The translations under genes and the position numbers were made by a program. A stretch of DNA of 64,000 nucleotides from Candidatus Eiseniibacteriota bacterium (GTDB lineage Bacteria; Eisenbacteria; RBG-16-71-46; JABDJR01): assembly GCA_942491735.1 (NCBI GenBank), contig CALOCN010000001.1:832040-896039 (forward strand), in the 5' to 3' direction. Below, piece by piece: positions 1 through 64,000 of the stretch; the stretch's first letter is position 1, and every line of letters starts with the position of its first letter. The notes beneath the pieces are model-generated. The model saw only the letters and a list, made by a program, of their open reading frames with translations. It made no database searches and was not told where the DNA came from.

Positions 1-953
1 GACCCGTAGTTGGGGCTGTTGTTGGCCATGAACTGCATGGTCAGGGTCGGCTCGTCGATGGAGATGATGGGAAGCGGCTCCGGATTCTGGGGATCGGCGA
101 GGGTGTCCCCGATGTCCACCGTCTCCAGCCCGACCACCGCGCAGATGTCGCCGCACTCGACCGTCTCCACCTCGGTGCGGCCCAGACCGTCAAAGACATA
201 GAGCTGGCGGATGATGGTGGAGCTGGTGGACCCGTCGCGGTGGAGCTGGGTTACCGGATCCTTCCGGTGCAGGCGACCGCGGAAGACGCGGCCGATGCCG
301 ATCCGGCCCACGTAGTCGCTGTGATCCAGGGCGGTGACCAGCATCTGGAGCGGTCCCTCGACCACGGTGGGGGCGGGGATGCGCTCGATGATGGTTTCCA
401 GGAGCGGGGCGAGGTTCTTGCGTTCGTCCTCGACCTCGCGCACCGCCCATCCGTCCCGGCCGGCCGCGTAGACGGTGGGAAAGTCCAGCTGCTCGTCGTT
501 GGCGCCCAGGTCCACGAAGAGCTCGAACACCTCGTCCAGCACCTCGTGGGGGCGGGCACTCTTGCGGTCCACCTTGTTGATGACCACGATGGGACGCAGG
601 TGGAGCTGGAGGGCCTTCTGCAGCACGAACCGGGTCTGCGGCATGGGGCCTTCGAACGCATCCACCAGAAGGAGCACCCCGTCGGCCATCTTGAGCACGC
701 GCTCCACCTCGCCACCGAAGTCCGAGTGGCCGGGGGTGTCGATGAGGTTGATCCGGGTGCCTTCGAACGTCACGGAGAAATTCTTGGACAGGATCGTGAT
801 CCCACGTTCCCGCTCCAGGTCATTGGAATCCATGACCCGCTCGGCCACCTCCTGCCCCTCGCGGAATACCGCGGACTGCTGGAGGATCTGGTCGACCAGG
901 GTGGTCTTTCCATGGTCGACGTGGGCAATGATGGCGACATTACGAAGGGGCAT
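1..953 (-). CDS. typA: Translational GTPase TypA/BipA. N-terminal ~317 aa; the gene continues beyond the window start.
   Basis: The minus-strand translation starts MPLRNVAIIAHVDHGKTTLVDQ. It contains the G1 motif AHVDHGKTT, the G3 motif DTPGH and the G4 motif NKVD, which together are TypA/BipA signature spacing. The ATG lies at 951-953 on the minus strand. Confidence 0.9.
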   Translation of the reverse strand, partial: MPLRNVAIIAHVDHGKTTLVDQILQQSAVFREGQEVAERVMDSNDLERERGITILSKNFSVTFEGTRINLIDTPGHSDFGGEVERVLKMADGVLLLVDAFEGPMPQTRFVLQKALQLHLRPIVVINKVDRKSARPHEVLDEVFELFVDLGANDEQLDFPTVYAAGRDGWAVREVEDERKNLAPLLETIIERIPAPTVVEGPLQMLVTALDHSDYVGRIGIGRVFRGRLHRKDPVTQLHRDGSTSSTIIRQLYVFDGLGRTEVETVECGDICAVVGLETVDIGDTLADPQNPEPLPIISIDEPTLTMQFMANNSPNYG

Positions 954-1073
954 ACGGGTTCCGGTTCCGATAGGGGATGGCTAGACCTGGGAAGTCCAGG
1001 ACGGCAAGGATGATATAGTGCCTGTCAAGGGTCGGCACCCGTTTCCAGCCGGATACGGCATATCGAGACCGCG

Positions 1074-4000
1074 ATGTTCCAGTTCGGAGTTGCCATGCCG
1101 TGCGCACGGTCGTTGTTGGCCATCCTCCTCCTGCTGCCCACACCGGTCCTGGCCGGGTCGGCGCAGGATCCGGTGATCTCGGCCCACGTGGTGGGGAACA
1201 TGTCAAAGGTGGGCCCTCTCTGCGGCTCGGGCGCGGACGCCATCCCTCCCTGCCCGGAGCACGTGACCTCCGCTCCCCGCCAGGAATCGACCGTCTACCT
1301 GATCGGGACCCGGCTTCCCGAGGGAGGCATTACCGAACTCTCCGTGGGTCTCGGGCTTTCCCCCGGTATCAGGGCGTTCGGTTGGACCCTGTGCGCCGAT
1401 TCGCAAGACCCTCGTTCGGGCTGGCCCGAAGGAGGCGCCAACCGGATCTCCTGGGACGCCTGCCAACCGGATCCGGCCATTGCCGGCGCCCTCTACATCT
1501 ACGCGTACGCGGAAGGCACCCTGGCGATCACCTCGCTGGAGTCCGGCCCGGGGGATGCCCCGGGATCGTTGATCGACTGCGCGGGATCCCGGATCGAAGT
1601 TGCCGCGTCCGCATCGGTGGGGTTCTCCGATTCGCTCCGGTTGAAGGGGTGCAACCCCTGCCGGGACAACTGCGCGAGTCTCTGCGGTGTGTGGCCGCGG
1701 CGGCTGGATGCGGGAATCGTCGCGATGGGCGAATGGACGAGGGTGAGGTTCACGGTCTGGAACAACGGAGTGCATCCGGTCGTCGGCGTAGCGACCGTCG
1801 ATTGTCCCGGCTTCGAGGTCGTGGGTCCCACCCCGGAAGGCGGCCCGGTTGGCGCGTTCTCCTTGGGGGAGGGCGAACAGACCGAAGTCGTGGTGCGTTT
1901 TCAGCCGGTCCTGGCCGGGCTCGACACCTGTGTCGTGGACCTGGGGTTCGCCTGTGGGGGAGTGGTCGTTTCGGGGAGGGGGGAAGGGAGCTGCCGTCTC
2001 TCCGCGACCGCGGTGGACTTCGGCCTGGTCCCGGTGGGGGGGACGGTGGTGGAGACGGTGACCGTGGTCAACCCGTCGCTCGAGGACTTCGCGGGGGAGA
2101 TCGCGAGCCCCTGCCCGGCCTTCCGGATTCTCGAGGGAGGAGGACCGTTCGTCCTGGGGCCCGGGGAGTCCCTTCCCCTGGTCATCGCCTATGCCCCCGA
2201 GGTCCAGGGGACGGACTCCTGCCTGATCTCCATCGAGGAGTGCCCCGTTCTGGAGCTTGCCGGGCAGGCGAAACAGTGCAGTCTCCTTCCATCCTCCACC
2301 CTCGTTCTCAGCCCCACCGTACCGGATTCCATTCGATACGGGACGTTCAAGGTGGTCAACACCGGCGTGGTCGACCTGGTGGGGGACATGCGTATCGAGT
2401 CCTGTTTCCCTGGATTCCGCATCGCGCGGGGGGGCGGTCCCTTCACTCTTGCCGCCGCCGGCACCCTTGAGGTCGACGTGGAGGCGGTGCCGGATACGGT
2501 GGGCCGCCTGGTCTGCACGGTCCAGACCGGGACGTCCTGCGGCCCGGTTTCCGTCGTGGTGCAATCCGACCCTCCCTGCCGGGTCACGCCCACCCAACTG
2601 GACTTCGGGGCGGTGCCGGTGGGGGAGGAGGTCAGCCTGACCGTAAAGGTCGACAAGTCGCGATACCTCGCTGTTCTGGAGGGGGATGCGCAGCTCATCG
2701 GGGATTGTCGGGACTACGAGATCATCTCGGGGGGCGGTCCGTTCGTCGTGGGAGGGGCAAGCCACCAGGTCACCGTGCGGTTCAAGCCAACCGGAGAGGG
2801 AGCTTCCGTCTGCACGCTTTCCCTTGGGGAGCGTTGCGACCCGGTCCGCCTCGCCGGAACGGCGAAGGCCTGTCATCTGGTGGATCGCCAGTTGGAGTTC
2901 GGGTCCGTCCCGGTCTTCGAGTCCGCTATCCGAAGCTTCACCCTGCGCAACCTCGGGGAGGGGCCGCTGGTGGGAACGGTCATCCTGGATCCCGCGTCGG
3001 AATCCCACGAGGCCTTCTCGGTCATCGGGAACCCGGATCTCGCTCTTGCACCGGGTGACTCGACCGAAGTGCGGATCGAGTTCCACCCTCGGGACGTCGG
3101 ATACCATGCCAGCCCCATCAGGCTGGTGCCCGATGTGTGCACCGGACAGCTGACCGCCCGGGGTTTCGGGGTCGGGCCCACCCAGCCGAACGCGAAGATC
3201 GCCCTGCACCTGCAAGCCCGGAAATTGCCGAACCCGGGATGCCGGCCGGTGGGTGTGGGTGGGTCGGTCCACGGCACCCTTCCCTGCGTCGACTACGAAA
3301 CCCGGGGACAGCTGGCCGAGCCCTATGACATCTATCTGGTAGTGGCCCAGGGGCGTCCCGGTTTCGGAATCGGCGGGGCAACGATCGGGATCGAGTACAC
3401 CGCGGGCGTCGAGGTGTTCGACTGGACGTCCTGTGCCAACCAGGATCATCAGGGGGCGGGTTGGCCGGGGTCCGGGTCGGGAAACGAGATTACCTTCCGG
3501 GTACCGGGGGATTGTCAGCGCACGGAGGGGCCCGGAAGTGGGGTGGTGGCGGTGCTGGGGTCCTTCTACACCATTGCCTACGGTTCGGGAACATTCGGGA
3601 TCATTCCCACTCCGGGGCTGGGATCCCTCGCCGTTGCCGATTGCGACCACGAGGTGTCGAATCTGGGGGTTGGGGATACCGGGGTGGTGGGGTTCGGGGA
3701 TGCGTCGGGTCGTTCCCCCTGTGCGGATGATCGATCTCCGGCGCGTTTGCAGTCATTCTCCGCGACGCGTCAGGGTTCCACGGCCGAGATCCGTTGGGCC
3801 GTGAGGGATCCCGACCCGGGTCACCACGGTTTCTTTGTCCATCGGGAAAACCCCCTGGGAGTGCGCGACCTCCTGAGTCCCCAGCCGGTGACCGGGGAGG
3901 GGGACTATGCCTACACCGACCCGACGCCTCCGGCGAGCGGGACCGCGTACTGGCTCCGCGAACTCTCTCCCAGCGGCATTCCGACCTGGCATGGACCGGC

Positions 4001-4307
4001 CATGCTCGGTTCGGCTGAGCCCATCCCCCCCGCGCTCCTGGAGGCTGCCTTCTACCCCAATCCCTTCCGCGGCGACACCCGGTTCCGGATCCAACTGCCG
4101 AGTCCGGGGCGGGTCACGTTGCAGGTCTTCGATGCGGCCGGACGTGAACTGGCGCGCCCGGTGTGGCAAGCGTTCCCCGCCGGCATCCACGAGGTGGCCT
4201 GGGATGGGCGCACGCGGTTGGGTCTTGCCCTGGCGCCGGGAGTCCACTTCTACCGTGTGACTTCCCCGGATGGCGTGCTCAACGGAAAACTGGTCCGCCT
4301 CGACTGA
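1074..4307 (+). CDS. Giant secreted protein with a T9SS C-terminal sorting domain. It also carries repeated GGGPF beta-sandwich (choice-of-anchor-D-like) modules and two copies of a ~140-aa Cys-containing domain.
   Basis: The signal peptide is MPCARSLLAILLLLPTPVLAGSA; an alternative ATG lies at 1095. The motif ...GGGPF... recurs (ILEGGGPFVLG, IARGGGPFTL, IISGGGPFVVG). The C-terminus is FYPNPFRGDTRFRIQLPSPGRVTLQVFDAAGREL...GVHFYRVTSPDGVLNGKLVRLD, typical of Por_Secre_tail / FlgD Ig-like. Confidence 0.8.
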   Translation: MFQFGVAMPCARSLLAILLLLPTPVLAGSAQDPVISAHVVGNMSKVGPLCGSGADAIPPCPEHVTSAPRQESTVYLIGTRLPEGGITELSVGLGLSPGIRAFGWTLCADSQDPRSGWPEGGANRISWDACQPDPAIAGALYIYAYAEGTLAITSLESGPGDAPGSLIDCAGSRIEVAASASVGFSDSLRLKGCNPCRDNCASLCGVWPRRLDAGIVAMGEWTRVRFTVWNNGVHPVVGVATVDCPGFEVVGPTPEGGPVGAFSLGEGEQTEVVVRFQPVLAGLDTCVVDLGFACGGVVVSGRGEGSCRLSATAVDFGLVPVGGTVVETVTVVNPSLEDFAGEIASPCPAFRILEGGGPFVLGPGESLPLVIAYAPEVQGTDSCLISIEECPVLELAGQAKQCSLLPSSTLVLSPTVPDSIRYGTFKVVNTGVVDLVGDMRIESCFPGFRIARGGGPFTLAAAGTLEVDVEAVPDTVGRLVCTVQTGTSCGPVSVVVQSDPPCRVTPTQLDFGAVPVGEEVSLTVKVDKSRYLAVLEGDAQLIGDCRDYEIISGGGPFVVGGASHQVTVRFKPTGEGASVCTLSLGERCDPVRLAGTAKACHLVDRQLEFGSVPVFESAIRSFTLRNLGEGPLVGTVILDPASESHEAFSVIGNPDLALAPGDSTEVRIEFHPRDVGYHASPIRLVPDVCTGQLTARGFGVGPTQPNAKIALHLQARKLPNPGCRPVGVGGSVHGTLPCVDYETRGQLAEPYDIYLVVAQGRPGFGIGGATIGIEYTAGVEVFDWTSCANQDHQGAGWPGSGSGNEITFRVPGDCQRTEGPGSGVVAVLGSFYTIAYGSGTFGIIPTPGLGSLAVADCDHEVSNLGVGDTGVVGFGDASGRSPCADDRSPARLQSFSATRQGSTAEIRWAVRDPDPGHHGFFVHRENPLGVRDLLSPQPVTGEGDYAYTDPTPPASGTAYWLRELSPSGIPTWHGPAMLGSAEPIPPALLEAAFYPNPFRGDTRFRIQLPSPGRVTLQVFDAAGRELARPVWQAFPAGIHEVAWDGRTRLGLALAPGVHFYRVTSPDGVLNGKLVRLD

Positions 4308-4405
4308 CCTGTCACGCTTTTCCCGGGAACCCGTACTCCTCCCGCTTCACGCGGGGGTCGTCTTGGTTTGGCCTCCGCCCTGCTCTTACGCCAGGAGGAG
4401 ATCTC

Positions 4406-5815
4406 ATGTCCAGGACGGTCCGCATCGCCGCGGTCTGCTCACTTCTCGCCTTTGCCGTGGTTGGATGCGGAGAGGATGGGGTCGTTGAGCCGACCGGTTC
4501 CGGGTTCACCGAAGGGCTCCAGGAGTCCCGTCTTTCGCCCCAGGCCCACACCTCGCCCCAACTCTACGAAGTCACCATCACCAACCTGACCTACGGTCAG
4601 CCGTTCTCGCCGCCGGTTGCGGCAACCCACCGGGGGGCCATTCAGATGATGCCCCAACGTGGCACGGCCAGTCCCGGCCTGGAAGCGATCGCCGAGGACG
4701 GCAACAACGCCCTCATGCTGTCCACCTTCCAGGGTTCGGCCCATGTCACCGAGGCCCTCGACGTCGCGGCGCCGGTGCACTACAAGGACTCCCCCCACGG
4801 CGCGAACAGCGTGACCTTCATGATCGAGGGGCGTCCCGGGGATCGCTTCTCCTTCGCGGCCATGCTCATCGCGACCAACGACGGTTTTACCGGGGTGCGT
4901 GGGCACATGCTCCCCAGGGACGTCGTCACCTTCGACACCTACGCCTATGACGCGGGGACCGAGGACAACACGGAAGCCAGCAGCGACATCGTCGATGCAG
5001 CCACCGCGATCGGGCCGGTCGCCCTGGCCGGGGACCCCAACGGAAACGAGAACGACGCGGTGGACACGACACCCCACAGCCGCATCAGTCGTCATCCCGG
5101 CATCCAGGGAAGCGGGGACCTGGGCGACGCGCACGACTGGAGTGGCGCGGTGGCCCGGGTGACCCTCCGCAAGGTGGCTGGCCCCATGACCTACCGGGTG
5201 ACGCTCCGCAATCTGTCCGCGTATCAGCCCATCTCCCCCCCGGTGGTCGTCACCCATGCCCAGGGCATGCACCTGTTCCGCACGGGTCACACCGCCTCGC
5301 CCGGGATCGAGGCGATTGCCGAGGATGGCAACGGCGCCCCCCTGATCAGCGCGCTCGACGGCGCCTCCGGGGTGACCGAGGTCGTCGATGTCGGCATGCC
5401 GTTGACCCGCGCCGGGACCTCGGTGGGTGGCTTCATGGACACGGCCGAGATCATGATCACCGCAATGCCCGGGGATCGCCTGTCCCTGGCCGGCATGTTG
5501 ATCTGCACCAACGACGGGTTCGTCGGGGTGGATTCGGCTCCGCTCCCGGTCCACTCGCGGACGCTACGGCTCACCGGGTTGGACGCCGGCACGGAAGAGA
5601 ACACCGAGGCCAGCGCCGACATTGTCGACGCGTGCGGTGCGTTGGGTGCGGTGGCTCTCCCCGCGGACGGCAACGAGAACGCGGCGGTGGATACCCAGCC
5701 GCGGCAACGGATCCGGCGTCATCGGGGTATTCACGGCGCGGGTGATCTCTCGCAGGGACAACACGGATGGAAAGGCACGATCCTGGAAGTGACGGTGGAG
5801 CGGGTGCCGGAGTAG
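4406..5815 (+). CDS. Lipoprotein with two tandem spondin_N-like domains.
   Basis: An RBS (aggagg) precedes the ATG at 4406. The lipobox is LLAFAVVGC. Two repeats follow the spondin_N pattern: YEVTITNLTYGQPFSPPVAATH...ASPGLEAIAEDGN...IATNDGFTGV and YRVTLRNLSAYQPISPPVVVTH...ASPGIEAIAEDGN...ICTNDGFVGV. Confidence 0.7.
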   Translation: MSRTVRIAAVCSLLAFAVVGCGEDGVVEPTGSGFTEGLQESRLSPQAHTSPQLYEVTITNLTYGQPFSPPVAATHRGAIQMMPQRGTASPGLEAIAEDGNNALMLSTFQGSAHVTEALDVAAPVHYKDSPHGANSVTFMIEGRPGDRFSFAAMLIATNDGFTGVRGHMLPRDVVTFDTYAYDAGTEDNTEASSDIVDAATAIGPVALAGDPNGNENDAVDTTPHSRISRHPGIQGSGDLGDAHDWSGAVARVTLRKVAGPMTYRVTLRNLSAYQPISPPVVVTHAQGMHLFRTGHTASPGIEAIAEDGNGAPLISALDGASGVTEVVDVGMPLTRAGTSVGGFMDTAEIMITAMPGDRLSLAGMLICTNDGFVGVDSAPLPVHSRTLRLTGLDAGTEENTEASADIVDACGALGAVALPADGNENAAVDTQPRQRIRRHRGIHGAGDLSQGQHGWKGTILEVTVERVPE

Positions 5816-6010
5816 ATCCCCCTCGCCACATCGAGTAGCCCCATGGGCCGGGGTGACCGGAAACCCGACGGAACCTGTCGACAATCCGGCGCCTCGGCCC
5901 GTTTGTTTGATGTGTGGCGGCCTGTAGCTCCACCGGCGAAACCTGCTACAGTGCCTTTTCGTACGCCGGGACGTACCCCCTCGCCTCCGCAACGATACTG
6001 GGAGGTTTCC

Positions 6011-7282
6011 GTGTCTGATCCGCATTTCCCCCCACACCCTGTTTGCGCGTTCCTTCTGCTTCCATTGATCGGTCTCCTGTCCCCGCTCGCGTTCGCCGAG
6101 GAGTGGAAGGGGACAACCCGCACCGTCGACGGCGTGGAGCAGGTCATGAATCCGGCAGATCCGCTCGAGGAACCGGTCACCCTGGTGCTGGAAGAGTCCT
6201 GGCGTCTGGGCGGCGACAGCGATTCCGATGACGAGTTCTTCGGGGTCATCACCCAGGTGGCTTCGGATGCTGACGGCAACGTCTATCTCCTGGACCAGCA
6301 ACTCAACGAGGTCAAGGTGTTCTCGTCGGAGGGCGACTTCCTGCGTACCTTGGGGCGTGAAGGGGAAGGTCCGGGAGAGTTCCGTCAGCCCCAGGACATG
6401 TTCTTCCTCGACGACGGGACCCTGGTCGTTCTGCAACTCGCCCCGGGTCGCCTGGTGCTCCTGAACCCGGACGGGGAACCGGCTGGAGAGATTCCCATTC
6501 CCACGATCGACGGCGGCACTCCGGCCCTGGTCGGCGGCCAGGGAATGGGCGACGGCGTGATGCTGGTGGTGAGCGCCAACACCCAGCACGAGGGTCGGGT
6601 GGACATCGAGCGCTCCATGGTCCTGGTCGACGGCGAGGGAAACGTGCGCGAGACCATGCTCTCGGAAGTGCGGGAGCTCGAGTTCGTGAACTTCACCTTC
6701 CACGAAACGGCCTGGCGCAGTTTCGACAATCGTTGGCGAGTGGGAAGCGACGGCAATCTCTACGCCGCGCCGGAGTTCGACGCCTACCGGATCGCGGTCT
6801 GGAACCCGGATGGGAGTGCGAAACGGGTCATCTCGCGGGAGTTCACGCCCCGTCAGCGCACCGCGGAGCAGAAGCAGGAGATGTACGACGTCCTGGATGC
6901 GTTGCTCCAGAATCAGCTTCCCACCTACAAGATCGATGTCAGCGGGACCGATCCCGACATCAACCAGGTCTACCCCCGCGACGACGGAACCCTGTGGGTC
7001 CTCAACAGCCGTGGAGCGCACGACGCACCCGATGGAGCACTGGGCACGTTCGATGTGTTCGACCCGGACGGGCGATTCGTGCGCCAGGTCACCCTCATGG
7101 GAGAAGGGGAGGCGTTCGTGGACGGCTACTTCTTCGACAAGGATCGGGTCTTCGTGGTGACCGATCTCCTGGAGGCGAACATGGCCTCGCGCGGGGGACG
7201 CAAGGGTGGGGAGGTCGAGGATGAACCGGAGCCCATCTCGGTCATCTGCTACCGGCTGGAGCTGGGCACAATGGGGTCGTAG
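6011..7282 (+). CDS. Secreted beta-propeller protein, NHL / 6-bladed type.
   Basis: GGAGG precedes a GTG at 6011. A signal-like segment FLLLPLIGLLSPLAFA is followed by repeated ...DGNVYLLD..., ...DGTLVVL..., ...DGNLYAA..., ...DGTLWVLN... blades. Confidence 0.55.
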   Translation: MSDPHFPPHPVCAFLLLPLIGLLSPLAFAEEWKGTTRTVDGVEQVMNPADPLEEPVTLVLEESWRLGGDSDSDDEFFGVITQVASDADGNVYLLDQQLNEVKVFSSEGDFLRTLGREGEGPGEFRQPQDMFFLDDGTLVVLQLAPGRLVLLNPDGEPAGEIPIPTIDGGTPALVGGQGMGDGVMLVVSANTQHEGRVDIERSMVLVDGEGNVRETMLSEVRELEFVNFTFHETAWRSFDNRWRVGSDGNLYAAPEFDAYRIAVWNPDGSAKRVISREFTPRQRTAEQKQEMYDVLDALLQNQLPTYKIDVSGTDPDINQVYPRDDGTLWVLNSRGAHDAPDGALGTFDVFDPDGRFVRQVTLMGEGEAFVDGYFFDKDRVFVVTDLLEANMASRGGRKGGEVEDEPEPISVICYRLELGTMGS

Positions 7283-7288
7283 AACGGC

Positions 7289-9052
7289 CTAGGGCAAACG
7301 CACGACGCGTTGGGTGCGGCGATGCTGCCCCGCCTGCAGACTCAGCAGATAGACGCCGGAGGCCACCGCGCTTCCGGCGTCGTTCGTTCCGTCCCAACGC
7401 ACTTCGTACGAACCGGCCGGCCGCTCGCCGTCCTCGATGAGCCGGACCCGCCGCCCGCGCAGGTCATAGACCGCGAGTTGGACCCGACCCGGCTCCTGGA
7501 CCTGGAACGCGATGGTGGTGGAGCTGCGGAACGGATTGGGGAACCGGGCCAGCTGGAGCTGCGGTGAGTCCGGGGTGTGGGGAGCGGCCAACTGCCCGTC
7601 AATCCGGAAGTCCGCAACAATCGCCGCGTGATCGCTGGCGATTTCGGTGTCTCCGGCGAGGAGCCCGGTTGCCGCGAGAGTGCTGGGGAGCATGGTTCGG
7701 GTCTCCACCACGAAGTGCGCGCCCAGGGTCATGACGCTTCCCGAGTAGACCACCCAATCCAGTTTCCCCGGCGAGAAGGAGCTGCCGTCGTTGCGCCAGG
7801 TGTAGGCGAAGCGGGCGTCGGGGTGCCGTGGGTTGGCGTCCTCGAGGTCGGACCCGTCCCAGTCCGGCGGGGAGTCCGGGCCCCAGGTTCCGTTGTCGGC
7901 AATGTCCCCGGTGAGCAGGGTGACCAGCTGATCCCGCCACCCCACGAGGTTGAAGTCCCCACAGACCACGAGGGGGGTGTTGACCGGAAGATCCAGAACC
8001 CCGCCCGGGGTGCGTGCATCGTCCAGGAAAGCGATCAGGGCATCCGCCTGCCGCTGGCGGTTGGCGTCCGCGGTGCAGCAGCTCCAATGATTGGCCACCA
8101 CAAGCAGGTCGGTCACATAGGAGGGACCGGGGTCCACCAGGGCAGCGGAGAGCCGGTCGCCCGGGTTGATCTCCCAGGAGTCGAGAATAGGAAAGCGGCT
8201 CACGATCACGTTGCCCGCGTCCCGCTTGACCGCGTGCCAGGCCTCGCCGGGGCCGCTGGGGAGCAGCGTTTCCATCTGATTCGCGACCGCCGAGGCACTA
8301 CTGTTCCAGGCCTCGCAGATGACCCAGACGTCCGGATCAACGGCGTCGGCGATACGATTCTGCGCCGCCTCCCGCGAACCCCCGTCAAAGAGACCGTCGT
8401 TCTCCACATTGTAGGATGCGATCCGCAGGTGGGATGGGTCGTTCCGGGCCAGGGAGAGGGAAGGAATGGGTTGGGGAGCTTCGTCGAACGTGTAGGTCGC
8501 AAGGGAAATGACATCTCCGCTCCCCCCATCGCGCAACACGAGCCGGATCGTGGTCTGGGGAAAGAGGGCCGCTCCCGCGGCCGGGGTGGCGGAACGATCC
8601 AGGGACATCTCGAATCGGGTGTCGCTCACCGTGGGGCCGATGACGAAACCAATGTCGTCGTGGCGAATGGTGTATCCGTTTCCGGCGGCGGTGAACGTCC
8701 CCTCCCGTTGCCCGAACTCCCACACCAAATCCGCCCCGATCCCGGACATGGACTGGCCGGTGCCGGCGTTCATGTCCGTATCGATGCCCAGCTCGATGCC
8801 CTGCCCCTCGTCACCCTGGACCTCGGCCGTGGTGTCGAAGAACAGATACAGCCAGTCCGGGTCGTTGGCCACGACCAGCTGGGTGAAATCGATTCCGCTG
8901 GGGCCATGGTCCCCGCTGGCGTCGATCACGCTGACCGGAATGCCGGCCCATTCGTCGAAGTCACCATCGATACGAACAGGCAGGGAGCCCGCGAACACGG
9001 TCGCGGGAATCAGGGCGAGGAGGGTGACCAGGGTGAGGAGCTGATGATGCAT
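7289..9052 (-). CDS. Secreted endonuclease/exonuclease/phosphatase (EEP)-family protein with a T9SS C-terminal sorting domain.
   Basis: The true start is MHHQLLTLVTLLALIPATVFAGS, a signal peptide, at 9052. The track ORF 7289..10258 is over-extended upstream. The EEP core includes VWVICEAWN...VCGDFN...SDHAAIVADF. The C-terminus is ARFPNPFRSSTTIAFQV...GVYLLSLQAGQHRRTQRVVRLP. Confidence 0.75.
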   Translation of the reverse strand: MHHQLLTLVTLLALIPATVFAGSLPVRIDGDFDEWAGIPVSVIDASGDHGPSGIDFTQLVVANDPDWLYLFFDTTAEVQGDEGQGIELGIDTDMNAGTGQSMSGIGADLVWEFGQREGTFTAAGNGYTIRHDDIGFVIGPTVSDTRFEMSLDRSATPAAGAALFPQTTIRLVLRDGGSGDVISLATYTFDEAPQPIPSLSLARNDPSHLRIASYNVENDGLFDGGSREAAQNRIADAVDPDVWVICEAWNSSASAVANQMETLLPSGPGEAWHAVKRDAGNVIVSRFPILDSWEINPGDRLSAALVDPGPSYVTDLLVVANHWSCCTADANRQRQADALIAFLDDARTPGGVLDLPVNTPLVVCGDFNLVGWRDQLVTLLTGDIADNGTWGPDSPPDWDGSDLEDANPRHPDARFAYTWRNDGSSFSPGKLDWVVYSGSVMTLGAHFVVETRTMLPSTLAATGLLAGDTEIASDHAAIVADFRIDGQLAAPHTPDSPQLQLARFPNPFRSSTTIAFQVQEPGRVQLAVYDLRGRRVRLIEDGERPAGSYEVRWDGTNDAGSAVASGVYLLSLQAGQHRRTQRVVRLP

Positions 9053-9253
9053 CGAGAAAGTATAGGGCAGACAAGTCTGCCTTGAGCGAACAATGCCGAG
9101 TGGACCCACCCAGGGGATGGGCTCCGTTCGTTTCCCGGGTTTCTTTCCGTGCCGTTGCACACTCTCGGCGAAGAATCCGCATGTCCCAGTGACCCGCAAG
9201 CCGGCGCGGGCCGACCCGAGGCCGGCTGGACCCTTCCCAGAGAGGCCACTGCC

Positions 9254-10228
9254 ATGCGACACATCACCGTAATCCTCCTTCTTGTATGCGCTTGGGCGTT
9301 CCCTGCGAGTTCCCTGGCCGGAACCGGGGACCTGAGCCTGGACGCCCCTTTTGACAACCTGGCCTTGGGCCCGGTCGGTACGGGGGGGGCCGCCGCGGGC
9401 CAGCCCATCGTGGTCTCGGCCATGACCGCCAACGTGATCGACACCGGATCGTCCTACGCCCTGGAGGCGATTCACACCGCGCTCCTCGTCCCGGGAGGCG
9501 TCTGGTTCGAGTTCATTGGCGACGAGGAGATCACCTCGGGCACCGTCTGCATCTCCTATACCGTCACGTTCCAGGCGCTGGGGATCTACATCTTCACCAT
9601 CTACGAACAGGGGAGTGTGGGAAGCCAGTTCTCCAAGATGACCCTCAATGCGGGTGGACAGATCTCCTTCTTCGATCAGAACAACCTGGTAGGCGCGATC
9701 GCTACCTCGAGCTATCAGGTCGGCGTTCCGCTGGAGGTTCTCTACGAGTACGACCTGGATGCCGGGACCTACGACGTGAGCCTGGGCGGATCGCTTCTGT
9801 TGGACGACGAGGACCACGGCATCACGACCCGGGGAATCGGTCGACTCATGTTCACCAACAACGCGTTCAGTGCCGGTCACTTCGTCCTGGATGACGTCAA
9901 GGTGCAGAAGGGCGGGGCGGCGCTTGCTGCGGGTCCCGGGGTGGTCCCGGGGTTGGGAATGCTGCATGCCCCGCAGCCCAACCCCATGCGGAGCGGCACC
10001 CGGGTGCGGTTCGACCTGGAGCAGGCGGGAGCGGTGCAGGTGTCCGTGTTCGACGCCACCGGGCGGCGGGTCCGTACGTTGATCAACGGGGCGCTGGGGG
10101 TGGGCACCCACGACATCCGATGGGACGGCGCCGATGACCGGGGGATCACGGTTCCGGCCGGGCTCTATTTTGTGCGGCTCCACTCGGGTGGGCAGGCCGT
10201 TGCGCGCAAGGTCATTCGGGTGGACTGA
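9254..10228 (+). CDS. Secreted protein of unknown function with a T9SS C-terminal sorting domain.
   Basis: Start MRHITVILLLVCAWAFPASSLAG, a signal peptide. The C-terminus is QPNPMRSGTRVRFDLEQAGAVQVSVFDATGRRVRTL...GLYFVRLHSGGQAVARKVIRVD. The upstream part of track ORF 9149.. is 5' leader. Confidence 0.7.
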   Translation: MRHITVILLLVCAWAFPASSLAGTGDLSLDAPFDNLALGPVGTGGAAAGQPIVVSAMTANVIDTGSSYALEAIHTALLVPGGVWFEFIGDEEITSGTVCISYTVTFQALGIYIFTIYEQGSVGSQFSKMTLNAGGQISFFDQNNLVGAIATSSYQVGVPLEVLYEYDLDAGTYDVSLGGSLLLDDEDHGITTRGIGRLMFTNNAFSAGHFVLDDVKVQKGGAALAAGPGVVPGLGMLHAPQPNPMRSGTRVRFDLEQAGAVQVSVFDATGRRVRTLINGALGVGTHDIRWDGADDRGITVPAGLYFVRLHSGGQAVARKVIRVD

Positions 10229-10316
10229 TGACCCTCGGGCTTGAGCTTCGTCGATCATTGAACTAGCCTCTCGTTTGAACGTTCATGCGAGAGCCAGTGA
10301 TTCTTCGGAGGTCTTC

Positions 10317-11324
10317 ATGCCCCGCCTGTCCCGCGTCCTGATCTTCCGTTCCGTGGTCACTCTGCTCGGGGTCTTCGCGATCCTGGGCGTCCCCGCCTGC
10401 AGCGAAGCCGACGATCCGCTCCCGTCCTGGACCGGGGCCCCGCGGGAAGCGCTCATGGAGTTCGTCGAGGCGGTGACCACCGAGGGGTCGGCCGATTACG
10501 TGGAGTCGGCGAACCGCATCGCCACCTTCGACAACGATGGGTGTCTGTGGTCGGAGCAGCCTTTCTACTTCCAGTTGGCCTTCACCATGGACCGGATCAA
10601 GGCGCTCGCTCCCGAGCACCCCGAGTGGTCGACCACCGAACCCTACAAATCGGTGCTGGCCGGGGACGTGGCCGGTGCCCTGGGAGCCGGCAAGAAGGCC
10701 CTGATGGAACTCCTGATGGCGGCTCATGCCGGCAATACCAGCGAGGAGTTCACCGCGATCGTGGTCGAATGGCTGGCGAGCGCGAAGCACCCCGTGACCG
10801 GGAGGCCCTATACCGGGATGGTCTATCAGCCCATGCTCGAGCTCCTGGACTACCTGCGGGCCAACGGGTTCAAGACGTTCATCGTCAGCGGTGGGGGAAT
10901 CGAGTTCATGCGCCCCTGGACCGGGAGGGTCTACGGCATTCCGCCCGAGCAGGTAGTCGGGAGCAGCGTCAAGACGGAGTTCGGAATGAGGGACGGCCAG
11001 CCGGTGTTGAATCGTCTGCCCGAGATGAACTTCATCGACGACGGTCCCGGCAAACCGGTGGGGATCCACGAGCACATTGGCCGGCGCCCCATTCTTGCCT
11101 TCGGGAACTCGGACGGCGACCTGCAGATGCTCCAATGGACCGCGGCCGGTCCCGGGCGGAGCTTCATGGGATTGATCCACCACACCGATGCGGATCGCGA
11201 GTGGGCCTACGACCGCGAATCCCACATCGGGAAGCTGGACAAGGCCCTGGACGAGGCGACCCGGCGGGGCTGGACGGTGGTGGACATGAAGGCGAACTGG
11301 AAAACGATCTACCCGGAGAACTGA
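10317..11324 (+). CDS. HAD-superfamily hydrolase, probably a secreted or lipoprotein form.
   Basis: GGAGG precedes the ATG at 10317. An N-terminal hydrophobic segment ends ...ILGVPAC. The HAD motif I-like segment is FDNDGCLW and the motif IV-like segment is FGNSDGDLQML. Confidence 0.65.
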   Translation: MPRLSRVLIFRSVVTLLGVFAILGVPACSEADDPLPSWTGAPREALMEFVEAVTTEGSADYVESANRIATFDNDGCLWSEQPFYFQLAFTMDRIKALAPEHPEWSTTEPYKSVLAGDVAGALGAGKKALMELLMAAHAGNTSEEFTAIVVEWLASAKHPVTGRPYTGMVYQPMLELLDYLRANGFKTFIVSGGGIEFMRPWTGRVYGIPPEQVVGSSVKTEFGMRDGQPVLNRLPEMNFIDDGPGKPVGIHEHIGRRPILAFGNSDGDLQMLQWTAAGPGRSFMGLIHHTDADREWAYDRESHIGKLDKALDEATRRGWTVVDMKANWKTIYPEN

Positions 11325-11370
11325 TGCGGTAGGGTGAGATGGATGCTGCGGGCTTGCGGAAGGAAGTTTC

Positions 11371-11919
11371 ATGATCGCGAGAACGGCTTGTTTGATTGTT
11401 CTCTGCTGCCTCCAACTGCAGACCGCCCACGCGGAAGAACCGGACAGGGATACCGTCGCCCTGGCCGCGTCGGTCGCTGAGCTCCAGCAGGCAGTGGGCA
11501 CCTGGTCCGTGGTTACCGAGTTCCTGAACCCGGACGGCAGCGTGGCACGCTCGGTCGAAGGCACCTACAGCTTCGAGTGGGTGGTGCCGGATCGCGTGGT
11601 GAGCGGGACCTCGACCATTCCGGATCTGGACCAGCAGTCGGCGATCCTGTTCTACGTCAACGAATCCGCACGGACCATCGAGATGGTCTCGGTGGGTGCG
11701 GACGGCAAACTCTGGGTCATGACCGGTGAGCTTGGCGGCAACACGCGCACGACCCCGGAGTTCGAGACCGCGGGAGGGGGGAAAAGCCGTTTGCGGTTCA
11801 CCCGTTCGAATGTCACCCCGGACCGTTTCGAGTCGCGGATGGAATACCTCGATGAGCCCGGAAACTGGGTGCAAGGGAACCACCAGGTGTTTATCCGGTC
11901 CAAACCCCGATCAAAATGA
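11371..11919 (+). CDS. Secreted hypothetical protein, possibly of the DUF1579 type.
   Basis: The signal peptide is MIARTACLIVLCCLQLQTAHA. It is 182 aa, with no recognisable catalytic motif. Confidence 0.45.
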   Translation: MIARTACLIVLCCLQLQTAHAEEPDRDTVALAASVAELQQAVGTWSVVTEFLNPDGSVARSVEGTYSFEWVVPDRVVSGTSTIPDLDQQSAILFYVNESARTIEMVSVGADGKLWVMTGELGGNTRTTPEFETAGGGKSRLRFTRSNVTPDRFESRMEYLDEPGNWVQGNHQVFIRSKPRSK

Positions 11920-11924
11920 ACTAG

Positions 11925-14900
11925 ATGGACACAGGGCGACGGGAGTTTCTTGCCAGTCACCTGCCCCGGTTCTTCGTACGCCGGAGACCGGACCCCGAAG
12001 ACACGCTACCGTTTCGACAGCAGTTCCCGGCGTCACTCCTGTTTGTCGATGTGGCGGGCTTCACCCGGCTGACCCTGCGGCTCTCCGAACGTGGGCCGGT
12101 GGGAGCCGAGCAACTCTCGGGTTTTCTCGATCGCATCTTCGGTCGGATTACCGGAGTCATCCTCGATCACGGTGGCGACGTGCTCGCCTACGCGGGCGAT
12201 GCCGTTCTCGCGTTCTGGCCCGAGCCTTCAGCCAACAGGCCTACGGAAGGATTGAACGCCGCCGCCCGGGCCGCCTTCGCAATCCAGGGGATCCTTGCCG
12301 ATGCGGCCGCATCCGATATGCCGATCCGGCTTCGGGCCACCCTGGGCGCGGGGACGGTGTCCTGGTTGGAAGTGGGCGGCGTGGGCGACTACTGGCCCTT
12401 TCTCGTGGTCGGGGAAGTGTTCAATGAGGTAGCCATCGCTGACGCGGGCGGAGCGTCGGGAACGGTTGTGGTGACCCGGGAGAGTTGGCCTCTCCTCGCG
12501 GCCACCTGGCGTGGAGAGCCACTCCCCTCGGGTGGAGTCAGGTTGATCGGCCTTCCCCCGGGAGAACCGGGACAGTTGTCGGATTCGCTCCCGTCCGGCC
12601 CCGGTCCCGGGATCGACCGCTACGTGCCACCGTTCGTTCGCGACTGCGGGGAGGCGGGGCGCGATTCCTGGGTCCCGGAATTTCGTCACATCAGCGCGTT
12701 GTTCGTGAACCTGCGTGGGGGAGTGGACTGGGATGAGCCGCTTTCCCTGCACCCTGCGATTCGGCTCCTGCAGGAGACCCTCGCGCGATTCGAAGGGTGT
12801 TTCTATCAGGTCCTTTCGGACGACAAGGGTCTGTCGGTGGTCGCGGCATTCGGACTGCCCTCGTATACCCACGAGGATGACGCCGTGCGAGCCGTTCTGG
12901 CTGCGCAGGAGATGACCGCCAATCTGGCGAGTCTCGGGATCGATGCGTCGTGCGGTGTGGCCACGGGGCTCACCTTCTACGGTCTGTGCGGGTTGGAATC
13001 CCGGCAGCAGTTCACCATGGTGGGTCCGGTCATGAACGCGGCGGCCCGGCTCATGCAGGCTGCCGACCACGGCGTCCTTTGCGACACGGAAACGGCGAGG
13101 GCCGCGGAGCATCCCAGGCTCAGATTCCACGCTCAGGAGGCGATCCGGGCCAAGGGGATCGATGATCCCATCCCCGTTAACCGGCCCCAGGTCGTGGAAC
13201 TGGCGCATCGCACGCGGGCCACGACGGCGCGCCCGGACCTGGTCGGACGATCCACGGAACGGGGCGCCCTGCTCGACGTCCTTGACCGCGCATCAGGCGG
13301 TGCGTGTGCCAGGGCGGTGGTTGAAGGCGAGCCGGGTATCGGCAAGTCGGCCCTGTTGGACTTCGCGGTCGCGGAGGCACAAGCCCGCGGGTTTTCCGTC
13401 TTTCGGGGGGCGGGAGACGCGATCGAGAAACACACTCCCTACTTTGCCTGGCGAACCATGATCGCCGGCCTGTTCGGCCTGGATCCCACCGCGCCGATCG
13501 GGGATCAACGTCGGGCCGTGCTCGGGCGTCTCGAGAAGAGTCCGAACCTTGCCCTCTTGGGCGCCCTCGCCAATCGGTTCCTTCCGTTCGAGATCCCCGA
13601 GACCGACGCCACCCGTCAAATGGACGAGGAGTCGCGGGCCGATGCGTCCCATCGTCTGATCCTGCGCCTGATTCAGGACGCGGCTGCCGGCTCCCCGATT
13701 CTCATTGCATTCGAGGACGGCCACTGGCTCGATGCCGCCTCCTGGACCTTGCTCTCCCAGGCCTGGTTCCGCCTGACCCCCATGGCGGCGATCCTTACCA
13801 CCCGGCGGGTGGCGGAGCCAGGTCCAGGAATACGGGACGTGCTCGCCGAGCCGGAACTGAAACACCTGCAGCTGTGCCCGCTCGAGTCGGGAGGCGTGAC
13901 GGAGATGGTGTGTCGGCGGCTCGGTGTGGATCAACTGCCACCGGTGGTGTCCAGAGTGATCGCGGCCCGATCGGGCGGCAACCCCTTCTTCGCCGAGGCG
14001 CTGACCCTCGGTCTGCTCGACGCAGGTCTGATCGAGGTCCACGAAGGGCGCTGTCGTCTGGGTGACGGTGCGGAGACCCCGTCCCTCTCCTTCGACGAGG
14101 CCGTTGAGGCGGCCGGGTTCCCCGGCTCGATACGGGGCGTCCTCGCGGCGAGGCTCGACCGACTGCCTTCAGCGCCACGGCTCACCCTGAAAGTGGCGAG
14201 CGTGTTCGGTCAGCGGGTTCCGGTCGAGGCCCTGCAGGCACTCCATCCCGTTTCCGTGGATCGCCGGAGCCTTGAGGAAAACCTCGGGATCCTTGATCAG
14301 CGTGGGTTGATTCGCATGGATGTGCCGGCAGGTGCATTCGAGTTCGGTCACGCACTGACCCGTGACGTTGCCTATGAGTCCATGGCCTTCGCACAACGCC
14401 GTCCGCTGCATCTTGCGACCGCGCAGTGGATCGAGAAGCGCCACGTGGACGCCCTGTCTCCCCACTACGCTGCGCTCTCTCATCATTGGCGACACGCCCA
14501 GGACCCACAAAGGGCCATGGACTACGCGAACCGCGCCGGACATCTGGCTCTCAAGCACTTCGCCAATACGGAGGCGGTCCGCCACCTGAGGGTTGCCCTG
14601 GAACTGGACGATGAACTCAATGCGGATCCCGACTGGCAGGGAATCGATCCCGCACGTCGGGCCATCTGGGAGTTCCATCTCGGCAAGGCCTACGTGAACG
14701 GATCGGGGTACGGGGAAGGACGCCCCTTCCTTGAGCGCGGCCTGGCGGAACTCGATCGGGCACCTCCCGGGGGTACCCTGCCGAGGATGAGGGGGCTCTT
14801 CGCGGACGTGATGCGTCAGGTCCTGCACCGGGTCCGCCCCGGGAGCTGTCTGGGGCGCCGTCAGATGGACGCGGGACGTCTCCTGGAATCCTCCCGGGCG

Positions 14901-15911
14901 CTGGAGGCCCTGACCGAAATCCACTATATGGGGGACGACATGCTTCCCTGTCTTCACTCGGCGATCCGATCCCTCAACCTGGCCGAGCTGGCCGGCCCGT
15001 CCGAGGAATTGGCTCGGGGGTATGCGTCGGTGGGCGCCATACTCGGATTCATGCGGCTGCGTGGTGCGGCGCGATCCTACGCGGATCGGGCCCTCGCCGT
15101 GGCCCGCGAGGTGGACAGCCCGCGTGCCGAAGCGTATGTCTCCCTGGCCACCGCGGTGTATCTGGCCGGGATCGGCGAGTGGGAAGAAGCGTCGTCGCTC
15201 CTGGGCAACGCCGCGGACATTGCGGCCTCGATGGGGAATCACCGACGCCGTCAGGACGCGGTCCTCCAGTTGGCGGCGATCAGTTTCTACCGGGGTGATT
15301 TCCACGGCACGCTGGAACTCGCCTCGCAGCTGCACGATTCGGCATCCGAAACGCGCCACCTGCGCTACCTGGGTGTCGCCGCGCGTCGGCAAGCCTATTG
15401 CCACTTTGCCCTTGGGCAACTGGAACCGGTTGAAGGGTGCATCCGCACCCTGGAGCAGGGCTCCGGATTCGAAGGGGGGTTCGAGCATCTGGACCTGTAC
15501 GTCATCCGGGCCATGCATCGACTTCGCTCGGGGGATCAGGAGGGGGCGGTCGAATCGGCGACGGCGGCGAGCCGGATCCTGGAGGCCACTTCGCCGGCGC
15601 TGTTCGACATTCTGCACGACTACACCACCCTGGGAGAAGTGTGGTTGGGATTGGACGAGGCGTCATGGCGAGCGTCCGGTCAGGCCGGGCTTTCGCGGGT
15701 CCTGCGATCGCTCAAGTCCTACGGACTCATGTTTCCCATTGGTCGACCGGCGACGTTGAGGCTTCGTGGAGAGTTGGCCCTGCGCCATGGGAAGGCGGGC
15801 CGGGCACGCAGGACGTGGCGCAAGGCGCTGGCTGCCGCCGAGGATCTGGGGATGCCCTTCGAGAAGGCGTTGCTGACCACGTTGTTGACCCGGAACGAGG
15901 AAGTTCAATGA
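11925..15911 (+). CDS. Multidomain signalling protein with two tandem class-III adenylate/guanylate cyclase homology domains. A P-loop NTPase (STAND-like) domain and a TPR-like helical C-terminal region follow.
   Basis: The first cyclase domain has FVDVAGFT...YAGDAVLAFW, so the metal-binding Asp residues are present. The second domain has FVNLRGG, a degenerate metal site. The Walker A motif is GEPGIGKSALLDF. A long alpha-helical TPR-like tail follows. The gene starts 6 nt after the previous stop. Confidence 0.8.
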   Translation: MDTGRREFLASHLPRFFVRRRPDPEDTLPFRQQFPASLLFVDVAGFTRLTLRLSERGPVGAEQLSGFLDRIFGRITGVILDHGGDVLAYAGDAVLAFWPEPSANRPTEGLNAAARAAFAIQGILADAAASDMPIRLRATLGAGTVSWLEVGGVGDYWPFLVVGEVFNEVAIADAGGASGTVVVTRESWPLLAATWRGEPLPSGGVRLIGLPPGEPGQLSDSLPSGPGPGIDRYVPPFVRDCGEAGRDSWVPEFRHISALFVNLRGGVDWDEPLSLHPAIRLLQETLARFEGCFYQVLSDDKGLSVVAAFGLPSYTHEDDAVRAVLAAQEMTANLASLGIDASCGVATGLTFYGLCGLESRQQFTMVGPVMNAAARLMQAADHGVLCDTETARAAEHPRLRFHAQEAIRAKGIDDPIPVNRPQVVELAHRTRATTARPDLVGRSTERGALLDVLDRASGGACARAVVEGEPGIGKSALLDFAVAEAQARGFSVFRGAGDAIEKHTPYFAWRTMIAGLFGLDPTAPIGDQRRAVLGRLEKSPNLALLGALANRFLPFEIPETDATRQMDEESRADASHRLILRLIQDAAAGSPILIAFEDGHWLDAASWTLLSQAWFRLTPMAAILTTRRVAEPGPGIRDVLAEPELKHLQLCPLESGGVTEMVCRRLGVDQLPPVVSRVIAARSGGNPFFAEALTLGLLDAGLIEVHEGRCRLGDGAETPSLSFDEAVEAAGFPGSIRGVLAARLDRLPSAPRLTLKVASVFGQRVPVEALQALHPVSVDRRSLEENLGILDQRGLIRMDVPAGAFEFGHALTRDVAYESMAFAQRRPLHLATAQWIEKRHVDALSPHYAALSHHWRHAQDPQRAMDYANRAGHLALKHFANTEAVRHLRVALELDDELNADPDWQGIDPARRAIWEFHLGKAYVNGSGYGEGRPFLERGLAELDRAPPGGTLPRMRGLFADVMRQVLHRVRPGSCLGRRQMDAGRLLESSRALEALTEIHYMGDDMLPCLHSAIRSLNLAELAGPSEELARGYASVGAILGFMRLRGAARSYADRALAVAREVDSPRAEAYVSLATAVYLAGIGEWEEASSLLGNAADIAASMGNHRRRQDAVLQLAAISFYRGDFHGTLELASQLHDSASETRHLRYLGVAARRQAYCHFALGQLEPVEGCIRTLEQGSGFEGGFEHLDLYVIRAMHRLRSGDQEGAVESATAASRILEATSPALFDILHDYTTLGEVWLGLDEASWRASGQAGLSRVLRSLKSYGLMFPIGRPATLRLRGELALRHGKAGRARRTWRKALAAAEDLGMPFEKALLTTLLTRNEEVQ

Positions 15912-16858
15912 TGCCAGCCGACCCCGAACCACGCCGCTACCTGGAGCACTCGATCCGGCGACTCCGGACAACACTCGAGTCGGACCTTTCTCCGGCCCAC
16001 GAGCCGGTCCTGGAGTGGATCCACGCGCTCTCTCCCACCGCTGCCCCCGAGGATTACTTCCTGCACCCGCGTTCCTATCCGATTCTCCAGCTCCCGGTCT
16101 GGGCCACCCGTGGTGCGTCGGGGGGGCTGGGGGAGGAGGACCTGGAAGCGCTTACCTACTCCACCGTCTGCGGCTACTACGCCATCCGTCTCATGGACGA
16201 CCTCATGGATCGGCCGGATCGCGCCCCGATGCACCTCTTGCCCTCGGTGGCCTTCTTCCTGGGTGAGTTCCAGGCCGTGTATACGCGTTGGTTTCCACCC
16301 GAGCACGTGTTCTGGTCCGAGTTTCGCGAGCTGTGGTACGGGACGCAGGCCTGTGCCATCGCCGATGTCGCGCTCGAAACCATTGATCGTGAGGCGTTCG
16401 AGAGGATTTCGGGGAACAAGATGCGGGCAGGCTTGATACCGGTGTCGGCGGTTCTGCATCGCACCGGACTCGCTGACCGCATCCCCGCCTGGCGTCGTTT
16501 CTGCGATCAGCTGGGGCCGTGGGTGCAGATGATGGACGACCTCTTCGACTGGCATCAGGATCTTCGCGCCGGGAGCCGCACCTACTTCCTGAGCGAGGCC
16601 CAGACCCGGCGTGCCCCGGCCCAGTCCGTGATGGAGTGGGTCGTGCTTGGAGGATTCGACTGGGGCGTGGAAGCACTGAACGTCCGATTGGTAGCCCTGC
16701 GGGAAGCCGCGCGGGGAGTGGGTTCCCCGGATGTGGATGGGCACCTGGACCAGCGTGCGGAGATCCTGGAGGAGTTGAAGGGCCTGGGTCGAGGACTCAC
16801 CGAACTGGGCAGACTGACCAGGATTGTGTGCTACGATGCCGACGACCGACGTCCTTAA
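15908..16858 (+). CDS. Isoprenoid-synthase-fold protein (polyprenyl synthase / ComQ-like) with two DDxxD motifs.
   Basis: The ATG at 15908 overlaps the cyclase stop by ATGA, indicating translational coupling. The motifs are YYAIRLMDDLMDRPD and, about 120 residues later, VQMMDDLFDWHQDL. This spacing resembles the FARM/SARM arrangement of the trans-IPPS fold. The call rests on inference from motifs only. Confidence 0.5.
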   Translation: MMPADPEPRRYLEHSIRRLRTTLESDLSPAHEPVLEWIHALSPTAAPEDYFLHPRSYPILQLPVWATRGASGGLGEEDLEALTYSTVCGYYAIRLMDDLMDRPDRAPMHLLPSVAFFLGEFQAVYTRWFPPEHVFWSEFRELWYGTQACAIADVALETIDREAFERISGNKMRAGLIPVSAVLHRTGLADRIPAWRRFCDQLGPWVQMMDDLFDWHQDLRAGSRTYFLSEAQTRRAPAQSVMEWVVLGGFDWGVEALNVRLVALREAARGVGSPDVDGHLDQRAEILEELKGLGRGLTELGRLTRIVCYDADDRRP

Positions 16859-16886
16859 GACACTCACTCCCACCTAGGAATACGAA

Positions 16887-17093
16887 ATGAATGTCAAGGA
16901 TCTCGTAGACAAGTATATGCACGATTCCGCCTTTCGCAGCGGTCTTCAGAACGACCCCGAAGGCACGCTCCGGGGCGCGGGGGTCAACCCCACTCCGGAA
17001 ATGTTGAATGCCGTCAAGAACGTGGACCACGGATCATTGAAGGCTGTCGCCGACTCCTTCGACCCGTTCGATCCCGGCGGCATCAGCTGCTGA
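16887..17093 (+). CDS. Precursor peptide with an NHLP/Nif11-type leader. It is 68 aa with a Gly-Gly motif and a C-terminal Cys.
   Basis: An RBS (agga) lies 8 nt upstream. The leader is MNVKDLVDKYMHDSAFRSGLQNDPEGTLRGAGVNPTPEMLNAV, matching the D-AF---L--DP---L---GV--P NHLP pattern. The tail is ...SFDPFDPGGISC. The peptide has no Trp and a single Cys, at the C-terminus. Confidence 0.6.
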   Translation: MNVKDLVDKYMHDSAFRSGLQNDPEGTLRGAGVNPTPEMLNAVKNVDHGSLKAVADSFDPFDPGGISC

Positions 17094-17200
17094 TCGGCTG
17101 ACCCTCCCTCCAGGAGGTCGTCCTGCGCTCGACGCTCATTGATGCAGCCCTTTCCCAGGAAGTCCTTGGCATCACGGCCCTGGTCGGGGACCTGCTATGG

Positions 17201-17821
17201 GTGGTGGCGTACTACCTGGTCATCCGCGTCGGCTTTCGGGAGAAGTCCTACGGGATCCCCCTCGTAGCCATCCTGCTCAACCTTTCCTGGGAGCTGATCT
17301 ACACATTCATCTTCCCACCCGAGATGCTGATCAAGCGGGTGTTGTTCGGTGCGTGGTTCGGGATCGACATGCTGGTGTTCTACCAGCTGCTGCGCTACGG
17401 GAAACGTGTCCAGGTCATTCCGGATATTCAACGGCACTTCTATGCCATTGTCTTCCTGACCTTCCTCTGGACCTTTGTCGGTCACTTGACGTTCCGGGTC
17501 ACCTTCTCCGACCTGGGTGGCGTGCGGGTCGCGTTCATGCAGAACATGGTCATGAGCGTCCTCTTCGTGTTCATGCTCTTCTCCCGCCGCGACCTGAGGG
17601 GACTTTCCTACGGCGCGGCCTGGTTCAAGATGATCGGGACCCTGATCATCTCCGTGTCGGACTTCCTCATGGTTCGTGGCTCCCAGGCCGAGTACGGATT
17701 CATGACCTTCCTCTATGTTTCCATTGTCATCTTCGATGCGTTCTACCTGGGGTTGTTCACGCGTGAACGGGCCCGTCTCAAGGCAGGGGAGCCGGACCGG
17801 ATCCATCCCGCCCCTGCCTAG
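17201..17821 (+). CDS. Polytopic (~6 TM) integral membrane protein of unknown function.
   Basis: Track ORF with a GTG start. Hydrophobic helices include IPLVAILLNLSWELIYTFIF and FYAIVFLTFLWTFVGHL. The in-frame region upstream (to 17102) is also hydrophobic, so the true start may lie upstream at a non-canonical codon. The stop overlaps the convergent kinase gene. Confidence 0.55.
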   Translation: MVAYYLVIRVGFREKSYGIPLVAILLNLSWELIYTFIFPPEMLIKRVLFGAWFGIDMLVFYQLLRYGKRVQVIPDIQRHFYAIVFLTFLWTFVGHLTFRVTFSDLGGVRVAFMQNMVMSVLFVFMLFSRRDLRGLSYGAAWFKMIGTLIISVSDFLMVRGSQAEYGFMTFLYVSIVIFDAFYLGLFTRERARLKAGEPDRIHPAPA

Positions 17822-19092
17822 GACCAGGCAACGAGGGTGGCCAGATCCAGGTCGCGTTCCGCCGGATCAAACCGGAGGGCACGATCCAGGAACGCGTGCA
17901 TTTCCGCGCTGATCCCCGTTCCAATGTCCTCGCGCCGAGGCAGCTCGAAGACCGCCTTCTCCCGGATGACCGTCATGAGATCGGTTCCGGAAAACAGAGG
18001 GCGGCCGGCCAGGGCCTCGTAGGCGGTACAGGCCAGGGAGTAGAGATCGGCCCGGGGCCCCACCTCGCTTCCGGAGAGCTGTTCCGGCGGCATGTAGATG
18101 GGGCTACCCAGGAGGGTCCCGGGGAGGGTGTGGGTCACTCCCTGGTCGGGCTCCGGGCGAGCGACCCCGAAGTCCATGAGCCGCGGCCGATCGTTCTCGT
18201 TCACCATGATGTTGCTGGGCTTGAGATCGCGATGCACGATGCCTTGTTCATGGACGTAGCGGAGGGCCTCGGCCAGTCGCCCCATCAGGGTGCGGACCCG
18301 TTTCTCGCCCAGGGCGCCTTCTTCCCGGATGAGTGCGTCCAGGGTACGGCCGGCGCAGAACTCCAGGACCAGGAAGTAGGTATTGAAGGCCCGGAAGCGG
18401 CCGTGGAGTCGCGCGACCCCGGGGTGATCCAGTCCTTGCACGATGTCGGCTTCGCGCCGAAACCGCGCGGTGGCGCCCAGGTGATAGAGAAGCCGGTGGC
18501 TGAGCATCTTGAGCGCGACCCGTTTCCCGGACTCCACATGTTCGGCTTCGTAGACGATGGCCATCCCGCCCCGGCCCAGAACCCGGGTGATGCGATACCC
18601 CTCGAGCACCTTCCCGCCCAGACCATCCCGCGCCCCCGTGCCCAGGCGCTCGGCGACCAGGTTCGTGCAGACCGCGGCCAGGTCGGGATAGCGACGCGCC
18701 ACCCGGTGAAAGGCATCGGATGGGAGCTGGAACGCTCTCCCGGAGGATTCCGCAATGATGGTCGCGGTGCGTGGTTCCTCGGTGACAAGAGCCATTTCCC
18801 CGATGACATCACCGGCACCGAAGCGTCCTACGATGGTCGAATCCTGGGCGGGATCGGCCACCTCGGCACGGGCCGCTCCCTCGAGGAGTACGAGCAGGAA
18901 CTCCGGGGGATCTCCCTGGCGAATGAGGAGTTCGCCCTCATCGAAGTGGAGCTCGGTGGCATTCTCGAGCACCGCGTCCAGCGAGTCCCAGGGTTGCCCG
19001 TGGAACAGCACCGACGCGGCGATCTCATCGCGTAGCGCGGAGGAAGGGGGAACGGAACGCACCATGGATGGCAGTATAGCGAATGTGCCCAT
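17818..19092 (-). CDS. Ser/Thr protein kinase with a cyclic-nucleotide-binding domain.
   Basis: The N-terminal CAP_ED segment has ...GDVIGEMALVTEEPRTATIIA... The kinase domain has GRGGMAIVYEA...VALK, HRDLKPSNIMV and DFGVA. Confidence 0.85.
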   Translation of the reverse strand: MGTFAILPSMVRSVPPSSALRDEIAASVLFHGQPWDSLDAVLENATELHFDEGELLIRQGDPPEFLLVLLEGAARAEVADPAQDSTIVGRFGAGDVIGEMALVTEEPRTATIIAESSGRAFQLPSDAFHRVARRYPDLAAVCTNLVAERLGTGARDGLGGKVLEGYRITRVLGRGGMAIVYEAEHVESGKRVALKMLSHRLLYHLGATARFRREADIVQGLDHPGVARLHGRFRAFNTYFLVLEFCAGRTLDALIREEGALGEKRVRTLMGRLAEALRYVHEQGIVHRDLKPSNIMVNENDRPRLMDFGVARPEPDQGVTHTLPGTLLGSPIYMPPEQLSGSEVGPRADLYSLACTAYEALAGRPLFSGTDLMTVIREKAVFELPRREDIGTGISAEMHAFLDRALRFDPAERDLDLATLVAWS

Positions 19093-19154
19093 GATTCAAG
19101 CGCCTGGGTCGAATCGAGGCGGGGGAAGCGCGCAGGGTGGCCGGCCAGGGTTCC

Positions 19155-22100
19155 CTAGAGAATCAGCTTCATCAGCCCCGCCATGGTCCGCTGCATGCCG
19201 CTGCCGGGAGGGAGTAGTGCGTTGAGGTCGTCCACGGTCTCCACCCACTGGCAAAGCCCCGTCAGCAGCATGAAGTCCAGCATGCCGACAAGGCTTCTCC
19301 AGCCTGCCATGGTGATCATGGCCTCCCCGTCCATCAGCATGCTGTGATAGTCCATGTTCACGCTGCCCACGGTCAGATAGAGCACCATCCGTTCCCGCTC
19401 TTGCGCAGGCGTGTCCGCGAGGAGGTTGGTGACCATTCGTGCAGTCTGTTGCCTGAGGGCGTCGGGAAGTCGCGTGACGTCGGGGTGGGAGTCGCCGCTC
19501 GTCGATCCGAGTTCCGCCAGATAGGTGATGTACTCCTTCAGGATTCCCGCCCATTCGGGCCGGGCGGCGATCCGATCCCAGGCATTCACGGAGGCGAACA
19601 TGTTCGCCTTGAGGTGCATCTTGGGGCTGATCAGCGTGTCCTCCTCGTGGAGATACCGGACCGCGTAGCCCAGGGAGTCGAGTTGCGCGCCCGCGTTCTC
19701 CGCGACGGCAAGGAACTCCGGGCGATCGGGATAGATCTTCTTCTGCCACGGTACCGATGTGGCAACCGCCTGGGCGAACCTGCCGGCCAGATCGCCCACC
19801 CCCACCTTGGGGGCGTAGAGACCCACCTTGAGGAGTCCTCCTTCCCGGGCGATGTAGGAGTCCAGCGCATTGGCGACGACAAGAAGCCTGGCAAGCATCC
19901 CGTTGGCGCGTACCAGCTGCGGGGTCCCCGCGCTCGGAGCGGAACCCGCCGTGGGGGCGATCACGAGGACGCGGCATCCGCGTAGCGCGCTGCCCGAGAG
20001 CAGGGAGGCATAGATGTAGCTTTGCCACAGGGAGTCCGGCACCTTGAGAACGGAACCGGGGGGCATGAGGCTGTAGAGGACCGCCTTGACCGGGTTGATG
20101 GGTTTGGGACGGAACCCGGTCTGGTTGTGGAGCTGCAGGACCGCGGCTTCATCGTCGAACGCCTCCGCGCCCCCGGCGAGGAACTCCCGGACCTGGCTCG
20201 TGTAGTCGTAGCCGAAAGGGCGCGCCCGGAGCGGGGCGGGGATCTCCGACTCCGTGAAGCCCTGGTTCAGGAGGAGTTCGCGGGCGGCGGTTTTTGTTTC
20301 CAGGGCTTCCGGTCCCTCGATCATGACCGCGCGATCCTCCCAGTTCGCCCCCACGTAGTGCTCGCCGATCCCCATGCCGGTGAACATGGCCCGGCCGAGA
20401 TACGGGTCCTCCTCGGTCACGTCGTAGAAGGCGATCTTCCGGTGATCCCGCATCATGTTGTCGGGGATGGGGATGATGCCGACGCTGTGAAAACTGTAGA
20501 ACGACGGGTCGGCCGGATTCGTGATGTTTACATGGACCTTGACCAGGTTCTTCAGCCACTTGTCGCCGAACTGGGAGCGGGCGACATGCAGGGCGGTTGA
20601 GCTGTCGACGGCGGCACGGAGATCCCTCTGCAGTGATCGGAGGTGGTCTTCCCACTCCCGGTAGTCCCCGGGAAGGTTCGCCATCTCGTCCATGGGCTCC
20701 TGCAGGACGCGCAGCCACATTCGCGACTTGTTGAGCTCGAAGTAGTGTTGATCGAGGAAGATCATGTACATGGGCATCGACCCGGTCCTGTCGTAGGCCC
20801 GTGCGTGCTCGATCAGCGCTTCCAGGTAGTTCACCGTGTGTTGATAGGCGATCGCGTCGGGGTTCCCGTTTCCGTTGAGACCACGAATGTCGTGGATCCA
20901 CAGGACGTGGTACTCCTTCGCCTTGCGAACCGACCGCGCGATCTCGAACTGGAACTCCTCGTTCATGACGTACCAGACGCGGTTGCCCGGGGAGAATCGT
21001 TCCTGGGCCGCGCCTTCGATGATGGCGTTGATCTCCTCCTGGGTGTCGTGATCCTCCGGCTTGAGTGCGTACTGGAGCGGCAGCCAGACAAAACGGGTGT
21101 CGCCCCACTGTTTCCGCAGGGTCATGCGGTTCTCGTCCACGATGTCGCACAGCGTGTGGAACACGAGGAATGCCTGTCGGGCCTGGAACGGCGACACGTC
21201 GTTCTCGGAGGTCAACCACGCGCCGAACGCGGTTTTGGCCACGGCGAACGGGGCGCTCAAGCCGTCGTTCGTCTTCCGTTCACCCAGCAGGCTGTTGTAG
21301 CGGAGCAGCACTTCGTTGAGCAGGATCCCGCGGGCCGCGGCGCTTGCCTTGCGCCCGGTTGCACTGCTGTGACCCGTGGCGAAGGGCGTGCCGTCGACAG
21401 CAATGGAGAAAGCCCGGTCCAGCTCCGCGTGATAGACCCTGATCTCCTCGTTGAGGGTGTGGCCCTCCGGAAACAGGGCGTCGGTGGAGTCCATGTGGGT
21501 CACGAGCGTCGCCATGTAGGGAGCCAAGGCCCGGTGCGGATCCGCGTCGGACTTGTCCACCAACGGCTGGCTCAGGCGGGTGATCCAATGCGCACGTTCC
21601 CGCACGCCCGTGAGCGGGTCATCCAGTCGGGGATCCAGATCGACCTCGGCAACGCGGTATGGTTTGCGACTCTCAAGCCGGACTGCATCGTGGGGCGGCC
21701 GTGTCTTGCCCAGGTTCCGTGCCGGGAGCGGGAAGCTCAGCCCCACGCTCAGGGTGTTGTGATAGCCGGGCAGGTAGCGGATATCCAGGGTGGATCCGTT
21801 GCCCAGGATTCCTCCCCGTCGCATGGGGAGGCTCAGTTGCAGCATGAACGAGGCGGCGGTGTCCTTGATGTTGTAGTCGACTCCGAGCCCGAAGTAGAGC
21901 GAGGGGACCTTGAAGTAGGCTCGCCCACCGCCGTCGAGGTCGGCACCGCCGTCGCTGGGATTGGAACTCCTCGCCCCCACGTATCCCTCGAGACCCAGGG
22001 CGGCGATTCCGACCACCGGGCTTCCCAGGCTCTTCCAGACCCCGAGGTTCACGAGGCCGGCGAAGGAATCCAGCTGTCCCGGGCGATACCATTGGCCCTC

Positions 22101-22280
22101 CACGCCCGCGTAGGTGTTGTACACGGCGGGCATTCCCAGGGATCGGGTGATCCCGCCTCTCTGGGGGGTGGCGGTGTCCCTGGCCTCGGCCGGCGGGACC
22201 GGATTCGTGGCGAAGGCCAGGCCGAGGAGCGCGGCGAGGAACCCGGCGGGGCGGCCCCCGCTACGGAACGGAATCGTCAT
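19155..22280 (-). CDS. Large (1041 aa) secreted or outer-membrane protein of unknown function. The N-terminal segment is beta-strand-rich.
   Basis: The signal peptide is MTIPFRSGGRPAGFLAALLGLAFA. The first ~200 aa are Gly/Tyr-rich with alternating strands. The large C-terminal domain has no motif I recognise. Confidence 0.5.
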   Translation of the reverse strand: MTIPFRSGGRPAGFLAALLGLAFATNPVPPAEARDTATPQRGGITRSLGMPAVYNTYAGVEGQWYRPGQLDSFAGLVNLGVWKSLGSPVVGIAALGLEGYVGARSSNPSDGGADLDGGGRAYFKVPSLYFGLGVDYNIKDTAASFMLQLSLPMRRGGILGNGSTLDIRYLPGYHNTLSVGLSFPLPARNLGKTRPPHDAVRLESRKPYRVAEVDLDPRLDDPLTGVRERAHWITRLSQPLVDKSDADPHRALAPYMATLVTHMDSTDALFPEGHTLNEEIRVYHAELDRAFSIAVDGTPFATGHSSATGRKASAAARGILLNEVLLRYNSLLGERKTNDGLSAPFAVAKTAFGAWLTSENDVSPFQARQAFLVFHTLCDIVDENRMTLRKQWGDTRFVWLPLQYALKPEDHDTQEEINAIIEGAAQERFSPGNRVWYVMNEEFQFEIARSVRKAKEYHVLWIHDIRGLNGNGNPDAIAYQHTVNYLEALIEHARAYDRTGSMPMYMIFLDQHYFELNKSRMWLRVLQEPMDEMANLPGDYREWEDHLRSLQRDLRAAVDSSTALHVARSQFGDKWLKNLVKVHVNITNPADPSFYSFHSVGIIPIPDNMMRDHRKIAFYDVTEEDPYLGRAMFTGMGIGEHYVGANWEDRAVMIEGPEALETKTAARELLLNQGFTESEIPAPLRARPFGYDYTSQVREFLAGGAEAFDDEAAVLQLHNQTGFRPKPINPVKAVLYSLMPPGSVLKVPDSLWQSYIYASLLSGSALRGCRVLVIAPTAGSAPSAGTPQLVRANGMLARLLVVANALDSYIAREGGLLKVGLYAPKVGVGDLAGRFAQAVATSVPWQKKIYPDRPEFLAVAENAGAQLDSLGYAVRYLHEEDTLISPKMHLKANMFASVNAWDRIAARPEWAGILKEYITYLAELGSTSGDSHPDVTRLPDALRQQTARMVTNLLADTPAQERERMVLYLTVGSVNMDYHSMLMDGEAMITMAGWRSLVGMLDFMLLTGLCQWVETVDDLNALLPPGSGMQRTMAGLMKLIL

Positions 22281-22415
22281 GATCGGCCTCCGGACAAATC
22301 CGTGCTAACGTCATACCCCGTTTCACGATGGGGGATGGATCCGTCTGGATGGAGGATCCTTCGGGTGTTCTACGGACGGGGAATTCCTGTGAAAAACCGT
22401 GCCTTTGGCGTGCAC

Positions 22416-23504
22416 ATGCGTGCCTCGGACAAGGATACATTGTTGCGGGGGGTGGCGACCGTCATTGCCACGGTGGTTCTTGTGGCGATCAGTGCGCCGG
22501 CGCAGGGACAGAAGACCGATGTGATCAGCCTGCGCAACGGAGACGATGTCACGGGCGAGATCAAGGAGCTGGAGTACGGCCTGCTGCGGTTCAAGACAGA
22601 TGCCATGAAGACGGTCTATGTCCAGTGGCCGAAAGTGGTGCGAGTCTCAACCGACAAGGTTTTCCAGGTCGTGCTCGAGAACGGAACGATCTACGTCGGC
22701 TCCCTCGCGCCCGGGAACGGGGACTCGGTGAGCGTGAATTCGGATAGCCTTTCCGTGGCCATGGCCACCCAGGAGGTGGTTCGACTCACACGGATCAAGC
22801 AGGGCTTCTGGGATGCCCTGGATGGGAACGTGGATCTGGGGTTCGACTTCACCCAGCAGAACAACAAGACCGATCTGACCGTCGACGCGGGAGTCGGGTA
22901 TGTGGCCGGGGCGGGGACGAACAGGGGAGTGAGTTGGCGATCCAGGGGGGCGATCTATACCGACATCAATGTCAACTCAACGCTCAGCCGTCAGGAAGGC
23001 GCCGAGGACATCACGAAGTTCAGCGGAAGCCTCTCCCATGTGCGGCAGTACGGCGGCGGCTGGTTCTTTCTCGGTCTTCTCGCCGGCTCCAGGAACACCC
23101 AGCTTAGCCTGGACTCCCGTCTGAGTGTCGGGGGCGGTGTGGGGCGGGTACTTGTCGAGTCCAACCGGACAGACCTCGCGTTGTGGCTGGCCCCCGCGTA
23201 CTCGCGTGAACAGTATGCGGGTCAGCCTACAACCACATCGATTCCGCTCATCCTCTCCGCGGACTTCCTGTTGTTCATCTGGGATCCACTCGATGTCGAG
23301 ATCTCCGCCTCGTTGGGCGTCTTGCCCGTCCTGAACGAGTCCGGGCGGTGGCGGGTCACCTTCGTCCTGTCGGCCAGCAAGGAGATCGTCAAGAACGTCG
23401 ATTTCAGCCTGGGCGTCGACGAGTACTACGATAGTCGGCCTCCCCTTGACGGGACGAACCAGAACGACTTCAGCCTGACCAGTTCGTTCGGGTGGTCGTT
23501 CTGA
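22416..23504 (+). CDS. DUF481-family outer-membrane beta-barrel protein.
   Basis: The start is MRASDKDTLLRGVATVIATVVLVAISAPAQG; an alternative GTG lies at 22389. It shows the alternating-strand pattern and a C-terminal ...SLTSSFGWSF, ending in an aromatic residue as outer-membrane proteins typically do. Track ORF 20643..23504 is over-extended. Confidence 0.6.
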   Translation: MRASDKDTLLRGVATVIATVVLVAISAPAQGQKTDVISLRNGDDVTGEIKELEYGLLRFKTDAMKTVYVQWPKVVRVSTDKVFQVVLENGTIYVGSLAPGNGDSVSVNSDSLSVAMATQEVVRLTRIKQGFWDALDGNVDLGFDFTQQNNKTDLTVDAGVGYVAGAGTNRGVSWRSRGAIYTDINVNSTLSRQEGAEDITKFSGSLSHVRQYGGGWFFLGLLAGSRNTQLSLDSRLSVGGGVGRVLVESNRTDLALWLAPAYSREQYAGQPTTTSIPLILSADFLLFIWDPLDVEISASLGVLPVLNESGRWRVTFVLSASKEIVKNVDFSLGVDEYYDSRPPLDGTNQNDFSLTSSFGWSF

Positions 23505-23645
23505 TTTGGGCGTGGGGGCGCGTGTGGTGTCAATCAAGGCTGCGGTTGGATCTCTAGTGCAACGTTAGTGAGCCGAGGTTCGCACTGACATTCGATTTGT
23601 TGGAACCCACGCAGACTACGACAACATCGACGCGGAGGCGATCTA

Positions 23646-24872
23646 ATGACAATGAAGCTGATCAAGAGTGAAGACGACTACACACGCGCTCTCGCTCGCC
23701 TCGATGAACTAATGGATGTTGAGGCGGGGTCACTCGAAGGTGACGAGCTTGAACTACTAGTGACCTTGATTGAACTCTATGAGGAGAAAGTTCATCCAAT
23801 CGAGCTGCCGGATCCGTTGGAGGCAATTCGCTTCCGCATGGATCAGTCTGGTCTTAGGCAGCAGGATCTTGTGCCTTTTCTTGGGAGCAGGAGCCGTGTT
23901 TCCGAAGTCCTGAATGGAAAACGGCCTCTTACACTCAAGATGATCCGAGCGCTTCACAATGGGCTAAACATTCCTGCGGAAGTTCTGCTTAGGGAGCCGA
24001 ACGCTTCCCTTCCCCCAGTTGAAGACATTCAATGGGAACGCTTTCCGGTGATCGAGATGGCGAAACGAGGGTGGTTCAGTGGATTCAAAGAGCGTTCATC
24101 TAGGGCGGCGGAGTACGCTGAGGAGTTGATGTTGACCTTCCTGGGAAAAGACGGGTTTGGTCGTGTTGGCCCCGATTTCCTTAAGCAACATGTTCGCTCG
24201 GGCTCCAGCATGGATGAGTATGCACTCGCCGCATGGCGGACCCGTGTTCTTCAGCTTGCTTCTGAACAGTCGGTAGATGATTACGATGTCAAGAAGATCC
24301 AAGAGGACATTCGGCCACTGGTTCAGCTGAGCTACCTTGAGGATGGCCCGAGGTTGGCCCAGGAGTACTTGGCCAAGTGTGGTATCGCATTGGTTGTGCT
24401 TAGTCATCTGCCCCGGACGCACCTTGATGGAGCTGCTCTCTTATCGCCCGACGGTTATCCGGTCGTTGCCCTGACACTGCGTCATGATCGGCTCGACAAC
24501 TTCTGGTTTACGTTAATGCACGAGCTGGGTCATGTTGCCATTCATCTTGATCCTGCGGCTGCCAGCAGCATGTTTGTCGATGATCTCACTCCCGCGACGA
24601 ACGAGTTGGACCAGGTGGAGAAAGAGGCCGATGCTTTCGCGACGAAGAGTTTGATTCCTGACGCAGAATGGAGGGCCTTTGTTGATTGCCAAGATTTCTC
24701 TGCTTCGGGTGCACACCGTCTCGCGGATTCCTTGCGCATTAGCCCGTCGATTGTCGCGGGGCGCATTCGGCGAGAAATGAGTAACTACCGTCTTCTTTCA
24801 CGGGTAGTCGGTTATGGCGTGGTGCGAAAGCATTTCGAGAACCAAGAGGGCTCAGTGGCATACGCGAGTTGA
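23646..24872 (+). CDS. Fusion of a HigA-like XRE-family HTH domain and an ImmA/IrrE-family zinc metallopeptidase.
   Basis: The N-terminal segment is ...LEAIRFRMDQSGLRQQDLVPFLGSRSRVSEVLNGKRPLTLKMIRALHNGLNIP, a HigA/HTH_3 pattern. The C-terminal segment is FTLMHELGHVAIHL, with HExxH. The local GC is clearly lower than the flanks. Confidence 0.7.
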   Translation: MTMKLIKSEDDYTRALARLDELMDVEAGSLEGDELELLVTLIELYEEKVHPIELPDPLEAIRFRMDQSGLRQQDLVPFLGSRSRVSEVLNGKRPLTLKMIRALHNGLNIPAEVLLREPNASLPPVEDIQWERFPVIEMAKRGWFSGFKERSSRAAEYAEELMLTFLGKDGFGRVGPDFLKQHVRSGSSMDEYALAAWRTRVLQLASEQSVDDYDVKKIQEDIRPLVQLSYLEDGPRLAQEYLAKCGIALVVLSHLPRTHLDGAALLSPDGYPVVALTLRHDRLDNFWFTLMHELGHVAIHLDPAAASSMFVDDLTPATNELDQVEKEADAFATKSLIPDAEWRAFVDCQDFSASGAHRLADSLRISPSIVAGRIRREMSNYRLLSRVVGYGVVRKHFENQEGSVAYAS

Positions 24873-24956
24873 GTTGCAGCCTCTCGGGCCTCGATCAGAT
24901 CAGCAACGTCTGGCAGCAAGACCAGGATTTACCACCCGGACCGGGGCGAACAGCCA

Positions 24957-25025
24957 ACCCGCCAACAAGAGCGAAAGTCCCTACCTCACAAGGAGATAGG
25001 GACTCTCAAGGTTGGTAGCGGGGAC
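24957..25025. repeat. Direct repeat copy 1 (69 bp). It is a partial copy of the tRNA-Met 3' end plus the downstream hairpin, and looks like an att-site footprint.
   Basis: The sequence is acccgccaacaagagcgaaagtccctacctcacaaggagatagggactctcaaggttggtagcggggac. It matches 29542..29610 at 64 of 69 positions and contains the 7-bp stem gtcccta/tagggac. Confidence 0.8.
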
Positions 25026-25311
25026 CTGGAGTGAAGTGATGCAGGGGGTGGGGGTTGGGAAGGTTCAGATTATTCACCTGGAGCTTAAGGGGCGACGGAA
25101 CTATCTATTACGGCGCTGACCGAGATGGGCCAGTGCACGGGTTCGTTGCAGGCCTGCACACTCATAGGCAGGAGATGCGTCTCAGGGGAAGCGAGCAGGC
25201 GGAGGGGCGGGTCCGGCTTCATGTAGAATTGCGACCTGTAGTGTTTGGCCGCTTGCCGCGTGGTCTTACGCCTTGGGAAGTGACGCCCCAACTTTCTCGC
25301 GAGGATTCCCC

Positions 25312-27666
25312 ATGCGCCTGATTGCCCTGCTGCTGCTTCTCATTCCAGGGCTGGCCTTCGCGTTCACGCCCGAGATGCACTACCGGCCAGAGTTGGACAG
25401 GGACGGGAACCGCATCGCGGATGACTTGGATCGGGCCCTCGCGTCGGCGATTCAGGCGGGGAGCACCAAGCCGATCCCCATTCTCGTCAGCCTATACGGG
25501 CCCCCGCAGGATGAGCAGCTGGCGGCATTCCGTGGAATGGGTGGGCGCGTAACCCACAGGTTCTCCCATGCGATCTACGGTTTTGCGGGGGATATCCCAC
25601 CCCAGATGATGTCCCTGGCGGCGGAGAAGCTGGGAGGGGATCTGTGCCTGATCGAGGCCGATCGGTTTGAGAAGATGCAGGGGATGGACTCCTCGATCCA
25701 GATGATCCGGGTCAGGCCCCATGTATGGGATACCTACGGGTTGGATGGGGACCCCGGGATTGTTGTGGCGATCGTCGACGGAGGCGTTGACACCACGCAC
25801 GCTGATCTCCTGGGAAAGATGCAGTACTGGTGGGTGAATCCGTTCTTGTCTCCTGCAAGTCATCCTGATCCGGGGGGGCATGGTACCTACATCGCGGGCG
25901 TAATCGCCGGGACCGGCGTGAGTGGTGGTCCATCGATGTCCACCATGACACTGCGATTCGGGAATCCCAATCTGTACAGTGATTTTGACTGGACCCTTCC
26001 ACTGGATGCTCCAATTCCTGGAACCATTGGCTTGGACTTCATATGGCTCACCTCGGGACTGGTCAACTACGAGTTCCTGGACTCCTCCGGGACCTCCCTC
26101 GGAGGGGGCTCCTCAAGTTCCGGGTCAATCTTGGACTCTCGCATCGCGTCCGTCCCTGGCCCTTATTCCATCCATCTGTGGGCTTCGGGTGGAAACTTTA
26201 GCAACCGATCAGGGTTGGCAACCCTGCCTTGGAGTCCGATCAACGACGGTCACAACCAGATGAGGGGTGTCGCCCCGGCTTCAAACCTCGCGTCCTTCAG
26301 GGTATTCGATACCAACGGGTACGCCTTGAACAGCGATATCATTCGTGGTTTTGAAGCTGTGGTTCAAGCTCGTCTTCAGGAAGGGATCAAAGTCGTCAAC
26401 TACAGCGGAGGGACATTCGACTCGGTATCGCCGTCAACCGATCAGGCGGCGGAGAACTGCATGAACGCCGGGGTTGTCTTTGTGGGCATTGCGCAGAACT
26501 TCTTCCCCGATCAGCCCATTCTTAGCCCCGGTCGTGCTCCCAAAATCATTACCACGGGCGCTATCAATGATTTGCAGCAGGCTACGGATTACTCCTGCGT
26601 GGGATCTGCGGGTAGTAACAAGCCCGACATCGTAGCGCCCGGTGGAACTGGGGGGCCGTACTCCTGGGGTGGACGAGGTCGGCTCTTTATGACTGAGAGC
26701 AACCAGGACGACTATGGACTACCGGATCGGCAGCTCAATGACTATCGTGCTAGCGGCTCGGGCACATCGTTCGCGGCCCCCCACGTCGCCGGACTCGCTG
26801 CACTCGTCATTGATGCCATGGCGACATACGAGTCGCATACGTGGTCGTACACTTCTGCGGAGGCGCTGCGGGTCAAGAACATCATCCTCACCACCGCTAC
26901 GGAGACCAACCAACCCCGGGAACTGGGGACAGGGACCGATCCCACCCTGGATCGCGGCGGCCACGACCTGGTGGAGGGCTTTGGGCGAGTCAACGCCGAT
27001 GCGGCGATCGAAACCATCGTGAACCACATGACAGCGGGTTCGGACTCCGTTGTCACGATCAACTATGAGGATCACGAATTTGGTCGCTGGGCTTGGGCCA
27101 CTGAAATCACAGTGTGCGACTCGGCGCAGCAGTCTGTGCTGCTCAGCGTTCCTGCGACGGCAGACCTCGATCTCTTCCTCTACGACCATCAGGGTGATGG
27201 GAACGGTCGTCCCATCCTTCTGGCGTCATCCGTGAATCCGAACCTTGGTGACGATGAGAGCATCACCCTGCCTTCGGTTCCTTCCTGCACCCAGATGATC
27301 CTGGTAGCGAAGCGGGTGTCAGGACATGGTCAGGCGTTCTTGCGGTCGCCATCCATCCTTTCAGCGGACGACCGAGGGCCGACTCCGGTCGCGGTATCCC
27401 TCTCCGCCATTCGCCCCAACCCCATGCGGGGGCAGGCTTCGATTTCCTTCACCGTGGGACAGGCCGGGCCGGTGCAGATGCGCCTCTTCGATGTGTCGGG
27501 CCGTCTGGTCCGGGTGCTGCAGGAAGGTCAGTTGGCGGAGGGTGCGCACGAGATCACCTGGGACGGGCGGAATGATTCGGGTCACAACGTGGGGGCTGGG
27601 ATCTACTTCGTGCGGCTGCGGGGTGGTGGGGTGGAAGAGACGCGGAGGTTGGTAAGGGTTCAGTGA
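25312..27666 (+). CDS. S8-family subtilisin-like serine peptidase with a T9SS C-terminal sorting domain.
   Basis: GAGGA precedes the ATG at 25312. The signal peptide is MRLIALLLLLIPGLAFA. The catalytic triad contexts are VAIVDGGVD, GHGTYIAGVIAG and GTSFAAPHVAGLAAL. The C-terminus is IRPNPMRGQASISFTV...GIYFVRLRGGGVEETRRLVRVQ. Confidence 0.85.
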   Translation: MRLIALLLLLIPGLAFAFTPEMHYRPELDRDGNRIADDLDRALASAIQAGSTKPIPILVSLYGPPQDEQLAAFRGMGGRVTHRFSHAIYGFAGDIPPQMMSLAAEKLGGDLCLIEADRFEKMQGMDSSIQMIRVRPHVWDTYGLDGDPGIVVAIVDGGVDTTHADLLGKMQYWWVNPFLSPASHPDPGGHGTYIAGVIAGTGVSGGPSMSTMTLRFGNPNLYSDFDWTLPLDAPIPGTIGLDFIWLTSGLVNYEFLDSSGTSLGGGSSSSGSILDSRIASVPGPYSIHLWASGGNFSNRSGLATLPWSPINDGHNQMRGVAPASNLASFRVFDTNGYALNSDIIRGFEAVVQARLQEGIKVVNYSGGTFDSVSPSTDQAAENCMNAGVVFVGIAQNFFPDQPILSPGRAPKIITTGAINDLQQATDYSCVGSAGSNKPDIVAPGGTGGPYSWGGRGRLFMTESNQDDYGLPDRQLNDYRASGSGTSFAAPHVAGLAALVIDAMATYESHTWSYTSAEALRVKNIILTTATETNQPRELGTGTDPTLDRGGHDLVEGFGRVNADAAIETIVNHMTAGSDSVVTINYEDHEFGRWAWATEITVCDSAQQSVLLSVPATADLDLFLYDHQGDGNGRPILLASSVNPNLGDDESITLPSVPSCTQMILVAKRVSGHGQAFLRSPSILSADDRGPTPVAVSLSAIRPNPMRGQASISFTVGQAGPVQMRLFDVSGRLVRVLQEGQLAEGAHEITWDGRNDSGHNVGAGIYFVRLRGGGVEETRRLVRVQ

Positions 27667-27740
27667 CTTGTAAGAACTGTCGTCAGACCATGGAGGCGAG
27701 GCATGCAGTGCGGGTCACGGATCCGGATGCGAGCGGCCAG

Positions 27741-28574
27741 CTAGTCGGATCTGAGCGTGGTCCCCGCACCTTTCCATGGCTCACCGGGCAGCTTCGAGAT
27801 CAGCTCCCTGCCCACGAACTCCGCGGCGAGTAGGGGGTCATAGGGGATGCCGGCCGGGATCAGGGGTCGGATGTCTTCCAGGAAGGCATCGCTCTTGAGC
27901 TTCATCGCAAGGTTCGCCTCGTACTGAGCGCGCGAGACAGTCACGTCCTCATGCCCCAGGTAGCGCTGGAAGCATTCGACAATCCGATCACTGTCGGCCG
28001 TGCCGGATTGGAGGGCGATCAGCAGGTCGTAGAGGTCCCGTCCCTTCTTGCGCTGATAGAGTGCGCGCATCTTGGTGCCGAGCAACTCGTCGAGGTGATA
28101 CACCGGGAGATCGGTGGTTCCGCTGAACCACGGATTGTCGACGGCGAACGGACGTTGCGTGATAGGCAGTACGGAAAAGTGCTCGCGGGTGTTGATCTCT
28201 ATCTTCAGCCGCATGGTCGATACGGGAGCAAAGGTCGTCTCGAAGTGGTACGCCAACGTGAATCGTCCCGTGCCTCGCTTCCAGCTCGGATCGCCAAGCC
28301 ATGAGTCGAGAGCTTCTCGGATCGAATCGATGAGCTCGCCGATGGGCCCGGCCCGACGTTGAACGAGATCAATGTCTTCCGAGTAGCGTCTTGATTCGTC
28401 GAGGAAAAGCTTGTGCAGGGCGGTGCCTCCGCGAAAGACAGCTTGGTCGGCCACAAGCTCTTGCGTGAACATGGCGACCAGCGCGCGTGAGAGCGCAAGG
28501 TCCTGCTCGACATGCTCGTTGGATGGCCAGGGAGCCCGGGTGCGCCACGCGGTGATGTTGGCGCGCGGAATCAA
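27741..28574 (-). CDS. Nucleotidyltransferase toxin of the AbiEii/AbiGii family (DUF1814).
   Basis: It has ...FRGGTALHKLFLDESRRYSEDIDL... typical of the AbiEii nucleotidyltransferase family. It overlaps the upstream gene by 4 nt. Confidence 0.7.
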   Translation of the reverse strand: MIPRANITAWRTRAPWPSNEHVEQDLALSRALVAMFTQELVADQAVFRGGTALHKLFLDESRRYSEDIDLVQRRAGPIGELIDSIREALDSWLGDPSWKRGTGRFTLAYHFETTFAPVSTMRLKIEINTREHFSVLPITQRPFAVDNPWFSGTTDLPVYHLDELLGTKMRALYQRKKGRDLYDLLIALQSGTADSDRIVECFQRYLGHEDVTVSRAQYEANLAMKLKSDAFLEDIRPLIPAGIPYDPLLAAEFVGRELISKLPGEPWKGAGTTLRSD

Positions 28575-29407
28575 ACCTCAAGCTCCAGCGCGACATTGGG
28601 CAGGACGTGCCATCGCTCATTGATCTCGACGTTCGCCGGCTCCCCCGGATGTAGTCGAATGGCGCGGAATCTCCTGGACGCAAGCCATTTCGCCAATGGC
28701 GCGCTGAGATCGCCTTCATCCACGGCATCGAGTAGATATCCCAGCCGCTGCACGTCCGGGAGTCTCACCGTTGGCGCGATGCTGACGAGTGCCCGGGCGT
28801 CGATGCGTTCGGCCAACTCGACGAGTACCGTTGCCGCATTGCTCAAATGCCCTGCATCGGCGGGATAACGGACCAAGTCGAACGCAGTCGTTTCGGGCGT
28901 GGCTACGAGCATCGTACCCGTTTCGGTTTGCTTCTCAGTCACCGGCATCTTCTCGACCAAGCTGCTCATTGAAAACCGAATGACGACCTTCCCCGCCCGC
29001 ACTTCGCGGGTAGGCTTGTTGGTGACGACCTGGAACACCATGGGTTGCTGGTGGCTAGCGCCATGAATCGCCGCCGCACTTAGGAGGCCAACGTAGTAGG
29101 GCTGACCGAGGTGTCGCATGAGTTCGTCGATGTACCAGCTCGCGGGTGGCGAGCCGGTCGCTCGGTATTCCGGGGGAACAACGACGTAGAATCCGCGCCG
29201 GGGGGAGACAATCCGCCCCTTCTTCCTCAGCCTTCGCAGAGCCGTTTGAGAGGCGACAAGGGATCGTCCCGTTCCGGATGCTGCTTGGGTGCGCGTGAAG
29301 GTGTAGCAACCTCGGGCCTGGAGCTGCTCCACCCAAGTAGACATCGCCGGCATCGACAACATTTTGGACCGGTTCCCTTTCGTAACCTGCGCGAAAATCA
29401 CTTGCAA
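28571..29407 (-). CDS. Putative AbiEi-family antitoxin / transcriptional regulator.
   Basis: It is ~278 aa, lies immediately upstream of the AbiEii-like gene and is translationally coupled to it (ATGA overlap). The assignment rests mainly on context and size. Confidence 0.5.
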   Translation of the reverse strand: MQVIFAQVTKGNRSKMLSMPAMSTWVEQLQARGCYTFTRTQAASGTGRSLVASQTALRRLRKKGRIVSPRRGFYVVVPPEYRATGSPPASWYIDELMRHLGQPYYVGLLSAAAIHGASHQQPMVFQVVTNKPTREVRAGKVVIRFSMSSLVEKMPVTEKQTETGTMLVATPETTAFDLVRYPADAGHLSNAATVLVELAERIDARALVSIAPTVRLPDVQRLGYLLDAVDEGDLSAPLAKWLASRRFRAIRLHPGEPANVEINERWHVLPNVALELEV

Positions 29408-29541
29408 AAGTTAGCAAATAACACTGGTTTATGCAAGTGAAACGGTTGAGAGTGACGAGCATTGTAATTGCAAAAACTAGCGAAATTCAGTGGTTTCTGT
29501 AAGTGGAGTGTCCGGTGCGACCCCGGGCAGGGTGAGAGCGC

Positions 29542-29597
29542 ACCCGCCAACAAAACAGAGAGTCCCTACCTCACAAGGAGATAGGGACTCTCAAGAT

Positions 29598-29610
<13 letters not shown>
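29542..29610. repeat. Direct repeat copy 2 (69 bp), overlapping the 3' end of the intact tRNA-Met gene.
   Basis: It matches 24957..25025 at 64 of 69 positions. The last 13 nt are the tRNA 3' end, reverse complement of GTCCCCGCTACCA. Confidence 0.8.
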
Positions 29611-29674
<64 letters not shown>

Positions 29675-29732
29675 ACCGAGTCTGTCAAAGAAGGTTGAGT
29701 ACACTAGGGGACGGCCGATTGCCCGTCAACCC

Positions 29733-30179
29733 CTATGGAGAGGTCGTTTCGGGAGTCGCCTCCGCTTCGTCCACCGGCCGCTCCCACCCCGAGGTCCCGT
29801 CCGGCGAAAGGTCCGGCACCAGCTCATCGTCCTCGAACCGGTAGATCAGCTCGTCCTCGTAGGCCATCCAGAACTTCTCCCGCGCGGTCCGCTCCAGGCT
29901 GAGCGGGTCGTTCTCGCGCAGGTTCACCTCGCGCAACAACGCGTCCCGTTCCACGGTGAGCGAGGCGTTGATGGCCGTGACCTGGTTGTACTCCTTGCGG
30001 AGCTCCAACCGGTGCAGCAGCCCCCGGTCACCCCCCACGAACTGGGCGGTGTACAGGACCAGACCGGTCGCGATCAGGCCCCACCGTACACGCGGCCCCA
30101 ACACCGGGGCGTCCGCACGGTACAGGCGGCGCAGATAGCGGTTGTCGGTGAGCGGTGCGCGCGAGCGCTTTGGACCCAC
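29733..30179 (-). CDS. ftsB: Cell division protein FtsB/DivIC (septum formation initiator family).
   Basis: It has an N-terminal TM segment WGLIATGLVLYTAQFV followed by a coiled coil. It lies directly downstream of eno, which is conserved synteny. Confidence 0.65.
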   Translation of the reverse strand: MGPKRSRAPLTDNRYLRRLYRADAPVLGPRVRWGLIATGLVLYTAQFVGGDRGLLHRLELRKEYNQVTAINASLTVERDALLREVNLRENDPLSLERTAREKFWMAYEDELIYRFEDDELVPDLSPDGTSGWERPVDEAEATPETTSP

Positions 30180-30316
30180 ACGACCCTCCTTCGAGTTGGT
30201 CCCACACGACGAGGCAACAATTCCGAATCAGGCAACCACTGTAGCGGGCCGATTAGCGAACGGCAAGACAGCTCGACAAGGCCCCGCGGGAGAAGGGTTC
30301 CGCGCCCCCCGGACGT

Positions 30317-32518
<2,202 letters not shown>

Positions 32519-32522
32519 CGCC

Positions 32523-33152
32523 ATGACCCGCGACGGCTTCCATTTGGACGACGAGGCCCTGAGCCGCTACCTGGAGGGAGACCTGTCCCTCCCGGAGAGC
32601 GGCCCCCTGGACGCCCACCTCTCGGAGTGCGTTGCCTGTCGTCGTGAGCTGTCCATGCACCGGGTCTTCCTGCGCGAGTTGGATCAGCTCGAGGCGCCCG
32701 AACCCCCCCCCGGTTTTGACGCCGCCGTGCTCGCCGCCGTCCTGCCTCGGCCCAACGAGAGCCTGGTTCTGGTCCGCGCCGCCACCCGTCTCTATGGCGG
32801 GATCGCCGCGCTGGCCGCCGCCCTCGTTCTCGCCGTCCTCACCCAGACCGGTCCCGCCCCGGCCGAGCGCGTGCTCGCCAGCGGTATCGCCACCGTGGTG
32901 GGAGGCACCCTCGGTTTCCTCCGCTCCGCCGGGAGTGGATTCGTTGATCTCGTGAAAGCGGGAGGAGAGTTGGTGCCCCTCGCCACCACCATTCGCTCCT
33001 TCTTCAATGGCCTGGAGACTGCCGCCTCGGCCTTGGCACCGCAGGTCTTCCTGGTCGCCCTTCTCGTTTCCACCCTTGCCGTCCTGGTCCTTGTCTGGGC
33101 GAGCTCTCAGGCTCGCCCCCGGGGTGTTCCTCATGTCAGCCTCACGCTCTAA
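32523..33152 (+). CDS. Anti-sigma factor with zf-HC2, followed by a membrane segment.
   Basis: The motif HLSECVACRREL is a putative zinc-binding motif. Hydrophobic C-terminal helices follow. It lies 4 nt downstream of the ECF sigma gene. Confidence 0.7.
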   Translation: MTRDGFHLDDEALSRYLEGDLSLPESGPLDAHLSECVACRRELSMHRVFLRELDQLEAPEPPPGFDAAVLAAVLPRPNESLVLVRAATRLYGGIAALAAALVLAVLTQTGPAPAERVLASGIATVVGGTLGFLRSAGSGFVDLVKAGGELVPLATTIRSFFNGLETAASALAPQVFLVALLVSTLAVLVLVWASSQARPRGVPHVSLTL

Positions 33153-34506
33153 CGCCGCACCTTCCACCCGATCCCGGTGGCCCGGGTTTGCGCCGTGGCT
33201 CGCCGCGCTCGCCCTGGCGGGCCTGTGGGTCGGGTCCGCGCTCGCCCAGGACTCCACGGCGGTGCAGGAGGAATCCAAGGAACCCCGTCGGGTGGTCATT
33301 CGCGACAACGACGACCCGGACCGGGAGCGCGACGCCGACCGTCGTGACCGCCGCGGGCGGATCACCATCGACCTCGACAACGACGAGATTCCACGCGACC
33401 GGCCCCCGCGCCGGGGACGTTCCCGGGCGGACCAGACCACCAAGCACGCGGACTATGTCCGTTTTGGCGAAAGCGTCACCATCGACGCCGACGAGCGGAT
33501 CTCCGGCGACGTGGTGGCCATTGGCGGAACGGTGGTGGTCAACGGGACGGTCCTGGGGGACTGCGTTTCGGTCGGGGGCGAGATCGTCCTGGGTCCCGGG
33601 GCCTACGTCTCCCGGGATGTGGTGAGCATTGGCGGCAACGTGACCCTTCGGGACAGCTCCGAGGTGGGCGGCGACGCGGTCAGCGTGTGGGGGCAGGTGG
33701 ACGTGGATCCCACCGCCGATGTCTACGGTGAGATCGTCGAGAGCGGGGGAGTGACCTTCAACCTGCCCGGCGGCATGTGGATCCCCGGTTCCGGACGCGG
33801 GTTCGGCTGGGATCTCTGGTCCCTCGCCCGGCGCGTGATCTGGGTGCTGGTCATGGTCGGAATCGGCCTGCTCACCTTCAACCTCTTCCCCACCCGGATG
33901 CGCCGCCTTTCCGACACCGCGATGGAGCGTGGCGTGGTCGCCTTCGTGGCCGGTCTTGCCGGTTGGGTCCTGCTCATTCCGGTGTTCGTCATTCTCCTGA
34001 TCACCATCGTGGGCATTCCCCTGGCCATTCTCATGGTCCCGCTCATGCCGATCGTCCTCCTGTTGGGCTACCTCGCCGTGGCGCAGGGCGTTGGATCGCG
34101 GATCCAGTCCCGCTCCGGGAATGCCGAGGGCCTGGTGCGGGCGCTGGTTGTCGGGGTGCTTGCCCTGGAGGCGGCCATCCTTCTGGGCCGGGTGTTCGGA
34201 CTGTTCGGCTCCATCTTCGACGTCATCGCGCTGCTGTTGACCGTGCTTGGGCATGGGATCGTCTTCGTGGCCATTACCACCGGTTTCGGCGCCATCCTGA
34301 TTTCCCGGTTCCGACCCGCCGAGGAGATTCCGATCACCCCGGACTATCCCACCGGTTTCGGCACCGATCCCTCGGGAGCAGCCGGGATGCCGCCGGGCAC
34401 CCTGGCCTCCGCGGAACCGCCCCGGCCGGACGCACCGAGTCCACCGCCGCCGCCCCCCCCTCCCAGCGACTCTCCCTATGACCGAAAGCCGCCGGACCCC
34501 AAGTAG
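33133..34506 (+). CDS. Membrane protein with a periplasmic bactofilin-like (polymer-forming cytoskeletal) repeat domain and a Pro-rich C-terminal tail.
   Basis: The signal peptide is MSASRS...LALAGLWVGSALA. The repeat region GDVVAIGGTVVVNGTVLGDCVSVGGEIVLGPGAYVSRDVVSIGGNVTL has the beta-helix repeat pattern of bactofilin/CcmA. Three long TM regions follow, then PPPPPPPP. Confidence 0.6.
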   Translation: MSASRSNAAPSTRSRWPGFAPWLAALALAGLWVGSALAQDSTAVQEESKEPRRVVIRDNDDPDRERDADRRDRRGRITIDLDNDEIPRDRPPRRGRSRADQTTKHADYVRFGESVTIDADERISGDVVAIGGTVVVNGTVLGDCVSVGGEIVLGPGAYVSRDVVSIGGNVTLRDSSEVGGDAVSVWGQVDVDPTADVYGEIVESGGVTFNLPGGMWIPGSGRGFGWDLWSLARRVIWVLVMVGIGLLTFNLFPTRMRRLSDTAMERGVVAFVAGLAGWVLLIPVFVILLITIVGIPLAILMVPLMPIVLLLGYLAVAQGVGSRIQSRSGNAEGLVRALVVGVLALEAAILLGRVFGLFGSIFDVIALLLTVLGHGIVFVAITTGFGAILISRFRPAEEIPITPDYPTGFGTDPSGAAGMPPGTLASAEPPRPDAPSPPPPPPPPSDSPYDRKPPDPK

Positions 34507-34712
34507 TCCAAGCGGGATCTCCCCCATGGCTTTGGGCAAAATCACCCCGGGGAGCCGGTTTTCCTGGAACGGATCCGGGATATCGAGCCTGGTTGCTTTC
34601 AGCCGATCACATTTAACTTGTTGATATGTAACGAGTTGGTGGAGTCGAATTCCTGTCGCGGAACTTGACGATCGGCCTTCGACGTGGCACGCTGCTTGCC
34701 CTTACTAGGAGC

Positions 34713-35747
34713 ATGTTCATGCCGCGTTCCGGTCTCCTCCATACGGTGTTGCATCGAGGCTTGACGACCTGCGCTGCCCTCGTGGCCAGCGTCCTCCTGG
34801 TTCTGTCCGTATCGCCTGCCGGCGCCTCGATCACCATCCACACCCCCGACGATGTCCTCGACGACTGGACGGTGGAGTCGGGTGGCCGCCTGTTCATGAG
34901 GAGCCCGGAAGGGGACGTGTGGGAGTTCATCACTTCGGTGGACGACGACGCGATCCTCAACAAGGGCCGGGGGGCGTTCTTCCCCGGCTCCGCGGTCGCG
35001 GTCCAGAGCGCGATCGAGTCGATCGGGTTTCCCGTTTCGACCCTCGACGTGACCATCTTCATTCTCCCTTACCCCCGCCGGAACCTGCTGCCGTCCAGCG
35101 CCGGGGCACGGACCATCTATCTCTCTCCCGGCGTCAGCCCCATGTCCGAGAATCAGGTCCATTCCCTGATCGCGCACGAGATGGGGCACCTGGTGCACAA
35201 CCAGCTCATGCCCGACCACGACCCGCGCTGGAACGACTACCGGTCGCTGCGTGGAATCGAAGACCAGAACATCTTCTGCTCCCACGCCCTGCACCGGGAC
35301 CGCCCGCACGAGATCTTCGCCGAGGACTTCCGCTACTTCTTCGGCGGGGATCAGGCCAACTACTCGGGCAGCATCGAGAATCCTTCCCTCGCACTTCCCG
35401 ACCAGGTGCCCGGACTCAAGACCTTCTTCCTGGGGCTTTCCGGTCTCACCGGCATCATCAACGACCTGCCCAAGCCGGGTCGTCTCCACATCTTTCCGAA
35501 CCCCGCCCGCAGCCGGGTGCAGATCGAGTTCGGCGACAACACCGCGTTCCGCGCCGGCGACCCCCTGCAGTTGCAGGTCTACGACGTCCGTGGCCGGCTG
35601 GTCACCGACCGCGTGGTCGGCGCGGGAAGCCTGCTGAGCTGGGAAGGCCGGCTGGATGACGGCACCGAAGCCCCCACCGGGGTCTACTTCCTGCGTCTGT
35701 TCTCCGCCACCCAGCGCTGGAGCGGCAAGGTCCTCATCTCCCGCTGA
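34713..35747 (+). CDS. Secreted putative zinc metalloprotease (HExxH) with a T9SS C-terminal sorting domain.
   Basis: An RBS precedes the ATG at 34713. The signal peptide is ...ALVASVLLVLSVSPAGA. The metal motif is SLIAHEMGHLVHN. The C-terminus is IFPNPARSRVQIEF...GVYFLRLFSATQRWSGKVLISR. Confidence 0.65.
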   Translation: MFMPRSGLLHTVLHRGLTTCAALVASVLLVLSVSPAGASITIHTPDDVLDDWTVESGGRLFMRSPEGDVWEFITSVDDDAILNKGRGAFFPGSAVAVQSAIESIGFPVSTLDVTIFILPYPRRNLLPSSAGARTIYLSPGVSPMSENQVHSLIAHEMGHLVHNQLMPDHDPRWNDYRSLRGIEDQNIFCSHALHRDRPHEIFAEDFRYFFGGDQANYSGSIENPSLALPDQVPGLKTFFLGLSGLTGIINDLPKPGRLHIFPNPARSRVQIEFGDNTAFRAGDPLQLQVYDVRGRLVTDRVVGAGSLLSWEGRLDDGTEAPTGVYFLRLFSATQRWSGKVLISR

Positions 35748-36426
35748 CCGGCCAGGCCAGGAACGGCTCGCTTTGCGCCTCGGCCCGTTTGTCCCCCAGC
35801 CCGCTCAGCTTGATCGACGCGTCCCAGATGAATTTGGGAATCCCCAGGAGCGCCCCGTTGTTGCTCACCGTGCCCGAGAGCCAGCTCTCCATGGTTTCGG
35901 GGTCGTCGAGGTCCATGGGCTTGACCACCGCGGTTACGTGGACCCGGTAGAGCTTCTCCCGCTCCAGGGTCCCGCGCACCGCGACCTCGATCTCGTGCAC
36001 CCGTTCCAGATAGCGGGACAGGGTGGCCCGATCGGCGAGCTCCACCAGGGTGCCCCCCGGCGTGAGCACTTCGTAGGATCCGTCCAGGGCGTCGCGGCGA
36101 AAGCGGTAGGTGAAGGCCACCGCGGCCACGCGCCCGCTGGACCAGAAGGGCTTGTTCGCCTTGCGCAACTCCACCAACAGGGTGACCGTCGCGGCGAGGT
36201 CGTCTCCCAGTCCCGGGTTGTCCTCGGAGAACAGTCCGCGCAGCCGGAAGGCGGCGACCAGGGTGTCGCCGTCGCTGGGGCTGGCGGGCGTCATCCCCCC
36301 GACCCCCGTCGTGTCCCCCGGGAGCGGTTGTCCCGGAGGCGCGACGTCGATGGTGATGCCGTTGGCCCGGGCTCCACTCGCCACGGCGAGCAGGCCCAGC
36401 ACCACGACAACGACCCTCAGCTTCAA
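35734..36426 (-). CDS. Periplasmic hypothetical protein, possibly DUF4390-like.
   Basis: A TTG start gives MKLRVVVVVLGLLAVASGARA, a signal peptide. It is 230 aa and lies next to the Omp85-like barrel and the NtrC/NtrY pair. The track ORF is over-extended upstream. Confidence 0.4.
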   Translation of the reverse strand: MKLRVVVVVLGLLAVASGARANGITIDVAPPGQPLPGDTTGVGGMTPASPSDGDTLVAAFRLRGLFSEDNPGLGDDLAATVTLLVELRKANKPFWSSGRVAAVAFTYRFRRDALDGSYEVLTPGGTLVELADRATLSRYLERVHEIEVAVRGTLEREKLYRVHVTAVVKPMDLDDPETMESWLSGTVSNNGALLGIPKFIWDASIKLSGLGDKRAEAQSEPFLAWPVSGR

Positions 36427-36466
36427 GTTCGGCCCCCCAAGGTTGTCCGGCGCTACGCGCGCCGGG

Positions 36467-37849
36467 TCAGAACGAGTCCTGCAATCGGAATACGGCGCGG
36501 ACGTCGCTGTCGGCGCGATTGATGTTCTTGGCCACGACCAGGCTGATTCCGGTGGAGCCCAGCCGGATACCGGTCCCCATGTCGACCAGGATGCGTTGGT
36601 CGAAGACCGATCCGCTCTCCCAGGCGTTTCCGGCATCGGTCAGGAACAGGGCCTGGAACGAACCACTGATGGCGAAGGCGTACTCGAGGTTGGCCAGGAA
36701 CACCCGGTCGCCGGTGATGCTCTTGAAGTTCTGACCCCGCAGGGTGCCGATCCCACCCAGGGCGTAGCGGCGTTGGGCGGAGAGCTGATCCCCGTTCGGG
36801 CCGGCCGATCCGTCTCCCCAGCCCACCAGCAGACGCCCCCACAGGTGCTGTCGGCGCGCGATGCGGAAATACGTCCGCAGGTCCGCGGTGACCTGCCACT
36901 CGTCGAAGTCCCGGCGCACGGTGGGATCCGAACGGGACCAACTCACCCGGTACCAGTGTTCCACCGTGGACCACGTCTCGCGGGAGAACGGGTCCGACCC
37001 GTGCTGCTTGCGGGGCCGGCTGTCGAAGCTCGCGTTGGCGTAGTAGCCGAAGTAGTCCCCGTCGGTGATGACCGGGTTGGGCCGCACGCCGTCATGCTGG
37101 TTGAACACCGACCAGGTCGTGGCCACGGGGACGGTCTTTTCGATTCCCCCGCGGACCCCGGCGTGCACGGTGACGTAGGGGGATGGATGGAACCCGATGA
37201 AACCGAGACCGCCCTGGTTCTCGTACCAGTCCCGGTACTCCTTCTTGAGGAAGAACATGCTGGCGCTGTTTTCCCCGGAGCTGATGACCTCGTCCCCGTA
37301 GAAGGTGGGGAGGAACCGGCGGTAGCCCTCGGCCCCGATCGTCACCTTGTTCTTGGGAGTGACCGGTTGCTCGAAACCGACCCGGAACATCCCGAACCTT
37401 GAAGCAAAGGCGTAGCCTCCCTCCAAGCGGTAGGCCGGCAGATAGTTCCGGCGGGACATGGAGCGACGCACCCCCAGGTTCAGGGCGATCCCCTCGATCC
37501 GGGTGTAGCGGGCATGGGCGAAGAAGTCCATCTTGGCCCGCCGCGGCCAGCTCAGGAAGTGGAGGTCCCGCGCCCAGCCGCTGTCCCAATCCGTGTCCCA
37601 GTCGTCGTTGTTGCCGTGGATGACCACGCGACGTCCCTTGGACCGGCGGGCCGTGGACGAGTCCGGGAGCATGCTGACCCGCACCCGGGATTCCAGGGAG
37701 GGCGTTTCGGCCCCGCTGGAGTCCCCGGATCCGTCCTGGAATTGAATGTTCGGCGAACGGGGAGGGCGGTCGCCCAGCTCGGCATGAGCGGTCGTGATCC
37801 CCCCGAGCACCACGGTCGCCCATACGACAAGAGCGATGGTGTGTTTCAT
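36467..37849 (-). CDS. Outer-membrane beta-barrel protein with an Omp85/surface-antigen-like C-terminal barrel. No POTRA domains are recognisable.
   Basis: The true start is MKHTIALVVWATVVLGGITTAHA at 37849. The C-terminal part is RYALGGIGTLRGQNFKSITGDRVFLANLEYAF...LFLTDAGNAWESG...RAVFRLQDSF, which resembles the Bac_surface_Ag barrel. Confidence 0.5.
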   Translation of the reverse strand: MKHTIALVVWATVVLGGITTAHAELGDRPPRSPNIQFQDGSGDSSGAETPSLESRVRVSMLPDSSTARRSKGRRVVIHGNNDDWDTDWDSGWARDLHFLSWPRRAKMDFFAHARYTRIEGIALNLGVRRSMSRRNYLPAYRLEGGYAFASRFGMFRVGFEQPVTPKNKVTIGAEGYRRFLPTFYGDEVISSGENSASMFFLKKEYRDWYENQGGLGFIGFHPSPYVTVHAGVRGGIEKTVPVATTWSVFNQHDGVRPNPVITDGDYFGYYANASFDSRPRKQHGSDPFSRETWSTVEHWYRVSWSRSDPTVRRDFDEWQVTADLRTYFRIARRQHLWGRLLVGWGDGSAGPNGDQLSAQRRYALGGIGTLRGQNFKSITGDRVFLANLEYAFAISGSFQALFLTDAGNAWESGSVFDQRILVDMGTGIRLGSTGISLVVAKNINRADSDVRAVFRLQDSF

Positions 37850-38039
37850 GACATGTCCTCGATCGGCCCAAAGCAACAGAGCAGCCCTGCCTTGACTGAG
37901 CAAGGGTCGTTCCAACCGGGGGCGATGAGGCGTCACGGCAAGAGCCCGCTGCGCAAGGGGTTTCGAGGTCGGGAAGGACCGGGCGCCACCGCCGGCCGTT
38001 TCCTGTCGCAGGGGTGCGACACCACGTGTCTTGGGGGAC

Positions 38040-39458
38040 TCACGTTTCGGACCGACGGGACTCGATTCCCAACCGGCGCATCTTCCGGTGAAGGTTGGCC
38101 CGGTCGATGCCAAGGGTCCGCGCAGCCTGGCTGACGTTGCCGGCGGCCCGATCGAGTTCCTGCTGCAGGATTTCCCGCTCGGCCGCCTCCAACATGCGCT
38201 TGAGCAGGCCCTCGGAGGCATCCCCATCCACATCCAGTTCCAGGCTCATGTTCATGCCGGTCCCGCCCGGTTCCTGACCCAGCAGGCTCGCTACCTGCTC
38301 GGGGCCCACCACCGGCGAGGGGGTCATGATGACCAGGCGTTCCATGAGGTTGCGCAGTTCGCGCACGTTGCCGGGCCAGGAGTGGCGTTCCAGGAGGGCC
38401 ATCGCGGGCGGGGTGATCTCCATGTCGGGGCGACCGTATTCCTCGCGGAAGTACCCCAGATAGTGCTCGGCCAGTTGTGCCACATCACCGGCGTGGTCGC
38501 GCAGAGCAGGGACCAGGATGGGGAGGACGTTGAGGCGGTAGAACAGATCCTGGCGGAAGGAGCCGTCGGTGGAGGCCTTCTTGAGATCCTGGTTGGTGGC
38601 GGCGATGATGCGGGCGTCGAAGGCGTGGATCTTGGTGCCCCCCACCCGCTCGAACTCGTTGGACTCGAGCGCCCGCAGCAGCTTGGCCTGGGCTTCCAGG
38701 TTCATGTCGCCGATCTCGTCCAGGAACAGCGTACCGCCGTGGGCCAGTTCCAGCTTGCCCTTCTTGAGCGCATCGGCTCCGGTGAACGCGCCTTTCTCGT
38801 GACCAAAGAGCTCGCTTTCCACCAGGTCGCGGGGGATGGCGGCGCAGTTGAGACGAACAAAAGGCCCGTCCAGCCGGGCGCTCATGTCGTGGATGGCCCG
38901 CGCCACCAGCTCCTTGCCCACGCCGTTCTCCCCCAGGATGAGCACCTTGGCCGGGGTGGGAGCGGCCCGGGTGATCAGGGCGCGCAGTTCCTCCATGGGC
39001 TTGCTGTCCCCGACCAGGCGGTGCAGCGCGCCCGCCTCCTCCTTCAGGGCGAGGTTCTGCCGACGCAGCGAGTGCATCTGCAGGGCCCTCTCCACGGTGA
39101 TCCCCAGGCGTTCCGGGGTGAATCCCTTCTCGAGAAAGTCGAACGCGCCCAGCCGTACCGCTTCGACCGCCAGCTCGATGGTCCCGTGGCCGCTCATCAT
39201 GATGACCGGATGTTCCCGGGTGATGTCCTCGCGCCGTTCCAGGAAGGCGACGCCGTCCTCGCCCGGCATGCGCACGTCCAGGAGGATCACATCCACCGTG
39301 GCGCCGTGCTTGGCCAGCACCTTCTCCGCCTCCGCGGGGTCCTTGCTCTCCAGCACCCGGTACCCCTCGTCGGTGAGGTACCCGGCGAGGGAGCTGCGGA
39401 CGCGGGCCTCATCATCGACGATGAGTACGGTGCGACGGGGTTCGTCCCGCGAGCTCAT
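38040..39458 (-). CDS. Sigma-54-dependent Fis-family response regulator (NtrC-like).
   Basis: The receiver domain has VLIVDDE...D...; the sigma-54 interaction domain has GENGVGKELVARAIH and the GAFTGA motif (EKGAFTGA). The C-terminal Fis HTH is ...QAARTLGIDRANLHRKMRRLGI. Confidence 0.9.
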   Translation of the reverse strand: MSSRDEPRRTVLIVDDEARVRSSLAGYLTDEGYRVLESKDPAEAEKVLAKHGATVDVILLDVRMPGEDGVAFLERREDITREHPVIMMSGHGTIELAVEAVRLGAFDFLEKGFTPERLGITVERALQMHSLRRQNLALKEEAGALHRLVGDSKPMEELRALITRAAPTPAKVLILGENGVGKELVARAIHDMSARLDGPFVRLNCAAIPRDLVESELFGHEKGAFTGADALKKGKLELAHGGTLFLDEIGDMNLEAQAKLLRALESNEFERVGGTKIHAFDARIIAATNQDLKKASTDGSFRQDLFYRLNVLPILVPALRDHAGDVAQLAEHYLGYFREEYGRPDMEITPPAMALLERHSWPGNVRELRNLMERLVIMTPSPVVGPEQVASLLGQEPGGTGMNMSLELDVDGDASEGLLKRMLEAAEREILQQELDRAAGNVSQAARTLGIDRANLHRKMRRLGIESRRSET

Positions 39459-41014
39459 GGGGCCTCCTGGGCAGTGGGGTCGGGGTGTACCGAATCGGGG
39501 CGTTTGCGACGCGGCAGAAGCAGGGTAACCCGCGCGCCCCCCTCTGCGCGATCCTCCAGGAGCAGGGTTCCGGCGTGTTGGAGCATGGTGCGCTGCACAA
39601 GGCTCAGCCCGAGACCGGTTCCGTGTTCCTTCGTGGTGTAGTACGGCTCAAGGCTCAGGTTCGGGTCGGCGTCCGGCCAGCCGGCCCCTTCATCCTCGAT
39701 CCGCACCTGGACCTGATCGGGTCGGCTCTCCACCGTGACCCGGACCGTGCCCTGGGGCGGGCTGGCCTCGGTGGCGTTCTTGAGCAGGTTGGTCAGCGCC
39801 TGGCGCAGCAGGGTGCGGTCGCCGTCGATGGTCAGATCGGTCTTCGGGTCGACCTCGACCTGGATCCGCGGATCCGTCTCCCGGAACCCCGCGGCGGTGG
39901 AGGCCACCAGCTCGCCGAGATCAATCGGGGCGAGCTCGGCCACCGGCAGGCGGGCCAACTCGCTGAACGAGGCGGCCAGCCGCTTGAGCCCTTCCACCTC
40001 GTCCATGACCGTGGACAGGGAGGCCAGGAAACGCTCCCGCTCCGTGTCGGGGAGCGACTCGGTGGCGCGCTTCACCCGGTGCAGGGAGAAGGTGATGGGA
40101 GTCAGTGCATTCTTGATTTCGTGCGCCACCCGCCGGGCCACGTCGCGCCAGGCGGCGAGACGCTCGGCCTGGGCCAGCTCCCGGCGCGAGCGGGCCAACT
40201 CACCGGCCATGGCGTTGAAGGTGTTGGTCAGGTCGCGCATCTCGGCCGGACCCTGGGGCGCCACGTGGACCACGTCATCCCCCTGGGCCAGCTTCTGCAT
40301 GCCGTCCGCCAGGGCGACCACCGGACGACTCACCCGGGCCGCGAGGAGGGTGGCGACCCCGGTCGCGCCCAGACCCAGGACGATCACGATGACCACGACC
40401 AGAAGCATGACCGCCCGTTGGTTCACCTTCTTGAGCGCGGCAACCTGGCTGTAGAGGGTGTAGCCGCGGGAGAGCTGGTCCAGGCGTCCATAGAATCCCT
40501 GGTTGAGATAGATGCCGGTAACCAGCACCTCCTCCTGGCCGGCCGGATCCCCGCGGAGCCCCACGTGGGCCAACAGGTCCAGCGACTTGACCTCGAGAAA
40601 CTCGGCCCGGGCGGGATCGACACCGGCCAGGGGCCCGGGCCCCGCCAGGAGCGGGTCGCGGGTGGTTTCGAAGAGCAGGGTGCCGTCCGTGCTGTAGACC
40701 TGGAGAAAGTCGAGGTTGTACGCGGTGGCCAGACGCTCACGCACCGCCGCCTCCCGGTCCGGGGCGTCCAGGGCGGGATCCGCGGCCAGGAGCTGTCCGC
40801 GCTGGCGAAGATCGTTCTTGGTTCGGGTGACCAGATTGCGCGCGACCTCGAGGCTTCCGGAGAGCGCCGCCTGGACGCTGGGGTTCTCCCACCGGTCGAG
40901 GGCGGAGAGCAGTTGCTGGGTCGCGGCCAGGGTGAGGAGCAGGGAGGGGACGAGGGTCAGGAGCAGAAACAGCAGTCTGAGTTGCGACTTGAGCGTGGCG
41001 AACAGACGGAACAT
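39455..41014 (-). CDS. Sensor histidine kinase (membrane-bound, NtrY-like).
   Basis: It has an N-terminal TM segment and the H-box HEIKNALTPI. The G-box is GTGLGLSLV. It overlaps the response regulator gene by 4 nt. Confidence 0.85.
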   Translation of the reverse strand: MFRLFATLKSQLRLLFLLLTLVPSLLLTLAATQQLLSALDRWENPSVQAALSGSLEVARNLVTRTKNDLRQRGQLLAADPALDAPDREAAVRERLATAYNLDFLQVYSTDGTLLFETTRDPLLAGPGPLAGVDPARAEFLEVKSLDLLAHVGLRGDPAGQEEVLVTGIYLNQGFYGRLDQLSRGYTLYSQVAALKKVNQRAVMLLVVVIVIVLGLGATGVATLLAARVSRPVVALADGMQKLAQGDDVVHVAPQGPAEMRDLTNTFNAMAGELARSRRELAQAERLAAWRDVARRVAHEIKNALTPITFSLHRVKRATESLPDTERERFLASLSTVMDEVEGLKRLAASFSELARLPVAELAPIDLGELVASTAAGFRETDPRIQVEVDPKTDLTIDGDRTLLRQALTNLLKNATEASPPQGTVRVTVESRPDQVQVRIEDEGAGWPDADPNLSLEPYYTTKEHGTGLGLSLVQRTMLQHAGTLLLEDRAEGGARVTLLLPRRKRPDSVHPDPTAQEAP

Positions 41015-41021
41015 GGTGCGG

Positions 41022-42077
41022 TCAGGTCGCGGTCTTGGCCCGCACCTGGTCGTACCCCAGTTGACCGCACGCGGCCAGGATGTCCAGACCCTTGGAATAG
41101 CGCACCGTCACCGTGGTGCGCCGGGACCACAGACGCCGTGCGAAGCGGTCCACCTCGTCCTCGGTGGGGCGCTCGTAGGTGAAGAGCTCCGAGGGGTTGA
41201 AGGGGATCACGTTGACCTTGGAGGGGAACCGCTCGGCGATGTCCCCCAGACGGTCCGCGTCCTCGGGGGTGTCGTTGAGCCCCCGGATCATGACGTACTC
41301 GAGGGTGACCCGGTGCCGCGAGGCCGCGGCGTACTCCTCCAGGGCCGGGAGGACCGCCTCGATGGGGTACTTCCGGTTCACCGGCATGAGTTGGCTACGC
41401 ACCTCGTTGGTGGTGGCGTTGAGGGAGAGCGCCAGGGCCACCCCGGGCCGCTCCCGGGCCAGCCGTTCGATCCCCGGCACGACGCCCACGGTGGAGATGG
41501 TGGTCCGACGCGGCCCGATGTTGAGACCGTGATCGTCGCCCAGGATGTCCAGGGCGGTGAACACCGCGTCCAGGTTGTCCATGGGCTCGCCCATGCCCAT
41601 GGCGACCAGGTTGGTCTGCCGGGTGGTCCGCGTACGTTCCCGGGTGAGGCGATGGATCTGGGCCACGATCTCGCCCGCGGTCAGCTGGCGCAGCCGGCCC
41701 ATACGGGCGGTGATGCAGAACGAGCAACCGAACGCGCAGCCCACCTGGGTGGAGAAACAGATGGTGTCTCCATAGTCGGCCGACATGAGCACGCTCTCGA
41801 TGGTGCGGCCATCGTTCAGCTTGAGGAGGTACTTGGTGGAGCCGTCCTGGGCGCTGGTCAACACCTGTTCGACTTCGGGGCCTCCGAGCCGGAGCAGGGC
41901 CCCCAGGCGGGTCCGCAACTCCTTGGGGAGGTCGGTCATGGTCTCGAAGTCGTTCATCCCATGGCGATACACGTTCACGAACACCTGACGGGCCCGATAG
42001 CGGGGCAGGCCCTGCTCCACGCACCAGGCTTCCAGCGCGGGGAGGGTGAATTCGTGGATGTCGCGGGCTTGGGTCAT
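41022..42077 (-). CDS. rlmN: 23S rRNA (adenine2503-C2)-methyltransferase RlmN (radical SAM).
   Basis: The true start is MTQARDIHEFTLPALEAWCVEQGLPRYRARQVF... The radical SAM motif is CAFGCSFCITA. The downstream Cys context is ...ISTVGV... The track ORF is over-extended upstream. Confidence 0.85.
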   Translation of the reverse strand: MTQARDIHEFTLPALEAWCVEQGLPRYRARQVFVNVYRHGMNDFETMTDLPKELRTRLGALLRLGGPEVEQVLTSAQDGSTKYLLKLNDGRTIESVLMSADYGDTICFSTQVGCAFGCSFCITARMGRLRQLTAGEIVAQIHRLTRERTRTTRQTNLVAMGMGEPMDNLDAVFTALDILGDDHGLNIGPRRTTISTVGVVPGIERLARERPGVALALSLNATTNEVRSQLMPVNRKYPIEAVLPALEEYAAASRHRVTLEYVMIRGLNDTPEDADRLGDIAERFPSKVNVIPFNPSELFTYERPTEDEVDRFARRLWSRRTTVTVRYSKGLDILAACGQLGYDQVRAKTAT

Positions 42078-42243
42078 GGTTGTAACTGGACTCCGGATAG
42101 GGGCTTGTGCAGCATAGCAACCCGGCGGAAGCGGGGCCAGCGCCGGGAACCCCCTTGATCCCGGGCGAGGACAGGTCCAAAATGAACTAATGCATTCACA
42201 TTTGTTGATGTGATTGTGCGGGACTCTTGGCGGGAGACGACGC

Positions 42244-42654
42244 ATGCACCCCAACCGACTCGTTCCCTTGCTCAAGGCGTTGGCCGAGCCCAATCGCCTG
42301 CAGTTGGTACTCCACCTTGCGGACGGGGAATCCGGTCCCGGGGACCTGGCCCACGAGTTGGGGATGAACCAGCCCAGCATTTCCCGCCATGTCCGGATCC
42401 TGCGCGATGCCGGGGTGGTGGTGGAACGACGATCCGGGCGAAACGCTTATTATTCGTTGGAAGACAACGAGTTGGTGGATTCGGTGCTGGACGTTCTGGG
42501 GCACGGTCCCGCGCGAAGGCCGATTCCCCCCGGTCTTGGGGCGACCCGGCCCGACCCCGATGCCTCCGATTCCGTCCCGGAGCCACCGGGTGACGCCGAA
42601 CCCTCGGCCGACACCCCCTCCCGGGATCGGGACATCGAGGAGTGGTTGCTCTGA
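42244..42654 (+). CDS. ArsR/SmtB-family transcriptional regulator.
   Basis: It has LLKALAEPNRLQLVLHLADGESGPGDLAHELGMNQPSISRHVRILRDAGVV, a winged HTH. Confidence 0.75.
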   Translation: MHPNRLVPLLKALAEPNRLQLVLHLADGESGPGDLAHELGMNQPSISRHVRILRDAGVVVERRSGRNAYYSLEDNELVDSVLDVLGHGPARRPIPPGLGATRPDPDASDSVPEPPGDAEPSADTPSRDRDIEEWLL

Positions 42655-42938
42655 AGCCCGCTCGGGGATTCGTTCCTGTGGATACTTCTCTTCAGAAAAG
42701 CGGGCCTTGAGCCTTCCGAATGGGGCCTGCCGGGCCTATACTGGTTGAGACGGTGTTCTGCCCCGGTTGTGCGCGGGCTGGATGCAGGATACCGATCTGC
42801 TCTGAAGGACTTTCCCTATGGTGGTAGGGATCGCGTTCTTTCAATTCACTCAGGCAAAACAGCAGCGCCCAGTCTCGTTCTCGAGTCCGTCCCCCCTGTT
42901 CGAGAAACGGGCAGACTGTCCTTTAAGGAGCGTCTCTC

Positions 42939-43211
42939 ATGAGTTTGAAGCGTTTGGGCACTCTCCTGGCCCTCCTCGCCATGTGCTGGGGAATGATGGG
43001 GGCCTTGGGGGTGATCTACGAATCCGCCGACACTGCGCTGGGGGTAGATGTCGCGTGGGCCGGTGATAACGACCGACCTACCGCGGATGCCCCGGAGAAT
43101 GAGCCACCGGCTGAAGAAGAGGAAGACGAAGGCACGGACACCACCGACGTCACGAATCGCGTGCACGACGCCGTGGAACAGTTCGTACAGCTTCTGTCGG
43201 TCTTCTTCTAG
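42939..43211 (+). CDS. Small secreted acidic protein (90 aa), hypothetical.
   Basis: AAGGAG lies 8 nt upstream. The signal peptide is MSLKRLGTLLALLAMCWGMMGALG. An acidic stretch EEEEDEG follows. Confidence 0.45.
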   Translation: MSLKRLGTLLALLAMCWGMMGALGVIYESADTALGVDVAWAGDNDRPTADAPENEPPAEEEEDEGTDTTDVTNRVHDAVEQFVQLLSVFF

Positions 43212-43288
43212 TCAGGGCTTCGTTCGGAATCGACGAACACTCCAAATCGATTCGCTGTCCCTTCGGAGGTTGGTAGGGGCAGCCGAGG

Positions 43289-46200
43289 ATGAAGATGAAC
43301 GGTTCCAGGAAGACGGAACACCGCGACGATAACGCAAGAGCGCTGTCGGACTCCTGGCAGGAGCTCCCGGATGCGGTGAAGTACGGCGACCTCTGCTATC
43401 AGGCCGAGCGGTACCGTGATGCGCTGGATGCCTACCTCAAGGTTCTCGCGACTCCCAAGGCGGGCATGCCGACCGCCATCGCGGCCCGGCTGCATTATCG
43501 GATCGCCATCTGCTACCAGCGTCGCGCCAATTATCGGCAGGCCCTGGACCATCTGGACAAGGCCCGGCAGGTCCTGCCGCGGCACATCGACAAGGTCCAG
43601 CTGGCTCGCATCTACGGCAGCCGCGGGCAGATCGTCTCGGAGATGGGGCAGTACAAGCGCGCCGAGCGCTACCTGACCTGGGCCAAGAAGCTCCTCAGTC
43701 GCACCACCGAGCACGAGGAGTTGGCCACCGTCGAGAACCGTCTGGGCGTCCTGTACTACCGTTCGGGGCGTCATCAGGAGGCGGCGCAGGCCTACTTCAA
43801 TGCGCTGGCCACCTACCGACGGGTGGGGGATACGCGGGGCGAGGTTCGCTCCCTCAACAACCTCGGTCTGCAACACAAGAACCTCTGCCAGTGGCGCGAG
43901 TCCATCCACTACCTGGATCAGGCGCGCACCCTGGCCGAGAAGATCGGCTACCACGAACTGCTCATCGCCACCAATCTCAACCTGGGCATTGCCCATCTCA
44001 AGATGGGCAAGTGGGAACTGGCCGAGGAGAACCTGGACACCGCCGAGCGGTTCGCCAACGAGTTCGGCGGCACCCTCAACGGGGTACTCATCAACTCGAC
44101 CCGGGGTTGCCTGCGCTTGCGCCGTCGTCAGTGGGACGACGCCGAGGAGATCCTGAGCACGGTCATCCGCACCGCCGAACGCGAAGGGTTCACCCGCGAA
44201 GGCATCATCGCCGAGGAGTTCCTGGGCGAAGTGTATCTGGAGCGGGGTGACCTGGATCGTGCGGCGGAGATCCTCGAGGGGACCCTGACCCGGGCCCGCG
44301 ACGTGGCACCCGAGTCCGACATGGTGGACGAGATCCTGCGCCGGCTGGCCGATGTCCGCCTGCGTCAGGGACGGCATGCCGAGGCGTTGCCACTCGCCCA
44401 GGAGGCCATGAACCTGGTGGAGCACAACGGCGACCGGTACGAACACCCGGTCGCCCTGAAGGTACTGGCGCTCGCGCACCTGGAACTGGGGAACCGGGAA
44501 CGGGGCGAGGCGCTGATGGACGAGGCCCTGGCCGAATTCGCCGAGGTCTCGGACCCGTACAACCGGGGTTGGGCGAACCTGCACTACGGGCAGTACCTGT
44601 CCCGCACCGCGCGGGCCAGTCACGACCCGGACGATTTCGAAAAGGCGCTGCTGCAGCTTCAGCGCGCCTATGGAGCGTTCCTCGACCTGGACGCCCGCAG
44701 CGCCGCCGCGGTGGCGGCCACGGAACGGGCGGAGCTGGAGAGCGCGTTCCAGCGTCTGGAGGAAGCCGCGTCCTATCGCAACAAGGCCCTGCGGATCCTT
44801 CCCCGGGGCACGGACCCGGAACTGGAAGCGCGTCTCCAGCAACTGGGCGTGGATCTCGAGGCCTCCATCACCGAGCGTTGGTCGGCCGGCGGGGACGTCC
44901 TCACGTCGCTGCGGGAGATGAAGCGCCTGTTCCAGGGAGCTTCCGGAACGGACGGCGTCCTGGAAGAGTTGACCCGACTCGTGGTGACCCGGTCCCGGTC
45001 CAGCCGGGGTTGTGTGGCCCATGTCTCGGAAGACGGCATCCGCATTGCCGCCGTGTACGGCTGGGCCGAACGGGAAGCCGAGGGGCTCCTCACCGGCCTG
45101 CAGACCCAGTTGATGCGTTCCAGCGGCGAGAATCGCCCCCTCTGGTCCAACAATCCCAACGAGGATCCGCAGTTCCGGTCCCTGTCCACCGCCTTCGGGA
45201 TCCGCAGCTTCGTGCTCCTTCCGCTCACCCTGACCGAGCAGCGTACCGGCTTTCTCTACGTGGACAAGACCGGCGAGAGCCTGGAAGGCGGGTACCAGGA
45301 GGGCGAGCTCAACCTGCTCACCGTCATGGCCAACCTCGCCGCCCTCACCATCGTGGAGCGGTGGAACCGTGAGCTGGCGGTCGAGAACAAGAAGCTCAAG
45401 GCGCAGATCGGCGACGCGGATGGCGAAACCCGGTTCGTGACCGCCAACTCGGATCTCAAGGAAACCCTGCGTCTGGTTTCCAAGGTGGCCAACAGCCCCG
45501 TCTCCATCCTCATCGAAGGGGAAACCGGGACCGGCAAGGGGCTCCTGTCCCAGGTCATCCACGACGCCTCCAACCGCCGGGATCGCCCGTTCGTGCAGAT
45601 CAACTGCGCCGCGCTTCCCGAGCAGCTCCTGGAGAGCGAACTCTTTGGTCATGTAAAGGGGGCCTTCACCGGCGCCACCTACAACAAGACCGGTCTGTTC
45701 AAGGAGGCCGAGGAAGGCACGCTGTTCCTGGACGAGGTGGACAAGACCAGCCTGGCCGTTCAGGCCAAGTTGCTCCACGTCATGGACGCCAAGGAAGTCC
45801 GGGCGGTGGGTTCGGTGAAGTCGTTCCGGGTCGATACCCGGGTCATCGTGGCCACCAACACCAACCTCATGGAGCGGATCAAGGCGGGCGAGTTCCTCGA
45901 GGACCTCTACTACCGTCTCAACGACTTCATCCTCCACGTGCCCCCCTTGCGGGAGCGTCGCGAGGACATCCCGCTCCTCATCGAGCACTTCCTGCGGAAG
46001 TTCTCCCGCCAGTATGAGCGCCCCGAGGTGCATCTCACTCCGGAGGCGCGTCGGGTGCTGCTGGAGCAGCAGTGGCGGGGCAATGTCCGGGAGCTGGAGA
46101 AGACCATCCGGCGCCTGGTCGTGCTCGCCGACGACGATGTGGCCGCGGGTATCGACCTCCTCCCTGCCGACCTGCTGTCCCCCGGGGCGCAACGCAAGGT

Positions 46201-46378
46201 CTCGGCATCGACCACGCTCCGCGACGAAGTGGCCAAGACGGAGCGTCGCGTGATCAGCGACGCCCTGCGCGCCAACGGGTGGAACAAGGCCCAGGTCGCG
46301 CGCGAGCTGAAGATCTCGTATCCCTGTCTTCTCAAGAAGATCAAGGACTTCGGGCTCGAGAAGCCGACCGTCGCGTAA
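43289..46378 (+). CDS. Sigma-54-dependent transcriptional activator with N-terminal TPR repeats and a GAF-like domain.
   Basis: TPR-like repeats span ~residues 30-500. The sigma-54 AAA+ domain has GETGTGKGLLSQVIH and FGHVKGAFTGA. The C-terminal Fis HTH is ...KAQVARELKISYPCLLKKI. Confidence 0.85.
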   Translation: MKMNGSRKTEHRDDNARALSDSWQELPDAVKYGDLCYQAERYRDALDAYLKVLATPKAGMPTAIAARLHYRIAICYQRRANYRQALDHLDKARQVLPRHIDKVQLARIYGSRGQIVSEMGQYKRAERYLTWAKKLLSRTTEHEELATVENRLGVLYYRSGRHQEAAQAYFNALATYRRVGDTRGEVRSLNNLGLQHKNLCQWRESIHYLDQARTLAEKIGYHELLIATNLNLGIAHLKMGKWELAEENLDTAERFANEFGGTLNGVLINSTRGCLRLRRRQWDDAEEILSTVIRTAEREGFTREGIIAEEFLGEVYLERGDLDRAAEILEGTLTRARDVAPESDMVDEILRRLADVRLRQGRHAEALPLAQEAMNLVEHNGDRYEHPVALKVLALAHLELGNRERGEALMDEALAEFAEVSDPYNRGWANLHYGQYLSRTARASHDPDDFEKALLQLQRAYGAFLDLDARSAAAVAATERAELESAFQRLEEAASYRNKALRILPRGTDPELEARLQQLGVDLEASITERWSAGGDVLTSLREMKRLFQGASGTDGVLEELTRLVVTRSRSSRGCVAHVSEDGIRIAAVYGWAEREAEGLLTGLQTQLMRSSGENRPLWSNNPNEDPQFRSLSTAFGIRSFVLLPLTLTEQRTGFLYVDKTGESLEGGYQEGELNLLTVMANLAALTIVERWNRELAVENKKLKAQIGDADGETRFVTANSDLKETLRLVSKVANSPVSILIEGETGTGKGLLSQVIHDASNRRDRPFVQINCAALPEQLLESELFGHVKGAFTGATYNKTGLFKEAEEGTLFLDEVDKTSLAVQAKLLHVMDAKEVRAVGSVKSFRVDTRVIVATNTNLMERIKAGEFLEDLYYRLNDFILHVPPLRERREDIPLLIEHFLRKFSRQYERPEVHLTPEARRVLLEQQWRGNVRELEKTIRRLVVLADDDVAAGIDLLPADLLSPGAQRKVSASTTLRDEVAKTERRVISDALRANGWNKAQVARELKISYPCLLKKIKDFGLEKPTVA

Positions 46379-46619
46379 CAACCTCCTCACAAACATGACA
46401 ACTGAGCCGGGTTCCGCCGACCCGGCCTATCAATTTGTTTTACAGGGCTAACTGCATACCGGGCCGGTTCTTGTCCGAAATGGCATTTGATGGTGGGAAC
46501 TTGGTTTATACCGCTGGTTCCGCCGCTCCCGGCGACGCACCTCCAGGGAAGCTGAAACCCTTGATCTAGCAGGCTTTCCGCCAACGGCTTAGCGGCTAAC
46601 GGGTGCAATCCCCCGAAAC

Positions 46620-46636
46620 TGGCACAGCCCCTGCAT
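46620..46636 (+). promoter_or_regulatory. Sigma-54 (-24/-12) promoter.
   Basis: The sequence TGGCACagcccCTGCAt has GG and GC elements at the canonical 10-nt spacing, matching the TGGCAC-N5-TTGCW consensus. It lies immediately upstream of the AAA ATPase ORF. Confidence 0.6.
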
Positions 46637-46646
46637 ATACAGGTGC

Positions 46647-48242
46647 GTGGAGGGGGGACCTCCAAAGCCGTCAGCCGTCGGGTTCCAGAGACGACTTGCT
46701 TTGCAGCTCAGTCGACCACCGGATCTGGAACCCGATGGTGCGGCCTTGCACCTCGCAGGGAAAGACAAGGTGATCCTCGTGCGCCGCGAGACACTCCAGG
46801 CTTTCAAAGACCAGTTTGAATACCTCGCCGATTGCTTCGAGCTCATTCGAAAGCGCGGCGACGCGTACAACATCCGCAACGAAGCCACCGAGACCGAACG
46901 CATGGTCCGGTACAGCGAACGCACCGGCTTCGAATCCGAGCGGAGCCACCTGCTCGAGATCTACCACGGCATCGAAGCCGAGGTCCGTCGCAAGGAACGG
47001 GAGATCCGCGCCCGGGTCAAGGAAACCCGATCCGGCGGAACCACGTTCCCCCTGGACGCCTTCGTCGAGCGGCACCGCCTCTCCCCGGAAGAGCTCCAGA
47101 TCCTTCTCGTGCTGCTCTACAACGAGTCGGTGGGCCGCAACCACGCCCGGTTCACCTCGGGCAACGAGATTCTCAACCTGCTTTTCCCCAACCCGGTGAG
47201 CGCGCTCAAGGCGTCGCGGTACCTGGACCTGGGGTCGACCCTGCTCGACGACGAGCTGATCCGCGTCACTTCCGACGACGAAGCGGCGAACTTCCTCCGT
47301 GCGACCTACGAGGTTTCCGAGACCACCCTCCACGAGGTGCTGGGGACCGGAGACCGCGAGACGTTCAAGGCGCGGCAGGCGGCGTCACGATCCGCACAGA
47401 CGACCGAAGGGCCGTTCCGGATCGTCACCCCGCGTGTCACCCTGGACCGCGTCGTCATGGAGGGGAAGCTTCGCGAGGGGATCGAGGAAGTCCTGTGGCA
47501 GGCCGAGGAAGGCGACCGGCTGTTCCGGCACTGGGGTCTGGACCAGGTCCTGGAGAAGGGGAAGGGGACCATCGTCCTCTTCACCGGCCCTCCAGGAACC
47601 GGCAAAACCATGACCGCCGAAGCCATGGCCCAGCACCTGGGGCGTCAGCTCTACATCGCGGACTACGCCGAACTCGAGAGCAAGTGGATCGGCGAGACCG
47701 AGAAGAACATCGTCTCCATCTTTTCCGCGGCGGCCCAGGCGGGCGCGGTCCTGCTTCTCGACGAGGCGGACGCGATCCTCTCCAGCCGTCTGGACGGCGG
47801 GCACTACAACGACCGTGCCTACAACCGTCAGGTGAGCATTCTTCTCACCGAGCTCGAGGCCTACGACGGGGTGGCCATTCTGACCACCAACCGTTCCGTG
47901 TCCCTGGACACCGGTCTCGCGCGACGCATTTCCGCCACCTTCGAGTTCGACGTGCCCACCCCGCAGGAGCGGGCCCGCATCTGGGACGGTCTGTTGCCGG
48001 CCAAGATCGGCCGGGGGCCGGATGTGAACCTCGAGGTATTGGCGAACAAGTTCGAAATGTCGGGCGGCCATATCAAGAACGCGGTGTTGACCGCGGTTCG
48101 CAAGGCGGCCCGTCGGGACGGCAAAGAGGCCGTCCTGTTGCAGAGAGATTTGGTGGAGGCGGCGGCAGCCGAGCAACTGAGCTTCCATCCGTGTTCCCGC
48201 AGGATCGGATTCCGCGAGGCACCCGCCGCTTCCTACTCTTGA
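46647..48242 (+). CDS. AAA+ family ATPase with an N-terminal helical domain. The start codon is uncertain.
   Basis: The Walker A motif is GPPGTGKTMTAEAMA and the Walker B motif is VLLLDEAD. The track GTG start at 46647 abuts the predicted sigma-54 transcription start. A downstream start (GTG ~46770 or ATG 46902) is more likely. Confidence 0.7.
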   Translation: MEGGPPKPSAVGFQRRLALQLSRPPDLEPDGAALHLAGKDKVILVRRETLQAFKDQFEYLADCFELIRKRGDAYNIRNEATETERMVRYSERTGFESERSHLLEIYHGIEAEVRRKEREIRARVKETRSGGTTFPLDAFVERHRLSPEELQILLVLLYNESVGRNHARFTSGNEILNLLFPNPVSALKASRYLDLGSTLLDDELIRVTSDDEAANFLRATYEVSETTLHEVLGTGDRETFKARQAASRSAQTTEGPFRIVTPRVTLDRVVMEGKLREGIEEVLWQAEEGDRLFRHWGLDQVLEKGKGTIVLFTGPPGTGKTMTAEAMAQHLGRQLYIADYAELESKWIGETEKNIVSIFSAAAQAGAVLLLDEADAILSSRLDGGHYNDRAYNRQVSILLTELEAYDGVAILTTNRSVSLDTGLARRISATFEFDVPTPQERARIWDGLLPAKIGRGPDVNLEVLANKFEMSGGHIKNAVLTAVRKAARRDGKEAVLLQRDLVEAAAAEQLSFHPCSRRIGFREAPAASYS

Positions 48243-48757
48243 TCGGGGGCACCGCAGGGTGTCCGCAAACGAAAATACACGGTGGGAGGCTGGGGGTCGC
48301 TCCTCCGGCCTATCCAGGCTCCGCCGGCGACCGGGTTTGTGATCCGGGCAACGGTGGGGCTCCTTCCCTGCGATTCGGGTTTCGACTCGACTCGTTTCGG
48401 TGGAGGTGCAAGTAGGGGACGGGGGTTCTATCGAGCGCAGGCCCCCGTTCCCGCCTTTCCCACTTCGGTTGCGTGAGAAACAACCGGAGACCTGTCGCCG
48501 GTTTTTCAAGATGGTTTTACCGCCGGCAGGGGTCGTTCAGATTCGTTCGGGTGTCGTGAGTTCTCGGCTCACAGACCATATATGGGGGATGTCCAGGCTG
48601 GTGCCAGAACCCTCCCGATACTCGAACTTGGAGGCGGCGTCGGACCCCTTGGCCCGACGCCGTTTCTTGTATGGGCGGTTGCTTGTTAAGGCCGTGTTAG
48701 ATTGGGGATGTTCGCCTCGATCCCACCGAGACCCACCGCCCTTCGAGGAGGACTCGG

Positions 48758-49645
48758 ATGCTGCCCAGGTGTATTTGCCTCATGGCCATCGGACTGCTGC
48801 TCCTTCTCTTCCCATTCCTGATCGGGCCTCTTCCCGCCCAGGCCGGCACCCAGGACGGTGCCGTGGTCGCCCTGCATTCGAAGGCGAGGGCCGCCAAGCC
48901 CACGCTGGTGTGTGCCGGGGATCCGGCCAGCGAGGACCCGGTGACCCAGGGGATCGCGTGTTCCGACTTTGACACGAGTCCCCAACCCTTGGAGACGGGG
49001 CGCGATGTCTATCTGGTGGTCGGCAGAGCCGACCCGGTGCCCGGGATTGCCGGGGTGTCCTGTGGCGTCCTGTACGAGAGCAGCAACGTGGGTGTTTTCG
49101 ACTGGACCCTGTGTGCGGATCTGGAGTTCCCGTCCGGCGGTTGGCCCGCTTCCGGGGCCGGCAATCGGATCACCTGGATTGCCGCCACCAATTGCCAGAC
49201 CACCACGATCGGCACCGATGGGGTACACGCCGTGGCCGGGGCGTTCTACCTGTATGCCTACGGCAATGGGACGTTCGAGGTGGGACCCAATTTCAGCCTG
49301 GGTGGATTCGGTGAGTTCCGGGTCGCAGACTGCGGTGCCGCGGAGTCGGACGTCGTAACTCACGGATCGGTTGTCGGCTTTGGCGATGAGCAAGGATACA
49401 CCCCCTGTTCATTGCACGAGGTGTTTCCCTGCACGGTCCACACCCCGGACGCTCCCAAGCACTGTTGTTGCACGGACGAGTTCCCGCCGTTCGAGTACGA
49501 GTTCGTTTGGGAGCAGTACTGCGAGCATCATGAAGGCACGGTGATCACCGGCACCTGCTCGATGTCCTGTGAACAGATCTGTGCCGGCGCCGTGCCGGTG
49601 GAGCGAACCAGTTGGGGGCTGATCAAGGCGGGCCGAGGAGAGTAG
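48758..49645 (+). CDS. Secreted Cys-rich protein. It carries one copy of the ~140-aa domain shared with the 1074..4307 protein.
   Basis: The signal peptide is MLPRCICLMAIGLLLLLFPFLIGPLPAQA. The domain runs DVYLVVGRADPVPGIAGVSCGVLYESSNVGVFDWTLCADLEFPSGGWPASGAGNRITW...GAFYLYAYGNGTFEVG...VADCGAAESD...VVGFGDEQGYTPC. The C-terminal tail has 12 Cys, including CCC. Confidence 0.6.
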   Translation: MLPRCICLMAIGLLLLLFPFLIGPLPAQAGTQDGAVVALHSKARAAKPTLVCAGDPASEDPVTQGIACSDFDTSPQPLETGRDVYLVVGRADPVPGIAGVSCGVLYESSNVGVFDWTLCADLEFPSGGWPASGAGNRITWIAATNCQTTTIGTDGVHAVAGAFYLYAYGNGTFEVGPNFSLGGFGEFRVADCGAAESDVVTHGSVVGFGDEQGYTPCSLHEVFPCTVHTPDAPKHCCCTDEFPPFEYEFVWEQYCEHHEGTVITGTCSMSCEQICAGAVPVERTSWGLIKAGRGE

Positions 49646-49682
49646 CGCGGTCCCCCCGGGTGGAATCCCTGCCGGGCCACCC

Positions 49683-49702
49683 GACTTTACCCGGGTAAAG
49701 TC
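49683..49702. repeat. Perfect 20-bp palindrome GACTTTACCCGGGTAAAGTC.
   Basis: It lies between the Cys-rich protein gene and the CPBP protease gene. A pyrimidine-rich GCTTCTTCTC follows it. It may be a terminator hairpin or a dimeric-regulator operator. Confidence 0.5.
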
Positions 49703-49744
49703 GCTTCTTCTCAGCCTCCCCGGGGCGACTGCTAGACTCTCCCG

Positions 49745-50662
49745 ATGAGCGACCACCCGGTTCCGCCGCCGCCGGAGCCTGCGGATCTCCTGGATCCACC
49801 GGATCCGCCATCCGTGCCCCCCGCGGCGCCGGCCAAGCCCTTTCCCGGACTTCTCCAGTCCACCGGACTCCTTGTCCTGGTCGCGGTGGTCATGGGCATC
49901 GTCCACGTCTCGCTCCTGCTCGTCCGTGGATCGGACGCCACGGATCGTGACCTTTGGAACCTCGCCTTGGCCAACCTGGTCGGGTTCCTGGTCATTGCCT
50001 GGGCCGGTTGGAAGCGCACCCGTCGCCCGGCGGCGCGGGTGTTTGCCTTGCGGCCCTCCACCCTCCGCCTCCTGCCCCCGCTTCTCGTTGTGTCGGTCAC
50101 CGGCATGTTGGTCACCGCCTTCGGCGTGGATGCCCTGTTCGGTTTTCTTCCCCTTCCCGAGAGCATCAACGACCTGCTGGAAGAGTTCAGCGAGACCCTG
50201 AGCCACATCGTCATCACCGCACTCCCCTCGGCTATTGTCGCCGTGGTGATCGTGGCGCCGCTCTCCGAGGAGTTCTTCTTCCGCGGCCTCGTCCTGGACG
50301 GGTTCCGCAAGCGCTACGGCGACGCCCATGCCGTCGTGTTCAGCGCGTTCCTGTTCGGCTTCTTCCACCTGATTCCCACCCAGGCGGTGTACGCGTTCTT
50401 TGTCGGGCTCTTCCTGGGTTGGCTGCGTCTGCGCACCGGGTCCCTCTACCCGTGCCTCTTCGTCCATGCCGTGGTCAACGGCGTGGCCGTGGCCATCATG
50501 CGTCTGGAAGCCACCCACGAACCGCTGGAGCCCACCGGGTCCAGCCTGCCCGGGATCCTCATGGCGCTGGTCATCCTCCTCCTGGGTGCAAGGTGGCTCA
50601 GCGTCTCGCTGCCCCCCGCGTCGGCCTCGGTCCAGCCCCCGACACATCCCGCCGCCCTGTAG
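49745..50662 (+). CDS. CPBP-family intramembrane metalloprotease (CAAX protease / Abi family).
   Basis: Motif 1 is PLSEEFFFRGLV (EExxxR). Motif 2 is FGFFHL (FxxxH). Motif 3 is HAVVNG (HxxxN). Multiple TM helices are present. Confidence 0.8.
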   Translation: MSDHPVPPPPEPADLLDPPDPPSVPPAAPAKPFPGLLQSTGLLVLVAVVMGIVHVSLLLVRGSDATDRDLWNLALANLVGFLVIAWAGWKRTRRPAARVFALRPSTLRLLPPLLVVSVTGMLVTAFGVDALFGFLPLPESINDLLEEFSETLSHIVITALPSAIVAVVIVAPLSEEFFFRGLVLDGFRKRYGDAHAVVFSAFLFGFFHLIPTQAVYAFFVGLFLGWLRLRTGSLYPCLFVHAVVNGVAVAIMRLEATHEPLEPTGSSLPGILMALVILLLGARWLSVSLPPASASVQPPTHPAAL

Positions 50663-50773
50663 CACCGCTGCGACACACCCGAGGCCCGGCGACTACGGAG
50701 TCCGTCTCATCCAAGGCACGGGCATCCTGCCTACTTTGCTGCACGCCAAGTGCTTAAGGCGATATCCCTCCTT

Positions 50774-50790
50774 TGGCATCGCCCTTGCTC
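50774..50790 (+). promoter_or_regulatory. Sigma-54 (-24/-12) promoter.
   Basis: The sequence TGGCATcgcccTTGCTc has canonical GG/GC spacing. It lies ~65 nt upstream of the ATG at 50855. Confidence 0.55.
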
Positions 50791-50854
50791 TATGTGTTAG
50801 GCGAAGGCGGCACGCGCCGATTCCCGGGTGGTGCCGAAAGTCGAGGATAGAGCG

Positions 50855-51772
50855 ATGACCCACAACAACACCCAACTCCCATTGGCCCCGCGTCGCACGC
50901 GTGCGTCGTGGATCCTTGCCGGACTCGCCGGTCCCTTCCTCTTGTCCGGGTGCACCGAGACCGTGGTGGTCCCCGAGTGCGGCGTCCTGGTTCCTCCGGC
51001 CCAGGTCTACTCGGTCACCGGGGACGAAGAGGTGTGGCTCTACTGGACCCCGGTCCAGCCGGATAAGGTCGTCGAGTACGTGGTGTATCGCTCGTTCGCG
51101 GACCAGGGCCCCTACGAGGAAATCGGGCATACCCGTGGCGACACCTTCGTGGATCGCCAGGTGGTCAACGGAGCGACCTACTTCTACGCGGTGACCTCGT
51201 TGGACAATTGCGGTTTCGAGTCGGAGCTGAGCCCCGAGTCCGTGTTCGACACGCCGCGTCCCGAGGGCTATGGCGCCCAGGTGTTCGACGCCAACAGTTC
51301 CCGCTGGGAGCGCAGCGGCTGGGACTTCAGCACCTTCCGCTCCCTCCCTTGGGATCACCCGGACACCGACGTCTACTTCATCTGGGCGGATGGCGTGCCT
51401 CTCATCGTCGGGCAGGATGTCGACACCGACGTCCAGGATGCGGGCTTCGTGGGCTTCGATGCGGTGGGGTGGGCGCCCGATGGCGGCTGGAGCCCCACCG
51501 GTACCGCGGAAGCCATCTCCGGCCACTGCTACCTGGTCTGGACCCGGGACAACCACTTTGCCAAGGTGCGGGTGCTCGCGGTGAGAGACGACCGGATCAC
51601 CTTCGACTGGGGCTACCAGGTGGACCGCGGCAACCCGGAACTGGCGCCGCGGCCCGGTTTCCCCCGGATTCCCATGGGGGTGACCCCCCGATGGAGCGGG
51701 AGTCCCTCGGCCCGTCCCGCGCCCGCTTCCATGACCCCGACCCCTCGCGAGGGCACAACGAACACACATTGA
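50855..51772 (+). CDS. Lipoprotein with a fibronectin-III-like / beta-sandwich region.
   Basis: GAGGA precedes the ATG at 50855. The lipobox is FLLSGC. The segment ...VTGDEEVWLYWTPVQPDKVVEYVVYRS...GATYFYAVTSLD has an FN3-like pattern. Confidence 0.55.
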   Translation: MTHNNTQLPLAPRRTRASWILAGLAGPFLLSGCTETVVVPECGVLVPPAQVYSVTGDEEVWLYWTPVQPDKVVEYVVYRSFADQGPYEEIGHTRGDTFVDRQVVNGATYFYAVTSLDNCGFESELSPESVFDTPRPEGYGAQVFDANSSRWERSGWDFSTFRSLPWDHPDTDVYFIWADGVPLIVGQDVDTDVQDAGFVGFDAVGWAPDGGWSPTGTAEAISGHCYLVWTRDNHFAKVRVLAVRDDRITFDWGYQVDRGNPELAPRPGFPRIPMGVTPRWSGSPSARPAPASMTPTPREGTTNTH

Positions 51773-51879
51773 CCCCTTGGGGGCCGGCGCCGGTGGGTTT
51801 CTCCCCGGCTACTTCACCGGCACCGGCCCCCAAACACGTTGCTTCGCCGGTGGCAAATCGGCCCCGCCGTCGGCGAGCG

Positions 51880-51908
51880 GGCCCCCCGAACGGGGGGCCT
51901 TTTTTTTT
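51880..51908 (+). terminator. Rho-independent terminator: GC hairpin plus T-run. The T-run is interrupted by the IS insertion.
   Basis: The stem is GGCCCCCC/GGGGGGCC with loop GAAC, followed by T9 (51900-51908). The IS left end begins right after the T-run, and a T8 tract reappears after the IS right end. Confidence 0.65.
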
Positions 51909-53257
51909 GGCTCTTCCGGCTTTCGAGTGGGTGATTTTCTAGGCTGAGCGGGTCGGGTAGCCTCTGGGGAGTTCAACCCTGGAGGTGACTGGTGGACGAC
52001 AAGGCTCTCTACGCGGCGATTCTGGGCATCACGGCTCCCTGGAAGGTCGAGACGGTGGATCTGCAACTGGAGGCGGGCGAGGTCCATGTCTGGGTGGCCC
52101 TGCCCCCCAAGACGCGCTGGGTCTGTCCGGTGTGCGAGGAACGGGCGCCGATCCATGACCACAAGGAGCGCGCCTGGCGCCATCTGGACACCTGCCAGTA
52201 CCGGACGATCCTCCACGCCCGCATCCCTCGCCTGGACTGCGCCACCCACGGGATCAAGCAGCTGGAGGTGCCGTGGGCCGAAGCGGGATCCCGCTTCACC
52301 GCCCTCTTCGAAGCGCTGGTCATCGACTGGCTCGGGAAGGCGACGATCCAGGCCGTGGCGGATCAGCTGCGCCTGACCTGGGACCAGGTGGCCGGCATCC
52401 AGGAGCGCGCCGTACGCCGAGGGCTCGCTCGCCGCGTGCTCGATCCCATCGAGTACCTCGGGGTCGACGAGACCTCGTTCCGCCGCCGGCATCGCTACGT
52501 CACCGTCGTCATCGACGTGAAGAACCCTCGCGTCCTCGATGTCCAGGAGAACCGGAGGCGGGAGAGCCTCGATGCGTTCTGGAGGCAGTGGCCCGAGGCG
52601 CACAAGCAGGCGGTCGTCGCGGTGTCCATGGACATGTACGAACCTTTCATCCTGTCCACGCGGGCGGCCGTTCCCGAGGCCGAGATCGTCTTCGACAAGT
52701 TCCACATTGCCAAGAACCTCGGCGATGCCGTGGATCGCGTGCGACGTGCCGAGCACCGCGACCTGCTCGCCCGCGGCATCCCCTGGCTCAAGAAGACCAA
52801 GTACGACTGGCTGCGACACCCCAGTTCGTTCACCGACGAGCACTGGCAGCGGTTCCTCACGCTCCTGCGCCGAACTCATCTCAAGACCGCACGGGCCTGG
52901 AACCTCAAGGAGGCCTTCATGGCCATCTTCGAGTACAACGATCCGGATCGCATCGAGGAGCGGTTCGCGCACTGGTACCAGTGGGCCCGGAGAAGCCGGC
53001 TGGCTCCCTTCAAGCGCCTGGCCCTCACCCTCCGGCGACACTGGGACAGCATCCGCAGCTACTTCACCCACCGGATCACCAACGCCGCCGCCGAGATGAT
53101 CAACTCCAAGATCCAGAAGGTGAAGACCATGTCCCGCGGCTTCCGCAACCCCCAGCGCTTCCGCGCCGCCATCCTCTTCCACTGCGGCGGACTCGATCTC
53201 TACCCCAGCCAGATCAGCAAACCCTCATGATTCGCCCACACGATTCCCGGAAGAGCC
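51909..53257 (+). mobile_element. ISL3-family insertion sequence, ~1.35 kb, flanked by an 8-bp T-tract target duplication.
   Basis: The left terminal inverted repeat (IRL) is GGCTCTTCCGGctttcgagtgggtgatt. The right inverted repeat (IRR), reverse complemented, is GGCTCTTCCGGgaatcgtgtgggcgaat. The GGCTCTTC end is typical of ISL3-family elements. Flanking duplications are T9 on the left and T8 on the right. One transposase ORF is present. Confidence 0.8.
51992..53230 (+). CDS. ISL3-family transposase.
   Basis: The N-terminal zinc-finger-like segment has CPVCEERAPIHDH...C...H. The DDE_Tnp_ISL3 core has ...YLGVDETSFRRRHRYVTVVIDV... It is 412 aa. Confidence 0.85.
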   Translation: MDDKALYAAILGITAPWKVETVDLQLEAGEVHVWVALPPKTRWVCPVCEERAPIHDHKERAWRHLDTCQYRTILHARIPRLDCATHGIKQLEVPWAEAGSRFTALFEALVIDWLGKATIQAVADQLRLTWDQVAGIQERAVRRGLARRVLDPIEYLGVDETSFRRRHRYVTVVIDVKNPRVLDVQENRRRESLDAFWRQWPEAHKQAVVAVSMDMYEPFILSTRAAVPEAEIVFDKFHIAKNLGDAVDRVRRAEHRDLLARGIPWLKKTKYDWLRHPSSFTDEHWQRFLTLLRRTHLKTARAWNLKEAFMAIFEYNDPDRIEERFAHWYQWARRSRLAPFKRLALTLRRHWDSIRSYFTHRITNAAAEMINSKIQKVKTMSRGFRNPQRFRAAILFHCGGLDLYPSQISKPS

Positions 53258-53465
53258 TTTTTTTTGCCTCGCACCCCGGAGGAGGGGGTGAGATCCTCTG
53301 CGGCCTGCCCATGGCAGGGGGTGGCCGTGCCCCCGAAGGAGCCCGGAAACGGGGAACTTCCAGGGCCCCAGCGGGTCTTATTCGTGTACGAGCCCACCCC
53401 GACGGGGAGCGCAACACTATCCTGTTGCCAAATAACGAGTTACAGCTCAACGCCGAAAGCCGTTT

Positions 53466-56400
53466 ATGACCTCACGTGTTGATTTCCGGGGATGGCTCCG
53501 TCCCATCCTCCTGACCGGACTTATCCTGCTGGTGTGGGGTGGTTCGGTCCTGAGTCCCGGCCTCGTCGGTCCGGTCCTGGCCGAGACCCCGTCGGCGACC
53601 CGCGTGCCCACGCCCTGTTTCGTGCCCCCGCCCCCCCAGAAGCTGGGGTTCCAACCGGGGTCCCAGGCGCCGCTGCCCGGGAGCGAAGCCCGCGCGGCCA
53701 AGGCGCTCGCCCTTGGCGGGCCCGCCTTTGGCTATCGGGACGATCACCTCACCGGACTCCACCACCCGGCGGGGGAGCCGCGTCACTTCAACGTGATCTG
53801 CATCCTGGCCGACTTCGACGATCAGGCCATGGGCTCGGTCCTGGAAGACGCCCCCGAGGGCAAGACGATCCATGACTACTTCAACCGGGTCATGACCCAT
53901 CTGTCCCAGCAGTATTCGCAGATGTCGGACGGCCTGGTCACCATCGACTGGACCCTCACCGACAAGGTCTACCGCCTGCCGGAGCTCATGGCCTACTACG
54001 GCCTGGACGACTCCATCGCGACCCGGGAAGCGGAGCTTTGTCAGGACGCGGTGCAGACCGCGGATCCGGATATCGACTTTCGCCCCTACAACAGCTTCGT
54101 CACCTTCCACGCCGGCGGTGGTCAGGAAGCGGACATCAACGACGATTCCCACGATCAGATCTGGTCGGTGTTCTTCCGTCAGTTCGATTTCAGTTTCTGG
54201 CTGGATGCCGAGGATCGCGAGTTCGGCATTCGGACCATGGACATGGTGGGCGACGATCCGTTCTATGTGACCAGCATGGTCATCATGCCGGAGTACGAAA
54301 CCCAGGACGGATATGAGTTCGGGATGCAGGGGGTGGTGGCACACGAGTACGGGCACTCCTTCGGCATCCCCGATCTGTACGACACCACCGCCCCGGAAGG
54401 GTTCGTCTTTGCCGAGAGCCAGGGGATCGGCACCTTTGGTCTCATGGGGGCGGGCATCTGGAACGCCAACGGGTTCTTCCCGGCCGAGTTCTGTGGATGG
54501 AGCCGTTTTTACGCGGGCTGGTCCGTTCCCACCATCCTGCGCGCGGAGGCGGGTGACGGCGGGTTGGTGGAGGTGAACGCGATCCAGCACGATCGGCGGG
54601 GCGCCCTGGTCCGGATCCCCCTGGGTGGGGACGAGTACTTCCTCATCGAGAACCGCATCCGCGACTACAACGGGGACGGGGAGTTCACCTTCGACGACGC
54701 GGATTCCAGCGGCACCTTCGACTTCTGGGACGACAGCTACGCCACCATCGACGGCAACCAGGCCGAGTTCGACTGGCACCTGCCCCAGGAGTTCGGCGGG
54801 CCCACCGAGAGCCGCCCGGATGGTTCCGGCCTGCTCATCTGGCACGTGGACGAGTCGATCATGTCCACCTATCTCATGTACAACCTGGTCAACGCGGAGC
54901 CGTTGCACAAGGGGTTGGATCTCGAGGAAGCGGACGGGATCCAGGATCTGGACAAGCTGGAGTTCGTGTTCGAGGCCTTCGGGGATCCGCTCGATTCCTG
55001 GTTCGCCCCCAACGCCACCGAGTTCACCCCGGACAGCGAGCCCAACACCGACGGCTACAACGACGCCTACTCCGGGGTGTGGATCACCGACATCTCCGAA
55101 CCCGGTCCCACCATGAGCTTTCGTCTCCGCTTTGCCGATATCGAGGGGCGGGTCGGGGACTTCGTCAGCGGGTGGCCCCTGGACCTCACGGGAACGGTGG
55201 GGGATTTCCAGCCCATCACCGGCGATCTCAATCGTGACGGCATCCAGGAGATCATCATCACCGCCATGGAGACCGAGTCGGTGGGCACGGTCAGTATCTT
55301 CCGCCCGGACGGCACGCCGTACCGTGGCGAGGACGCTGTGGTCTATCGCGGCCAGGTGCGCAGCGAGCCCATCCTGGTACCCCTGGAGGGACCGGGTGAC
55401 GACCAACCCGAAGTGGTGTTCGTGGCCGGCAACGGTCTGTTCGCGATGACCGGCACCGGATCGTGGATCAACAGCCAGGGATTCCAGAGCGGGATCCCCG
55501 TGCCGTTCGCGCAGCTGGAACGGGACCCCGGCCGGGTCGAGATCTCCGCCGGGGATCTGGATCTCGACGGGCGCAACGAGGTCTATGTCGCCACTCCCAC
55601 CGCCAGCCCCATCGAGGAGATCTCCGATTGGAGCAACCTCCGCGCCTACTCGTTGACCGGCGATGGGGTCCGCATGCTGGCCGTCCAGTCCCATCGGGGC
55701 ACCATGCCCCGGGCGGCCTCGGTGGGGGACCTGGACTCGGTGGACCGGGGTCTGGGCGAACTCATCACGGTCGTCGAGGATCGTGGCAGTTCCTACCTTG
55801 CGGTGGGGCTCATCACGGGACAACTGCCCGACGACACCTACGATGTCCAGGAGGCGCGATGGAGCCCCGGCGAGGGGATCCGCCTCACCGCGCCGGTGAT
55901 CGGCGACCTCGACCGCGACGGCGTCGACGACATCATCGTCGCGGACTCCAGGGGATACGTGCATGCGCTCAACATCCGGGTCGCGACCTCGGACGGCGTG
56001 ACCAAGCTTCCCTGTCCTGCCGACGGGAACTGCGATTTCGTGGTGCCCGGTTCGGGGAACCGGCCCGAGCCCTGCTTCCACACCTCCTGCTTCAGCGAGC
56101 TGCCCGGCTGGCCGGTGGAAACCGGTTCCACCGCGGACGACGATCTCAGCCTGGCCGATGTCGACGGCGACGGGTACCTGGAAGTACTCGCCATGGGGCC
56201 CATCGACCGCCTGTGGATGATCAACTACAACGGCACCGTCAACGTGGCCACACCGGTGAACGTTGCTTCGGAGCTGAAGTTCGACGACGGCTATCTCTCC
56301 GCCCTCGTCCTGGACGCGGATCCGGCGGCCGGAGCGGAGATCGTTCTCCCGCTCTACGATGGGCAGGTCCGGGCCCTGGACTCCCGCGGCAAGAGCACCC

Positions 56401-56987
56401 CGGGGTGGTCGTATCTGGGCGGCGGCAACCAGGACAGCTACCCGGTCATCACCGATCTCGACGGGAATGGAACCCTGGAGCTCATCACCCTGGAAGACGT
56501 GACCATCGCCATTCCCGAGGACATCCGGACCGGGGACACGTCCCCCGGTCTCACCCGCAGCGGCCGGGTCATTGTCCGCCAGCTCGCGGAGGGAACCGCC
56601 GAGGGCCCCTGGCCGGTCTACCGGGCCAACCCCCTGCGTAACGGGTATGTGAGCGCTCCTTCGAGCGAAGCCGCCCAGCCGGACGGGGGAACCGCCTCCG
56701 GGGAGGTCTTCGTATTCCCCAACCCGGTGGTGACCCGGACCGCGGGGCTCCACTACACGGTTCGCTCGGACGTGGACCGGGTGCTGATCCGCATTCATGA
56801 TGCGACCGGGACCGAGGTCATCCAGCTCTCGGGCAGCATCGACGAGGGGACCGACAACGTGGTCGATTGGGACCTGACCAACGACCAGGGCAACGCGGTC
56901 GCCCCCGGACTGTACTTTGCCCGCTTCACTTTCGAGGCCTCGGGCAGCTCCGAAGTCAAGATCGCCAAGTTCGTGGTGACCCGATGA
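53466..56987 (+). CDS. Secreted M6-family (immune inhibitor A-like) metalloprotease with FG-GAP/VCBS-like repeats and a T9SS C-terminal sorting domain.
   Basis: The signal peptide is MTSRVDFRGWLRPILLTGLILLVWGGSVLSPGLVGPVLA. The zinc site is VVAHEYGHSFGIPDLYD. Repeated GDLDRDG/DVDGDG/DLDGNG calcium-binding-like loops (FG-GAP) are present. The C-terminus is FVFPNPVVTRTAGLHYTV...GLYFARFTFEASGSSEVKIAKFVVTR. Confidence 0.75.
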   Translation: MTSRVDFRGWLRPILLTGLILLVWGGSVLSPGLVGPVLAETPSATRVPTPCFVPPPPQKLGFQPGSQAPLPGSEARAAKALALGGPAFGYRDDHLTGLHHPAGEPRHFNVICILADFDDQAMGSVLEDAPEGKTIHDYFNRVMTHLSQQYSQMSDGLVTIDWTLTDKVYRLPELMAYYGLDDSIATREAELCQDAVQTADPDIDFRPYNSFVTFHAGGGQEADINDDSHDQIWSVFFRQFDFSFWLDAEDREFGIRTMDMVGDDPFYVTSMVIMPEYETQDGYEFGMQGVVAHEYGHSFGIPDLYDTTAPEGFVFAESQGIGTFGLMGAGIWNANGFFPAEFCGWSRFYAGWSVPTILRAEAGDGGLVEVNAIQHDRRGALVRIPLGGDEYFLIENRIRDYNGDGEFTFDDADSSGTFDFWDDSYATIDGNQAEFDWHLPQEFGGPTESRPDGSGLLIWHVDESIMSTYLMYNLVNAEPLHKGLDLEEADGIQDLDKLEFVFEAFGDPLDSWFAPNATEFTPDSEPNTDGYNDAYSGVWITDISEPGPTMSFRLRFADIEGRVGDFVSGWPLDLTGTVGDFQPITGDLNRDGIQEIIITAMETESVGTVSIFRPDGTPYRGEDAVVYRGQVRSEPILVPLEGPGDDQPEVVFVAGNGLFAMTGTGSWINSQGFQSGIPVPFAQLERDPGRVEISAGDLDLDGRNEVYVATPTASPIEEISDWSNLRAYSLTGDGVRMLAVQSHRGTMPRAASVGDLDSVDRGLGELITVVEDRGSSYLAVGLITGQLPDDTYDVQEARWSPGEGIRLTAPVIGDLDRDGVDDIIVADSRGYVHALNIRVATSDGVTKLPCPADGNCDFVVPGSGNRPEPCFHTSCFSELPGWPVETGSTADDDLSLADVDGDGYLEVLAMGPIDRLWMINYNGTVNVATPVNVASELKFDDGYLSALVLDADPAAGAEIVLPLYDGQVRALDSRGKSTPGWSYLGGGNQDSYPVITDLDGNGTLELITLEDVTIAIPEDIRTGDTSPGLTRSGRVIVRQLAEGTAEGPWPVYRANPLRNGYVSAPSSEAAQPDGGTASGEVFVFPNPVVTRTAGLHYTVRSDVDRVLIRIHDATGTEVIQLSGSIDEGTDNVVDWDLTNDQGNAVAPGLYFARFTFEASGSSEVKIAKFVVTR

Positions 56988-57090
56988 CGTCCCCCCTGCC
57001 TGGCCGGAACCGTTCCCACGGAACGGGACGCCCCGCCCCGGATTCGCGTAGAATGGACGACACCCGTTTGGGGCGTCTGGAGGATCGATC

Positions 57091-58038
57091 ATGAGACGAC
57101 ATGTAGCCGCGGTGACCGCCGCAGCCACCCTGTTCCTGGGGACCACGGCGCAGGCCGCCGAGCCCGGACTCACCGTGCTCAACTTTCTCAAGTTGGGTGC
57201 CGGTGCCCGCCCGGCCGCCATGGGCGGCGCCTACGTGGCTGCCGCGAGCGATGCCAGCGCCACCTATTGGAACCCGGCTGCGCTGCTCCAGATCGAGCGG
57301 TACGACGTCATGGGGTCCCATCTCTCCTGGATCCAGGATCTGCGCCAGGAGTTCGTGGCCTTTGGCGCGCACGTGGGCAAGCATGCCTTCGGCGTGTCGT
57401 TCCTGGGTCTGTTCTCGGACGATATCCAGGGGCGCACCGAGACCGGTGATCTGGCCGGGAACTTCAGCTTTGGCGATGCCTCCTTCTCCGGTTCGTATGC
57501 CTATCAGGTCGGCGAGGTGGGGCTGGGTGGAACGGTCCGCTACGTGCGCGAATCGCTGGGTTCGGTGCCCATCAGCGTGGACGGCACGTCCCAGAGCGAC
57601 TTCACCCTGGACGGATTCGCCTTCGACCTCGGGACCACCTGGCGCCCGGGGTTCATGTCCAGCCTGACCCTCGCCGCGGCGATCCGGAACATGGGGGGCC
57701 AGCTCTCCTACGACTTCACCGACGCCACGTCGTTCGACCTTCCCACCACCCTCCAGGCGGGCGTGGCCTATCGCCACCAGGATGCCAGCGGAGGCGGGTT
57801 GCTCGTGGCCGCCGACGTGGTGGCCGCGCGCGGCGACGACGCGTCGCTTCGGGTCGGTGCCGAGTATGCTTACCGCGGCCAGTTCCTCCTCGATGCGGGG
57901 TACAAGTCCGGGTTCGACAACCAGAACGTGAGCTTCGGGTTGGGCTACCGCAACAAGATCCACGTGCACTACGCCTTCGTTCCGGTCTATGACGACCTCG
58001 GGAACGCGCACCAGATCTCTCTCGGCTACGCCTGGTAG
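57091..58038 (+). CDS. PorV/PorQ-like outer-membrane beta-barrel protein, T9SS-associated.
   Basis: The signal peptide is MRRHVAAVTAAATLFLGTTAQA. The N-terminal motif LNFLKLGAGARPAAMGGAYVAAASDASATYWNPAAL resembles PorV-family proteins. The C-terminus ends ...ISLGYAW. It lies immediately upstream of a giant T9SS-tagged S8 protease. Confidence 0.5.
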   Translation: MRRHVAAVTAAATLFLGTTAQAAEPGLTVLNFLKLGAGARPAAMGGAYVAAASDASATYWNPAALLQIERYDVMGSHLSWIQDLRQEFVAFGAHVGKHAFGVSFLGLFSDDIQGRTETGDLAGNFSFGDASFSGSYAYQVGEVGLGGTVRYVRESLGSVPISVDGTSQSDFTLDGFAFDLGTTWRPGFMSSLTLAAAIRNMGGQLSYDFTDATSFDLPTTLQAGVAYRHQDASGGGLLVAADVVAARGDDASLRVGAEYAYRGQFLLDAGYKSGFDNQNVSFGLGYRNKIHVHYAFVPVYDDLGNAHQISLGYAW

Positions 58039-58041
58039 ACC

Positions 58042-61000
58042 GTGCGTTTCCGGCTCGTGAGCCGGTTGACCGGGGCGTGTTGCGCCGCACTGCTCGCCGG
58101 CACCGCATCGGCACAGGTTCCCCGCGTCACCCCGGGTGAGGTCATTGTTCGGGGCAGCGCCGAGGCCATCGCCCCCAGGTCGGGCGGTCTGGCGCCCCTC
58201 GCCGCAGGCTCCCTGGAATCCCTGATTCGCGTGGCGGGACATGCGGTCCGCGACGTCTCCCGGATCTCGGTCGGCAACGCGTTTCCCGGCGGGGCCTGGG
58301 TGGTGCGCTTCGACAGCGGCGCTTCCCCCGAGGCGATGGCGGCCGAGTTGGCGCGGGATCCCCGCATTGCCTGGGCCACCCCCAACCACGTCCTGTCCCT
58401 GGATCCGGCTCCGGAGTCCCCCGCGGGCGGGTCGGGGATCCCCCTGCCCCAGGATGTGATCTTCGACGATCCCCGTCTGGGTGAGCAGTGGTCCCTGATC
58501 GACGCGCACGTGATGGACGCCTGGGAAACCAGTCTGGGCGAGGGGCGGATCATCGCGGTGATCGACATGGGGGTGGAGATCAGCCACCCGGATCTTCAGG
58601 ACCGCATCCTCATCAACGTGGTGGAACGGGACGGTCTCCCCGGGGTGGACGACGACGGCAACGGGTTCGTGGATGACGTGACCGGCTTTGACTTCACCGA
58701 CGCCCCCAACCTGACCGGAATCCAGGACTACGTGGACCGGGACAACGATCCCAGCGACGAGCATGGTCACGGGACCCAGGTGGCCGGCGTGGCCGCGGCC
58801 ACCTCCAACAACGCCCGGGGCATCGCCGGGGTCGCCCCCAGGGCCTCGATACTTGCCCTGAGAGCCGGTTTCAGTACCGGGTTGCCCTTTGCCAACGCGC
58901 TGCTCCAGGAGGATGACGCGGCGGCGGCCATCGTCTACGCGGCGGATCGTGGGGCGCACATTCTCAACCTGTCCTGGGGAGACCGGATCGAGACGCCGCT
59001 CATCCGCGACGCGGTGGCGTACGCCCGCAGCAAGGGGTGTCTGGTCGTGGCCGCGGCGGGCAACGGGGCGACCAACCGGGCCTTCCTGCCGGCCGCGCAT
59101 CCGGGGGTGCTCTCGGTCGGCGCGTCCTCGCGGGACCGACAGCCGGTGCAGTTCTCGAACTACGGCCACGACCTGGACCTCATGGCGCCGGGGGTGGCGC
59201 TGCTGACCACCGGTCTCAGGGGGAGCTACACGGAGGCTTCCGGCACCTCCTTCAGCGCGCCGCTCGTGGCCGGAGCGGCGGCCCTGGTCTGGAGCCGGAA
59301 CCCCACCTGGAGTGCCGACCAGGTCGCCTGGGCGGTGAGGCTCTCGGCCGACGGGGCGCAGGAAGGCTGGGATCCGCGCACCGGTTGGGGGTACCTGGAC
59401 GCCCGGGCGCTGGTGGCCATGGACGCGGCCCCTCCGGTGCTGTGGATGGACCCCGGCCGCCTCGTGGCGGGGGGGGTCGGGATCGACGGCTCGATCGCCC
59501 ACCCGGCGCTGGTCGACTGGTCCCTCTCCGTCTTCCCGGATCGGGATCAGCTGGAACCCATCGAGGAGATCACCCTCATCCCGTCCTCGACCCGGCAAGC
59601 GGTGGGCTCGGAACTCTCCCGATTCCAGGCGCCCGACCCCACGACCGATCCCACCTGGATCGCGCGGCTCCAGGTGCGGGTGTCCGGTCTGCCGCTTATA
59701 GAGGTCCGCGAACGGCTGCTCCTGCCGGCTCCGGTGCTGGACGCGAGCAACGTTAGGGTCGAACCCCAGGTGGGGCCGCAGGATCTGGACCTGGTCGTGA
59801 CCTGGGAGTCCAGTGCCCGTTACCAGGGAGCGCTGCTTCTGGACGAGGCTTCGGTCTCGGCCGGTTTTGCCGAGGAAATGGGGCTGGCGTTCACCCACGC
59901 GGTGCGGCTTCCCGCACCCAATCGGGGAGGAGAGGTCTCGCTGCAACTGATGGGGCGCCCCGCTCCGTTTGCGGATCTGACTCCGGTAGCCCGCGTCACG
60001 GCAACCCTCCCGCCCGACGTGGCCTTCCTGGCCACCGGGCGGCCGTCTCCCTTTCCCGCGGGGGCTCCGTTCCACCGCACGGTGGATCTGGACGGGGACC
60101 TGCTCCCCGAGGTGCTGGTGGAGACCCCCATCGAGAACGGCCTCTACGGCGGGATCGCCCGCTACGAAATCTCCCCTGACGGCGGCGCCGAGTTCGTCGA
60201 CGCGCCGTTCATCCAGGGCATCCCGGTGGATGTCGGGGACACCGACGCGGACGGGCTGATGGAGATGATCGTGTTTCGCATCGACGGCTGGAAGCTGTTC
60301 GAGTCCCGCGAGGCGCACCGCACCCCGGACCGCACGGTCTACTCCGAAAGCGGAAGCGACACCGTTCCCATCCGGTTCGTGGGGCGCACCATGATGGGGG
60401 TGTCCGGGAACCGTCTGGTGCTCTTCGGCTACGACGTGACGGCGACCATGAACCGGCTGGGCGAGGCCGAGGCGCCGGTCGACTTCCTGCTTCCCGGCGG
60501 TGCCCAGGTCGATGTGGACGGCGACGGTCTTTCCGAGTTCCTGGTCACCGGGAGCGACGGCAATCTCTATGCGTTCGATCTCACGGAGTCGAGCGTGAAC
60601 TACCGTGAGCGTTTCGTCCTACCGGTGCCGGTGACCGGTGATCTTCTGGGTTCGCAGTCCGGGATGAATCTGATCACCCTCGAGAACGATCCCACCCAGC
60701 CCGGAAAACCGGGGGATCTGGATCGCGCGGCGACCCGGCTGCGCACCTGGCGGTTCCAGGAGGGGGTACCGGTGGAGACCGGTTCGCTGGCCTTCTCCGG
60801 TCTGCTGACCGGGGCCGACGTCCAGATGTCCCCGGGTACGAGTCCCCAGGAGCATCTTCTGCTGCGCCGGCGGGGCCGGGTGGATTACGTGTACCTGGAC
60901 GTCGACCGCTCGACGGGCCCGGACGCCATGACGCCTCGGTGGGGGGGGCGCATGCTGGACTCCGACATCGCCGGGTTGGGGGGAGTGGTGGAGGTCTACG

Positions 61001-62139
61001 GGGGCGTTCCCCGACTGTGGGCCGGTTCGTCGCGACAGGGAACCCTCCAGAGCGATCATGTCGAGCTGGAGTTCATTCCCCAGGATCAGCTGGGACCGTT
61101 CCGGGTCACCCGGGTGACCCCGGAAGACGACGGCTACCGGGTGATGTTGGAGTGGCCCCCGGGAGCCGGGTGCAGCCCCCTGCTGACCCGCACGGGGTCC
61201 ATGGATCGTCTGAATGGGGTGGGCGATCACTTCGGGACCGACCTCATCTCCCCCGGCGAAACGGTTCACTACACCCTGGGGGGCAAGTTCTGCCAGCCGA
61301 CGACCCTGACCGTTCGCGGGGGGCCGCCCCAGGATCCCGTGGTGGTCTGGGACGGCGGGGATCTCGTGGTGGATCTCGAGCGGCCGTTGATCGATGTGCC
61401 CCAGGAGATCCGGTTCCTCCCCTCCGGGCACCGACCGTCCTCGGTACACTTCGACCGGGAAGGGCGGCGGCTACGGATTGGCGCCGACGGTTTTCGCCCC
61501 CTGCGAGTCGAGATCACCGGTGCGTGGGACGTGGACGGCCTGCCGCTGGGCGGCGCCGCACGGTCCGAGGCGAGGGTCCCCGACGCACCCGAGGAAGCCC
61601 CCCCCGTCGTCCTGGAGACGGTGGAAGCCTTGGCCGGCGGAACCCGGCTCCGGGCCACGCTCACCGGCATCACCCTGCTTCCGCAGTGCGACACGCCCCT
61701 GTTTCGGCTGTTGCCCCAGGGATGGACCCTCGACGTGGAGAGCCAGGAGCCGGCAGACCTCGAGGACGGTTCCGGGATGCTGGCCACGCTCATCCTCCCC
61801 CAGACCCTGGCCGCCGGCCGCTATCGCCTGGAGTTGGACCCGGTCTGTCTCGGCGCCACCGCCGGTGCCCAAGGTCTGACCCGGGACGTCACGGTGGGGA
61901 TCGGGGTGTTCCCCAATCCCGTCCCACCGGGGGCGACGTTGCGGCTCGAGAACGCCCCCGAGGGGTCTGGGGCGGTCCTGCTGGAGCCTGGAGGTCTGGT
62001 GGCGCGCCGTTGGGATGGCCTTCAGCCGGGAATCCAGTCACTGGCGGTGGACGGTCTGGCTCCAGGGCTCTATCTGTTACGGATCGAGGCCTCGGACGGT
62101 GCCACCCTGGCCATCGAGAAGGTGGTACTCGTTCGCTAG
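58042..62139 (+). CDS. Giant (1365 aa) secreted S8 subtilisin-family peptidase with FG-GAP-like repeats and a T9SS C-terminal sorting domain.
   Basis: A GTG start gives MRFRLVSRLTGACCAALLAGTASA. The catalytic motifs are AVIDMGVE (Asp), HGHGTQVAGVAAAT (His) and GTSFSAPLVAGAAAL (Ser). The C-terminus is VFPNPVPPGATLRLE...GLYLLRIEASDGATLAIEKVVLVR. Confidence 0.8.
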   Translation: MRFRLVSRLTGACCAALLAGTASAQVPRVTPGEVIVRGSAEAIAPRSGGLAPLAAGSLESLIRVAGHAVRDVSRISVGNAFPGGAWVVRFDSGASPEAMAAELARDPRIAWATPNHVLSLDPAPESPAGGSGIPLPQDVIFDDPRLGEQWSLIDAHVMDAWETSLGEGRIIAVIDMGVEISHPDLQDRILINVVERDGLPGVDDDGNGFVDDVTGFDFTDAPNLTGIQDYVDRDNDPSDEHGHGTQVAGVAAATSNNARGIAGVAPRASILALRAGFSTGLPFANALLQEDDAAAAIVYAADRGAHILNLSWGDRIETPLIRDAVAYARSKGCLVVAAAGNGATNRAFLPAAHPGVLSVGASSRDRQPVQFSNYGHDLDLMAPGVALLTTGLRGSYTEASGTSFSAPLVAGAAALVWSRNPTWSADQVAWAVRLSADGAQEGWDPRTGWGYLDARALVAMDAAPPVLWMDPGRLVAGGVGIDGSIAHPALVDWSLSVFPDRDQLEPIEEITLIPSSTRQAVGSELSRFQAPDPTTDPTWIARLQVRVSGLPLIEVRERLLLPAPVLDASNVRVEPQVGPQDLDLVVTWESSARYQGALLLDEASVSAGFAEEMGLAFTHAVRLPAPNRGGEVSLQLMGRPAPFADLTPVARVTATLPPDVAFLATGRPSPFPAGAPFHRTVDLDGDLLPEVLVETPIENGLYGGIARYEISPDGGAEFVDAPFIQGIPVDVGDTDADGLMEMIVFRIDGWKLFESREAHRTPDRTVYSESGSDTVPIRFVGRTMMGVSGNRLVLFGYDVTATMNRLGEAEAPVDFLLPGGAQVDVDGDGLSEFLVTGSDGNLYAFDLTESSVNYRERFVLPVPVTGDLLGSQSGMNLITLENDPTQPGKPGDLDRAATRLRTWRFQEGVPVETGSLAFSGLLTGADVQMSPGTSPQEHLLLRRRGRVDYVYLDVDRSTGPDAMTPRWGGRMLDSDIAGLGGVVEVYGGVPRLWAGSSRQGTLQSDHVELEFIPQDQLGPFRVTRVTPEDDGYRVMLEWPPGAGCSPLLTRTGSMDRLNGVGDHFGTDLISPGETVHYTLGGKFCQPTTLTVRGGPPQDPVVVWDGGDLVVDLERPLIDVPQEIRFLPSGHRPSSVHFDREGRRLRIGADGFRPLRVEITGAWDVDGLPLGGAARSEARVPDAPEEAPPVVLETVEALAGGTRLRATLTGITLLPQCDTPLFRLLPQGWTLDVESQEPADLEDGSGMLATLILPQTLAAGRYRLELDPVCLGATAGAQGLTRDVTVGIGVFPNPVPPGATLRLENAPEGSGAVLLEPGGLVARRWDGLQPGIQSLAVDGLAPGLYLLRIEASDGATLAIEKVVLVR

Positions 62140-62197
62140 CAGTCGGTTACAAGCATTATCATTCGTGGATCTAAATATATAAATACATGTGCATGAG

Positions 62198-63043
62198 TTA
62201 CTTGATTACGTCCCTGGCTGGTTTATCCAGGGGCCATTCCAGGAGGGTGAGGGTCCCATTCTGGAGCCGGGCGCAGGTATACGAGCGGAACCAGTCTCCC
62301 AGAATCATCATTTGCCCGGCTTCCGTGGTGCGGTGCACGGCCACGTGGTGGTGACCCATCAGCACCGCGTCGGCGTCGGTCTCCAAGGCGGGTAGCGCCA
62401 CGTGCTGGTAGATGCTGTCCACGTCGACCTGGTGCCCGGAGGTGTGGTCCCGGCTCACGTTCGAAGACGAGAGCGCGAGGGGGATGCCGAGATCCGGGTG
62501 GATCCAGCGGAAGAGACGAATGGCCAACGGGTTACGAAACACCCGCTTGAGAAACTTGTACCCGTTGTCCCCGGGGCCCAGCCCGTCGCCGTGATAGAGC
62601 TTCAGGCGAAGCCCCTGAGCCCCCATGACCGTGCCGTCTTCCAGGACCTCGATCGCCGTTTCCGATCTGAGGAAGTTCTCCATCCAGAAATCGTGGTTGC
62701 CTCCCACGTACCGGATCGGCGTCCCGGCGCGGGCGCTGGCGTCCAGCCGGGCCAATACATTGAACCCCGCCCGGGGGATCACCGTCTTGTACTCGAACCA
62801 GAAGTCGAACAGGTCCCCCAGGATGTACAGTGAGCCGGATTCGGCCTCGACACGCTCCAGCAGGGTCAGCAGCCGCTCTTCCTTCTCGGTTTCCGAGTCC
62901 CGGGAGGACCCCCCGAGGTGGATATCGCTGACAAAGTACAGGGCGCCGGCCGGGTCCACCCGCAGGTGTTGGGTGGCGGAGGCGGAGGGCGTGATGGGGT
63001 CGGTGGGTGGGGTCATGGGTGGGAAGGCCCGATGGGAATCCAA
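62198..63043 (-). CDS. lpxH: UDP-2,3-diacylglucosamine diphosphatase LpxH-like calcineurin-type metallophosphoesterase.
   Basis: The motifs are YFVSDIHLG, GDLFDFW and GNHD, matching the LpxH/metallophosphoesterase pattern. The start may instead be the internal Met at 63016. Confidence 0.6.
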   Translation of the reverse strand: MDSHRAFPPMTPPTDPITPSASATQHLRVDPAGALYFVSDIHLGGSSRDSETEKEERLLTLLERVEAESGSLYILGDLFDFWFEYKTVIPRAGFNVLARLDASARAGTPIRYVGGNHDFWMENFLRSETAIEVLEDGTVMGAQGLRLKLYHGDGLGPGDNGYKFLKRVFRNPLAIRLFRWIHPDLGIPLALSSSNVSRDHTSGHQVDVDSIYQHVALPALETDADAVLMGHHHVAVHRTTEAGQMMILGDWFRSYTCARLQNGTLTLLEWPLDKPARDVIK

Positions 63044-63171
63044 CGAATGGGTGGAACGCTCTCGGACAGGATCCGTATGATATCGGAAGACGCGGGACCG
63101 TGCCCCCTCGCAACGGGTTCAACGTCCGGCCCCGGGCCATTTCTGGACCCCGACCCCTCGCCGGAGAGGAC

Positions 63172-64000
63172 ATGAACCAAATGCATCGCATCATCCGACA
63201 GGCCAAGACCCTGCTCATCTCGGGGGTTTTGATCGCGTCCGGCCTGATCCTTGGCCTTGGGCTTGCCGCCACCCTGCGTGACGGCCAGCCGTCCGCGTTG
63301 GAGGGGGTGGCCGCCCAGTCCACCGCGTCACGTTCGGCAACCACCCCCCCCGATGTGCCGGGCTCCCTGTGGGAACAGCCCCCGGTGGACCGGACCGGGC
63401 TCGAGAGCCCCTTCACCCGACTGGCCGCCCGGGTGGTTCCGGCGGTGGTCTCGGTCGAGACCCAGCGGGAGTTCCGCCACCCGCGGGTCCGTGGGGGCGA
63501 TCGCCTGCGTCGCATGCTGGGTGACGATGACGAGGATCCCGGGGACGAGGAGATGGAGGTCCCCTCCACCGGGTCGGGATTCATTTTCGACGCCGCCGGC
63601 TACGTCTTCACCAACGACCATGTCGTGGCCGGTTCCGTGCGGCATTCGGTGACCCTGCACGACGGGCGGGTGTTCGAGGCGACCCTCATCGGGACCGATC
63701 CGTTGACCGACGTCGCGGTCCTCCAAATCAACCTGCCGGCCGGTGAGGAACCCCTGCCCACCATTCCCCTGGGAAACTCGGACGCGGTGCGGGTGGGGGA
63801 TTGGGCCATCGCGGTGGGGAACCCGCTGGGCGAGCTGGAAGCAACCCTCACCGTGGGGGTGGTGAGCGCGATGGGACGGCGCAATCTCCGGATCGCCGGG
63901 GGAGGCCCGGTGTACCAGGACTTCTTCCAGACCGATGCCTCCATCAACTTCGGCAACTCCGGCGGACCGTTGGTCAACGTACGCGGCGAGGTCATGGCCA
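63172..64000 (+). CDS. htrA: HtrA/DegP-family trypsin-like serine protease. N-terminal part; the gene continues beyond the window end.
   Basis: GGAGAGGA precedes the ATG at 63172. The signal/TM segment is LLISGVLIASGLILGLGLAA. The catalytic His context is YVFTNDHVVAG, the Asp context is DVAVLQI and the Ser context is GNSGGPLVN. Confidence 0.8.
   Translation, partial: MNQMHRIIRQAKTLLISGVLIASGLILGLGLAATLRDGQPSALEGVAAQSTASRSATTPPDVPGSLWEQPPVDRTGLESPFTRLAARVVPAVVSVETQREFRHPRVRGGDRLRRMLGDDDEDPGDEEMEVPSTGSGFIFDAAGYVFTNDHVVAGSVRHSVTLHDGRVFEATLIGTDPLTDVAVLQINLPAGEEPLPTIPLGNSDAVRVGDWAIAVGNPLGELEATLTVGVVSAMGRRNLRIAGGGPVYQDFFQTDASINFGNSGGPLVNVRGEVMA

What the first reader, a model, noticed from the sequence alone, without database searches (positions are those of the whole stretch)
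1074..49645. Undescribed ~140-aa Cys-punctuated domain present three times: twice in the giant T9SS protein and once in a secreted Cys-rich protein
Seen in sequence: three segments align well to one another.
- 1074..4307 protein, about residue 65-200.
- The same protein, about residue 745-885.
- 48758..49645 protein, about residue 85-225.

Shared columns are [VI]YL[VI]..........(Y/L).......VF(D)WT.CA(D/N)......GWP.SG.GN.I(T/S)(W/F).....C.......(A/S)G.FY.YAYG.GTF.......G..G...VADC...E........G.VVGFGD..G..PC.

The invariant features are the WT-CA, GWP-SG-GN, FY-YAYG-GTF and VADC signatures, with 3-4 conserved Cys.

I do not recognise this as a named Pfam/TIGR family from memory.

In the large protein one copy follows the signal peptide and the other immediately precedes the T9SS tail. 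In the small protein it is followed by a tail with 12 Cys, including CCC.

Inference: a disulfide-stabilised extracellular binding or adhesion module specific to this lineage.
Basis: seen in the sequence. Interest (0 to 1): 0.6.

Follow-up and report, generated by a model that had tools for sequence, protein, structure and literature searches.

The report
Divergent cohesin-fold module of Eisenbacteria
The thrice-repeated cysteine-containing segment is a real, unannotated ~185-residue secreted domain whose predicted structure is a cohesin-type beta-sandwich (the docking module of cellulosomes), here in surface proteins of an uncultured Eisenbacteria-like bacterium with no known partner.

Summary
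Protein A (1074-4307) carries two copies and protein B (48758-49645) one, with pairwise BLASTP E of 2e-31 and 2e-17; there are no other copies in the window. The domain is about 185 aa, starts right after the signal peptide with 'GTQDxAVxALH', and has six conserved Cys, not 3-4.

No Pfam-A or NCBIfam model and no PDB sequence matches it. It is nevertheless a large family: 1697 representatives at 50% identity, and every named genome is a Candidatus Eisenbacteria MAG.

Two AlphaFold models (pLDDT about 97 over the domain) each hit almost only cohesin modules in the PDB (top 45-49 hits, probability 1.00, TM 0.55-0.64). The fold is therefore known, although sequence-level homology to cohesins is not demonstrable.

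Family proteins contain only Ig-like spacers plus either a T9SS tail or a short C-terminal tag, 'TTWGxIKxxYR'. That tag is modular and widespread on unrelated secreted proteins in metagenomes.

Best reading: a disulfide-stapled, cohesin-like surface docking or assembly module with an unknown ligand. It is a new variant of a known kind, of moderate interest.

The parts
1074..4307 (+). Protein A, 1077 aa. Order: signal peptide, cohesin-like copy 1, about five Ig-like (choice-of-anchor D / ASH) repeats, cohesin-like copy 2, about 105 unassigned aa, then a FlgD_ig / T9SS type A C-terminal domain.
   Evidence: ORF. Pfam ASH/HYDIN Ig and FlgD_ig. NCBIfam choice_anch_D at 89.8 bits and TIGR04183 at 25.4 bits (cut-off 23). 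The same architecture occurs in P0116, P0118 and P0129.
1152..1670 (+). Cohesin-like domain copy 1 (A residues 27-199), directly after the signal peptide. It is the most divergent of the three copies.
   Evidence: BLASTP to B gives E 2e-17 at 34% identity. HMM score 244 bits. Cys at 50, 60, 107, 130, 169 and 196, plus an extra one at 193.
3174..3731 (+). Cohesin-like domain copy 2 (A residues 701-886).
   Evidence: BLASTP to B gives E 2e-31 at 42% identity. HMM score 305 bits. Cys at 723, 738, 787, 814, 857 and 883.
4053..4304 (+). T9SS type A sorting domain (FlgD Ig-like) of protein A, residues 994-1077.
   Evidence: TIGR04183 at 25.4 bits (cut-off 23). PF13860 at 33.8 bits (cut-off 27).
48758..49645 (+). 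Protein B, 295 aa. Order: signal peptide (1-28), cohesin-like domain, Cys-rich insert, C-terminal tag.
   Evidence: ORF. No Pfam or NCBIfam hit. It is identical to P0001, which lies on a 1.38-Mb NCBI contig.
48842..49417 (+). Cohesin-like domain of B (residues 29-220).
   Evidence: AlphaFold pLDDT is about 97 over residues 30-220. The top 49 Foldseek PDB hits are all cohesins. Conserved Cys at 52, 68, 119, 146, 192 and 217, plus Cys102, which is conserved in 53% of instances.
49418..49594 (+). Cys/His-rich insert in the linker of B (residues 221-279; 8 Cys including CCC, 4 His). Among the family proteins inspected it is shared only with P0017.
   Evidence: Sequence. pLDDT is below 50. The linker is 63-66 aa in B and P0017, against 7-17 aa in nearly all other tailed members.
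49595..49642 (+). C-terminal tag PVERTSWGLIKAGRGE (family consensus PVExTTWGxIKxxYR), predicted to be a short helix.
   Evidence: Present in 191 of 244 family proteins. In paralog P0008 the tail helix has pLDDT of about 86. The same tag ends many unrelated secreted proteins.

Best explanation
The repeated segment is a roughly 185-residue extracytoplasmic module with a cohesin-type nine-stranded beta-sandwich fold. An extra Cys-bracketed loop lies between strands 1 and 2, and six conserved cysteines are inferred to form three disulfides. It defines a large, unannotated family found in Candidatus Eisenbacteria-like bacteria.

Proposed working:
- The proteins are exported by Sec, as shown by their signal peptides, and are inferred to fold oxidatively in the periplasm.
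- They are then either carried to and fixed on the cell surface through a T9SS C-terminal domain (protein A) or localised through the short C-terminal tag TTWGxIKxxYR (protein B and most family members).
- On the surface the module is inferred, by analogy with cohesins, to act as a protein-protein docking or assembly unit. In protein A one copy sits at each end of a stalk of Ig-like repeats.
- The ligand is unknown and is probably not a classical dockerin.

The family, its fold, its architecture and its distribution are shown here. The disulfides, the surface location and the docking function are inferred. The confidence of 0.55 is for the whole statement: about 0.85 for 'unannotated secreted family with a cohesin fold' and about 0.35 for the protein-docking function.
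For: - The three copies are homologous.
- The family is large: 115 clusters at 90% identity and 1697 representatives at 50% identity with E<=1e-3, of which 668 are at <=1e-30.
- AlphaFold models of B (pLDDT about 97 over residues 30-220) and of the same-contig paralog P0008 (mean pLDDT 91.8, pTM 0.85) both return cohesin modules as the top 49 and top 45 PDB hits. These include types I, II and III and the non-cellulosomal cohesins 2vo8, 2jh2 and 2xdh. Best E is 4e-6, probability 1.00 and target-normalised TM 0.55-0.64. The first non-cohesin hits have TM of about 0.2-0.25.
- Six Cys columns are 89-98% conserved over 318 domain instances. Cys68 and Cys217 are lost together in 22 instances, which suggests they pair.
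- Of 244 family proteins, 233 have a copy within 60 residues of the N-terminus.
- Every domain found alongside it in the relatives scanned is a non-catalytic spacer or sorting element (ASH / choice-of-anchor D, Big_5, He_PIG, PPC, FlgD_ig / T9SS tail). This is a scaffold-like architecture.
- N-terminal copies are most similar to N-terminal copies of other proteins (57 of 72), and C-terminal copies to other C-terminal copies (42 of 72). The two positions are therefore old, differentiated subtypes.
- Lineage: named genomic hits are all Eisenbacteria, and the window's enolase is 72-74% identical to Eisenbacteria enolases.
Against: - Sequence-level homology to cohesins is not demonstrable. No member hits PF00963 at E<=10. 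The family profile finds no cohesin among PDB sequences. hhalign against six verified PDB cohesins gives E 0.13 and probability below 1%. That cohesin profile was shallow, so the test is weak.
- A regular-expression search found no dockerin-like Ca-binding repeat in the window or in about 110 kb of related loci.
- There is no conserved gene neighbour that could point to a partner.
- I could not inspect model coordinates, so the disulfide geometry and the location of conserved residues on the surface were not checked.
- The cohesin fold is close to that of carbohydrate-binding modules, so fold alone does not fix the type of ligand.
Confidence: 0.55

Rival explanations
1. It is a carbohydrate-binding module. 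On this reading the beta-sandwich uses its conserved aromatic residues (W in WT-CA, GWP, ITW; Y/F in FYxYAY) to bind a polysaccharide. It would tether the cell or its surface proteins to a glycan substrate or to the cell's own exopolysaccharide.
For: Trp, Tyr and Phe columns are 85-93% conserved. The beta-jelly-roll fold is shared by cohesins and many CBMs (established knowledge). T9SS cargo with Ig-like spacers in FCB bacteria are often glycan-directed (established knowledge). No dockerin-like partner was found.
Against: No CBM appears among the top 45-49 structural hits; they are all cohesins. No CBM Pfam family matches. None of the relatives scanned carries a glycoside hydrolase, lyase or other catalytic domain. 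Whether the conserved aromatics are buried or exposed is unknown.
Confidence: 0.2
2. It is a self-assembly subunit. The N-terminal and C-terminal copies, or a domain and the TWGxIK helix of a neighbouring molecule, would bind head to tail to polymerise these proteins into a surface layer or fibre.
For: Copies sit at both ends of long Ig-repeat proteins. N-type and C-type copies form separate similarity groups. The tag follows the last domain after a short linker of near-fixed length, 7-17 aa, and is predicted to be an ordered helix with pLDDT of about 86. Some members carry Big_5/SbsA-type Ig repeats, which are typical of S-layer proteins.
Against: The tag is far more widespread than the domain and sits on many unrelated proteins; only 8 of 94 tag-terminated ORFs carry the domain. 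It is therefore not a dedicated ligand of this domain. Most family members (172 of 244) have a single copy. No multimer prediction could be run.
Confidence: 0.15
3. The similarity is not meaningful: a compositional or low-complexity artefact, or mis-called ORFs in GC-rich DNA.
For: The window is 60-70% GC and produces many spurious overlapping ORFs.
Against: Pairwise E-values are 2e-31 and 2e-17 with composition correction. There are hundreds of homologues with conserved signature columns. GC3 of 0.78-0.80 is typical of real genes here. The fold prediction is confident.
Confidence: 0.01

Closest known systems
Cohesin modules (Pfam PF00963; types I-III of cellulosomal scaffoldins, and non-cellulosomal cohesins such as Clostridium perfringens 2vo8/2jh2 and Archaeoglobus fulgidus 2xdh)
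   Same: The predicted fold and strand order are the same (Foldseek probability 1.00, TM 0.55-0.64, about 150 aligned columns). Both are extracellular. Both occur in multiple copies in non-catalytic, spacer-rich proteins that are anchored to the cell, like scaffoldins. A local motif also lines up: family 'P..GIAGxSCGIxY' against cohesin 'PskGIAncDFvfrYD' (not significant).
   Different: No detectable sequence homology. The family has about 45 extra residues, including a Cys-bracketed loop after strand 1, and six conserved Cys, whereas classical cohesins need no disulfides. The host is a Gram-negative FCB-group candidate phylum with T9SS anchoring, not a Firmicute with SLH or sortase anchoring. 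No dockerin was found, and the proteins are not linked to glycoside hydrolases.
NCBIfam 'choice-of-anchor' domains (for example choice_anch_D, NF012200, and choice_anch_V, NF041895)
   Same: The behaviour is the same: a secreted domain that appears with alternative C-terminal sorting or anchoring elements, here a T9SS tail in A, P0116 and P0122 versus the TWGxIK tag in B and most members. Protein A also contains genuine choice_anch_D repeats.
   Different: No choice-of-anchor model or any other NCBIfam model matches the domain. It would be a new family of that descriptive class.
T9SS type A cargo proteins (TIGR04183 / Por_Secre_tail, FlgD_ig-type C-terminal domains)
   Same: Protein A and relatives end in a C-terminal domain that scores above the TIGR04183 and PF13860 cut-offs. 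Other proteins in the window do too: 7289-10258 and 53466-56987.
   Different: This describes the sorting signal of protein A only, not the domain in question. Protein B and 191 of 244 family proteins lack it and carry the short tag instead.

Membership tests
Cohesin (PF00963) | Nine-stranded beta-sandwich (jelly-roll) cohesin fold | tested here: met
   Two AlphaFold models return cohesins as the top 49 and top 45 PDB hits, with probability 1.00 and TM 0.55-0.64. These are predicted structures, not solved ones.
Cohesin (PF00963) | Significant match to the family's sequence profile | tested here: not met
   No PF00963 hit at E<=10 in any of 102 members. The family profile finds no PDB cohesin. 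hhalign against six PDB cohesins gives E 0.13 (the cohesin profile was shallow).
Cohesin (PF00963) | Binds a dockerin module (paired Ca-binding EF-hand-like repeats) encoded in the same organism | tested here: inconclusive
   A regular expression for the dockerin Ca-binding loop found nothing in the 64-kb window or in about 110 kb of related loci. The whole genome was not available, and binding cannot be tested with these tools.
NCBIfam choice-of-anchor domains | Match to one of the curated choice-of-anchor HMMs | tested here: not met
   Neither B nor P0008 gives any NCBIfam hit at E<=1. Only the Ig repeats of protein A match choice_anch_D.
NCBIfam choice-of-anchor domains | The same domain is found with different C-terminal sorting signals | tested here: met
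   A T9SS tail in A, P0116, P0118, P0122 and P0129, against the TWGxIK tag in 191 of 244 proteins.
T9SS type A cargo (protein A only) | C-terminal domain scoring above the TIGR04183 / Por_Secre_tail cut-off | tested here: met
   TIGR04183 at 25.4 bits against cut-off 23, over residues 994-1074. FlgD_ig at 33.8 bits against cut-off 27.
T9SS type A cargo (protein A only) | Genome encodes the T9SS machinery (PorK/L/M/N, Sov, PorU/V) | not tested
   Not looked for. Only a 64-kb window was available.
Carbohydrate-binding modules | Sequence or structural match to a CBM family | tested here: not met
   No CBM Pfam family matches at E<=10. No CBM appears among the 50 listed PDB structural hits of either model.

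The most novel reading that the evidence does not exclude
Eisenbacteria-like bacteria may use a cohesin-fold module with a non-dockerin ligand to assemble a surface scaffold in a Gram-negative, T9SS-bearing setting. Separately, the short C-terminal tag 'TTWGxIKxxYR' carried by most family members may be an undescribed and widespread sorting or anchoring signal for secreted proteins in uncultured bacteria. It has no transmembrane segment and sits 0-10 residues from the stop codon on many unrelated signal-peptide proteins, including a choice-of-anchor V protein.
Probability: 0.25. Interest if true: 0.75.

Novelty: new variant of a known kind. Interest (0 to 1): 0.5.

Why it matters
Cohesins are the textbook high-affinity docking modules of Gram-positive cellulosomes and are widely used in protein engineering. 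Here is a large cohesin-fold family that sequence searches do not recognise. It is stabilised by disulfides, lives in a Gram-negative candidate phylum with no cultured members, and is tied to T9SS rather than to dockerins or cellulases. That would widen the known range of this fold's use, and it gives a first structural handle on the surface proteome of Eisenbacteria.

In practical terms, the family deserves its own Pfam/NCBIfam model; 1697 clusters at 50% identity currently carry no annotation. The associated C-terminal tag may mark a protein-sorting route that has not been described.

Tried and rejected
- Pfam and NCBIfam scans of A, B, all 102 family members and P0008 gave no family for the domain.
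- A PDB sequence search with the 3-sequence profile gave histone H2B at E 3e-4. I rejected this as noise because it disappears with the 102-sequence profile, where the only hit is an antibody chain at E 0.037.
- hhalign of the family profile against three and then six PDB-verified cohesins was not significant. An attempt to deepen the cohesin profile returned only 10 close CipA relatives, so that search was of little use.
- I tested whether the CPBP/Rce1-like protease next to B (49745-50662) is a dedicated partner. It is not conserved: neither it nor the AAA ATPase, the sigma-54 activator or the M6 peptidase recurs next to family genes in nine other loci.
- A dockerin regular expression found nothing in the window or loci.
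- Clustering the neighbours of tag-bearing genes in 69 metagenome loci gave only generic families (ABC transporter, STAS / anti-sigma partner-switch proteins) and no obvious sorting enzyme.
- Literature searches for the tag motif, and for Eisenbacteria with cohesin or with T9SS, returned nothing.
- Exact-sequence look-ups of P0003, P0008 and P0022 for genome context failed. Cluster look-up gave no names.
Full report
**The observation**

The window encodes protein A (1074-4307, +, 1077 aa) and protein B (48758-49645, +, 295 aa) as described. BLASTP of B against A gives two strong alignments. B 31-218 aligns with A 703-884 at 42% identity (E 2e-31), and B 24-217 aligns with A 22-196 at 34% identity (E 2e-17).

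An HMM built from the three copies finds only these three in a six-frame translation of the whole window.

The real unit is about 185 aa: A 27-199, A 701-886 and B 29-220. It starts directly after the signal peptide with a conserved strand 'GTQDxAVxALH', followed by a loop bracketed by two further conserved Cys.

All three copies keep six Cys. In 318 domain instances from 244 family proteins these six columns are 89-98% conserved, and a seventh is conserved in 53%. The Cys-rich stretch after the domain in B holds 8 Cys (CCC at 236-238), not 12.

**Whether the domain is described**

Pfam-A and NCBIfam recognise other parts of protein A: Ig-like repeats (ASH/HYDIN; choice_anch_D at 89.8 bits) over roughly residues 200-700, and a FlgD_ig / T9SS type A tail at 994-1074 (TIGR04183 at 25.4 bits, cut-off 23). 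Neither library finds anything over the repeated domain or anywhere in B.

Scanning all 102 collected family members against Pfam at E<=10 gave no recurrent family. The family profile finds no solved structure by sequence. As a sequence family it is therefore unannotated.

It is not small. A word-indexed search found 115 clusters at 90% identity. An exhaustive profile search found 1697 representatives at 50% identity with E<=1e-3, of which 668 are at <=1e-30.

**Lineage**

Every genomic hit that carries an organism name is a Candidatus Eisenbacteria MAG, and the rest are labelled 'uncultured bacterium'. One MAG holds at least nine copies, four of them in tandem. The window's enolase is 72-74% identical to Eisenbacteria enolases, which are its closest named relatives. 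The host is therefore Eisenbacteria-like.

**Fold**

AlphaFold2 with the 102-sequence alignment gave a model of B with pLDDT of about 97 over residues 30-220. It is an all-beta sandwich, and the Cys-rich insert is disordered.

A second model was made of P0008, a typical 231-aa paralog from the same 1.38-Mb contig. It had mean pLDDT 91.8 and pTM 0.85.

Foldseek against the PDB returned cohesin modules as the top 49 hits for B and the top 45 for P0008. These cover types I, II and III and also the non-cellulosomal cohesins of C. perfringens (2vo8, 2jh2) and A. fulgidus (2xdh). Best E is 4e-6, probability 1.00 and target-normalised TM 0.55-0.64, at 7-16% sequence identity. The first non-cohesin hits are adhesin Ig-like domains with TM of about 0.2-0.25.

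The order of predicted strands maps one-to-one onto the nine cohesin strands. The extra disulfide loop is inserted between strands 1 and 2 (my reading against the 1anu sequence verified).

At the sequence level the relation is not demonstrable. hhalign against six cohesin sequences that I verified against the PDB gave E 0.13. Its best local segment does align the family's 'PxxGIAGxSCGIxY' with the cohesin 'PSKGIANCDFVFRYD'. The template profile was shallow, so a full HHpred run is still needed.

**Architecture**

Among 244 family proteins, 172 have one copy, 71 have two and 1 has three. In 233 a copy lies within 60 residues of the N-terminus.

Multi-domain relatives repeat the layout of protein A: signal peptide, domain, Ig repeats, domain, T9SS tail (P0116, P0118, P0129). 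Others replace the spacer with Big_5 repeats or a proline-rich linker. In the nine relatives scanned, the accompanying domains are all non-catalytic.

N-terminal copies most resemble the N-terminal copies of other proteins (57 of 72), and C-terminal copies resemble other C-terminal copies (42 of 72). They rarely resemble their own partner (13 of 144), so the two positions are old, differentiated subtypes.

Cys68 and Cys217 (B numbering) are lost together in 22 instances, which suggests they form a pair.

No gene neighbour is conserved. The CPBP/Rce1-like protease next to B recurs only in a contig from the same organism.

**The C-terminal tag**

B ends in PVERTSWGLIKAGRGE. In the family, 191 of 244 proteins end in W[GSA]x[IVLM]K followed by 0-12 residues (consensus PVExTTWGxIKxxYR). 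The tag usually comes 7-17 residues after the last domain. B and P0017 are exceptions because they share an 8-Cys insert in that linker.

Proteins with a T9SS tail lack the tag. In the P0008 model the tag is a short helix with pLDDT of about 86.

The tag is modular. A 191-aa signal-peptide protein with an unrelated body in locus L010 ends in the same way.

I then scanned metagenome contigs for DNA encoding TTWGKIK. Of the 103 matches lying in long ORFs, 85 place the motif 0-10 residues from the stop codon, and 43 give exactly TTWGKIKxxxx-stop. Of the 94 matches with a stop within 20 codons of the motif start, only 8 carry this domain.

The other carriers have signal peptides and varied bodies. 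By eye these include LamG-like and discoidin-like domains and PD40 repeats. One is a choice-of-anchor V protein at 101.8 bits. No paper in the searchable library contains the motif.

I read the tag as a C-terminal sorting or anchoring signal that serves as an alternative to the T9SS domain. It is much more widespread than the domain, so it is not the domain's dedicated ligand.

**Interpretation**

Shown here:
- a real, large, unannotated family of secreted modules;
- a confident prediction of the cohesin fold;
- six conserved Cys;
- a scaffold-like, non-catalytic architecture;
- two alternative C-terminal sorting elements;
- restriction of named genomes to Eisenbacteria.

Inferred:
- three disulfides;
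- surface location, following from what is established for T9SS type A cargo;
- a docking or assembly function, by analogy with cohesins.

The main rival is glycan binding. The fold is close to that of CBMs and several aromatic columns are conserved, but no CBM appears among the structural or sequence matches. A head-to-tail self-assembly model is also open. A chance or compositional artefact is excluded.

**Verdict**

The module is undescribed as a sequence family and is plausibly an extracellular, disulfide-stabilised binding module, but it is not a new fold.

I rate it a new variant of a known kind: a cohesin-fold family in a Gram-negative T9SS setting with no dockerin. Interest is about 0.5. 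The most interesting loose end is the widespread C-terminal tag.

Noticed in passing
window 49595-49642 (end of B); L010 12283-12858 (-); metagenome loci L012-L131: The short C-terminal tag 'TTWGxIKxxYR' has no transmembrane segment and is predicted to be helical. It ends many unrelated signal-peptide proteins in metagenomes: 85 of 103 long-ORF matches to TTWGKIK lie 0-10 residues from the stop, and only 8 of the 94 matches with a stop within 20 codons carry the cohesin-like domain. One carrier is a choice-of-anchor V protein. No NCBIfam model and no paper in the library mentions the motif. It may be an undescribed sorting or anchoring signal.
   Followed up: partly
window 49418-49594 (B residues 221-279): A Cys/His-rich insert (8 Cys including CCC, 4 His) lies between the domain and the tag. 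It is shared, with the same Cys spacing pattern (K.CCC.DE.P...C...C...C.E.C.A), only with P0017 from a different 3.36-Mb genome. AlphaFold leaves it disordered. It could be a metal site or a disulfide knot.
   Followed up: partly
window 49745-50662 (+): A CPBP/Rce1-like intramembrane protease (PF02517, E 8e-23) lies immediately downstream of B. It is tempting to see it as a processing enzyme for the C-terminal tag, but it is not found next to family genes in nine other loci.
   Followed up: yes
window 3732-4052 (A residues 887-993): An unassigned segment of about 105 aa ('RLQSFSATRQGSTAEIRWAV...HGFFVHRE...') lies between the second cohesin-like copy and the T9SS tail. By eye it is conserved in P0116 and P0118. 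No Pfam or NCBIfam hit.
   Followed up: no
window 7289-10258 (-) and 53466-56987 (+): Two further large secreted proteins carry FlgD_ig-type T9SS tails. One is an endonuclease/exonuclease/phosphatase-family protein. The other is an M6 (immune inhibitor A) peptidase with FG-GAP repeats. The region is rich in putative T9SS cargo.
   Followed up: no
window 4403-5815 (+): Directly downstream of protein A lies a secreted protein with two Spondin_N domains (PF06468, E 4e-16). This domain is best known from animal extracellular matrix proteins.
   Followed up: no
window 43289-46378 (+) and 46647-48242 (+): Upstream of B lie a TPR-GAF sigma-54 activator (1029 aa) and an AAA ATPase with a winged-helix domain. 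Neither is conserved next to other family genes.
   Followed up: partly
window 19155-22280 (-), 33007-34506 (+), 36467-38233 (-), 50828-51772 (+), 51992-53230 (+): Several long ORFs with gene-like codon bias (GC3 0.83-0.89) remain unassigned. Three of them (19155-22280, 33007-34506, 36467-38233) had no Pfam match at E<=1e-5. For 50828-51772 and 51992-53230 only the overlapping opposite-strand ORFs were scanned, and those also gave no hit.
   Followed up: no
L002 5932-10889: Four family paralogs lie in tandem in one Eisenbacteria MAG, interrupted by a 519-aa ORF (8547-10106) of unknown type. The family expands by local duplication.
   Followed up: no

Follow-up and report, generated by a model that had tools for sequence, protein, structure and literature searches.

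A five-gene locus in the 64-kb stretch of DNA analysed here (the window) appears to encode a cyclic nucleotide circuit embedded in a biosynthetic pathway, in which a cyclase would signal to a kinase with a cNMP-binding (CNB) domain, around a RiPP-terpenoid cassette. This function is one that we infer, with moderate confidence, from domain identities, catalytic residues, gene order and co-occurrence statistics that are direct observations. The locus comprises the following features (window coordinates, strand):

11925..15911, +: soluble-AC-like tandem cyclase with STAND ATPase and TPR-like arm, 1328 aa (ORF; Pfam Guanylate_cyc, AAA_16, weak TPR_MalT)
12012..12524, +: cyclase domain C1, about residues 30-200 (phmmer alignment, residue mapping, conservation, AF2, Foldseek)
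12672..13199, +: cyclase domain C2, about residues 250-425 (phmmer alignment, residue mapping, Foldseek)
13239..13760, +: STAND/AAA_16 NTPase module, Walker A GEPGIGKS (467-474), Walker-B-like FEDGHWLD (Pfam AAA_16)
14412..15908, +: C-terminal helical TPR-like sensor arm (weak TPR_MalT; TPR families in homologues; alignment)
15908..16858, +: 316-aa enzyme of an unnamed family, isoprenyl-diphosphate-synthase / class I terpenoid fold (AF2, Foldseek)
16887..17093, +: NHLP-clan RiPP precursor peptide, 68 aa, ending in DPFDPGGISC (NCBIfam NF038399)
17201..17821, +: Pyr4-like transmembrane terpene cyclase (PF25129)
17818..19092, -: Ser/Thr kinase with N-terminal cNMP-binding domain (CNB-kinase), 424 aa (Pfam)
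17854-18597, -: its kinase domain, residues 166-413 (Pkinase, 176.7 bits)
18688-18951, -: its CNB domain, residues 48-135 (cNMP_binding, PF00027, 72.9 bits)

A predicted tandem cyclase related to soluble adenylyl cyclase

The original prediction placed two class III cyclase domains at the N-terminus of the 1328-aa protein, and Pfam, phmmer and AF2 agree with this assignment. The whole protein matches Guanylate_cyc at 25.3 bits (cut-off 21.9), and C1 or C2 by itself reaches just 16-17 bits, under the cut-off. A phmmer search of the PDB matched human soluble adenylyl cyclase (sAC, ADCY10; E 1.2e-33), with the two halves in register (residues 9-191 to sAC 16-197 and 243-418 to sAC 279-459). The AF2 model of residues 1-440 (pLDDT 91.4, pTM 0.90) aligns in Foldseek with 24 sAC structures at TM 0.80-0.84 over ~460 columns, the next-best structure being AC9, at TM of about 0.70. 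Sequence and model thus support the proposed intramolecular C1-C2 pseudo-heterodimer, predicted to form a single active site of the soluble-AC type. More than 1549 homologues of the protein were identified, with full-length matches at 33-41% identity.

The P-loop that had been read downstream of the cyclase domains is borne out by a match to AAA_16 (residues 439-612, E 2e-18); in an alignment of 56 homologues, G468, G471, G473, K474, S475 and D603 are invariant, and D598, W601 and D603 in the Walker B region are conserved. The TPR solenoid read after it finds a weaker counterpart, TPR_MalT matching residues 1048-1208 at 17.8 bits, under the cut-off; TPR_12 and TPR_MalT are annotated in most homologues, and in the alignment conservation of the arm extends to the C-terminus. 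AAA_16 with Walker A and B motifs, followed by a TPR-like sensor with a weak match in this protein, is the arrangement of STAND proteins of the MalT/LAL clade. LAL regulators typically lie inside biosynthetic clusters. Pfam and NCBIfam detected no LuxR-type DNA-binding effector or HTH at the C-terminus of the window protein, a difference from both the MalT/LAL regulators and the Rv0386 group of mycobacterial cyclase-ATPase-HTH proteins, and the cyclase is therefore the only output. Rv0386 reportedly has an N-terminal cyclase with Gln at the Lys position discussed below; the cyclase of this group is a single homodimerising domain, whereas that of the window is a C1-C2 tandem.

Active site and product nucleotide

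The two metal-binding Asp contexts originally noticed in C1 correspond to sAC D47 and D99, and both residues, D42 (FVDVAGFT) and D92 (YAGDAVLAF), are invariant in 120 homologues. C2, in turn, carries FVNLRGG, with Asn at the position of the first Asp of C1, as had also been seen. The second domain had on this ground been called degenerate, which we do not uphold: because C2 bears Q295, T364, N371 and R375 (sAC K334, T405, N412 and R416), it complements C1 in a single active site and is not dead. R375 is invariant, and N371 is found in 112/120 homologues. The related premise that domain 1 should hold the Lys, Asn and Arg was misplaced, since C1/C2 cyclases are expected to lack that set in domain 1. 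Together, C1 and C2 contain the class III catalytic set of two Asp, Asn and Arg, and the degenerate part of the tandem cyclase, judging from these residues, is the second, pseudo-symmetric pocket.

The alignment to class III references that had been suggested for reading the substrate position shows that, of the adenine-specifying pair of sAC (Lys334 and Thr405), Thr is kept as T364 and Lys is Gln295. Of the 120 homologues, 58 have K and 54 have Q at position 334, and the Q/T pair at 334/405 is present in 8/8 intact cassette-linked cyclases in which the active-site residues were read. The bicarbonate residues of sAC, Lys95 and Arg176, are A88 and A170 here. Given Gln for the adenine-binding Lys and Ala at the bicarbonate residues, the product nucleotide is therefore not readable from sequence, as the original prediction had cautioned. 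It is probably a 3',5'-cyclic nucleotide, cAMP, made with a non-canonical Gln295/Thr364 pair, although the Gln means that cAMP is not assured.

The same substitutions, together with the Pfam scores of the single domains and a tight operon coupling to biosynthetic genes of the kind seen for a pathway enzyme, could be taken to indicate that the tandem cyclase is no second-messenger synthase at all, but rather a pseudo-enzyme or scaffold, the source of an unusual nucleotide, or a supplier of nucleotide as a building block of the product. We regard this as improbable: the two catalytic Asp, the Asn and the Arg are all conserved, and the repeated occurrence of CNB domains next to the cyclase, or in fusions with cassette components, is in keeping with a diffusible cNMP.

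The closest known counterpart of the putative messenger-producing cyclase is ADCY10, the full-length form of which (sACfl) likewise joins C1 and C2, forming one active site, and a predicted STAND/P-loop region in one chain; no regulator specific to sACfl is reported to have been found (PMC12802110). The metal Asp pair and the equivalents of Thr405, Asn412 and Arg416 are retained in the window protein, which differs from ADCY10, in addition to the replaced Lys334, Lys95 and Arg176, in its bacterial origin, its operon coupling with biosynthetic genes and its pairing with a CNB-kinase.

A predicted RiPP-terpenoid cassette

The ATG of the 316-aa enzyme overlaps the cyclase stop codon (ATGA). The enzyme has no sequence match in Pfam, NCBIfam or the PDB; its AF2 model (pLDDT 92.4) shows the all-alpha IPPS fold, and the best structures in Foldseek are FPPS, GGPPS, OPPS and MoeN5, with TM of about 0.5-0.6, and up to 0.64, for the top-ranked ones. 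D97 and D101 of the first Asp-rich motif are invariant, as are D211, W215 and D218. A profile search delineated a family of 246 cluster representatives at E<=1e-30.

The precursor peptide matches NF038399 (Os1348 family) at 60.2 bits, against a cut-off of 40, which assigns it to the NHLP clan, and homologous peptides are encoded at 10 further loci. All 10 distinct peptides terminate in Cys, Thr or Ser, half of them in Cys. The Pyr4-like protein matches PF25129 at 94.1 bits (cut-off 27) over profile positions 30-220 of 227. The GTG at 17201 is probably not its true start, which would lie further upstream: the in-frame stretch of about 17102-17200 encodes a conserved N-terminal helix (GDLLW) but contains no ATG, GTG or TTG. 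Most likely, the cassette would place a prenyl chain onto the side chain of the C-terminal Cys, Thr or Ser of the precursor, and the chain would then be cyclised in the membrane.

An isoprenoid-synthase fold beside a small precursor peptide is also characteristic of the trans-IDS-like peptide prenyltransferases (ComQ, PalQ, ChrPC), of which the characterised ones all target Trp (PMC13290415). The 316-aa enzyme could not be assigned to this group by sequence, and the peptides contain no conserved Trp; their conserved terminal residue suggests an acceptor other than Trp. In the PT-cyclase fusions ChrPC and NctPC, RiPP prenylation is followed by terpene cyclisation (PMC13290415; StheQ preprint), but the cyclase there is an MstE-like domain, whereas here it is a separate Pyr4-type membrane protein. 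Bacterial Pyr4-like transmembrane cyclases, which share PF25129 with the window protein and include XiaH, TylF, GroF and that of the zigralone pathway, act in meroterpenoid cyclisation (PMC13307353). Their substrates are indole, quinolone or guanidine meroterpenoids; we found no mention of peptide or RiPP substrates in that survey, which covers mainly Actinomycetota, whereas the loci considered here belong to other phyla.

A putative cNMP-gated kinase

As originally described from the sequence, the kinase gene is convergent with the cyclase operon, exactly three genes separate the two, and the CNB domain is N-terminal, which the coordinates and Pfam bear out. The phosphate-binding cassette (G98, E99, R108, T109 and A110) is intact and conserved in 120 homologues. 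The kinase motifs GRGGMAIVY, VALK (K195), HRDLKPSN and DFG are present and conserved, with the linker, the G-loop, VALK and DFG kept across the 120 homologues. There are 4749 homologues, and the best 120 of the 4749 all have the same architecture. The sequence features are those of a Hanks-type Ser/Thr kinase that would be gated by cNMP, a putative receptor for the cyclase product. No second cyclase, CNB or kinase gene was found elsewhere in the 64-kb window, and no phosphodiesterase, transcription factor or kinase substrate was identified in it.

The TOMM kinase/cyclase fusions (TIGR03903) also bring together a Ser/Thr kinase, a cyclase and a STAND/TPR region with NHLP-type RiPP clusters. Model positions 2-199 align with the CNB-kinase and 344-919 with the cyclase-STAND protein, which is Rosetta-stone evidence in favour of the circuit. 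The scores of 157.8 and 127.3 bits fall far short of the 705.75 cut-off and the parts are in two genes, and the locus was not assigned to this family. It differs further in the tandem cyclase, the CNB input of the kinase, the absence of a cyclodehydratase and the adjacent chemistry, which is isoprenoid, not thiazole/oxazole.

Conservation of gene neighbourhoods

The cassette enzyme adjoins a cyclase-STAND gene in 12/13 loci, directly downstream of it in 11, and these loci span Acidobacteriota, Chloroflexia, Gemmatimonadales and Gammaproteobacteria. The three-gene cassette is the most constant partner of the cyclase-STAND gene. In P0386 (848 aa, two independent sources), the cassette enzyme forms one polypeptide with an HExxH region and with a CNB domain that has the PRTAT motif of the CNB-kinase. 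The linkage and the fusion favour a connection between the prenyl-peptide module and the nucleotide signal, as originally suggested.

The proposed pairing of kinase and cyclase was upheld in part. Among eight CNB-kinase relatives (44-51% identity) in long contigs, five (L011, L012, L015, L016 and L017) have a cyclase-STAND homologue within 5 kb, and in L012 and L016 the two genes overlap or share an operon; a separate CRP-type gene lies near L012. The other three (L014, L098 and L099) have no intact cyclase neighbour, L014 having a STAND fragment only. For at least 5/8 pairings, the binomial probability is 1.5e-5 at a 5% chance rate, a rate that is assumed, not measured, and the neighbourhoods sampled are few, with a bias towards long contigs. 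A further point against the pairing is that the phyla concerned are rich in Ser/Thr kinases. Direct synteny of the two genes did not stand: the CNB-kinase is absent from all 12 other cassette-bearing loci and from the neighbourhoods of seven further tandem cyclases with usable flanks (0/7), so the cassette system does not always include it.

The absence from 12/12 other cassette loci could mean that the CNB-kinase is a chance neighbour and that the real unit consists of the cyclase-STAND gene and the cassette, with a receptor elsewhere, for example, a CRP-type regulator like that encoded near L012. The kinase gene runs on the other strand, where it may form a transcription unit with an unrelated gene (1041 aa) that lies 62 bp upstream of it. 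We consider a chance association unlikely because cyclase-STAND genes adjoin five of eight relatives of the kinase, in two cases with an overlap or a shared operon, and because the sole CNB domain and the sole cyclase within 64 kb are both at this locus.

Other kinases occur near the cassette. Five of the other 12 cassette loci encode a kinase-TPR protein that has no CNB domain. At 6/13 loci, the cassette has a Ser/Thr kinase gene no more than about 3 kb away, and five of these six kinases are full-length homologues of one another (30-52% identical over about 780 aa). Such recurrence, the Ser, Thr or Cys at the end of the precursor and a domain-level likeness to the LanL and LanKC kinases would accord with a biosynthetic kinase that phosphorylates the precursor or an intermediate, like the kinase domains of class III/IV lanthipeptide synthetases, with the CNB domain merely tuning it. 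This role is rather doubtful: half of the precursors end in Cys, not Ser/Thr, the lyase partner is absent, and CNB-kinase and cyclase pairs also occur beside non-peptide modules (UbiA, methyltransferase, desaturase and FAD oxidase).

The original prediction also drew an analogy with Pycsar, in which the genes for a cyclase of class III fold and a protein with a CNB domain likewise form a pair. The analogy did not extend beyond domain-level similarity. Phage defence in the manner of Pycsar or Avs, with STAND sensing phage, the cyclase producing an alarm nucleotide and the CNB protein acting as effector, would agree with the frequency of STAND NTPases in defence and with PADLOC matches of PycC models, on C1 only (55 bits), and of PD-T4-6 kinase models to the CNB-kinase, but these matches are generic to the domains. 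PycC is a homodimer, whereas the core here is a sAC-type tandem fused to STAND, and a kinase takes the place of the TM or TIR effector. Around the locus lie biosynthetic and housekeeping genes (enolase, RlmN, secreted proteases), with no defence context, and the partners conserved from phylum to phylum are genes for isoprenoid enzymes; we thus deem a defence role highly improbable.

Proposed mechanism

In the signalling circuit that we favour, the cyclase-STAND protein would be translationally coupled to the cassette, with the CNB-kinase convergent with both. Binding of a ligand to the TPR arm, possibly a pathway intermediate, the finished peptide-terpenoid or a prenyl diphosphate, would induce nucleotide-dependent STAND switching and so activate the C1-C2 core to make a 3',5'-cyclic nucleotide. 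Binding of the latter to the CNB domain would release the activity of the kinase, which would phosphorylate targets that govern how the modified peptide is produced or responded to. In this scheme, we infer the enzyme activities, the ligand, the nucleotide made, the substrates of the kinase and the chemistry of the product.

The cassette probably makes a lipid-modified peptide and represents a natural-product pathway not previously described. Combined with this cassette, a bacterial relative of sAC, a switch and a CNB-kinase look like a dedicated signalling circuit.

Organization of the locus

The cyclic-nucleotide signalling pair singled out in the original prediction belongs to a group of five genes within 11925-19092 of the window:

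11925-15911, + strand, 1328-aa cyclase-STAND protein (tandem C1/C2 soluble-adenylyl-cyclase-like cyclase fused to a STAND ATPase and a TPR-like arm)
15908-16858, + strand, 316-aa cassette enzyme
16887-17093, + strand, 68-aa NHLP precursor peptide
17201-17821, + strand, 206-aa Pyr4-like membrane protein
17818-19092, - strand, 424-aa CNB-kinase (Ser/Thr kinase with an N-terminal cNMP-binding domain)

The sequence motifs quoted in that prediction were all found where it had placed them, and no second cyclase, CNB or kinase gene is present elsewhere in the 64-kb window. The cyclase gene and the 316-aa gene share an ATGA stop/start overlap, and the kinase gene is convergent with the cyclase operon, with a 4-bp overlap. 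Scanning for promoters and terminators yielded signals at or below the chance level.

Directly upstream of the cyclase are genes for a HAD-like hydrolase (10275-11324, + strand) and a secreted-looking 182-aa protein (11371-11919, + strand), the latter ending 6 bp ahead of the cyclase start on the same strand; a minus-strand ORF (10263-11564), longer than the HAD-like one, looks spurious by codon-position GC. On the other side, 19155-22280 (- strand) encodes a 1041-aa protein that has no Pfam match and whose N-terminus is signal-peptide-like; 62 bp separate the end of this gene from the start of the kinase gene downstream on that strand, so the two may be co-transcribed. Because none of these three genes recurs in any of the loci compared except L013, which duplicates the window, we left them out of the parts list.

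The cyclase core resembles soluble adenylyl cyclase

Pfam detects the cyclase domains weakly (25.3 bits for the whole protein, 16-17 bits per half). The best sequence match in the PDB is human soluble adenylyl cyclase (sAC, ADCY10; E 1.2e-33), with both halves in register, residues 9-191 matching sAC 16-197 and residues 243-418 matching sAC 279-459. An AlphaFold model of residues 1-440, built from 56 homologues (pLDDT 91.4, pTM 0.90), has sAC as all of its 24 top structural matches (TM 0.80-0.84, 25-26% identity), the next being the membrane cyclase AC9 (TM 0.70). Given that sequence and model point to the same enzyme, the N-terminus is a sAC-type intramolecular C1-C2 pseudo-heterodimer, in line with the original proposal of such a dimer with one active site.

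Active-site and bicarbonate-site residues of sAC and their counterparts in the 1328-aa protein
sAC D47, metal binding (C1): D42
sAC D99, metal binding (C1): D92
sAC K334, adenine binding (C2): Q295
sAC T405, adenine binding (C2): T364
sAC N412, transition state (C2): N371
sAC R416, transition state (C2): R375
sAC K95, bicarbonate site: A88
sAC R176, bicarbonate site: A170

Mapped in this way, domain 2, previously regarded as degenerate, is the complementary half of the single active site, to which it contributes Q295, T364, N371 and R375; it is the second, pseudo-symmetric pocket, the bicarbonate-binding one of sAC, that has decayed. The earlier proposal to count a lack of Lys, Asn and Arg in domain 1 as a refutation is not valid for a C1/C2 enzyme. 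We rejected sAC-like bicarbonate regulation because the equivalents of K95 and R176 are both Ala.

Across 120 homologues, both Asp and the Arg are invariant and the Asn is retained in 112, and sAC position 334 is occupied by Lys in 58 and by Gln in 54. The Lys of a DDKG motif was considered as the adenine-binding Lys and discarded, given that phmmer and MAFFT both align sAC K334 with Q295. It is possible that the cyclase has no signalling function, a reading that Gln295 allows; Gln is reportedly found at the K334 position in the active mycobacterial cyclase Rv0386, as Castro and colleagues are said to have described in 2005. With the adenine-binding Lys replaced by Q295, the nucleotide cannot be read from the sequence, as the original prediction had cautioned; ATP is the most likely substrate.

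The cyclase core is followed by an AAA_16 module (E 2e-18; Walker A GEPGIGKS) in which the Walker-A and Walker-B-like residues are invariant across 56 homologues, and then by a helical C-terminal arm that has a weak MalT-type TPR score here and clear TPR in most homologues. No DNA-binding domain was found in the protein. The family encompasses more than 1549 proteins at E<=1e-20, with full-length relatives (33-41% identity) in Acidobacteriota, Chloroflexota, Gemmatimonadota and Verrucomicrobiota.

A putative lipid-peptide cassette is the constant partner of the cyclase

The three genes between cyclase and kinase form a cassette. Sequence comparison with Pfam, NCBIfam and the PDB gave no match for the 316-aa enzyme; a word-indexed search retrieved 34 relatives, all unnamed, and with a full profile search the number of cluster representatives was 246 at E<=1e-30 and 565 at E<=1e-10. 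AlphaFold models it (pLDDT 92.4) with an all-helical fold of the isoprenyl-diphosphate-synthase / class I terpenoid type, for which FPPS, GGPPS, OPPS and the prenyltransferase MoeN5 are the best structural matches (top-ranked TM ~0.5-0.6, best 0.64); D97, D101, D211, W215 and D218 are invariant. NF038399 identifies the 68-aa peptide as an NHLP-clan RiPP precursor (60.2 bits, cut-off 40), and PF25129 places the 206-aa membrane protein among the Pyr4-like transmembrane terpene cyclases (94 bits).

For the Pyr4-like protein, a conserved N-terminal helix (..LGITALVGDLLWVVAY..) is encoded in frame at 17102-17200, upstream of GTG 17201; a stop codon lies ahead of the helix, and there is no ATG, GTG or TTG between this stop and GTG 17201. 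L013, an independent Logan assembly, is identical in sequence. Translation probably begins at a rare start codon, in which case the 206-aa ORF is too short.

The cassette is present at 12 other loci (L001-L010, L019 and L021), with fragmented genes in L008 and L010. In 11 of the 12 it adjoins cyclase-STAND, which it follows directly in 10, the order within the cluster being rearranged in L004. The window also has it directly downstream, which brings the count to 12/13; L007 is the exception. The cassette is thus a constant partner of the cyclase. All eight intact cassette-linked cyclases in which the active-site residues were read have the Q/T pair at sAC positions 334/405, and K/T relatives also keep K95 and are devoid of the cassette.

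Ten distinct precursors have a conserved leader in common and end in Cys (5), Thr (4) or Ser (1), usually after a hydrophobic residue. None of the ten contains a conserved Trp, so that ComQ-type Trp prenylation was rejected.

Several loci carry variations on the cassette. A 2OG-Fe(II) oxygenase gene immediately follows the Pyr4-like gene in L002 (10528-11130) and L019 (11920-12621), and the window has none. In the Chloroflexia loci L006 (10973-12265) and L008 (10930-12099), the precursor and Pyr4 genes are replaced, after the cassette enzyme, by a gene for a 389-430-aa protein in which a papain-like Cys/His signature can be discerned by eye; in L008, an NHLP-like peptide is encoded further downstream (12123-12491).

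The kinase and its one-sided association with the cyclase

In the CNB-kinase, Pfam places a cNMP_binding domain at residues 48-135 (72.9 bits) and, after it, a Hanks-type kinase domain at residues 166-413 (176.7 bits). This architecture is common: the search yielded 4749 matches at E<=1e-10, and the best 120 of these are all two-domain proteins with 44-51% identity; in these 120, the phosphate-binding cassette (G98, E99 ... R108-T109-A110), the glycine loop, the VALK motif (K195), the DFG motif and a family-specific linker (ERLG...DGLGGK) are conserved.

Synteny was examined from both sides, on the kinase side in eight relatives on long contigs.

Cyclase-STAND genes in the neighbourhood of eight CNB-kinase relatives
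L011: cyclase-STAND divergent, 1.2 kb away
L012: kinase and cyclase-STAND in one operon, with stop/start overlap
L015: a single gene separates kinase and cyclase-STAND
L016: kinase and cyclase genes overlap; the cyclase has a single CHD
L017: a single gene between kinase and cyclase-STAND
L014: STAND fragment only
L098, L099: without cyclase-STAND

A cyclase-STAND homologue thus lies less than 5 kb from the kinase in 5/8 relatives; under an assumed, unmeasured chance rate of 5%, P(>=5/8) = 1.5e-5. In contrast, the CNB-kinase is found at none of the 12 other cassette-bearing loci and beside none of seven further tandem cyclases with usable flanks, so that the dependency is one-sided: this kinase clade usually adjoins cyclase-STAND, whereas most cyclase-STAND genes use other outputs. 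The conserved kinase-cyclase synteny on which the original pairing depended therefore holds in most cases from the kinase side and fails from the cyclase and cassette side. The samples are small, which leaves some room for chance adjacency of the kinase; this is nevertheless unlikely in view of the reciprocal synteny.

That the kinase has a biosynthetic role deserves attention, given that a Ser/Thr kinase is encoded within ~3 kb of the cassette in 6/13 loci, in five of these as kinase-TPR proteins without CNB that are full-length homologues of one another (30-52% identity over ~780 aa). These 780-885-aa proteins are encoded at L003 8637-10976, L004 11483-13855, L005 11874-14531, L007 12269-14917 and L019 2840-5386; in L004 the gene is part of the cluster itself, flanked by the precursors on one side and the cyclase on the other.

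The genes between or beside kinase-cyclase pairs elsewhere again encode isoprenoid or lipid enzymes, namely UbiA prenyltransferase, methyltransferases, a desaturase, phytoene-desaturase-like FAD enzymes, an MpaB/Lcp-type oxygenase and two more Pyr4-like cyclases. A common cargo enzyme in the kinase-linked loci was rejected, the 364-390-aa proteins of L011 and L012 being unrelated to the cassette enzyme or to each other. In L016 (10001-17266), the CNB-kinase gene runs into the start of that for a 1055-aa STAND cyclase with a single CHD. Next to this pair come the MpaB/Lcp-type oxygenase and a tandem pair of Pyr4-like cyclases, and no peptide was detected; this locus represents a second cargo type made from the same parts.

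Near cyclase-STAND, L002 (2595-3617) and L017 (14153-15430) encode metallo-beta-lactamase-fold proteins that match the Anti-Pycsar Apyc1 family of cNMP phosphodiesterases and may be the degrading arm of a cNMP circuit; in the window, no such counterpart was seen. An assignment to Pycsar or another defence system was considered and rejected: PADLOC gave matches at the domain level only, and the surroundings consist of housekeeping and secreted-protein genes, such that a defence system is unlikely.

Other features of the window

Large secreted proteins ending in a FlgD_ig or T9SS-type sorting domain, including subtilases, an M6 peptidase and Ig-like repeat proteins, are encoded at 1074-4307, 7289-10258, 9149-10228, 25273-27666 and 53466-56987; the ORFs at 7289-10258 (- strand) and 9149-10228 (+ strand) overlap, with sorting-domain-type matches in both. 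The abundance of such proteins points to an FCB-group-like or related phylum. A 1029-aa TPR-GAF-sigma54-activator-HTH protein (43289-46378, + strand) is another large TPR-gated regulator, unrelated to the cyclase locus. The 22000-30000 stretch has a GC content of 0.58-0.60 against ~0.66 elsewhere and, with tRNA-Met (29598-29674) at its edge, may be an island.

A possible private nucleotide circuit for a lipid-peptide

Three independent observations tie the nucleotide signal to the cassette. The first is the operon coupling. The second is P0386, an 848-aa fusion in which a cassette-enzyme relative is joined to a metallopeptidase-like (HExxH) region and, at the C-terminus, to a cNMP-binding domain where the PRTAT motif recurs; it is recorded by JGI and Logan, and a second member comes from NCBI. 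The third is the NCBIfam model TIGR03903, which stands for kinase, cyclase and STAND in one chain and whose defining trait is association with NHLP-type RiPP clusters; the kinase matches it at model positions 2-199 and cyclase-STAND at 344-919, both far below the cut-off.

From domain identity, residue conservation, gene order and co-occurrence, all of which are observed, we infer every functional step of the following scheme. By analogy with MalT/LAL STAND switches, the TPR arm would bind a ligand, the NTPase module would change state and the C1-C2 core would be activated; the cyclic nucleotide would bind the CNB domain of the kinase, which would then phosphorylate its targets. The role of the cassette is probably to attach a prenyl group to the C-terminal Cys/Thr/Ser side chain, after which this group would be cyclised in the membrane. 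Tentatively, and with the odds against it, we suggest a new RiPP class: enzymes from a new branch of the isoprenoid-synthase fold would prenylate these C-terminal residues, the Pyr4-type membrane enzyme would carry out the cyclisation, and production or perception would be wired to a private cNMP circuit of a full-length sAC homologue whose STAND-TPR region senses the lipid-peptide of this very pathway. The observation behind the original prediction is confirmed, and its interpretation was largely right, with the corrections described.

The cyclase-STAND architecture (full-length sAC, sACfl, its bacterial homologues and the Rv0386 group) and, as database entries, CNB-kinase fusions are already known separately. 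Pyr4-like cyclases are known in bacterial meroterpenoids (PMC13307353), and peptide prenylation followed by terpene cyclisation in NctPC and ChrPC (PMC13290415). All characterised trans-IDS-like peptide prenyltransferases target Trp (PMC13290415), a residue that is not conserved in the precursors described here. Our literature search, covering Pyr4 and RiPP cassettes, gene neighbourhoods of bacterial sAC-STAND proteins and CNB-kinases, did not find this arrangement: it retrieved no description of a Q-type sAC-like STAND cyclase (Gln at position 334) paired with this kinase clade, of operon coupling between such a cyclase and a cassette of this kind, or of a CNB fusion of the cassette enzyme. 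The cassette unites three parts that were not found together in that search: the unnamed isoprenoid-fold family, the NHLP precursors with their C-terminal nucleophile and the membrane terpene cyclase.

The cassette, together with what looks like private cNMP control of it, is the main value of the locus. The search found no functional study of bacterial CNB-fused Ser/Thr kinases, for which the conserved partner cyclase provides a testable input. Mammalian sACfl has a predicted STAND domain with a P-loop, for which no region-specific regulator has been found (PMC12802110); the conserved isoprenoid or peptide-lipid neighbours of its bacterial homologues hint at the type of ligand to try. If the lipid-peptide-sensing circuit suggested above is real, the locus would also be a tractable bacterial model for the function of that region. 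If the circuit is real, this would be a rare natural-product pathway under its own second-messenger module instead of a DNA-binding cluster regulator.

Follow-up and report, generated by a model that had tools for sequence, protein, structure and literature searches.

A conserved operon joining an isoprenoid-synthase-fold enzyme, an Os1348-family peptide and a Pyr4-like membrane protein: a candidate pathway for terpene modification of a peptide C-terminus

The locus considered here lies within a 64,000-nucleotide stretch of a Candidatus Eiseniibacteriota contig (the window) and comprises a four-gene operon and a convergent gene, with the following features:

11925..15911, + strand: 1328-aa signalling protein; Pfam detects a nucleotide cyclase, an AAA_16 ATPase and MalT-like TPRs
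15908..16858, + strand: 316-aa enzyme, proposed peptide prenyltransferase of an unnamed family, with a trans-isoprenyl-diphosphate-synthase-like (trans-IDS-like) fold
16196..16210, + strand: first Asp-rich motif of the enzyme, D97-D-L-M-D101, FARM-like
16535..16561, + strand: second Asp-rich motif, D210-D-L-F-D214-W-H-Q-D218, SARM-like and also NSE/DTE-like
16887..17093, + strand: 68-aa precursor peptide, Os1348 family of the NHLP clan (NF038399)
17067..17090, + strand: variable C-terminal tail of the peptide, FDPGGISC, with the proposed modification site Cys68 (codon 17088-17090)
17123..17821, + strand: Pyr4-like transmembrane terpene cyclase with seven predicted helices (Pfam PF25129)
17818..19092, - strand: 424-aa cytoplasmic cNMP-binding and Ser/Thr kinase protein (Pfam), convergent with the operon

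The first gene of the operon encodes the 1328-aa protein, in which Pfam recognises Guanylate_cyc, AAA_16 and TPR_MalT regions and which gives a partial, below-cut-off match to NCBIfam TIGR03903 ("TOMM system kinase/cyclase fusion protein"). Its stop codon (TGA, 15909-15911) and the enzyme's ATG (15908-15910) form the ATGA overlap described in a first-pass annotation; the peptide ORF begins 28 bp past the enzyme stop, again as reported there, and is preceded by AGGAA at a distance of 8 nt. The 424-aa protein carries cNMP_binding (residues 48-135) and Pkinase (166-413) domains. The observation of the locus made in that annotation was confirmed to be real, and its interpretation is partly supported.

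That the 316-aa enzyme adopts an isoprenoid-synthase fold is supported by its predicted structure (pLDDT 92.8), which most closely resembles trans-IDS enzymes and IDS-like prenyltransferases (Ord1 and MoeN5 among them). A resemblance to ComQ had also been claimed, but membership of ComQ or polyprenyl_synt is not supported at the sequence level; an HMM search returned no polyprenyl_synt or ComQ match, and Pfam yielded neither polyprenyl_synt nor terpene-synthase models. Both DDxxD motifs noted earlier are present, but DDLMD occupies residues 97-101 (first placed at about 105) and DDLFD residues 210-214 (first placed at about 226), which puts them 113 rather than roughly 120 residues apart. The enzyme family counts 245 representatives at E <= 1e-30 when each 50%-identity cluster contributes one. 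The family consensus of the first motif is D-[ND]-x-x-D and that of the second [ND]-D-x-x-[DG]-W-x-x-D; R94, D97 and D101 do not vary among 34 homologues, D211, W215 and D218 are likewise invariant, and Q207 almost so. The first motif lies at the C-terminal end of a long helix (76-101) in the model. A weak alignment (E = 0.14) of the family profile with FPP synthase 4f62 pairs the second motif stretch with the QVQDDIID SARM and places the invariant K171 opposite the "KT" lysine; the second motif can also be read as an NSE/DTE-like triad. An RRG after the first motif, which is a feature of chain-elongating synthases, is absent from this region of the enzyme.

The proposal that the small ORF encodes an NHLP-type precursor is upheld by its score against NF038399 (60.2 bits, cut-off 40), and an HMM built from related peptides matched it with E = 1.6e-25; scores against TIGR03793 and TIGR04509 were below their cut-offs. 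These profile matches support a genuine NHLP-clan precursor of the Os1348 family, in which the family domain spans residues 2-60 and a short tail follows to Cys68. As first described, the peptide terminates in ...DPFDPGGISC, has its single Cys at the final position and contains no Trp. The Gly-Gly, earlier taken as a cleavage site, was rejected as a conserved one, the closest Cys-type relative ending in ...TAQGISC.

The membrane protein, initially described as having roughly six transmembrane segments, left without a family and suggested to be an exporter or processing factor, is assigned by profile matching to the Pyr4-like transmembrane terpene cyclases (PF25129 Pyr4-TMTC; E = 1.4e-26, 94 bits, cut-off 27). 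This domain is present in all 32 homologues (206-278 aa, or 225-278 aa without the window's own 206-aa annotated product), and E57, D82, D205, N53 and K169 are invariant in the family. The AlphaFold2 model (pLDDT 93.6), which includes the part upstream of the GTG at 17201 used by ORF callers, shows seven long helices. Both the homology and the confidently modelled first helix begin at about 17120, and a Shine-Dalgarno sequence, AGGAGG, is found at 17112-17117; translation probably begins near CTG 17123, giving a protein of about 232 aa. The solved folds nearest to the model are the 7-helix KDEL receptor, SWEET and cystinosin proteins, no solved Pyr4-family structure being among its structural matches, and some homologues occur in unrelated genomic contexts; these observations count against the pathway proposed below.

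In 124 related loci that were retrieved, spanning the Chloroflexota, Acidobacteriota, Gemmatimonadota, Myxococcota, Actinomycetota and Latescibacterota, the enzyme has an NF038399 peptide beside it. This arrangement is far beyond chance, and the gene order cyclase/ATPase, enzyme, peptide is conserved. Most of the loci long enough to show one have a homologue of the 1328-aa protein immediately upstream of the enzyme, and kinases or cNMP-binding proteins repeatedly adjoin the pair. Two unrelated protonation-type terpene cyclases fill the same cluster position: the Pyr4-like protein or, in Chloroflexota relatives, a 623-aa protein in which an IDS-like domain is fused to a class-II-like cyclase domain, the latter matching drimenol synthase and MstE as well as the QW motifs of squalene-hopene cyclase. 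The stand-alone 316-aa family occurs additionally even in fusion-carrying loci. That the membrane protein is instead a 7-helix exporter or receptor-like protein, the product being a linear prenylated pheromone like ComX or PalX, is quite improbable: besides the strong Pyr4-TMTC match, a domain that every homologue carries, the acidic residues inside its helices are invariant, a soluble class-II-cyclase-like domain takes its place in other clades, and in relatives an FAD monooxygenase comes next, as in meroterpenoid pathways.

The type of cyclase tracks the last residue of the peptide. In Pyr4-type loci this residue is Thr or Cys in all 43 peptides (27 distinct), whereas in fusion-type loci it is V, A, L, I, M or F in 27 of 28. 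The importance earlier attached to the C-terminal Cys is borne out to this extent, since the preceding residues vary in Pyr4-type peptides and conservation of the tail is limited to the last one; a direct exchange of ...GISC for ...GIST is seen inside one enzyme subclade. Accessory genes follow the same residue: ICMT/PEMT-family methyltransferase genes occur in 26 loci, all with Thr-ending peptides, and the 10 loci in which the Pyr4-like gene is followed by an FAD monooxygenase gene all have Cys-ending peptides. The Cys-type loci without this monooxygenase are, besides that of the window, one other locus and two on short, truncated contigs. In 40 of the 43 Pyr4-type cases the gap between enzyme and peptide genes is -26 to +83 bp. 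These correlations and this tight coupling would go unexplained if the enzyme were a terpene or diphosphate synthase whose free product is cyclised by the membrane protein, the peptide being no substrate but a partner that regulates or binds the cyclase and kinase signalling proteins. Diphosphate synthases share the enzyme's fold, the NSE/DTE-like reading of motif 2 would suit such an activity, no neighbours are better conserved than the signalling proteins, and crystals of Os1348 itself showed a stable helical dimer (PMC7726476); with the lack of a polyprenyl_synt or terpene-synthase Pfam match also set against it, this explanation is considered unlikely.

Given the conserved four-gene operon, with its enzyme, Cys-ending peptide and membrane cyclase, the product is probably a peptide bearing a cyclised terpene on its last residue. 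Positions 15908-17821 are proposed, with a probability of about 0.5, to encode a RiPP-type pathway in which the C-terminal Cys is prenylated by the enzyme and the chain then cyclised by the Pyr4-like protein. The 316-aa enzyme would recognise the Os1348/NHLP-type precursor through the latter's roughly 60-residue helical domain, ionise a prenyl diphosphate on Mg2+ bound by D97/D101 and D210/D211/D214/D218, and move the prenyl group to the C-terminal residue, most likely the thiol of Cys68. The 7-helix cyclase would then use its invariant Glu/Asp residues to protonate the attached chain at the distal double bond and cyclise it, and the cyclase/ATPase/TPR protein and cNMP-binding Ser/Thr kinase may regulate production or sense the product via a cyclic nucleotide, in a signalling role. 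In favour of this pathway count the trans-IDS-like fold, the invariant Asp-rich motifs and "KT"-type lysine, synteny, the cyclases, the accessory genes and published precedents. Against it, the window contains no FAD monooxygenase/epoxidase gene, no ICMT-like gene and no evident protease or exporter, and the characterised trans-IDS-like peptide prenyltransferases covered by PMC13290415 all act on Trp, which the window's peptide lacks. Moreover, the last residue being aliphatic in the other clade, a side-chain acceptor on the last residue cannot hold family-wide.

A peptide can also serve as a mere scaffold, as in the logic of pearlin, PQQ or mycofactocin. Were Cys68 prenylated and cyclised on such a carrier and the last residue or residues then cleaved off, a small amino-acid-terpenoid metabolite or signal would result. 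With the NF038399 domain extending to residue 60, only about 8 residues remain as a "core", of which the last alone is conserved, and a conserved HExxH protein with a fused cNMP-binding domain, encoded between the enzyme and peptide genes in the other clade, could be the releasing protease; however, that protein matched no protease family and the window's operon has no protease gene, and this route is regarded as doubtful.

The proposed modification of the peptide has published precedents. Isoprenoid modification, previously stated not to be described for NHLP precursors, is in fact known: in the NHLP-type PalX, PalQ attaches a prenyl group to a Trp that is strictly C-terminal (PMC10853753), and PMC13290415 summarises work (Hubrich et al. 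2024) in which ChrPC/NctPC prenylate RiPP precursors and cyclise the chain on them. The kind of product is therefore not itself new; what would be new, if true, are the Cys/Thr acceptor, the enzyme family and the Pyr4-type cyclase. In PalQ/PalX (Paenibacillus alvei) and ComQ/ComX (Bacillus), as here, an isoprenoid-synthase-fold enzyme sits beside a precursor peptide and a kinase gene, and the first Asp-rich motif is kept while the second is altered. However, their acceptor is Trp (C-prenylation, pyrroloindoline), ComQ and polyprenyl_synt models have no detectable sequence relationship to the window's enzyme, the partner kinase is a membrane histidine kinase rather than a cytoplasmic cNMP-binding one, and the present locus adds a terpene cyclase. 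With ChrPC/NctPC, as that summary presents them, would be shared the prenylation of a proteusin/NHLP- or Nif11-type precursor followed by cyclisation of the chain, the P domain of ChrPC is trans-IDS-like, and the ChrPC layout is repeated in the 623-aa fusion, which joins an IDS-like to an MstE/SHC-like domain; in contrast, prenyltransferase and cyclase are separate genes here, the cyclase is an integral membrane protein of Pyr4 type rather than MstE-like, and the characterised systems summarised there modify Trp.

The succession of a prenyltransferase and a 7-helix Pyr4-family cyclase is otherwise that of meroterpenoid pathways (fungal Pyr4, AusL, Trt1 and PaxB; actinobacterial XiaH of xiamycin), whose cyclases share conserved acidic residues with the membrane protein. 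The FAD monooxygenase of the 10 Cys-type relatives resembles the epoxidase of the known prenyltransferase, epoxidase and Pyr4 cyclase triad (PMC11109268), but an epoxidase is what the window lacks; the meroterpenoid substrates are polyketides, indoles and squalene-derived terpenes, never a ribosomal peptide, and the prenyltransferases are of UbiA or PaxC type, unlike the trans-IDS-like enzyme here. If Cys S-prenylation holds, the product would share a C-terminal S-prenyl-cysteine with eukaryotic CaaX processing and fungal a-factor-type pheromones (FTase/GGTase, Rce1/Ste24, ICMT/Ste14), and the ICMT/PEMT-family gene of Acidobacterial relatives recalls prenylation followed by carboxyl methylation. 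However, the peptide has no CaaX box because its Cys is already the last residue, the alpha/beta heterodimeric CaaX prenyltransferases have an unrelated fold, and ICMT-like genes accompany Thr-ending, not Cys-ending, peptides. Finally, the NF038399 family also includes the precursor of cluster OS3 of Pseudomonas sp. Os17, Os1348, a small helical protein whose short C-terminal extension has been tied to antibiotic activity (PMC7726476); its neighbours encode a GNAT, a peptidase-like protein and a SagB-type dehydrogenase and, unlike here, no isoprenoid enzymes.

The proposed peptide prenyltransferase and the genes around it are arranged in the window as follows.

11925-15911, + strand: cyclase/AAA_16/TPR protein, 1328 aa; its TGA overlaps the enzyme ATG
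15908-16858, + strand: enzyme, 316 aa
16887-17093, + strand: precursor peptide, 68 aa; starts 28 bp after the enzyme gene, with AGGAA ahead of its start
ORF end at 17821, + strand: membrane protein (Pyr4-like), after the peptide gene
17818-19092, - strand: cNMP-binding domain fused to a Ser/Thr kinase, 424 aa; converges on the membrane-protein gene

The overlap of the enzyme ATG with the upstream TGA and the 28-bp gap to the 68-aa ORF behind AGGAA, both described in the first-pass annotation, hold at these coordinates. The two Asp-rich motifs of the enzyme are likewise present, although at positions (97-101, DDLMD; 210-214, DDLFD) slightly off the first estimate. The observation itself is thereby confirmed, and the first interpretation of the locus, as one producing an isoprenoid-modified peptide, is partly supported. 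A scan for promoters and terminators gave no signal exceeding shuffled background. Domain-model searches identified nucleotide-cyclase, AAA_16 and MalT-like TPR regions in the upstream 1328-aa protein, together with a partial match to the 'TOMM system kinase/cyclase fusion' model.

The enzyme was originally described as a ComQ-like protein of the isoprenoid-synthase fold. [quoted passage not shown] Sequence membership in ComQ or polyprenyl_synt was not upheld, as the enzyme matched no Pfam or NCBIfam family at E <= 1 and a single-sequence search of the PDB returned no match. The family profile found one FPP synthase only in the PDB, with a weak E of 0.14 over the stretch from the 'KT' motif to the second Asp-rich motif (SARM); this alignment sets K171 against the 'KT' lysine and the second motif against the FPP-synthase SARM. 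On the confident model, the Foldseek matches and this weak profile alignment, the enzyme is trans-IDS-like by fold, yet by sequence it is a member of neither the polyprenyl synthases nor ComQ.

A word-indexed search returned 34 homologues of the enzyme, all unnamed. Their alignment with it revealed S85, Y90, R94, D97, D101, K171, D211, W215 and D218 to be invariant, along with an F-L-S motif, and gave the family consensus D-[ND]-x-x-D ... Q-x-x-[ND]-D-x-x-[DG]-W-x-x-D. A chain-elongating synthase was considered and rejected, there being no polyprenyl_synt (PF00348) match at E <= 1 and no RRG after motif 1 in the alignment; RRG at this place is an IPP-binding basic motif of such synthases. The second motif has the form [ND]DxxD, and the nearly invariant Q207 lies three residues ahead of it. 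Known trans-IDS-like peptide prenyltransferases keep the first Asp-rich motif and possess an altered second motif with a conserved Gln just upstream (PMC13290415), to which Q207 is a candidate equivalent. An exhaustive profile search among 1.84 billion entries, counting one representative per 50%-identity cluster, recovered 245 representatives at E <= 1e-30 and 1321 at E <= 1e-3. One of these family representatives, P0149 (848 aa), carries the enzyme domain at 12-314 plus approximately 530 further residues; such a naturally occurring fusion might point to a functional partner.

The precursor peptide ends ...DPFDPGGISC, its sole Cys being the last residue, and Trp as the acceptor was rejected because the peptide has none. 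It scored 60.2 bits with NF038399 ('Os1348 family NHLP clan protein'; cut-off 40), as compared to 14.9 bits with TIGR03793 (cut-off 50.9), so that the earlier assignment to NHLP/Nif11 leaders stands for the Os1348 family of the NHLP clan and fails for the canonical NHLP models. Six of seven related peptides tested with NF038399 scored 49-59 bits; the truncated peptide of locus L040 fell under the cut-off at 30.6. Residues 2-60 belong to the domain, after which some eight variable residues make up the tail. Cleavage of the leader at the double Gly, proposed initially, was rejected since the Gly-Gly ahead of the tail varies among relatives. A homologue search with the window peptide returned only the peptide itself, and occurrence of the peptide without the enzyme is answered at the family level only, through Os1348 (PMC7726476).

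Searching GTDB genomes and JGI metagenomes yielded 44 + 80 related loci, spanning Chloroflexota, Acidobacteriota, Gemmatimonadota, Myxococcota, Actinomycetota, Latescibacterota and others, and the gene order cyclase/ATPase, enzyme, NF038399 peptide recurs throughout. Two cluster types were recognized. The window belongs to type B, in which the peptide gene is found -26 to +83 bp after the enzyme gene in 40 of 43 loci and is followed by a Pyr4-like gene. With type A, mostly from Chloroflexota, a 553-aa HExxH and cNMP-binding protein is encoded between enzyme and peptide, and a 623-aa protein after the peptide. In its N-terminal half, this 623-aa protein is distantly paralogous to the 316-aa family; a profile of its C-terminal half detected the QW motifs of squalene-hopene cyclase (3e-4), bacterial drimenol synthase (1.5e-3) and MstE (0.026). 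The full-length protein (L039 8954-10825 and homologues, about 20 loci) has no Pfam or NCBIfam match and looks like a prenyltransferase-cyclase fusion of the ChrPC type. The fused form occurs only in the type A clade, while the window has separate genes and a Pyr4-like cyclase. That two unrelated protonation-type terpene cyclases fill equivalent places in the clusters speaks strongly, if indirectly, for a pathway in which a prenyl chain is first built and then cyclised.

The membrane protein downstream of the peptide, which could not be placed in a family at first, is now a clear member of PF25129, 'Pyr4-like transmembrane terpene cyclases' (E = 1.4e-26; 94.1 bits, cut-off 27). All 32 homologues carry PF25129, with lengths of 206-278 aa, or 225-278 aa without the 206-aa annotated product of the window, and E57, D82, D205, N53 and K169 are invariant in the 32 sequences. 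We presume E57/D82/D205 to be equivalent to the acidic residues E63/D218 reported for Pyr4 by Itoh et al. 2010. Homology begins at about 17120, 80 nt upstream of the GTG at 17201 chosen by ORF callers and the public annotation, and no in-frame ATG, GTG or TTG is present at the homology start. The frame across 17102-17203 is open from 17102, with AGGAGG at 17112-17117 followed by CTG at 17123. The model of the 232-aa version (pLDDT 93.6) predicts seven long helices, the upstream segment providing most of helix 1, the transmembrane helix that annotation from GTG 17201 largely omits. These features point to a rare CTG/ATT start or to a sequencing error. Some Pyr4-like homologues reside in unrelated neighbourhoods.

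The last residue of the peptide differs between the cluster types. All 43 peptides of the Pyr4-type loci end in Thr or Cys; among their 27 distinct sequences, 19 have Thr and 8 have Cys. V, A, L, I, M or F is last in 27 of 28 peptides from type A loci. Positions -8 to -3 of the tail vary freely. None of 27 type A peptides contains Trp, and the Trp of type B leaders is unconserved. When the enzymes were placed on a neighbour-joining tree, the window fell together with a Gemmatimonadales locus whose peptide terminates in ...AQGISC and with others whose peptides terminate in ...A[QS]GIST, a direct Cys/Thr exchange within one context. Cys termini occur in at least three clades of the tree.

Accessory genes also track the last residue. 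Methyltransferase genes of the ICMT/PEMT family (Pfam) were found at 26 loci, all with Thr-ending peptides, and those for membrane methyltransferases beside the cluster include L002 931-1647, L004 4917-5633 and L019 10482-11273, with 23 other loci. A FAD monooxygenase gene follows the Pyr4-like gene at 10 loci, all with Cys-ending peptides. In L021 (FAD monooxygenase at 7854-8993) the two genes are translationally coupled, and 8990-10776 on the opposite strand holds a DUF4135/LanM-N-terminal-like gene and a SAM methyltransferase; in L125 (FAD monooxygenase at 5715-7477), a 2OG-Fe(II) oxygenase is encoded between it and the Pyr4-like gene. A 2OG oxygenase is likewise encoded at the locus from which the closest Pyr4-like homologue comes. 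Across the whole 64-kb window there is no ICMT-like gene and no homologue of the FAD monooxygenase even at E <= 10, and epoxide-initiated cyclisation in the window was rejected on the latter ground.

The enzyme is proposed to bind the helical Os1348/NHLP domain of the peptide and to ionise a prenyl diphosphate with Mg2+ held by both Asp-rich motifs. The C-terminal residue would then be alkylated, here on the thiol of Cys68, and the Pyr4-like cyclase would next cyclise the prenyl chain, in the window presumably by direct olefin protonation because no epoxidase is encoded. We infer each of these steps, and assign the overall model a probability of roughly one half. The side chain of the last residue is the favoured acceptor because the terminus of type B peptides is strictly Thr or Cys. 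The ICMT-family genes point the same way: the classical reaction of such enzymes is methylation of a carboxylate left free on a prenylated C-terminal residue, which implies that the carboxylate is not itself the acceptor. The side chain is favoured also because PalQ needs its acceptor to be exactly C-terminal (PMC10853753). As type A termini are aliphatic, one and the same acceptor cannot hold for the entire enzyme family. A wider proposal, held tentatively and at somewhat lower odds, is that of a widespread, hitherto undescribed bacterial lipidation system wherein a new trans-IDS-like prenyltransferase family alkylates the side chain of a C-terminal Cys (S-) or Thr (O-) on an Os1348/NHLP precursor and a Pyr4-type membrane cyclase cyclises the chain on the peptide, with prior epoxidation, or carboxyl methylation by an ICMT-family enzyme, in some lineages. 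If true, no S-prenylated RiPP and no Pyr4-family cyclase working on a peptide would have preceded it, and bacteria would possess a counterpart to a-factor-type pheromones.

The modification of NHLP precursors in this manner was initially thought to be undescribed, a claim that is too strong because the concept of prenylating and cyclising NHLP-type precursors is already published. PalQ prenylates the C-terminal Trp of NHLP-type PalX, and a kinase gene is adjacent (PMC10853753); the fused maturases ChrPC and NctPC attach a geranylgeranyl chain to Trp and cyclise it (Hubrich et al., Chem 2024, as summarised in PMC13290415). According to a 2026 review, bacterial peptide prenylation occurs on C, N and O atoms only, with no S-prenylation given, and all characterised trans-IDS-like peptide prenyltransferases are Trp-specific (PMC13290415). 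The substrates linked so far to Pyr4-type cyclases are polyketides, indoles and triterpenes (PMC11109268). In contrast to the known Trp-prenylating systems, the enzyme family here is detected by no model, the window peptide is without Trp and the type B terminus is Cys or Thr. Unlike ChrPC with its MstE-like C domain, the cyclase is of the Pyr4 type and encoded by a separate gene. Relatives of the window further differ from known peptide-prenylation systems by the addition of ICMT-like and FAD-monooxygenase genes, and the cluster as a whole by its constant nucleotide cyclase/ATPase/TPR and cNMP-binding neighbours. A eukaryote-type CaaX system was also rejected: Cys is last, leaving no aaX, the IDS-like fold is different from that of the alpha/beta protein prenyltransferases, and the window lacks an ICMT-like gene.

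Were the C-terminal Cys/Thr prenylated, sulfur would join the known chemistry of bacterial peptide prenylation, Pyr4-type membrane cyclases would enter ribosomal peptide biosynthesis, and a new prenyltransferase family of about 245 clusters (50% identity, E <= 1e-30) in at least six phyla would be defined. These findings concern specialists of both RiPPs and terpenoids, and because cyclase type, methyltransferase and monooxygenase strictly track the last peptide residue, they lead to directly testable predictions.

That nucleotide cyclase/ATPase/TPR and cNMP-binding proteins constantly accompany the cluster suggests that the product has a regulated role or acts as a signal. On the wider proposal, it might be detected by the STAND-type cyclase/ATPase/TPR protein conserved along with the pathway and by the cNMP-binding kinase. 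The window pathway is flanked by the former (11925-15911) and the latter (17818-19092, - strand), and in Chloroflexota relatives the cNMP-binding domain is fused instead to the 553-aa HExxH protein (L039 6932-8593). Across phyla, therefore, the peptide system keeps components of cyclic-nucleotide signalling in its neighbourhood.

Beyond the kinase gene, a 1041-aa ORF (19155-22280, - strand) with an N-terminal signal-like segment and no Pfam match is probably unrelated to the pathway, as it is absent as a conserved gene from the related loci. Farther upstream, a 359-aa protein (9149-10228) bears a C-terminal FlgD-Ig/Por_Secre_tail sorting domain (type IX secretion), a hint that the host's phylogenetic surroundings are the FCB group or Gemmatimonadota-like. 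Within locus L024 (7226-7736), the main peptide is followed by two more small ORFs with NHLP-like N-termini; each terminates in ...KGQWIPGG, suggesting that precursors of a second type are encoded within the same cluster.
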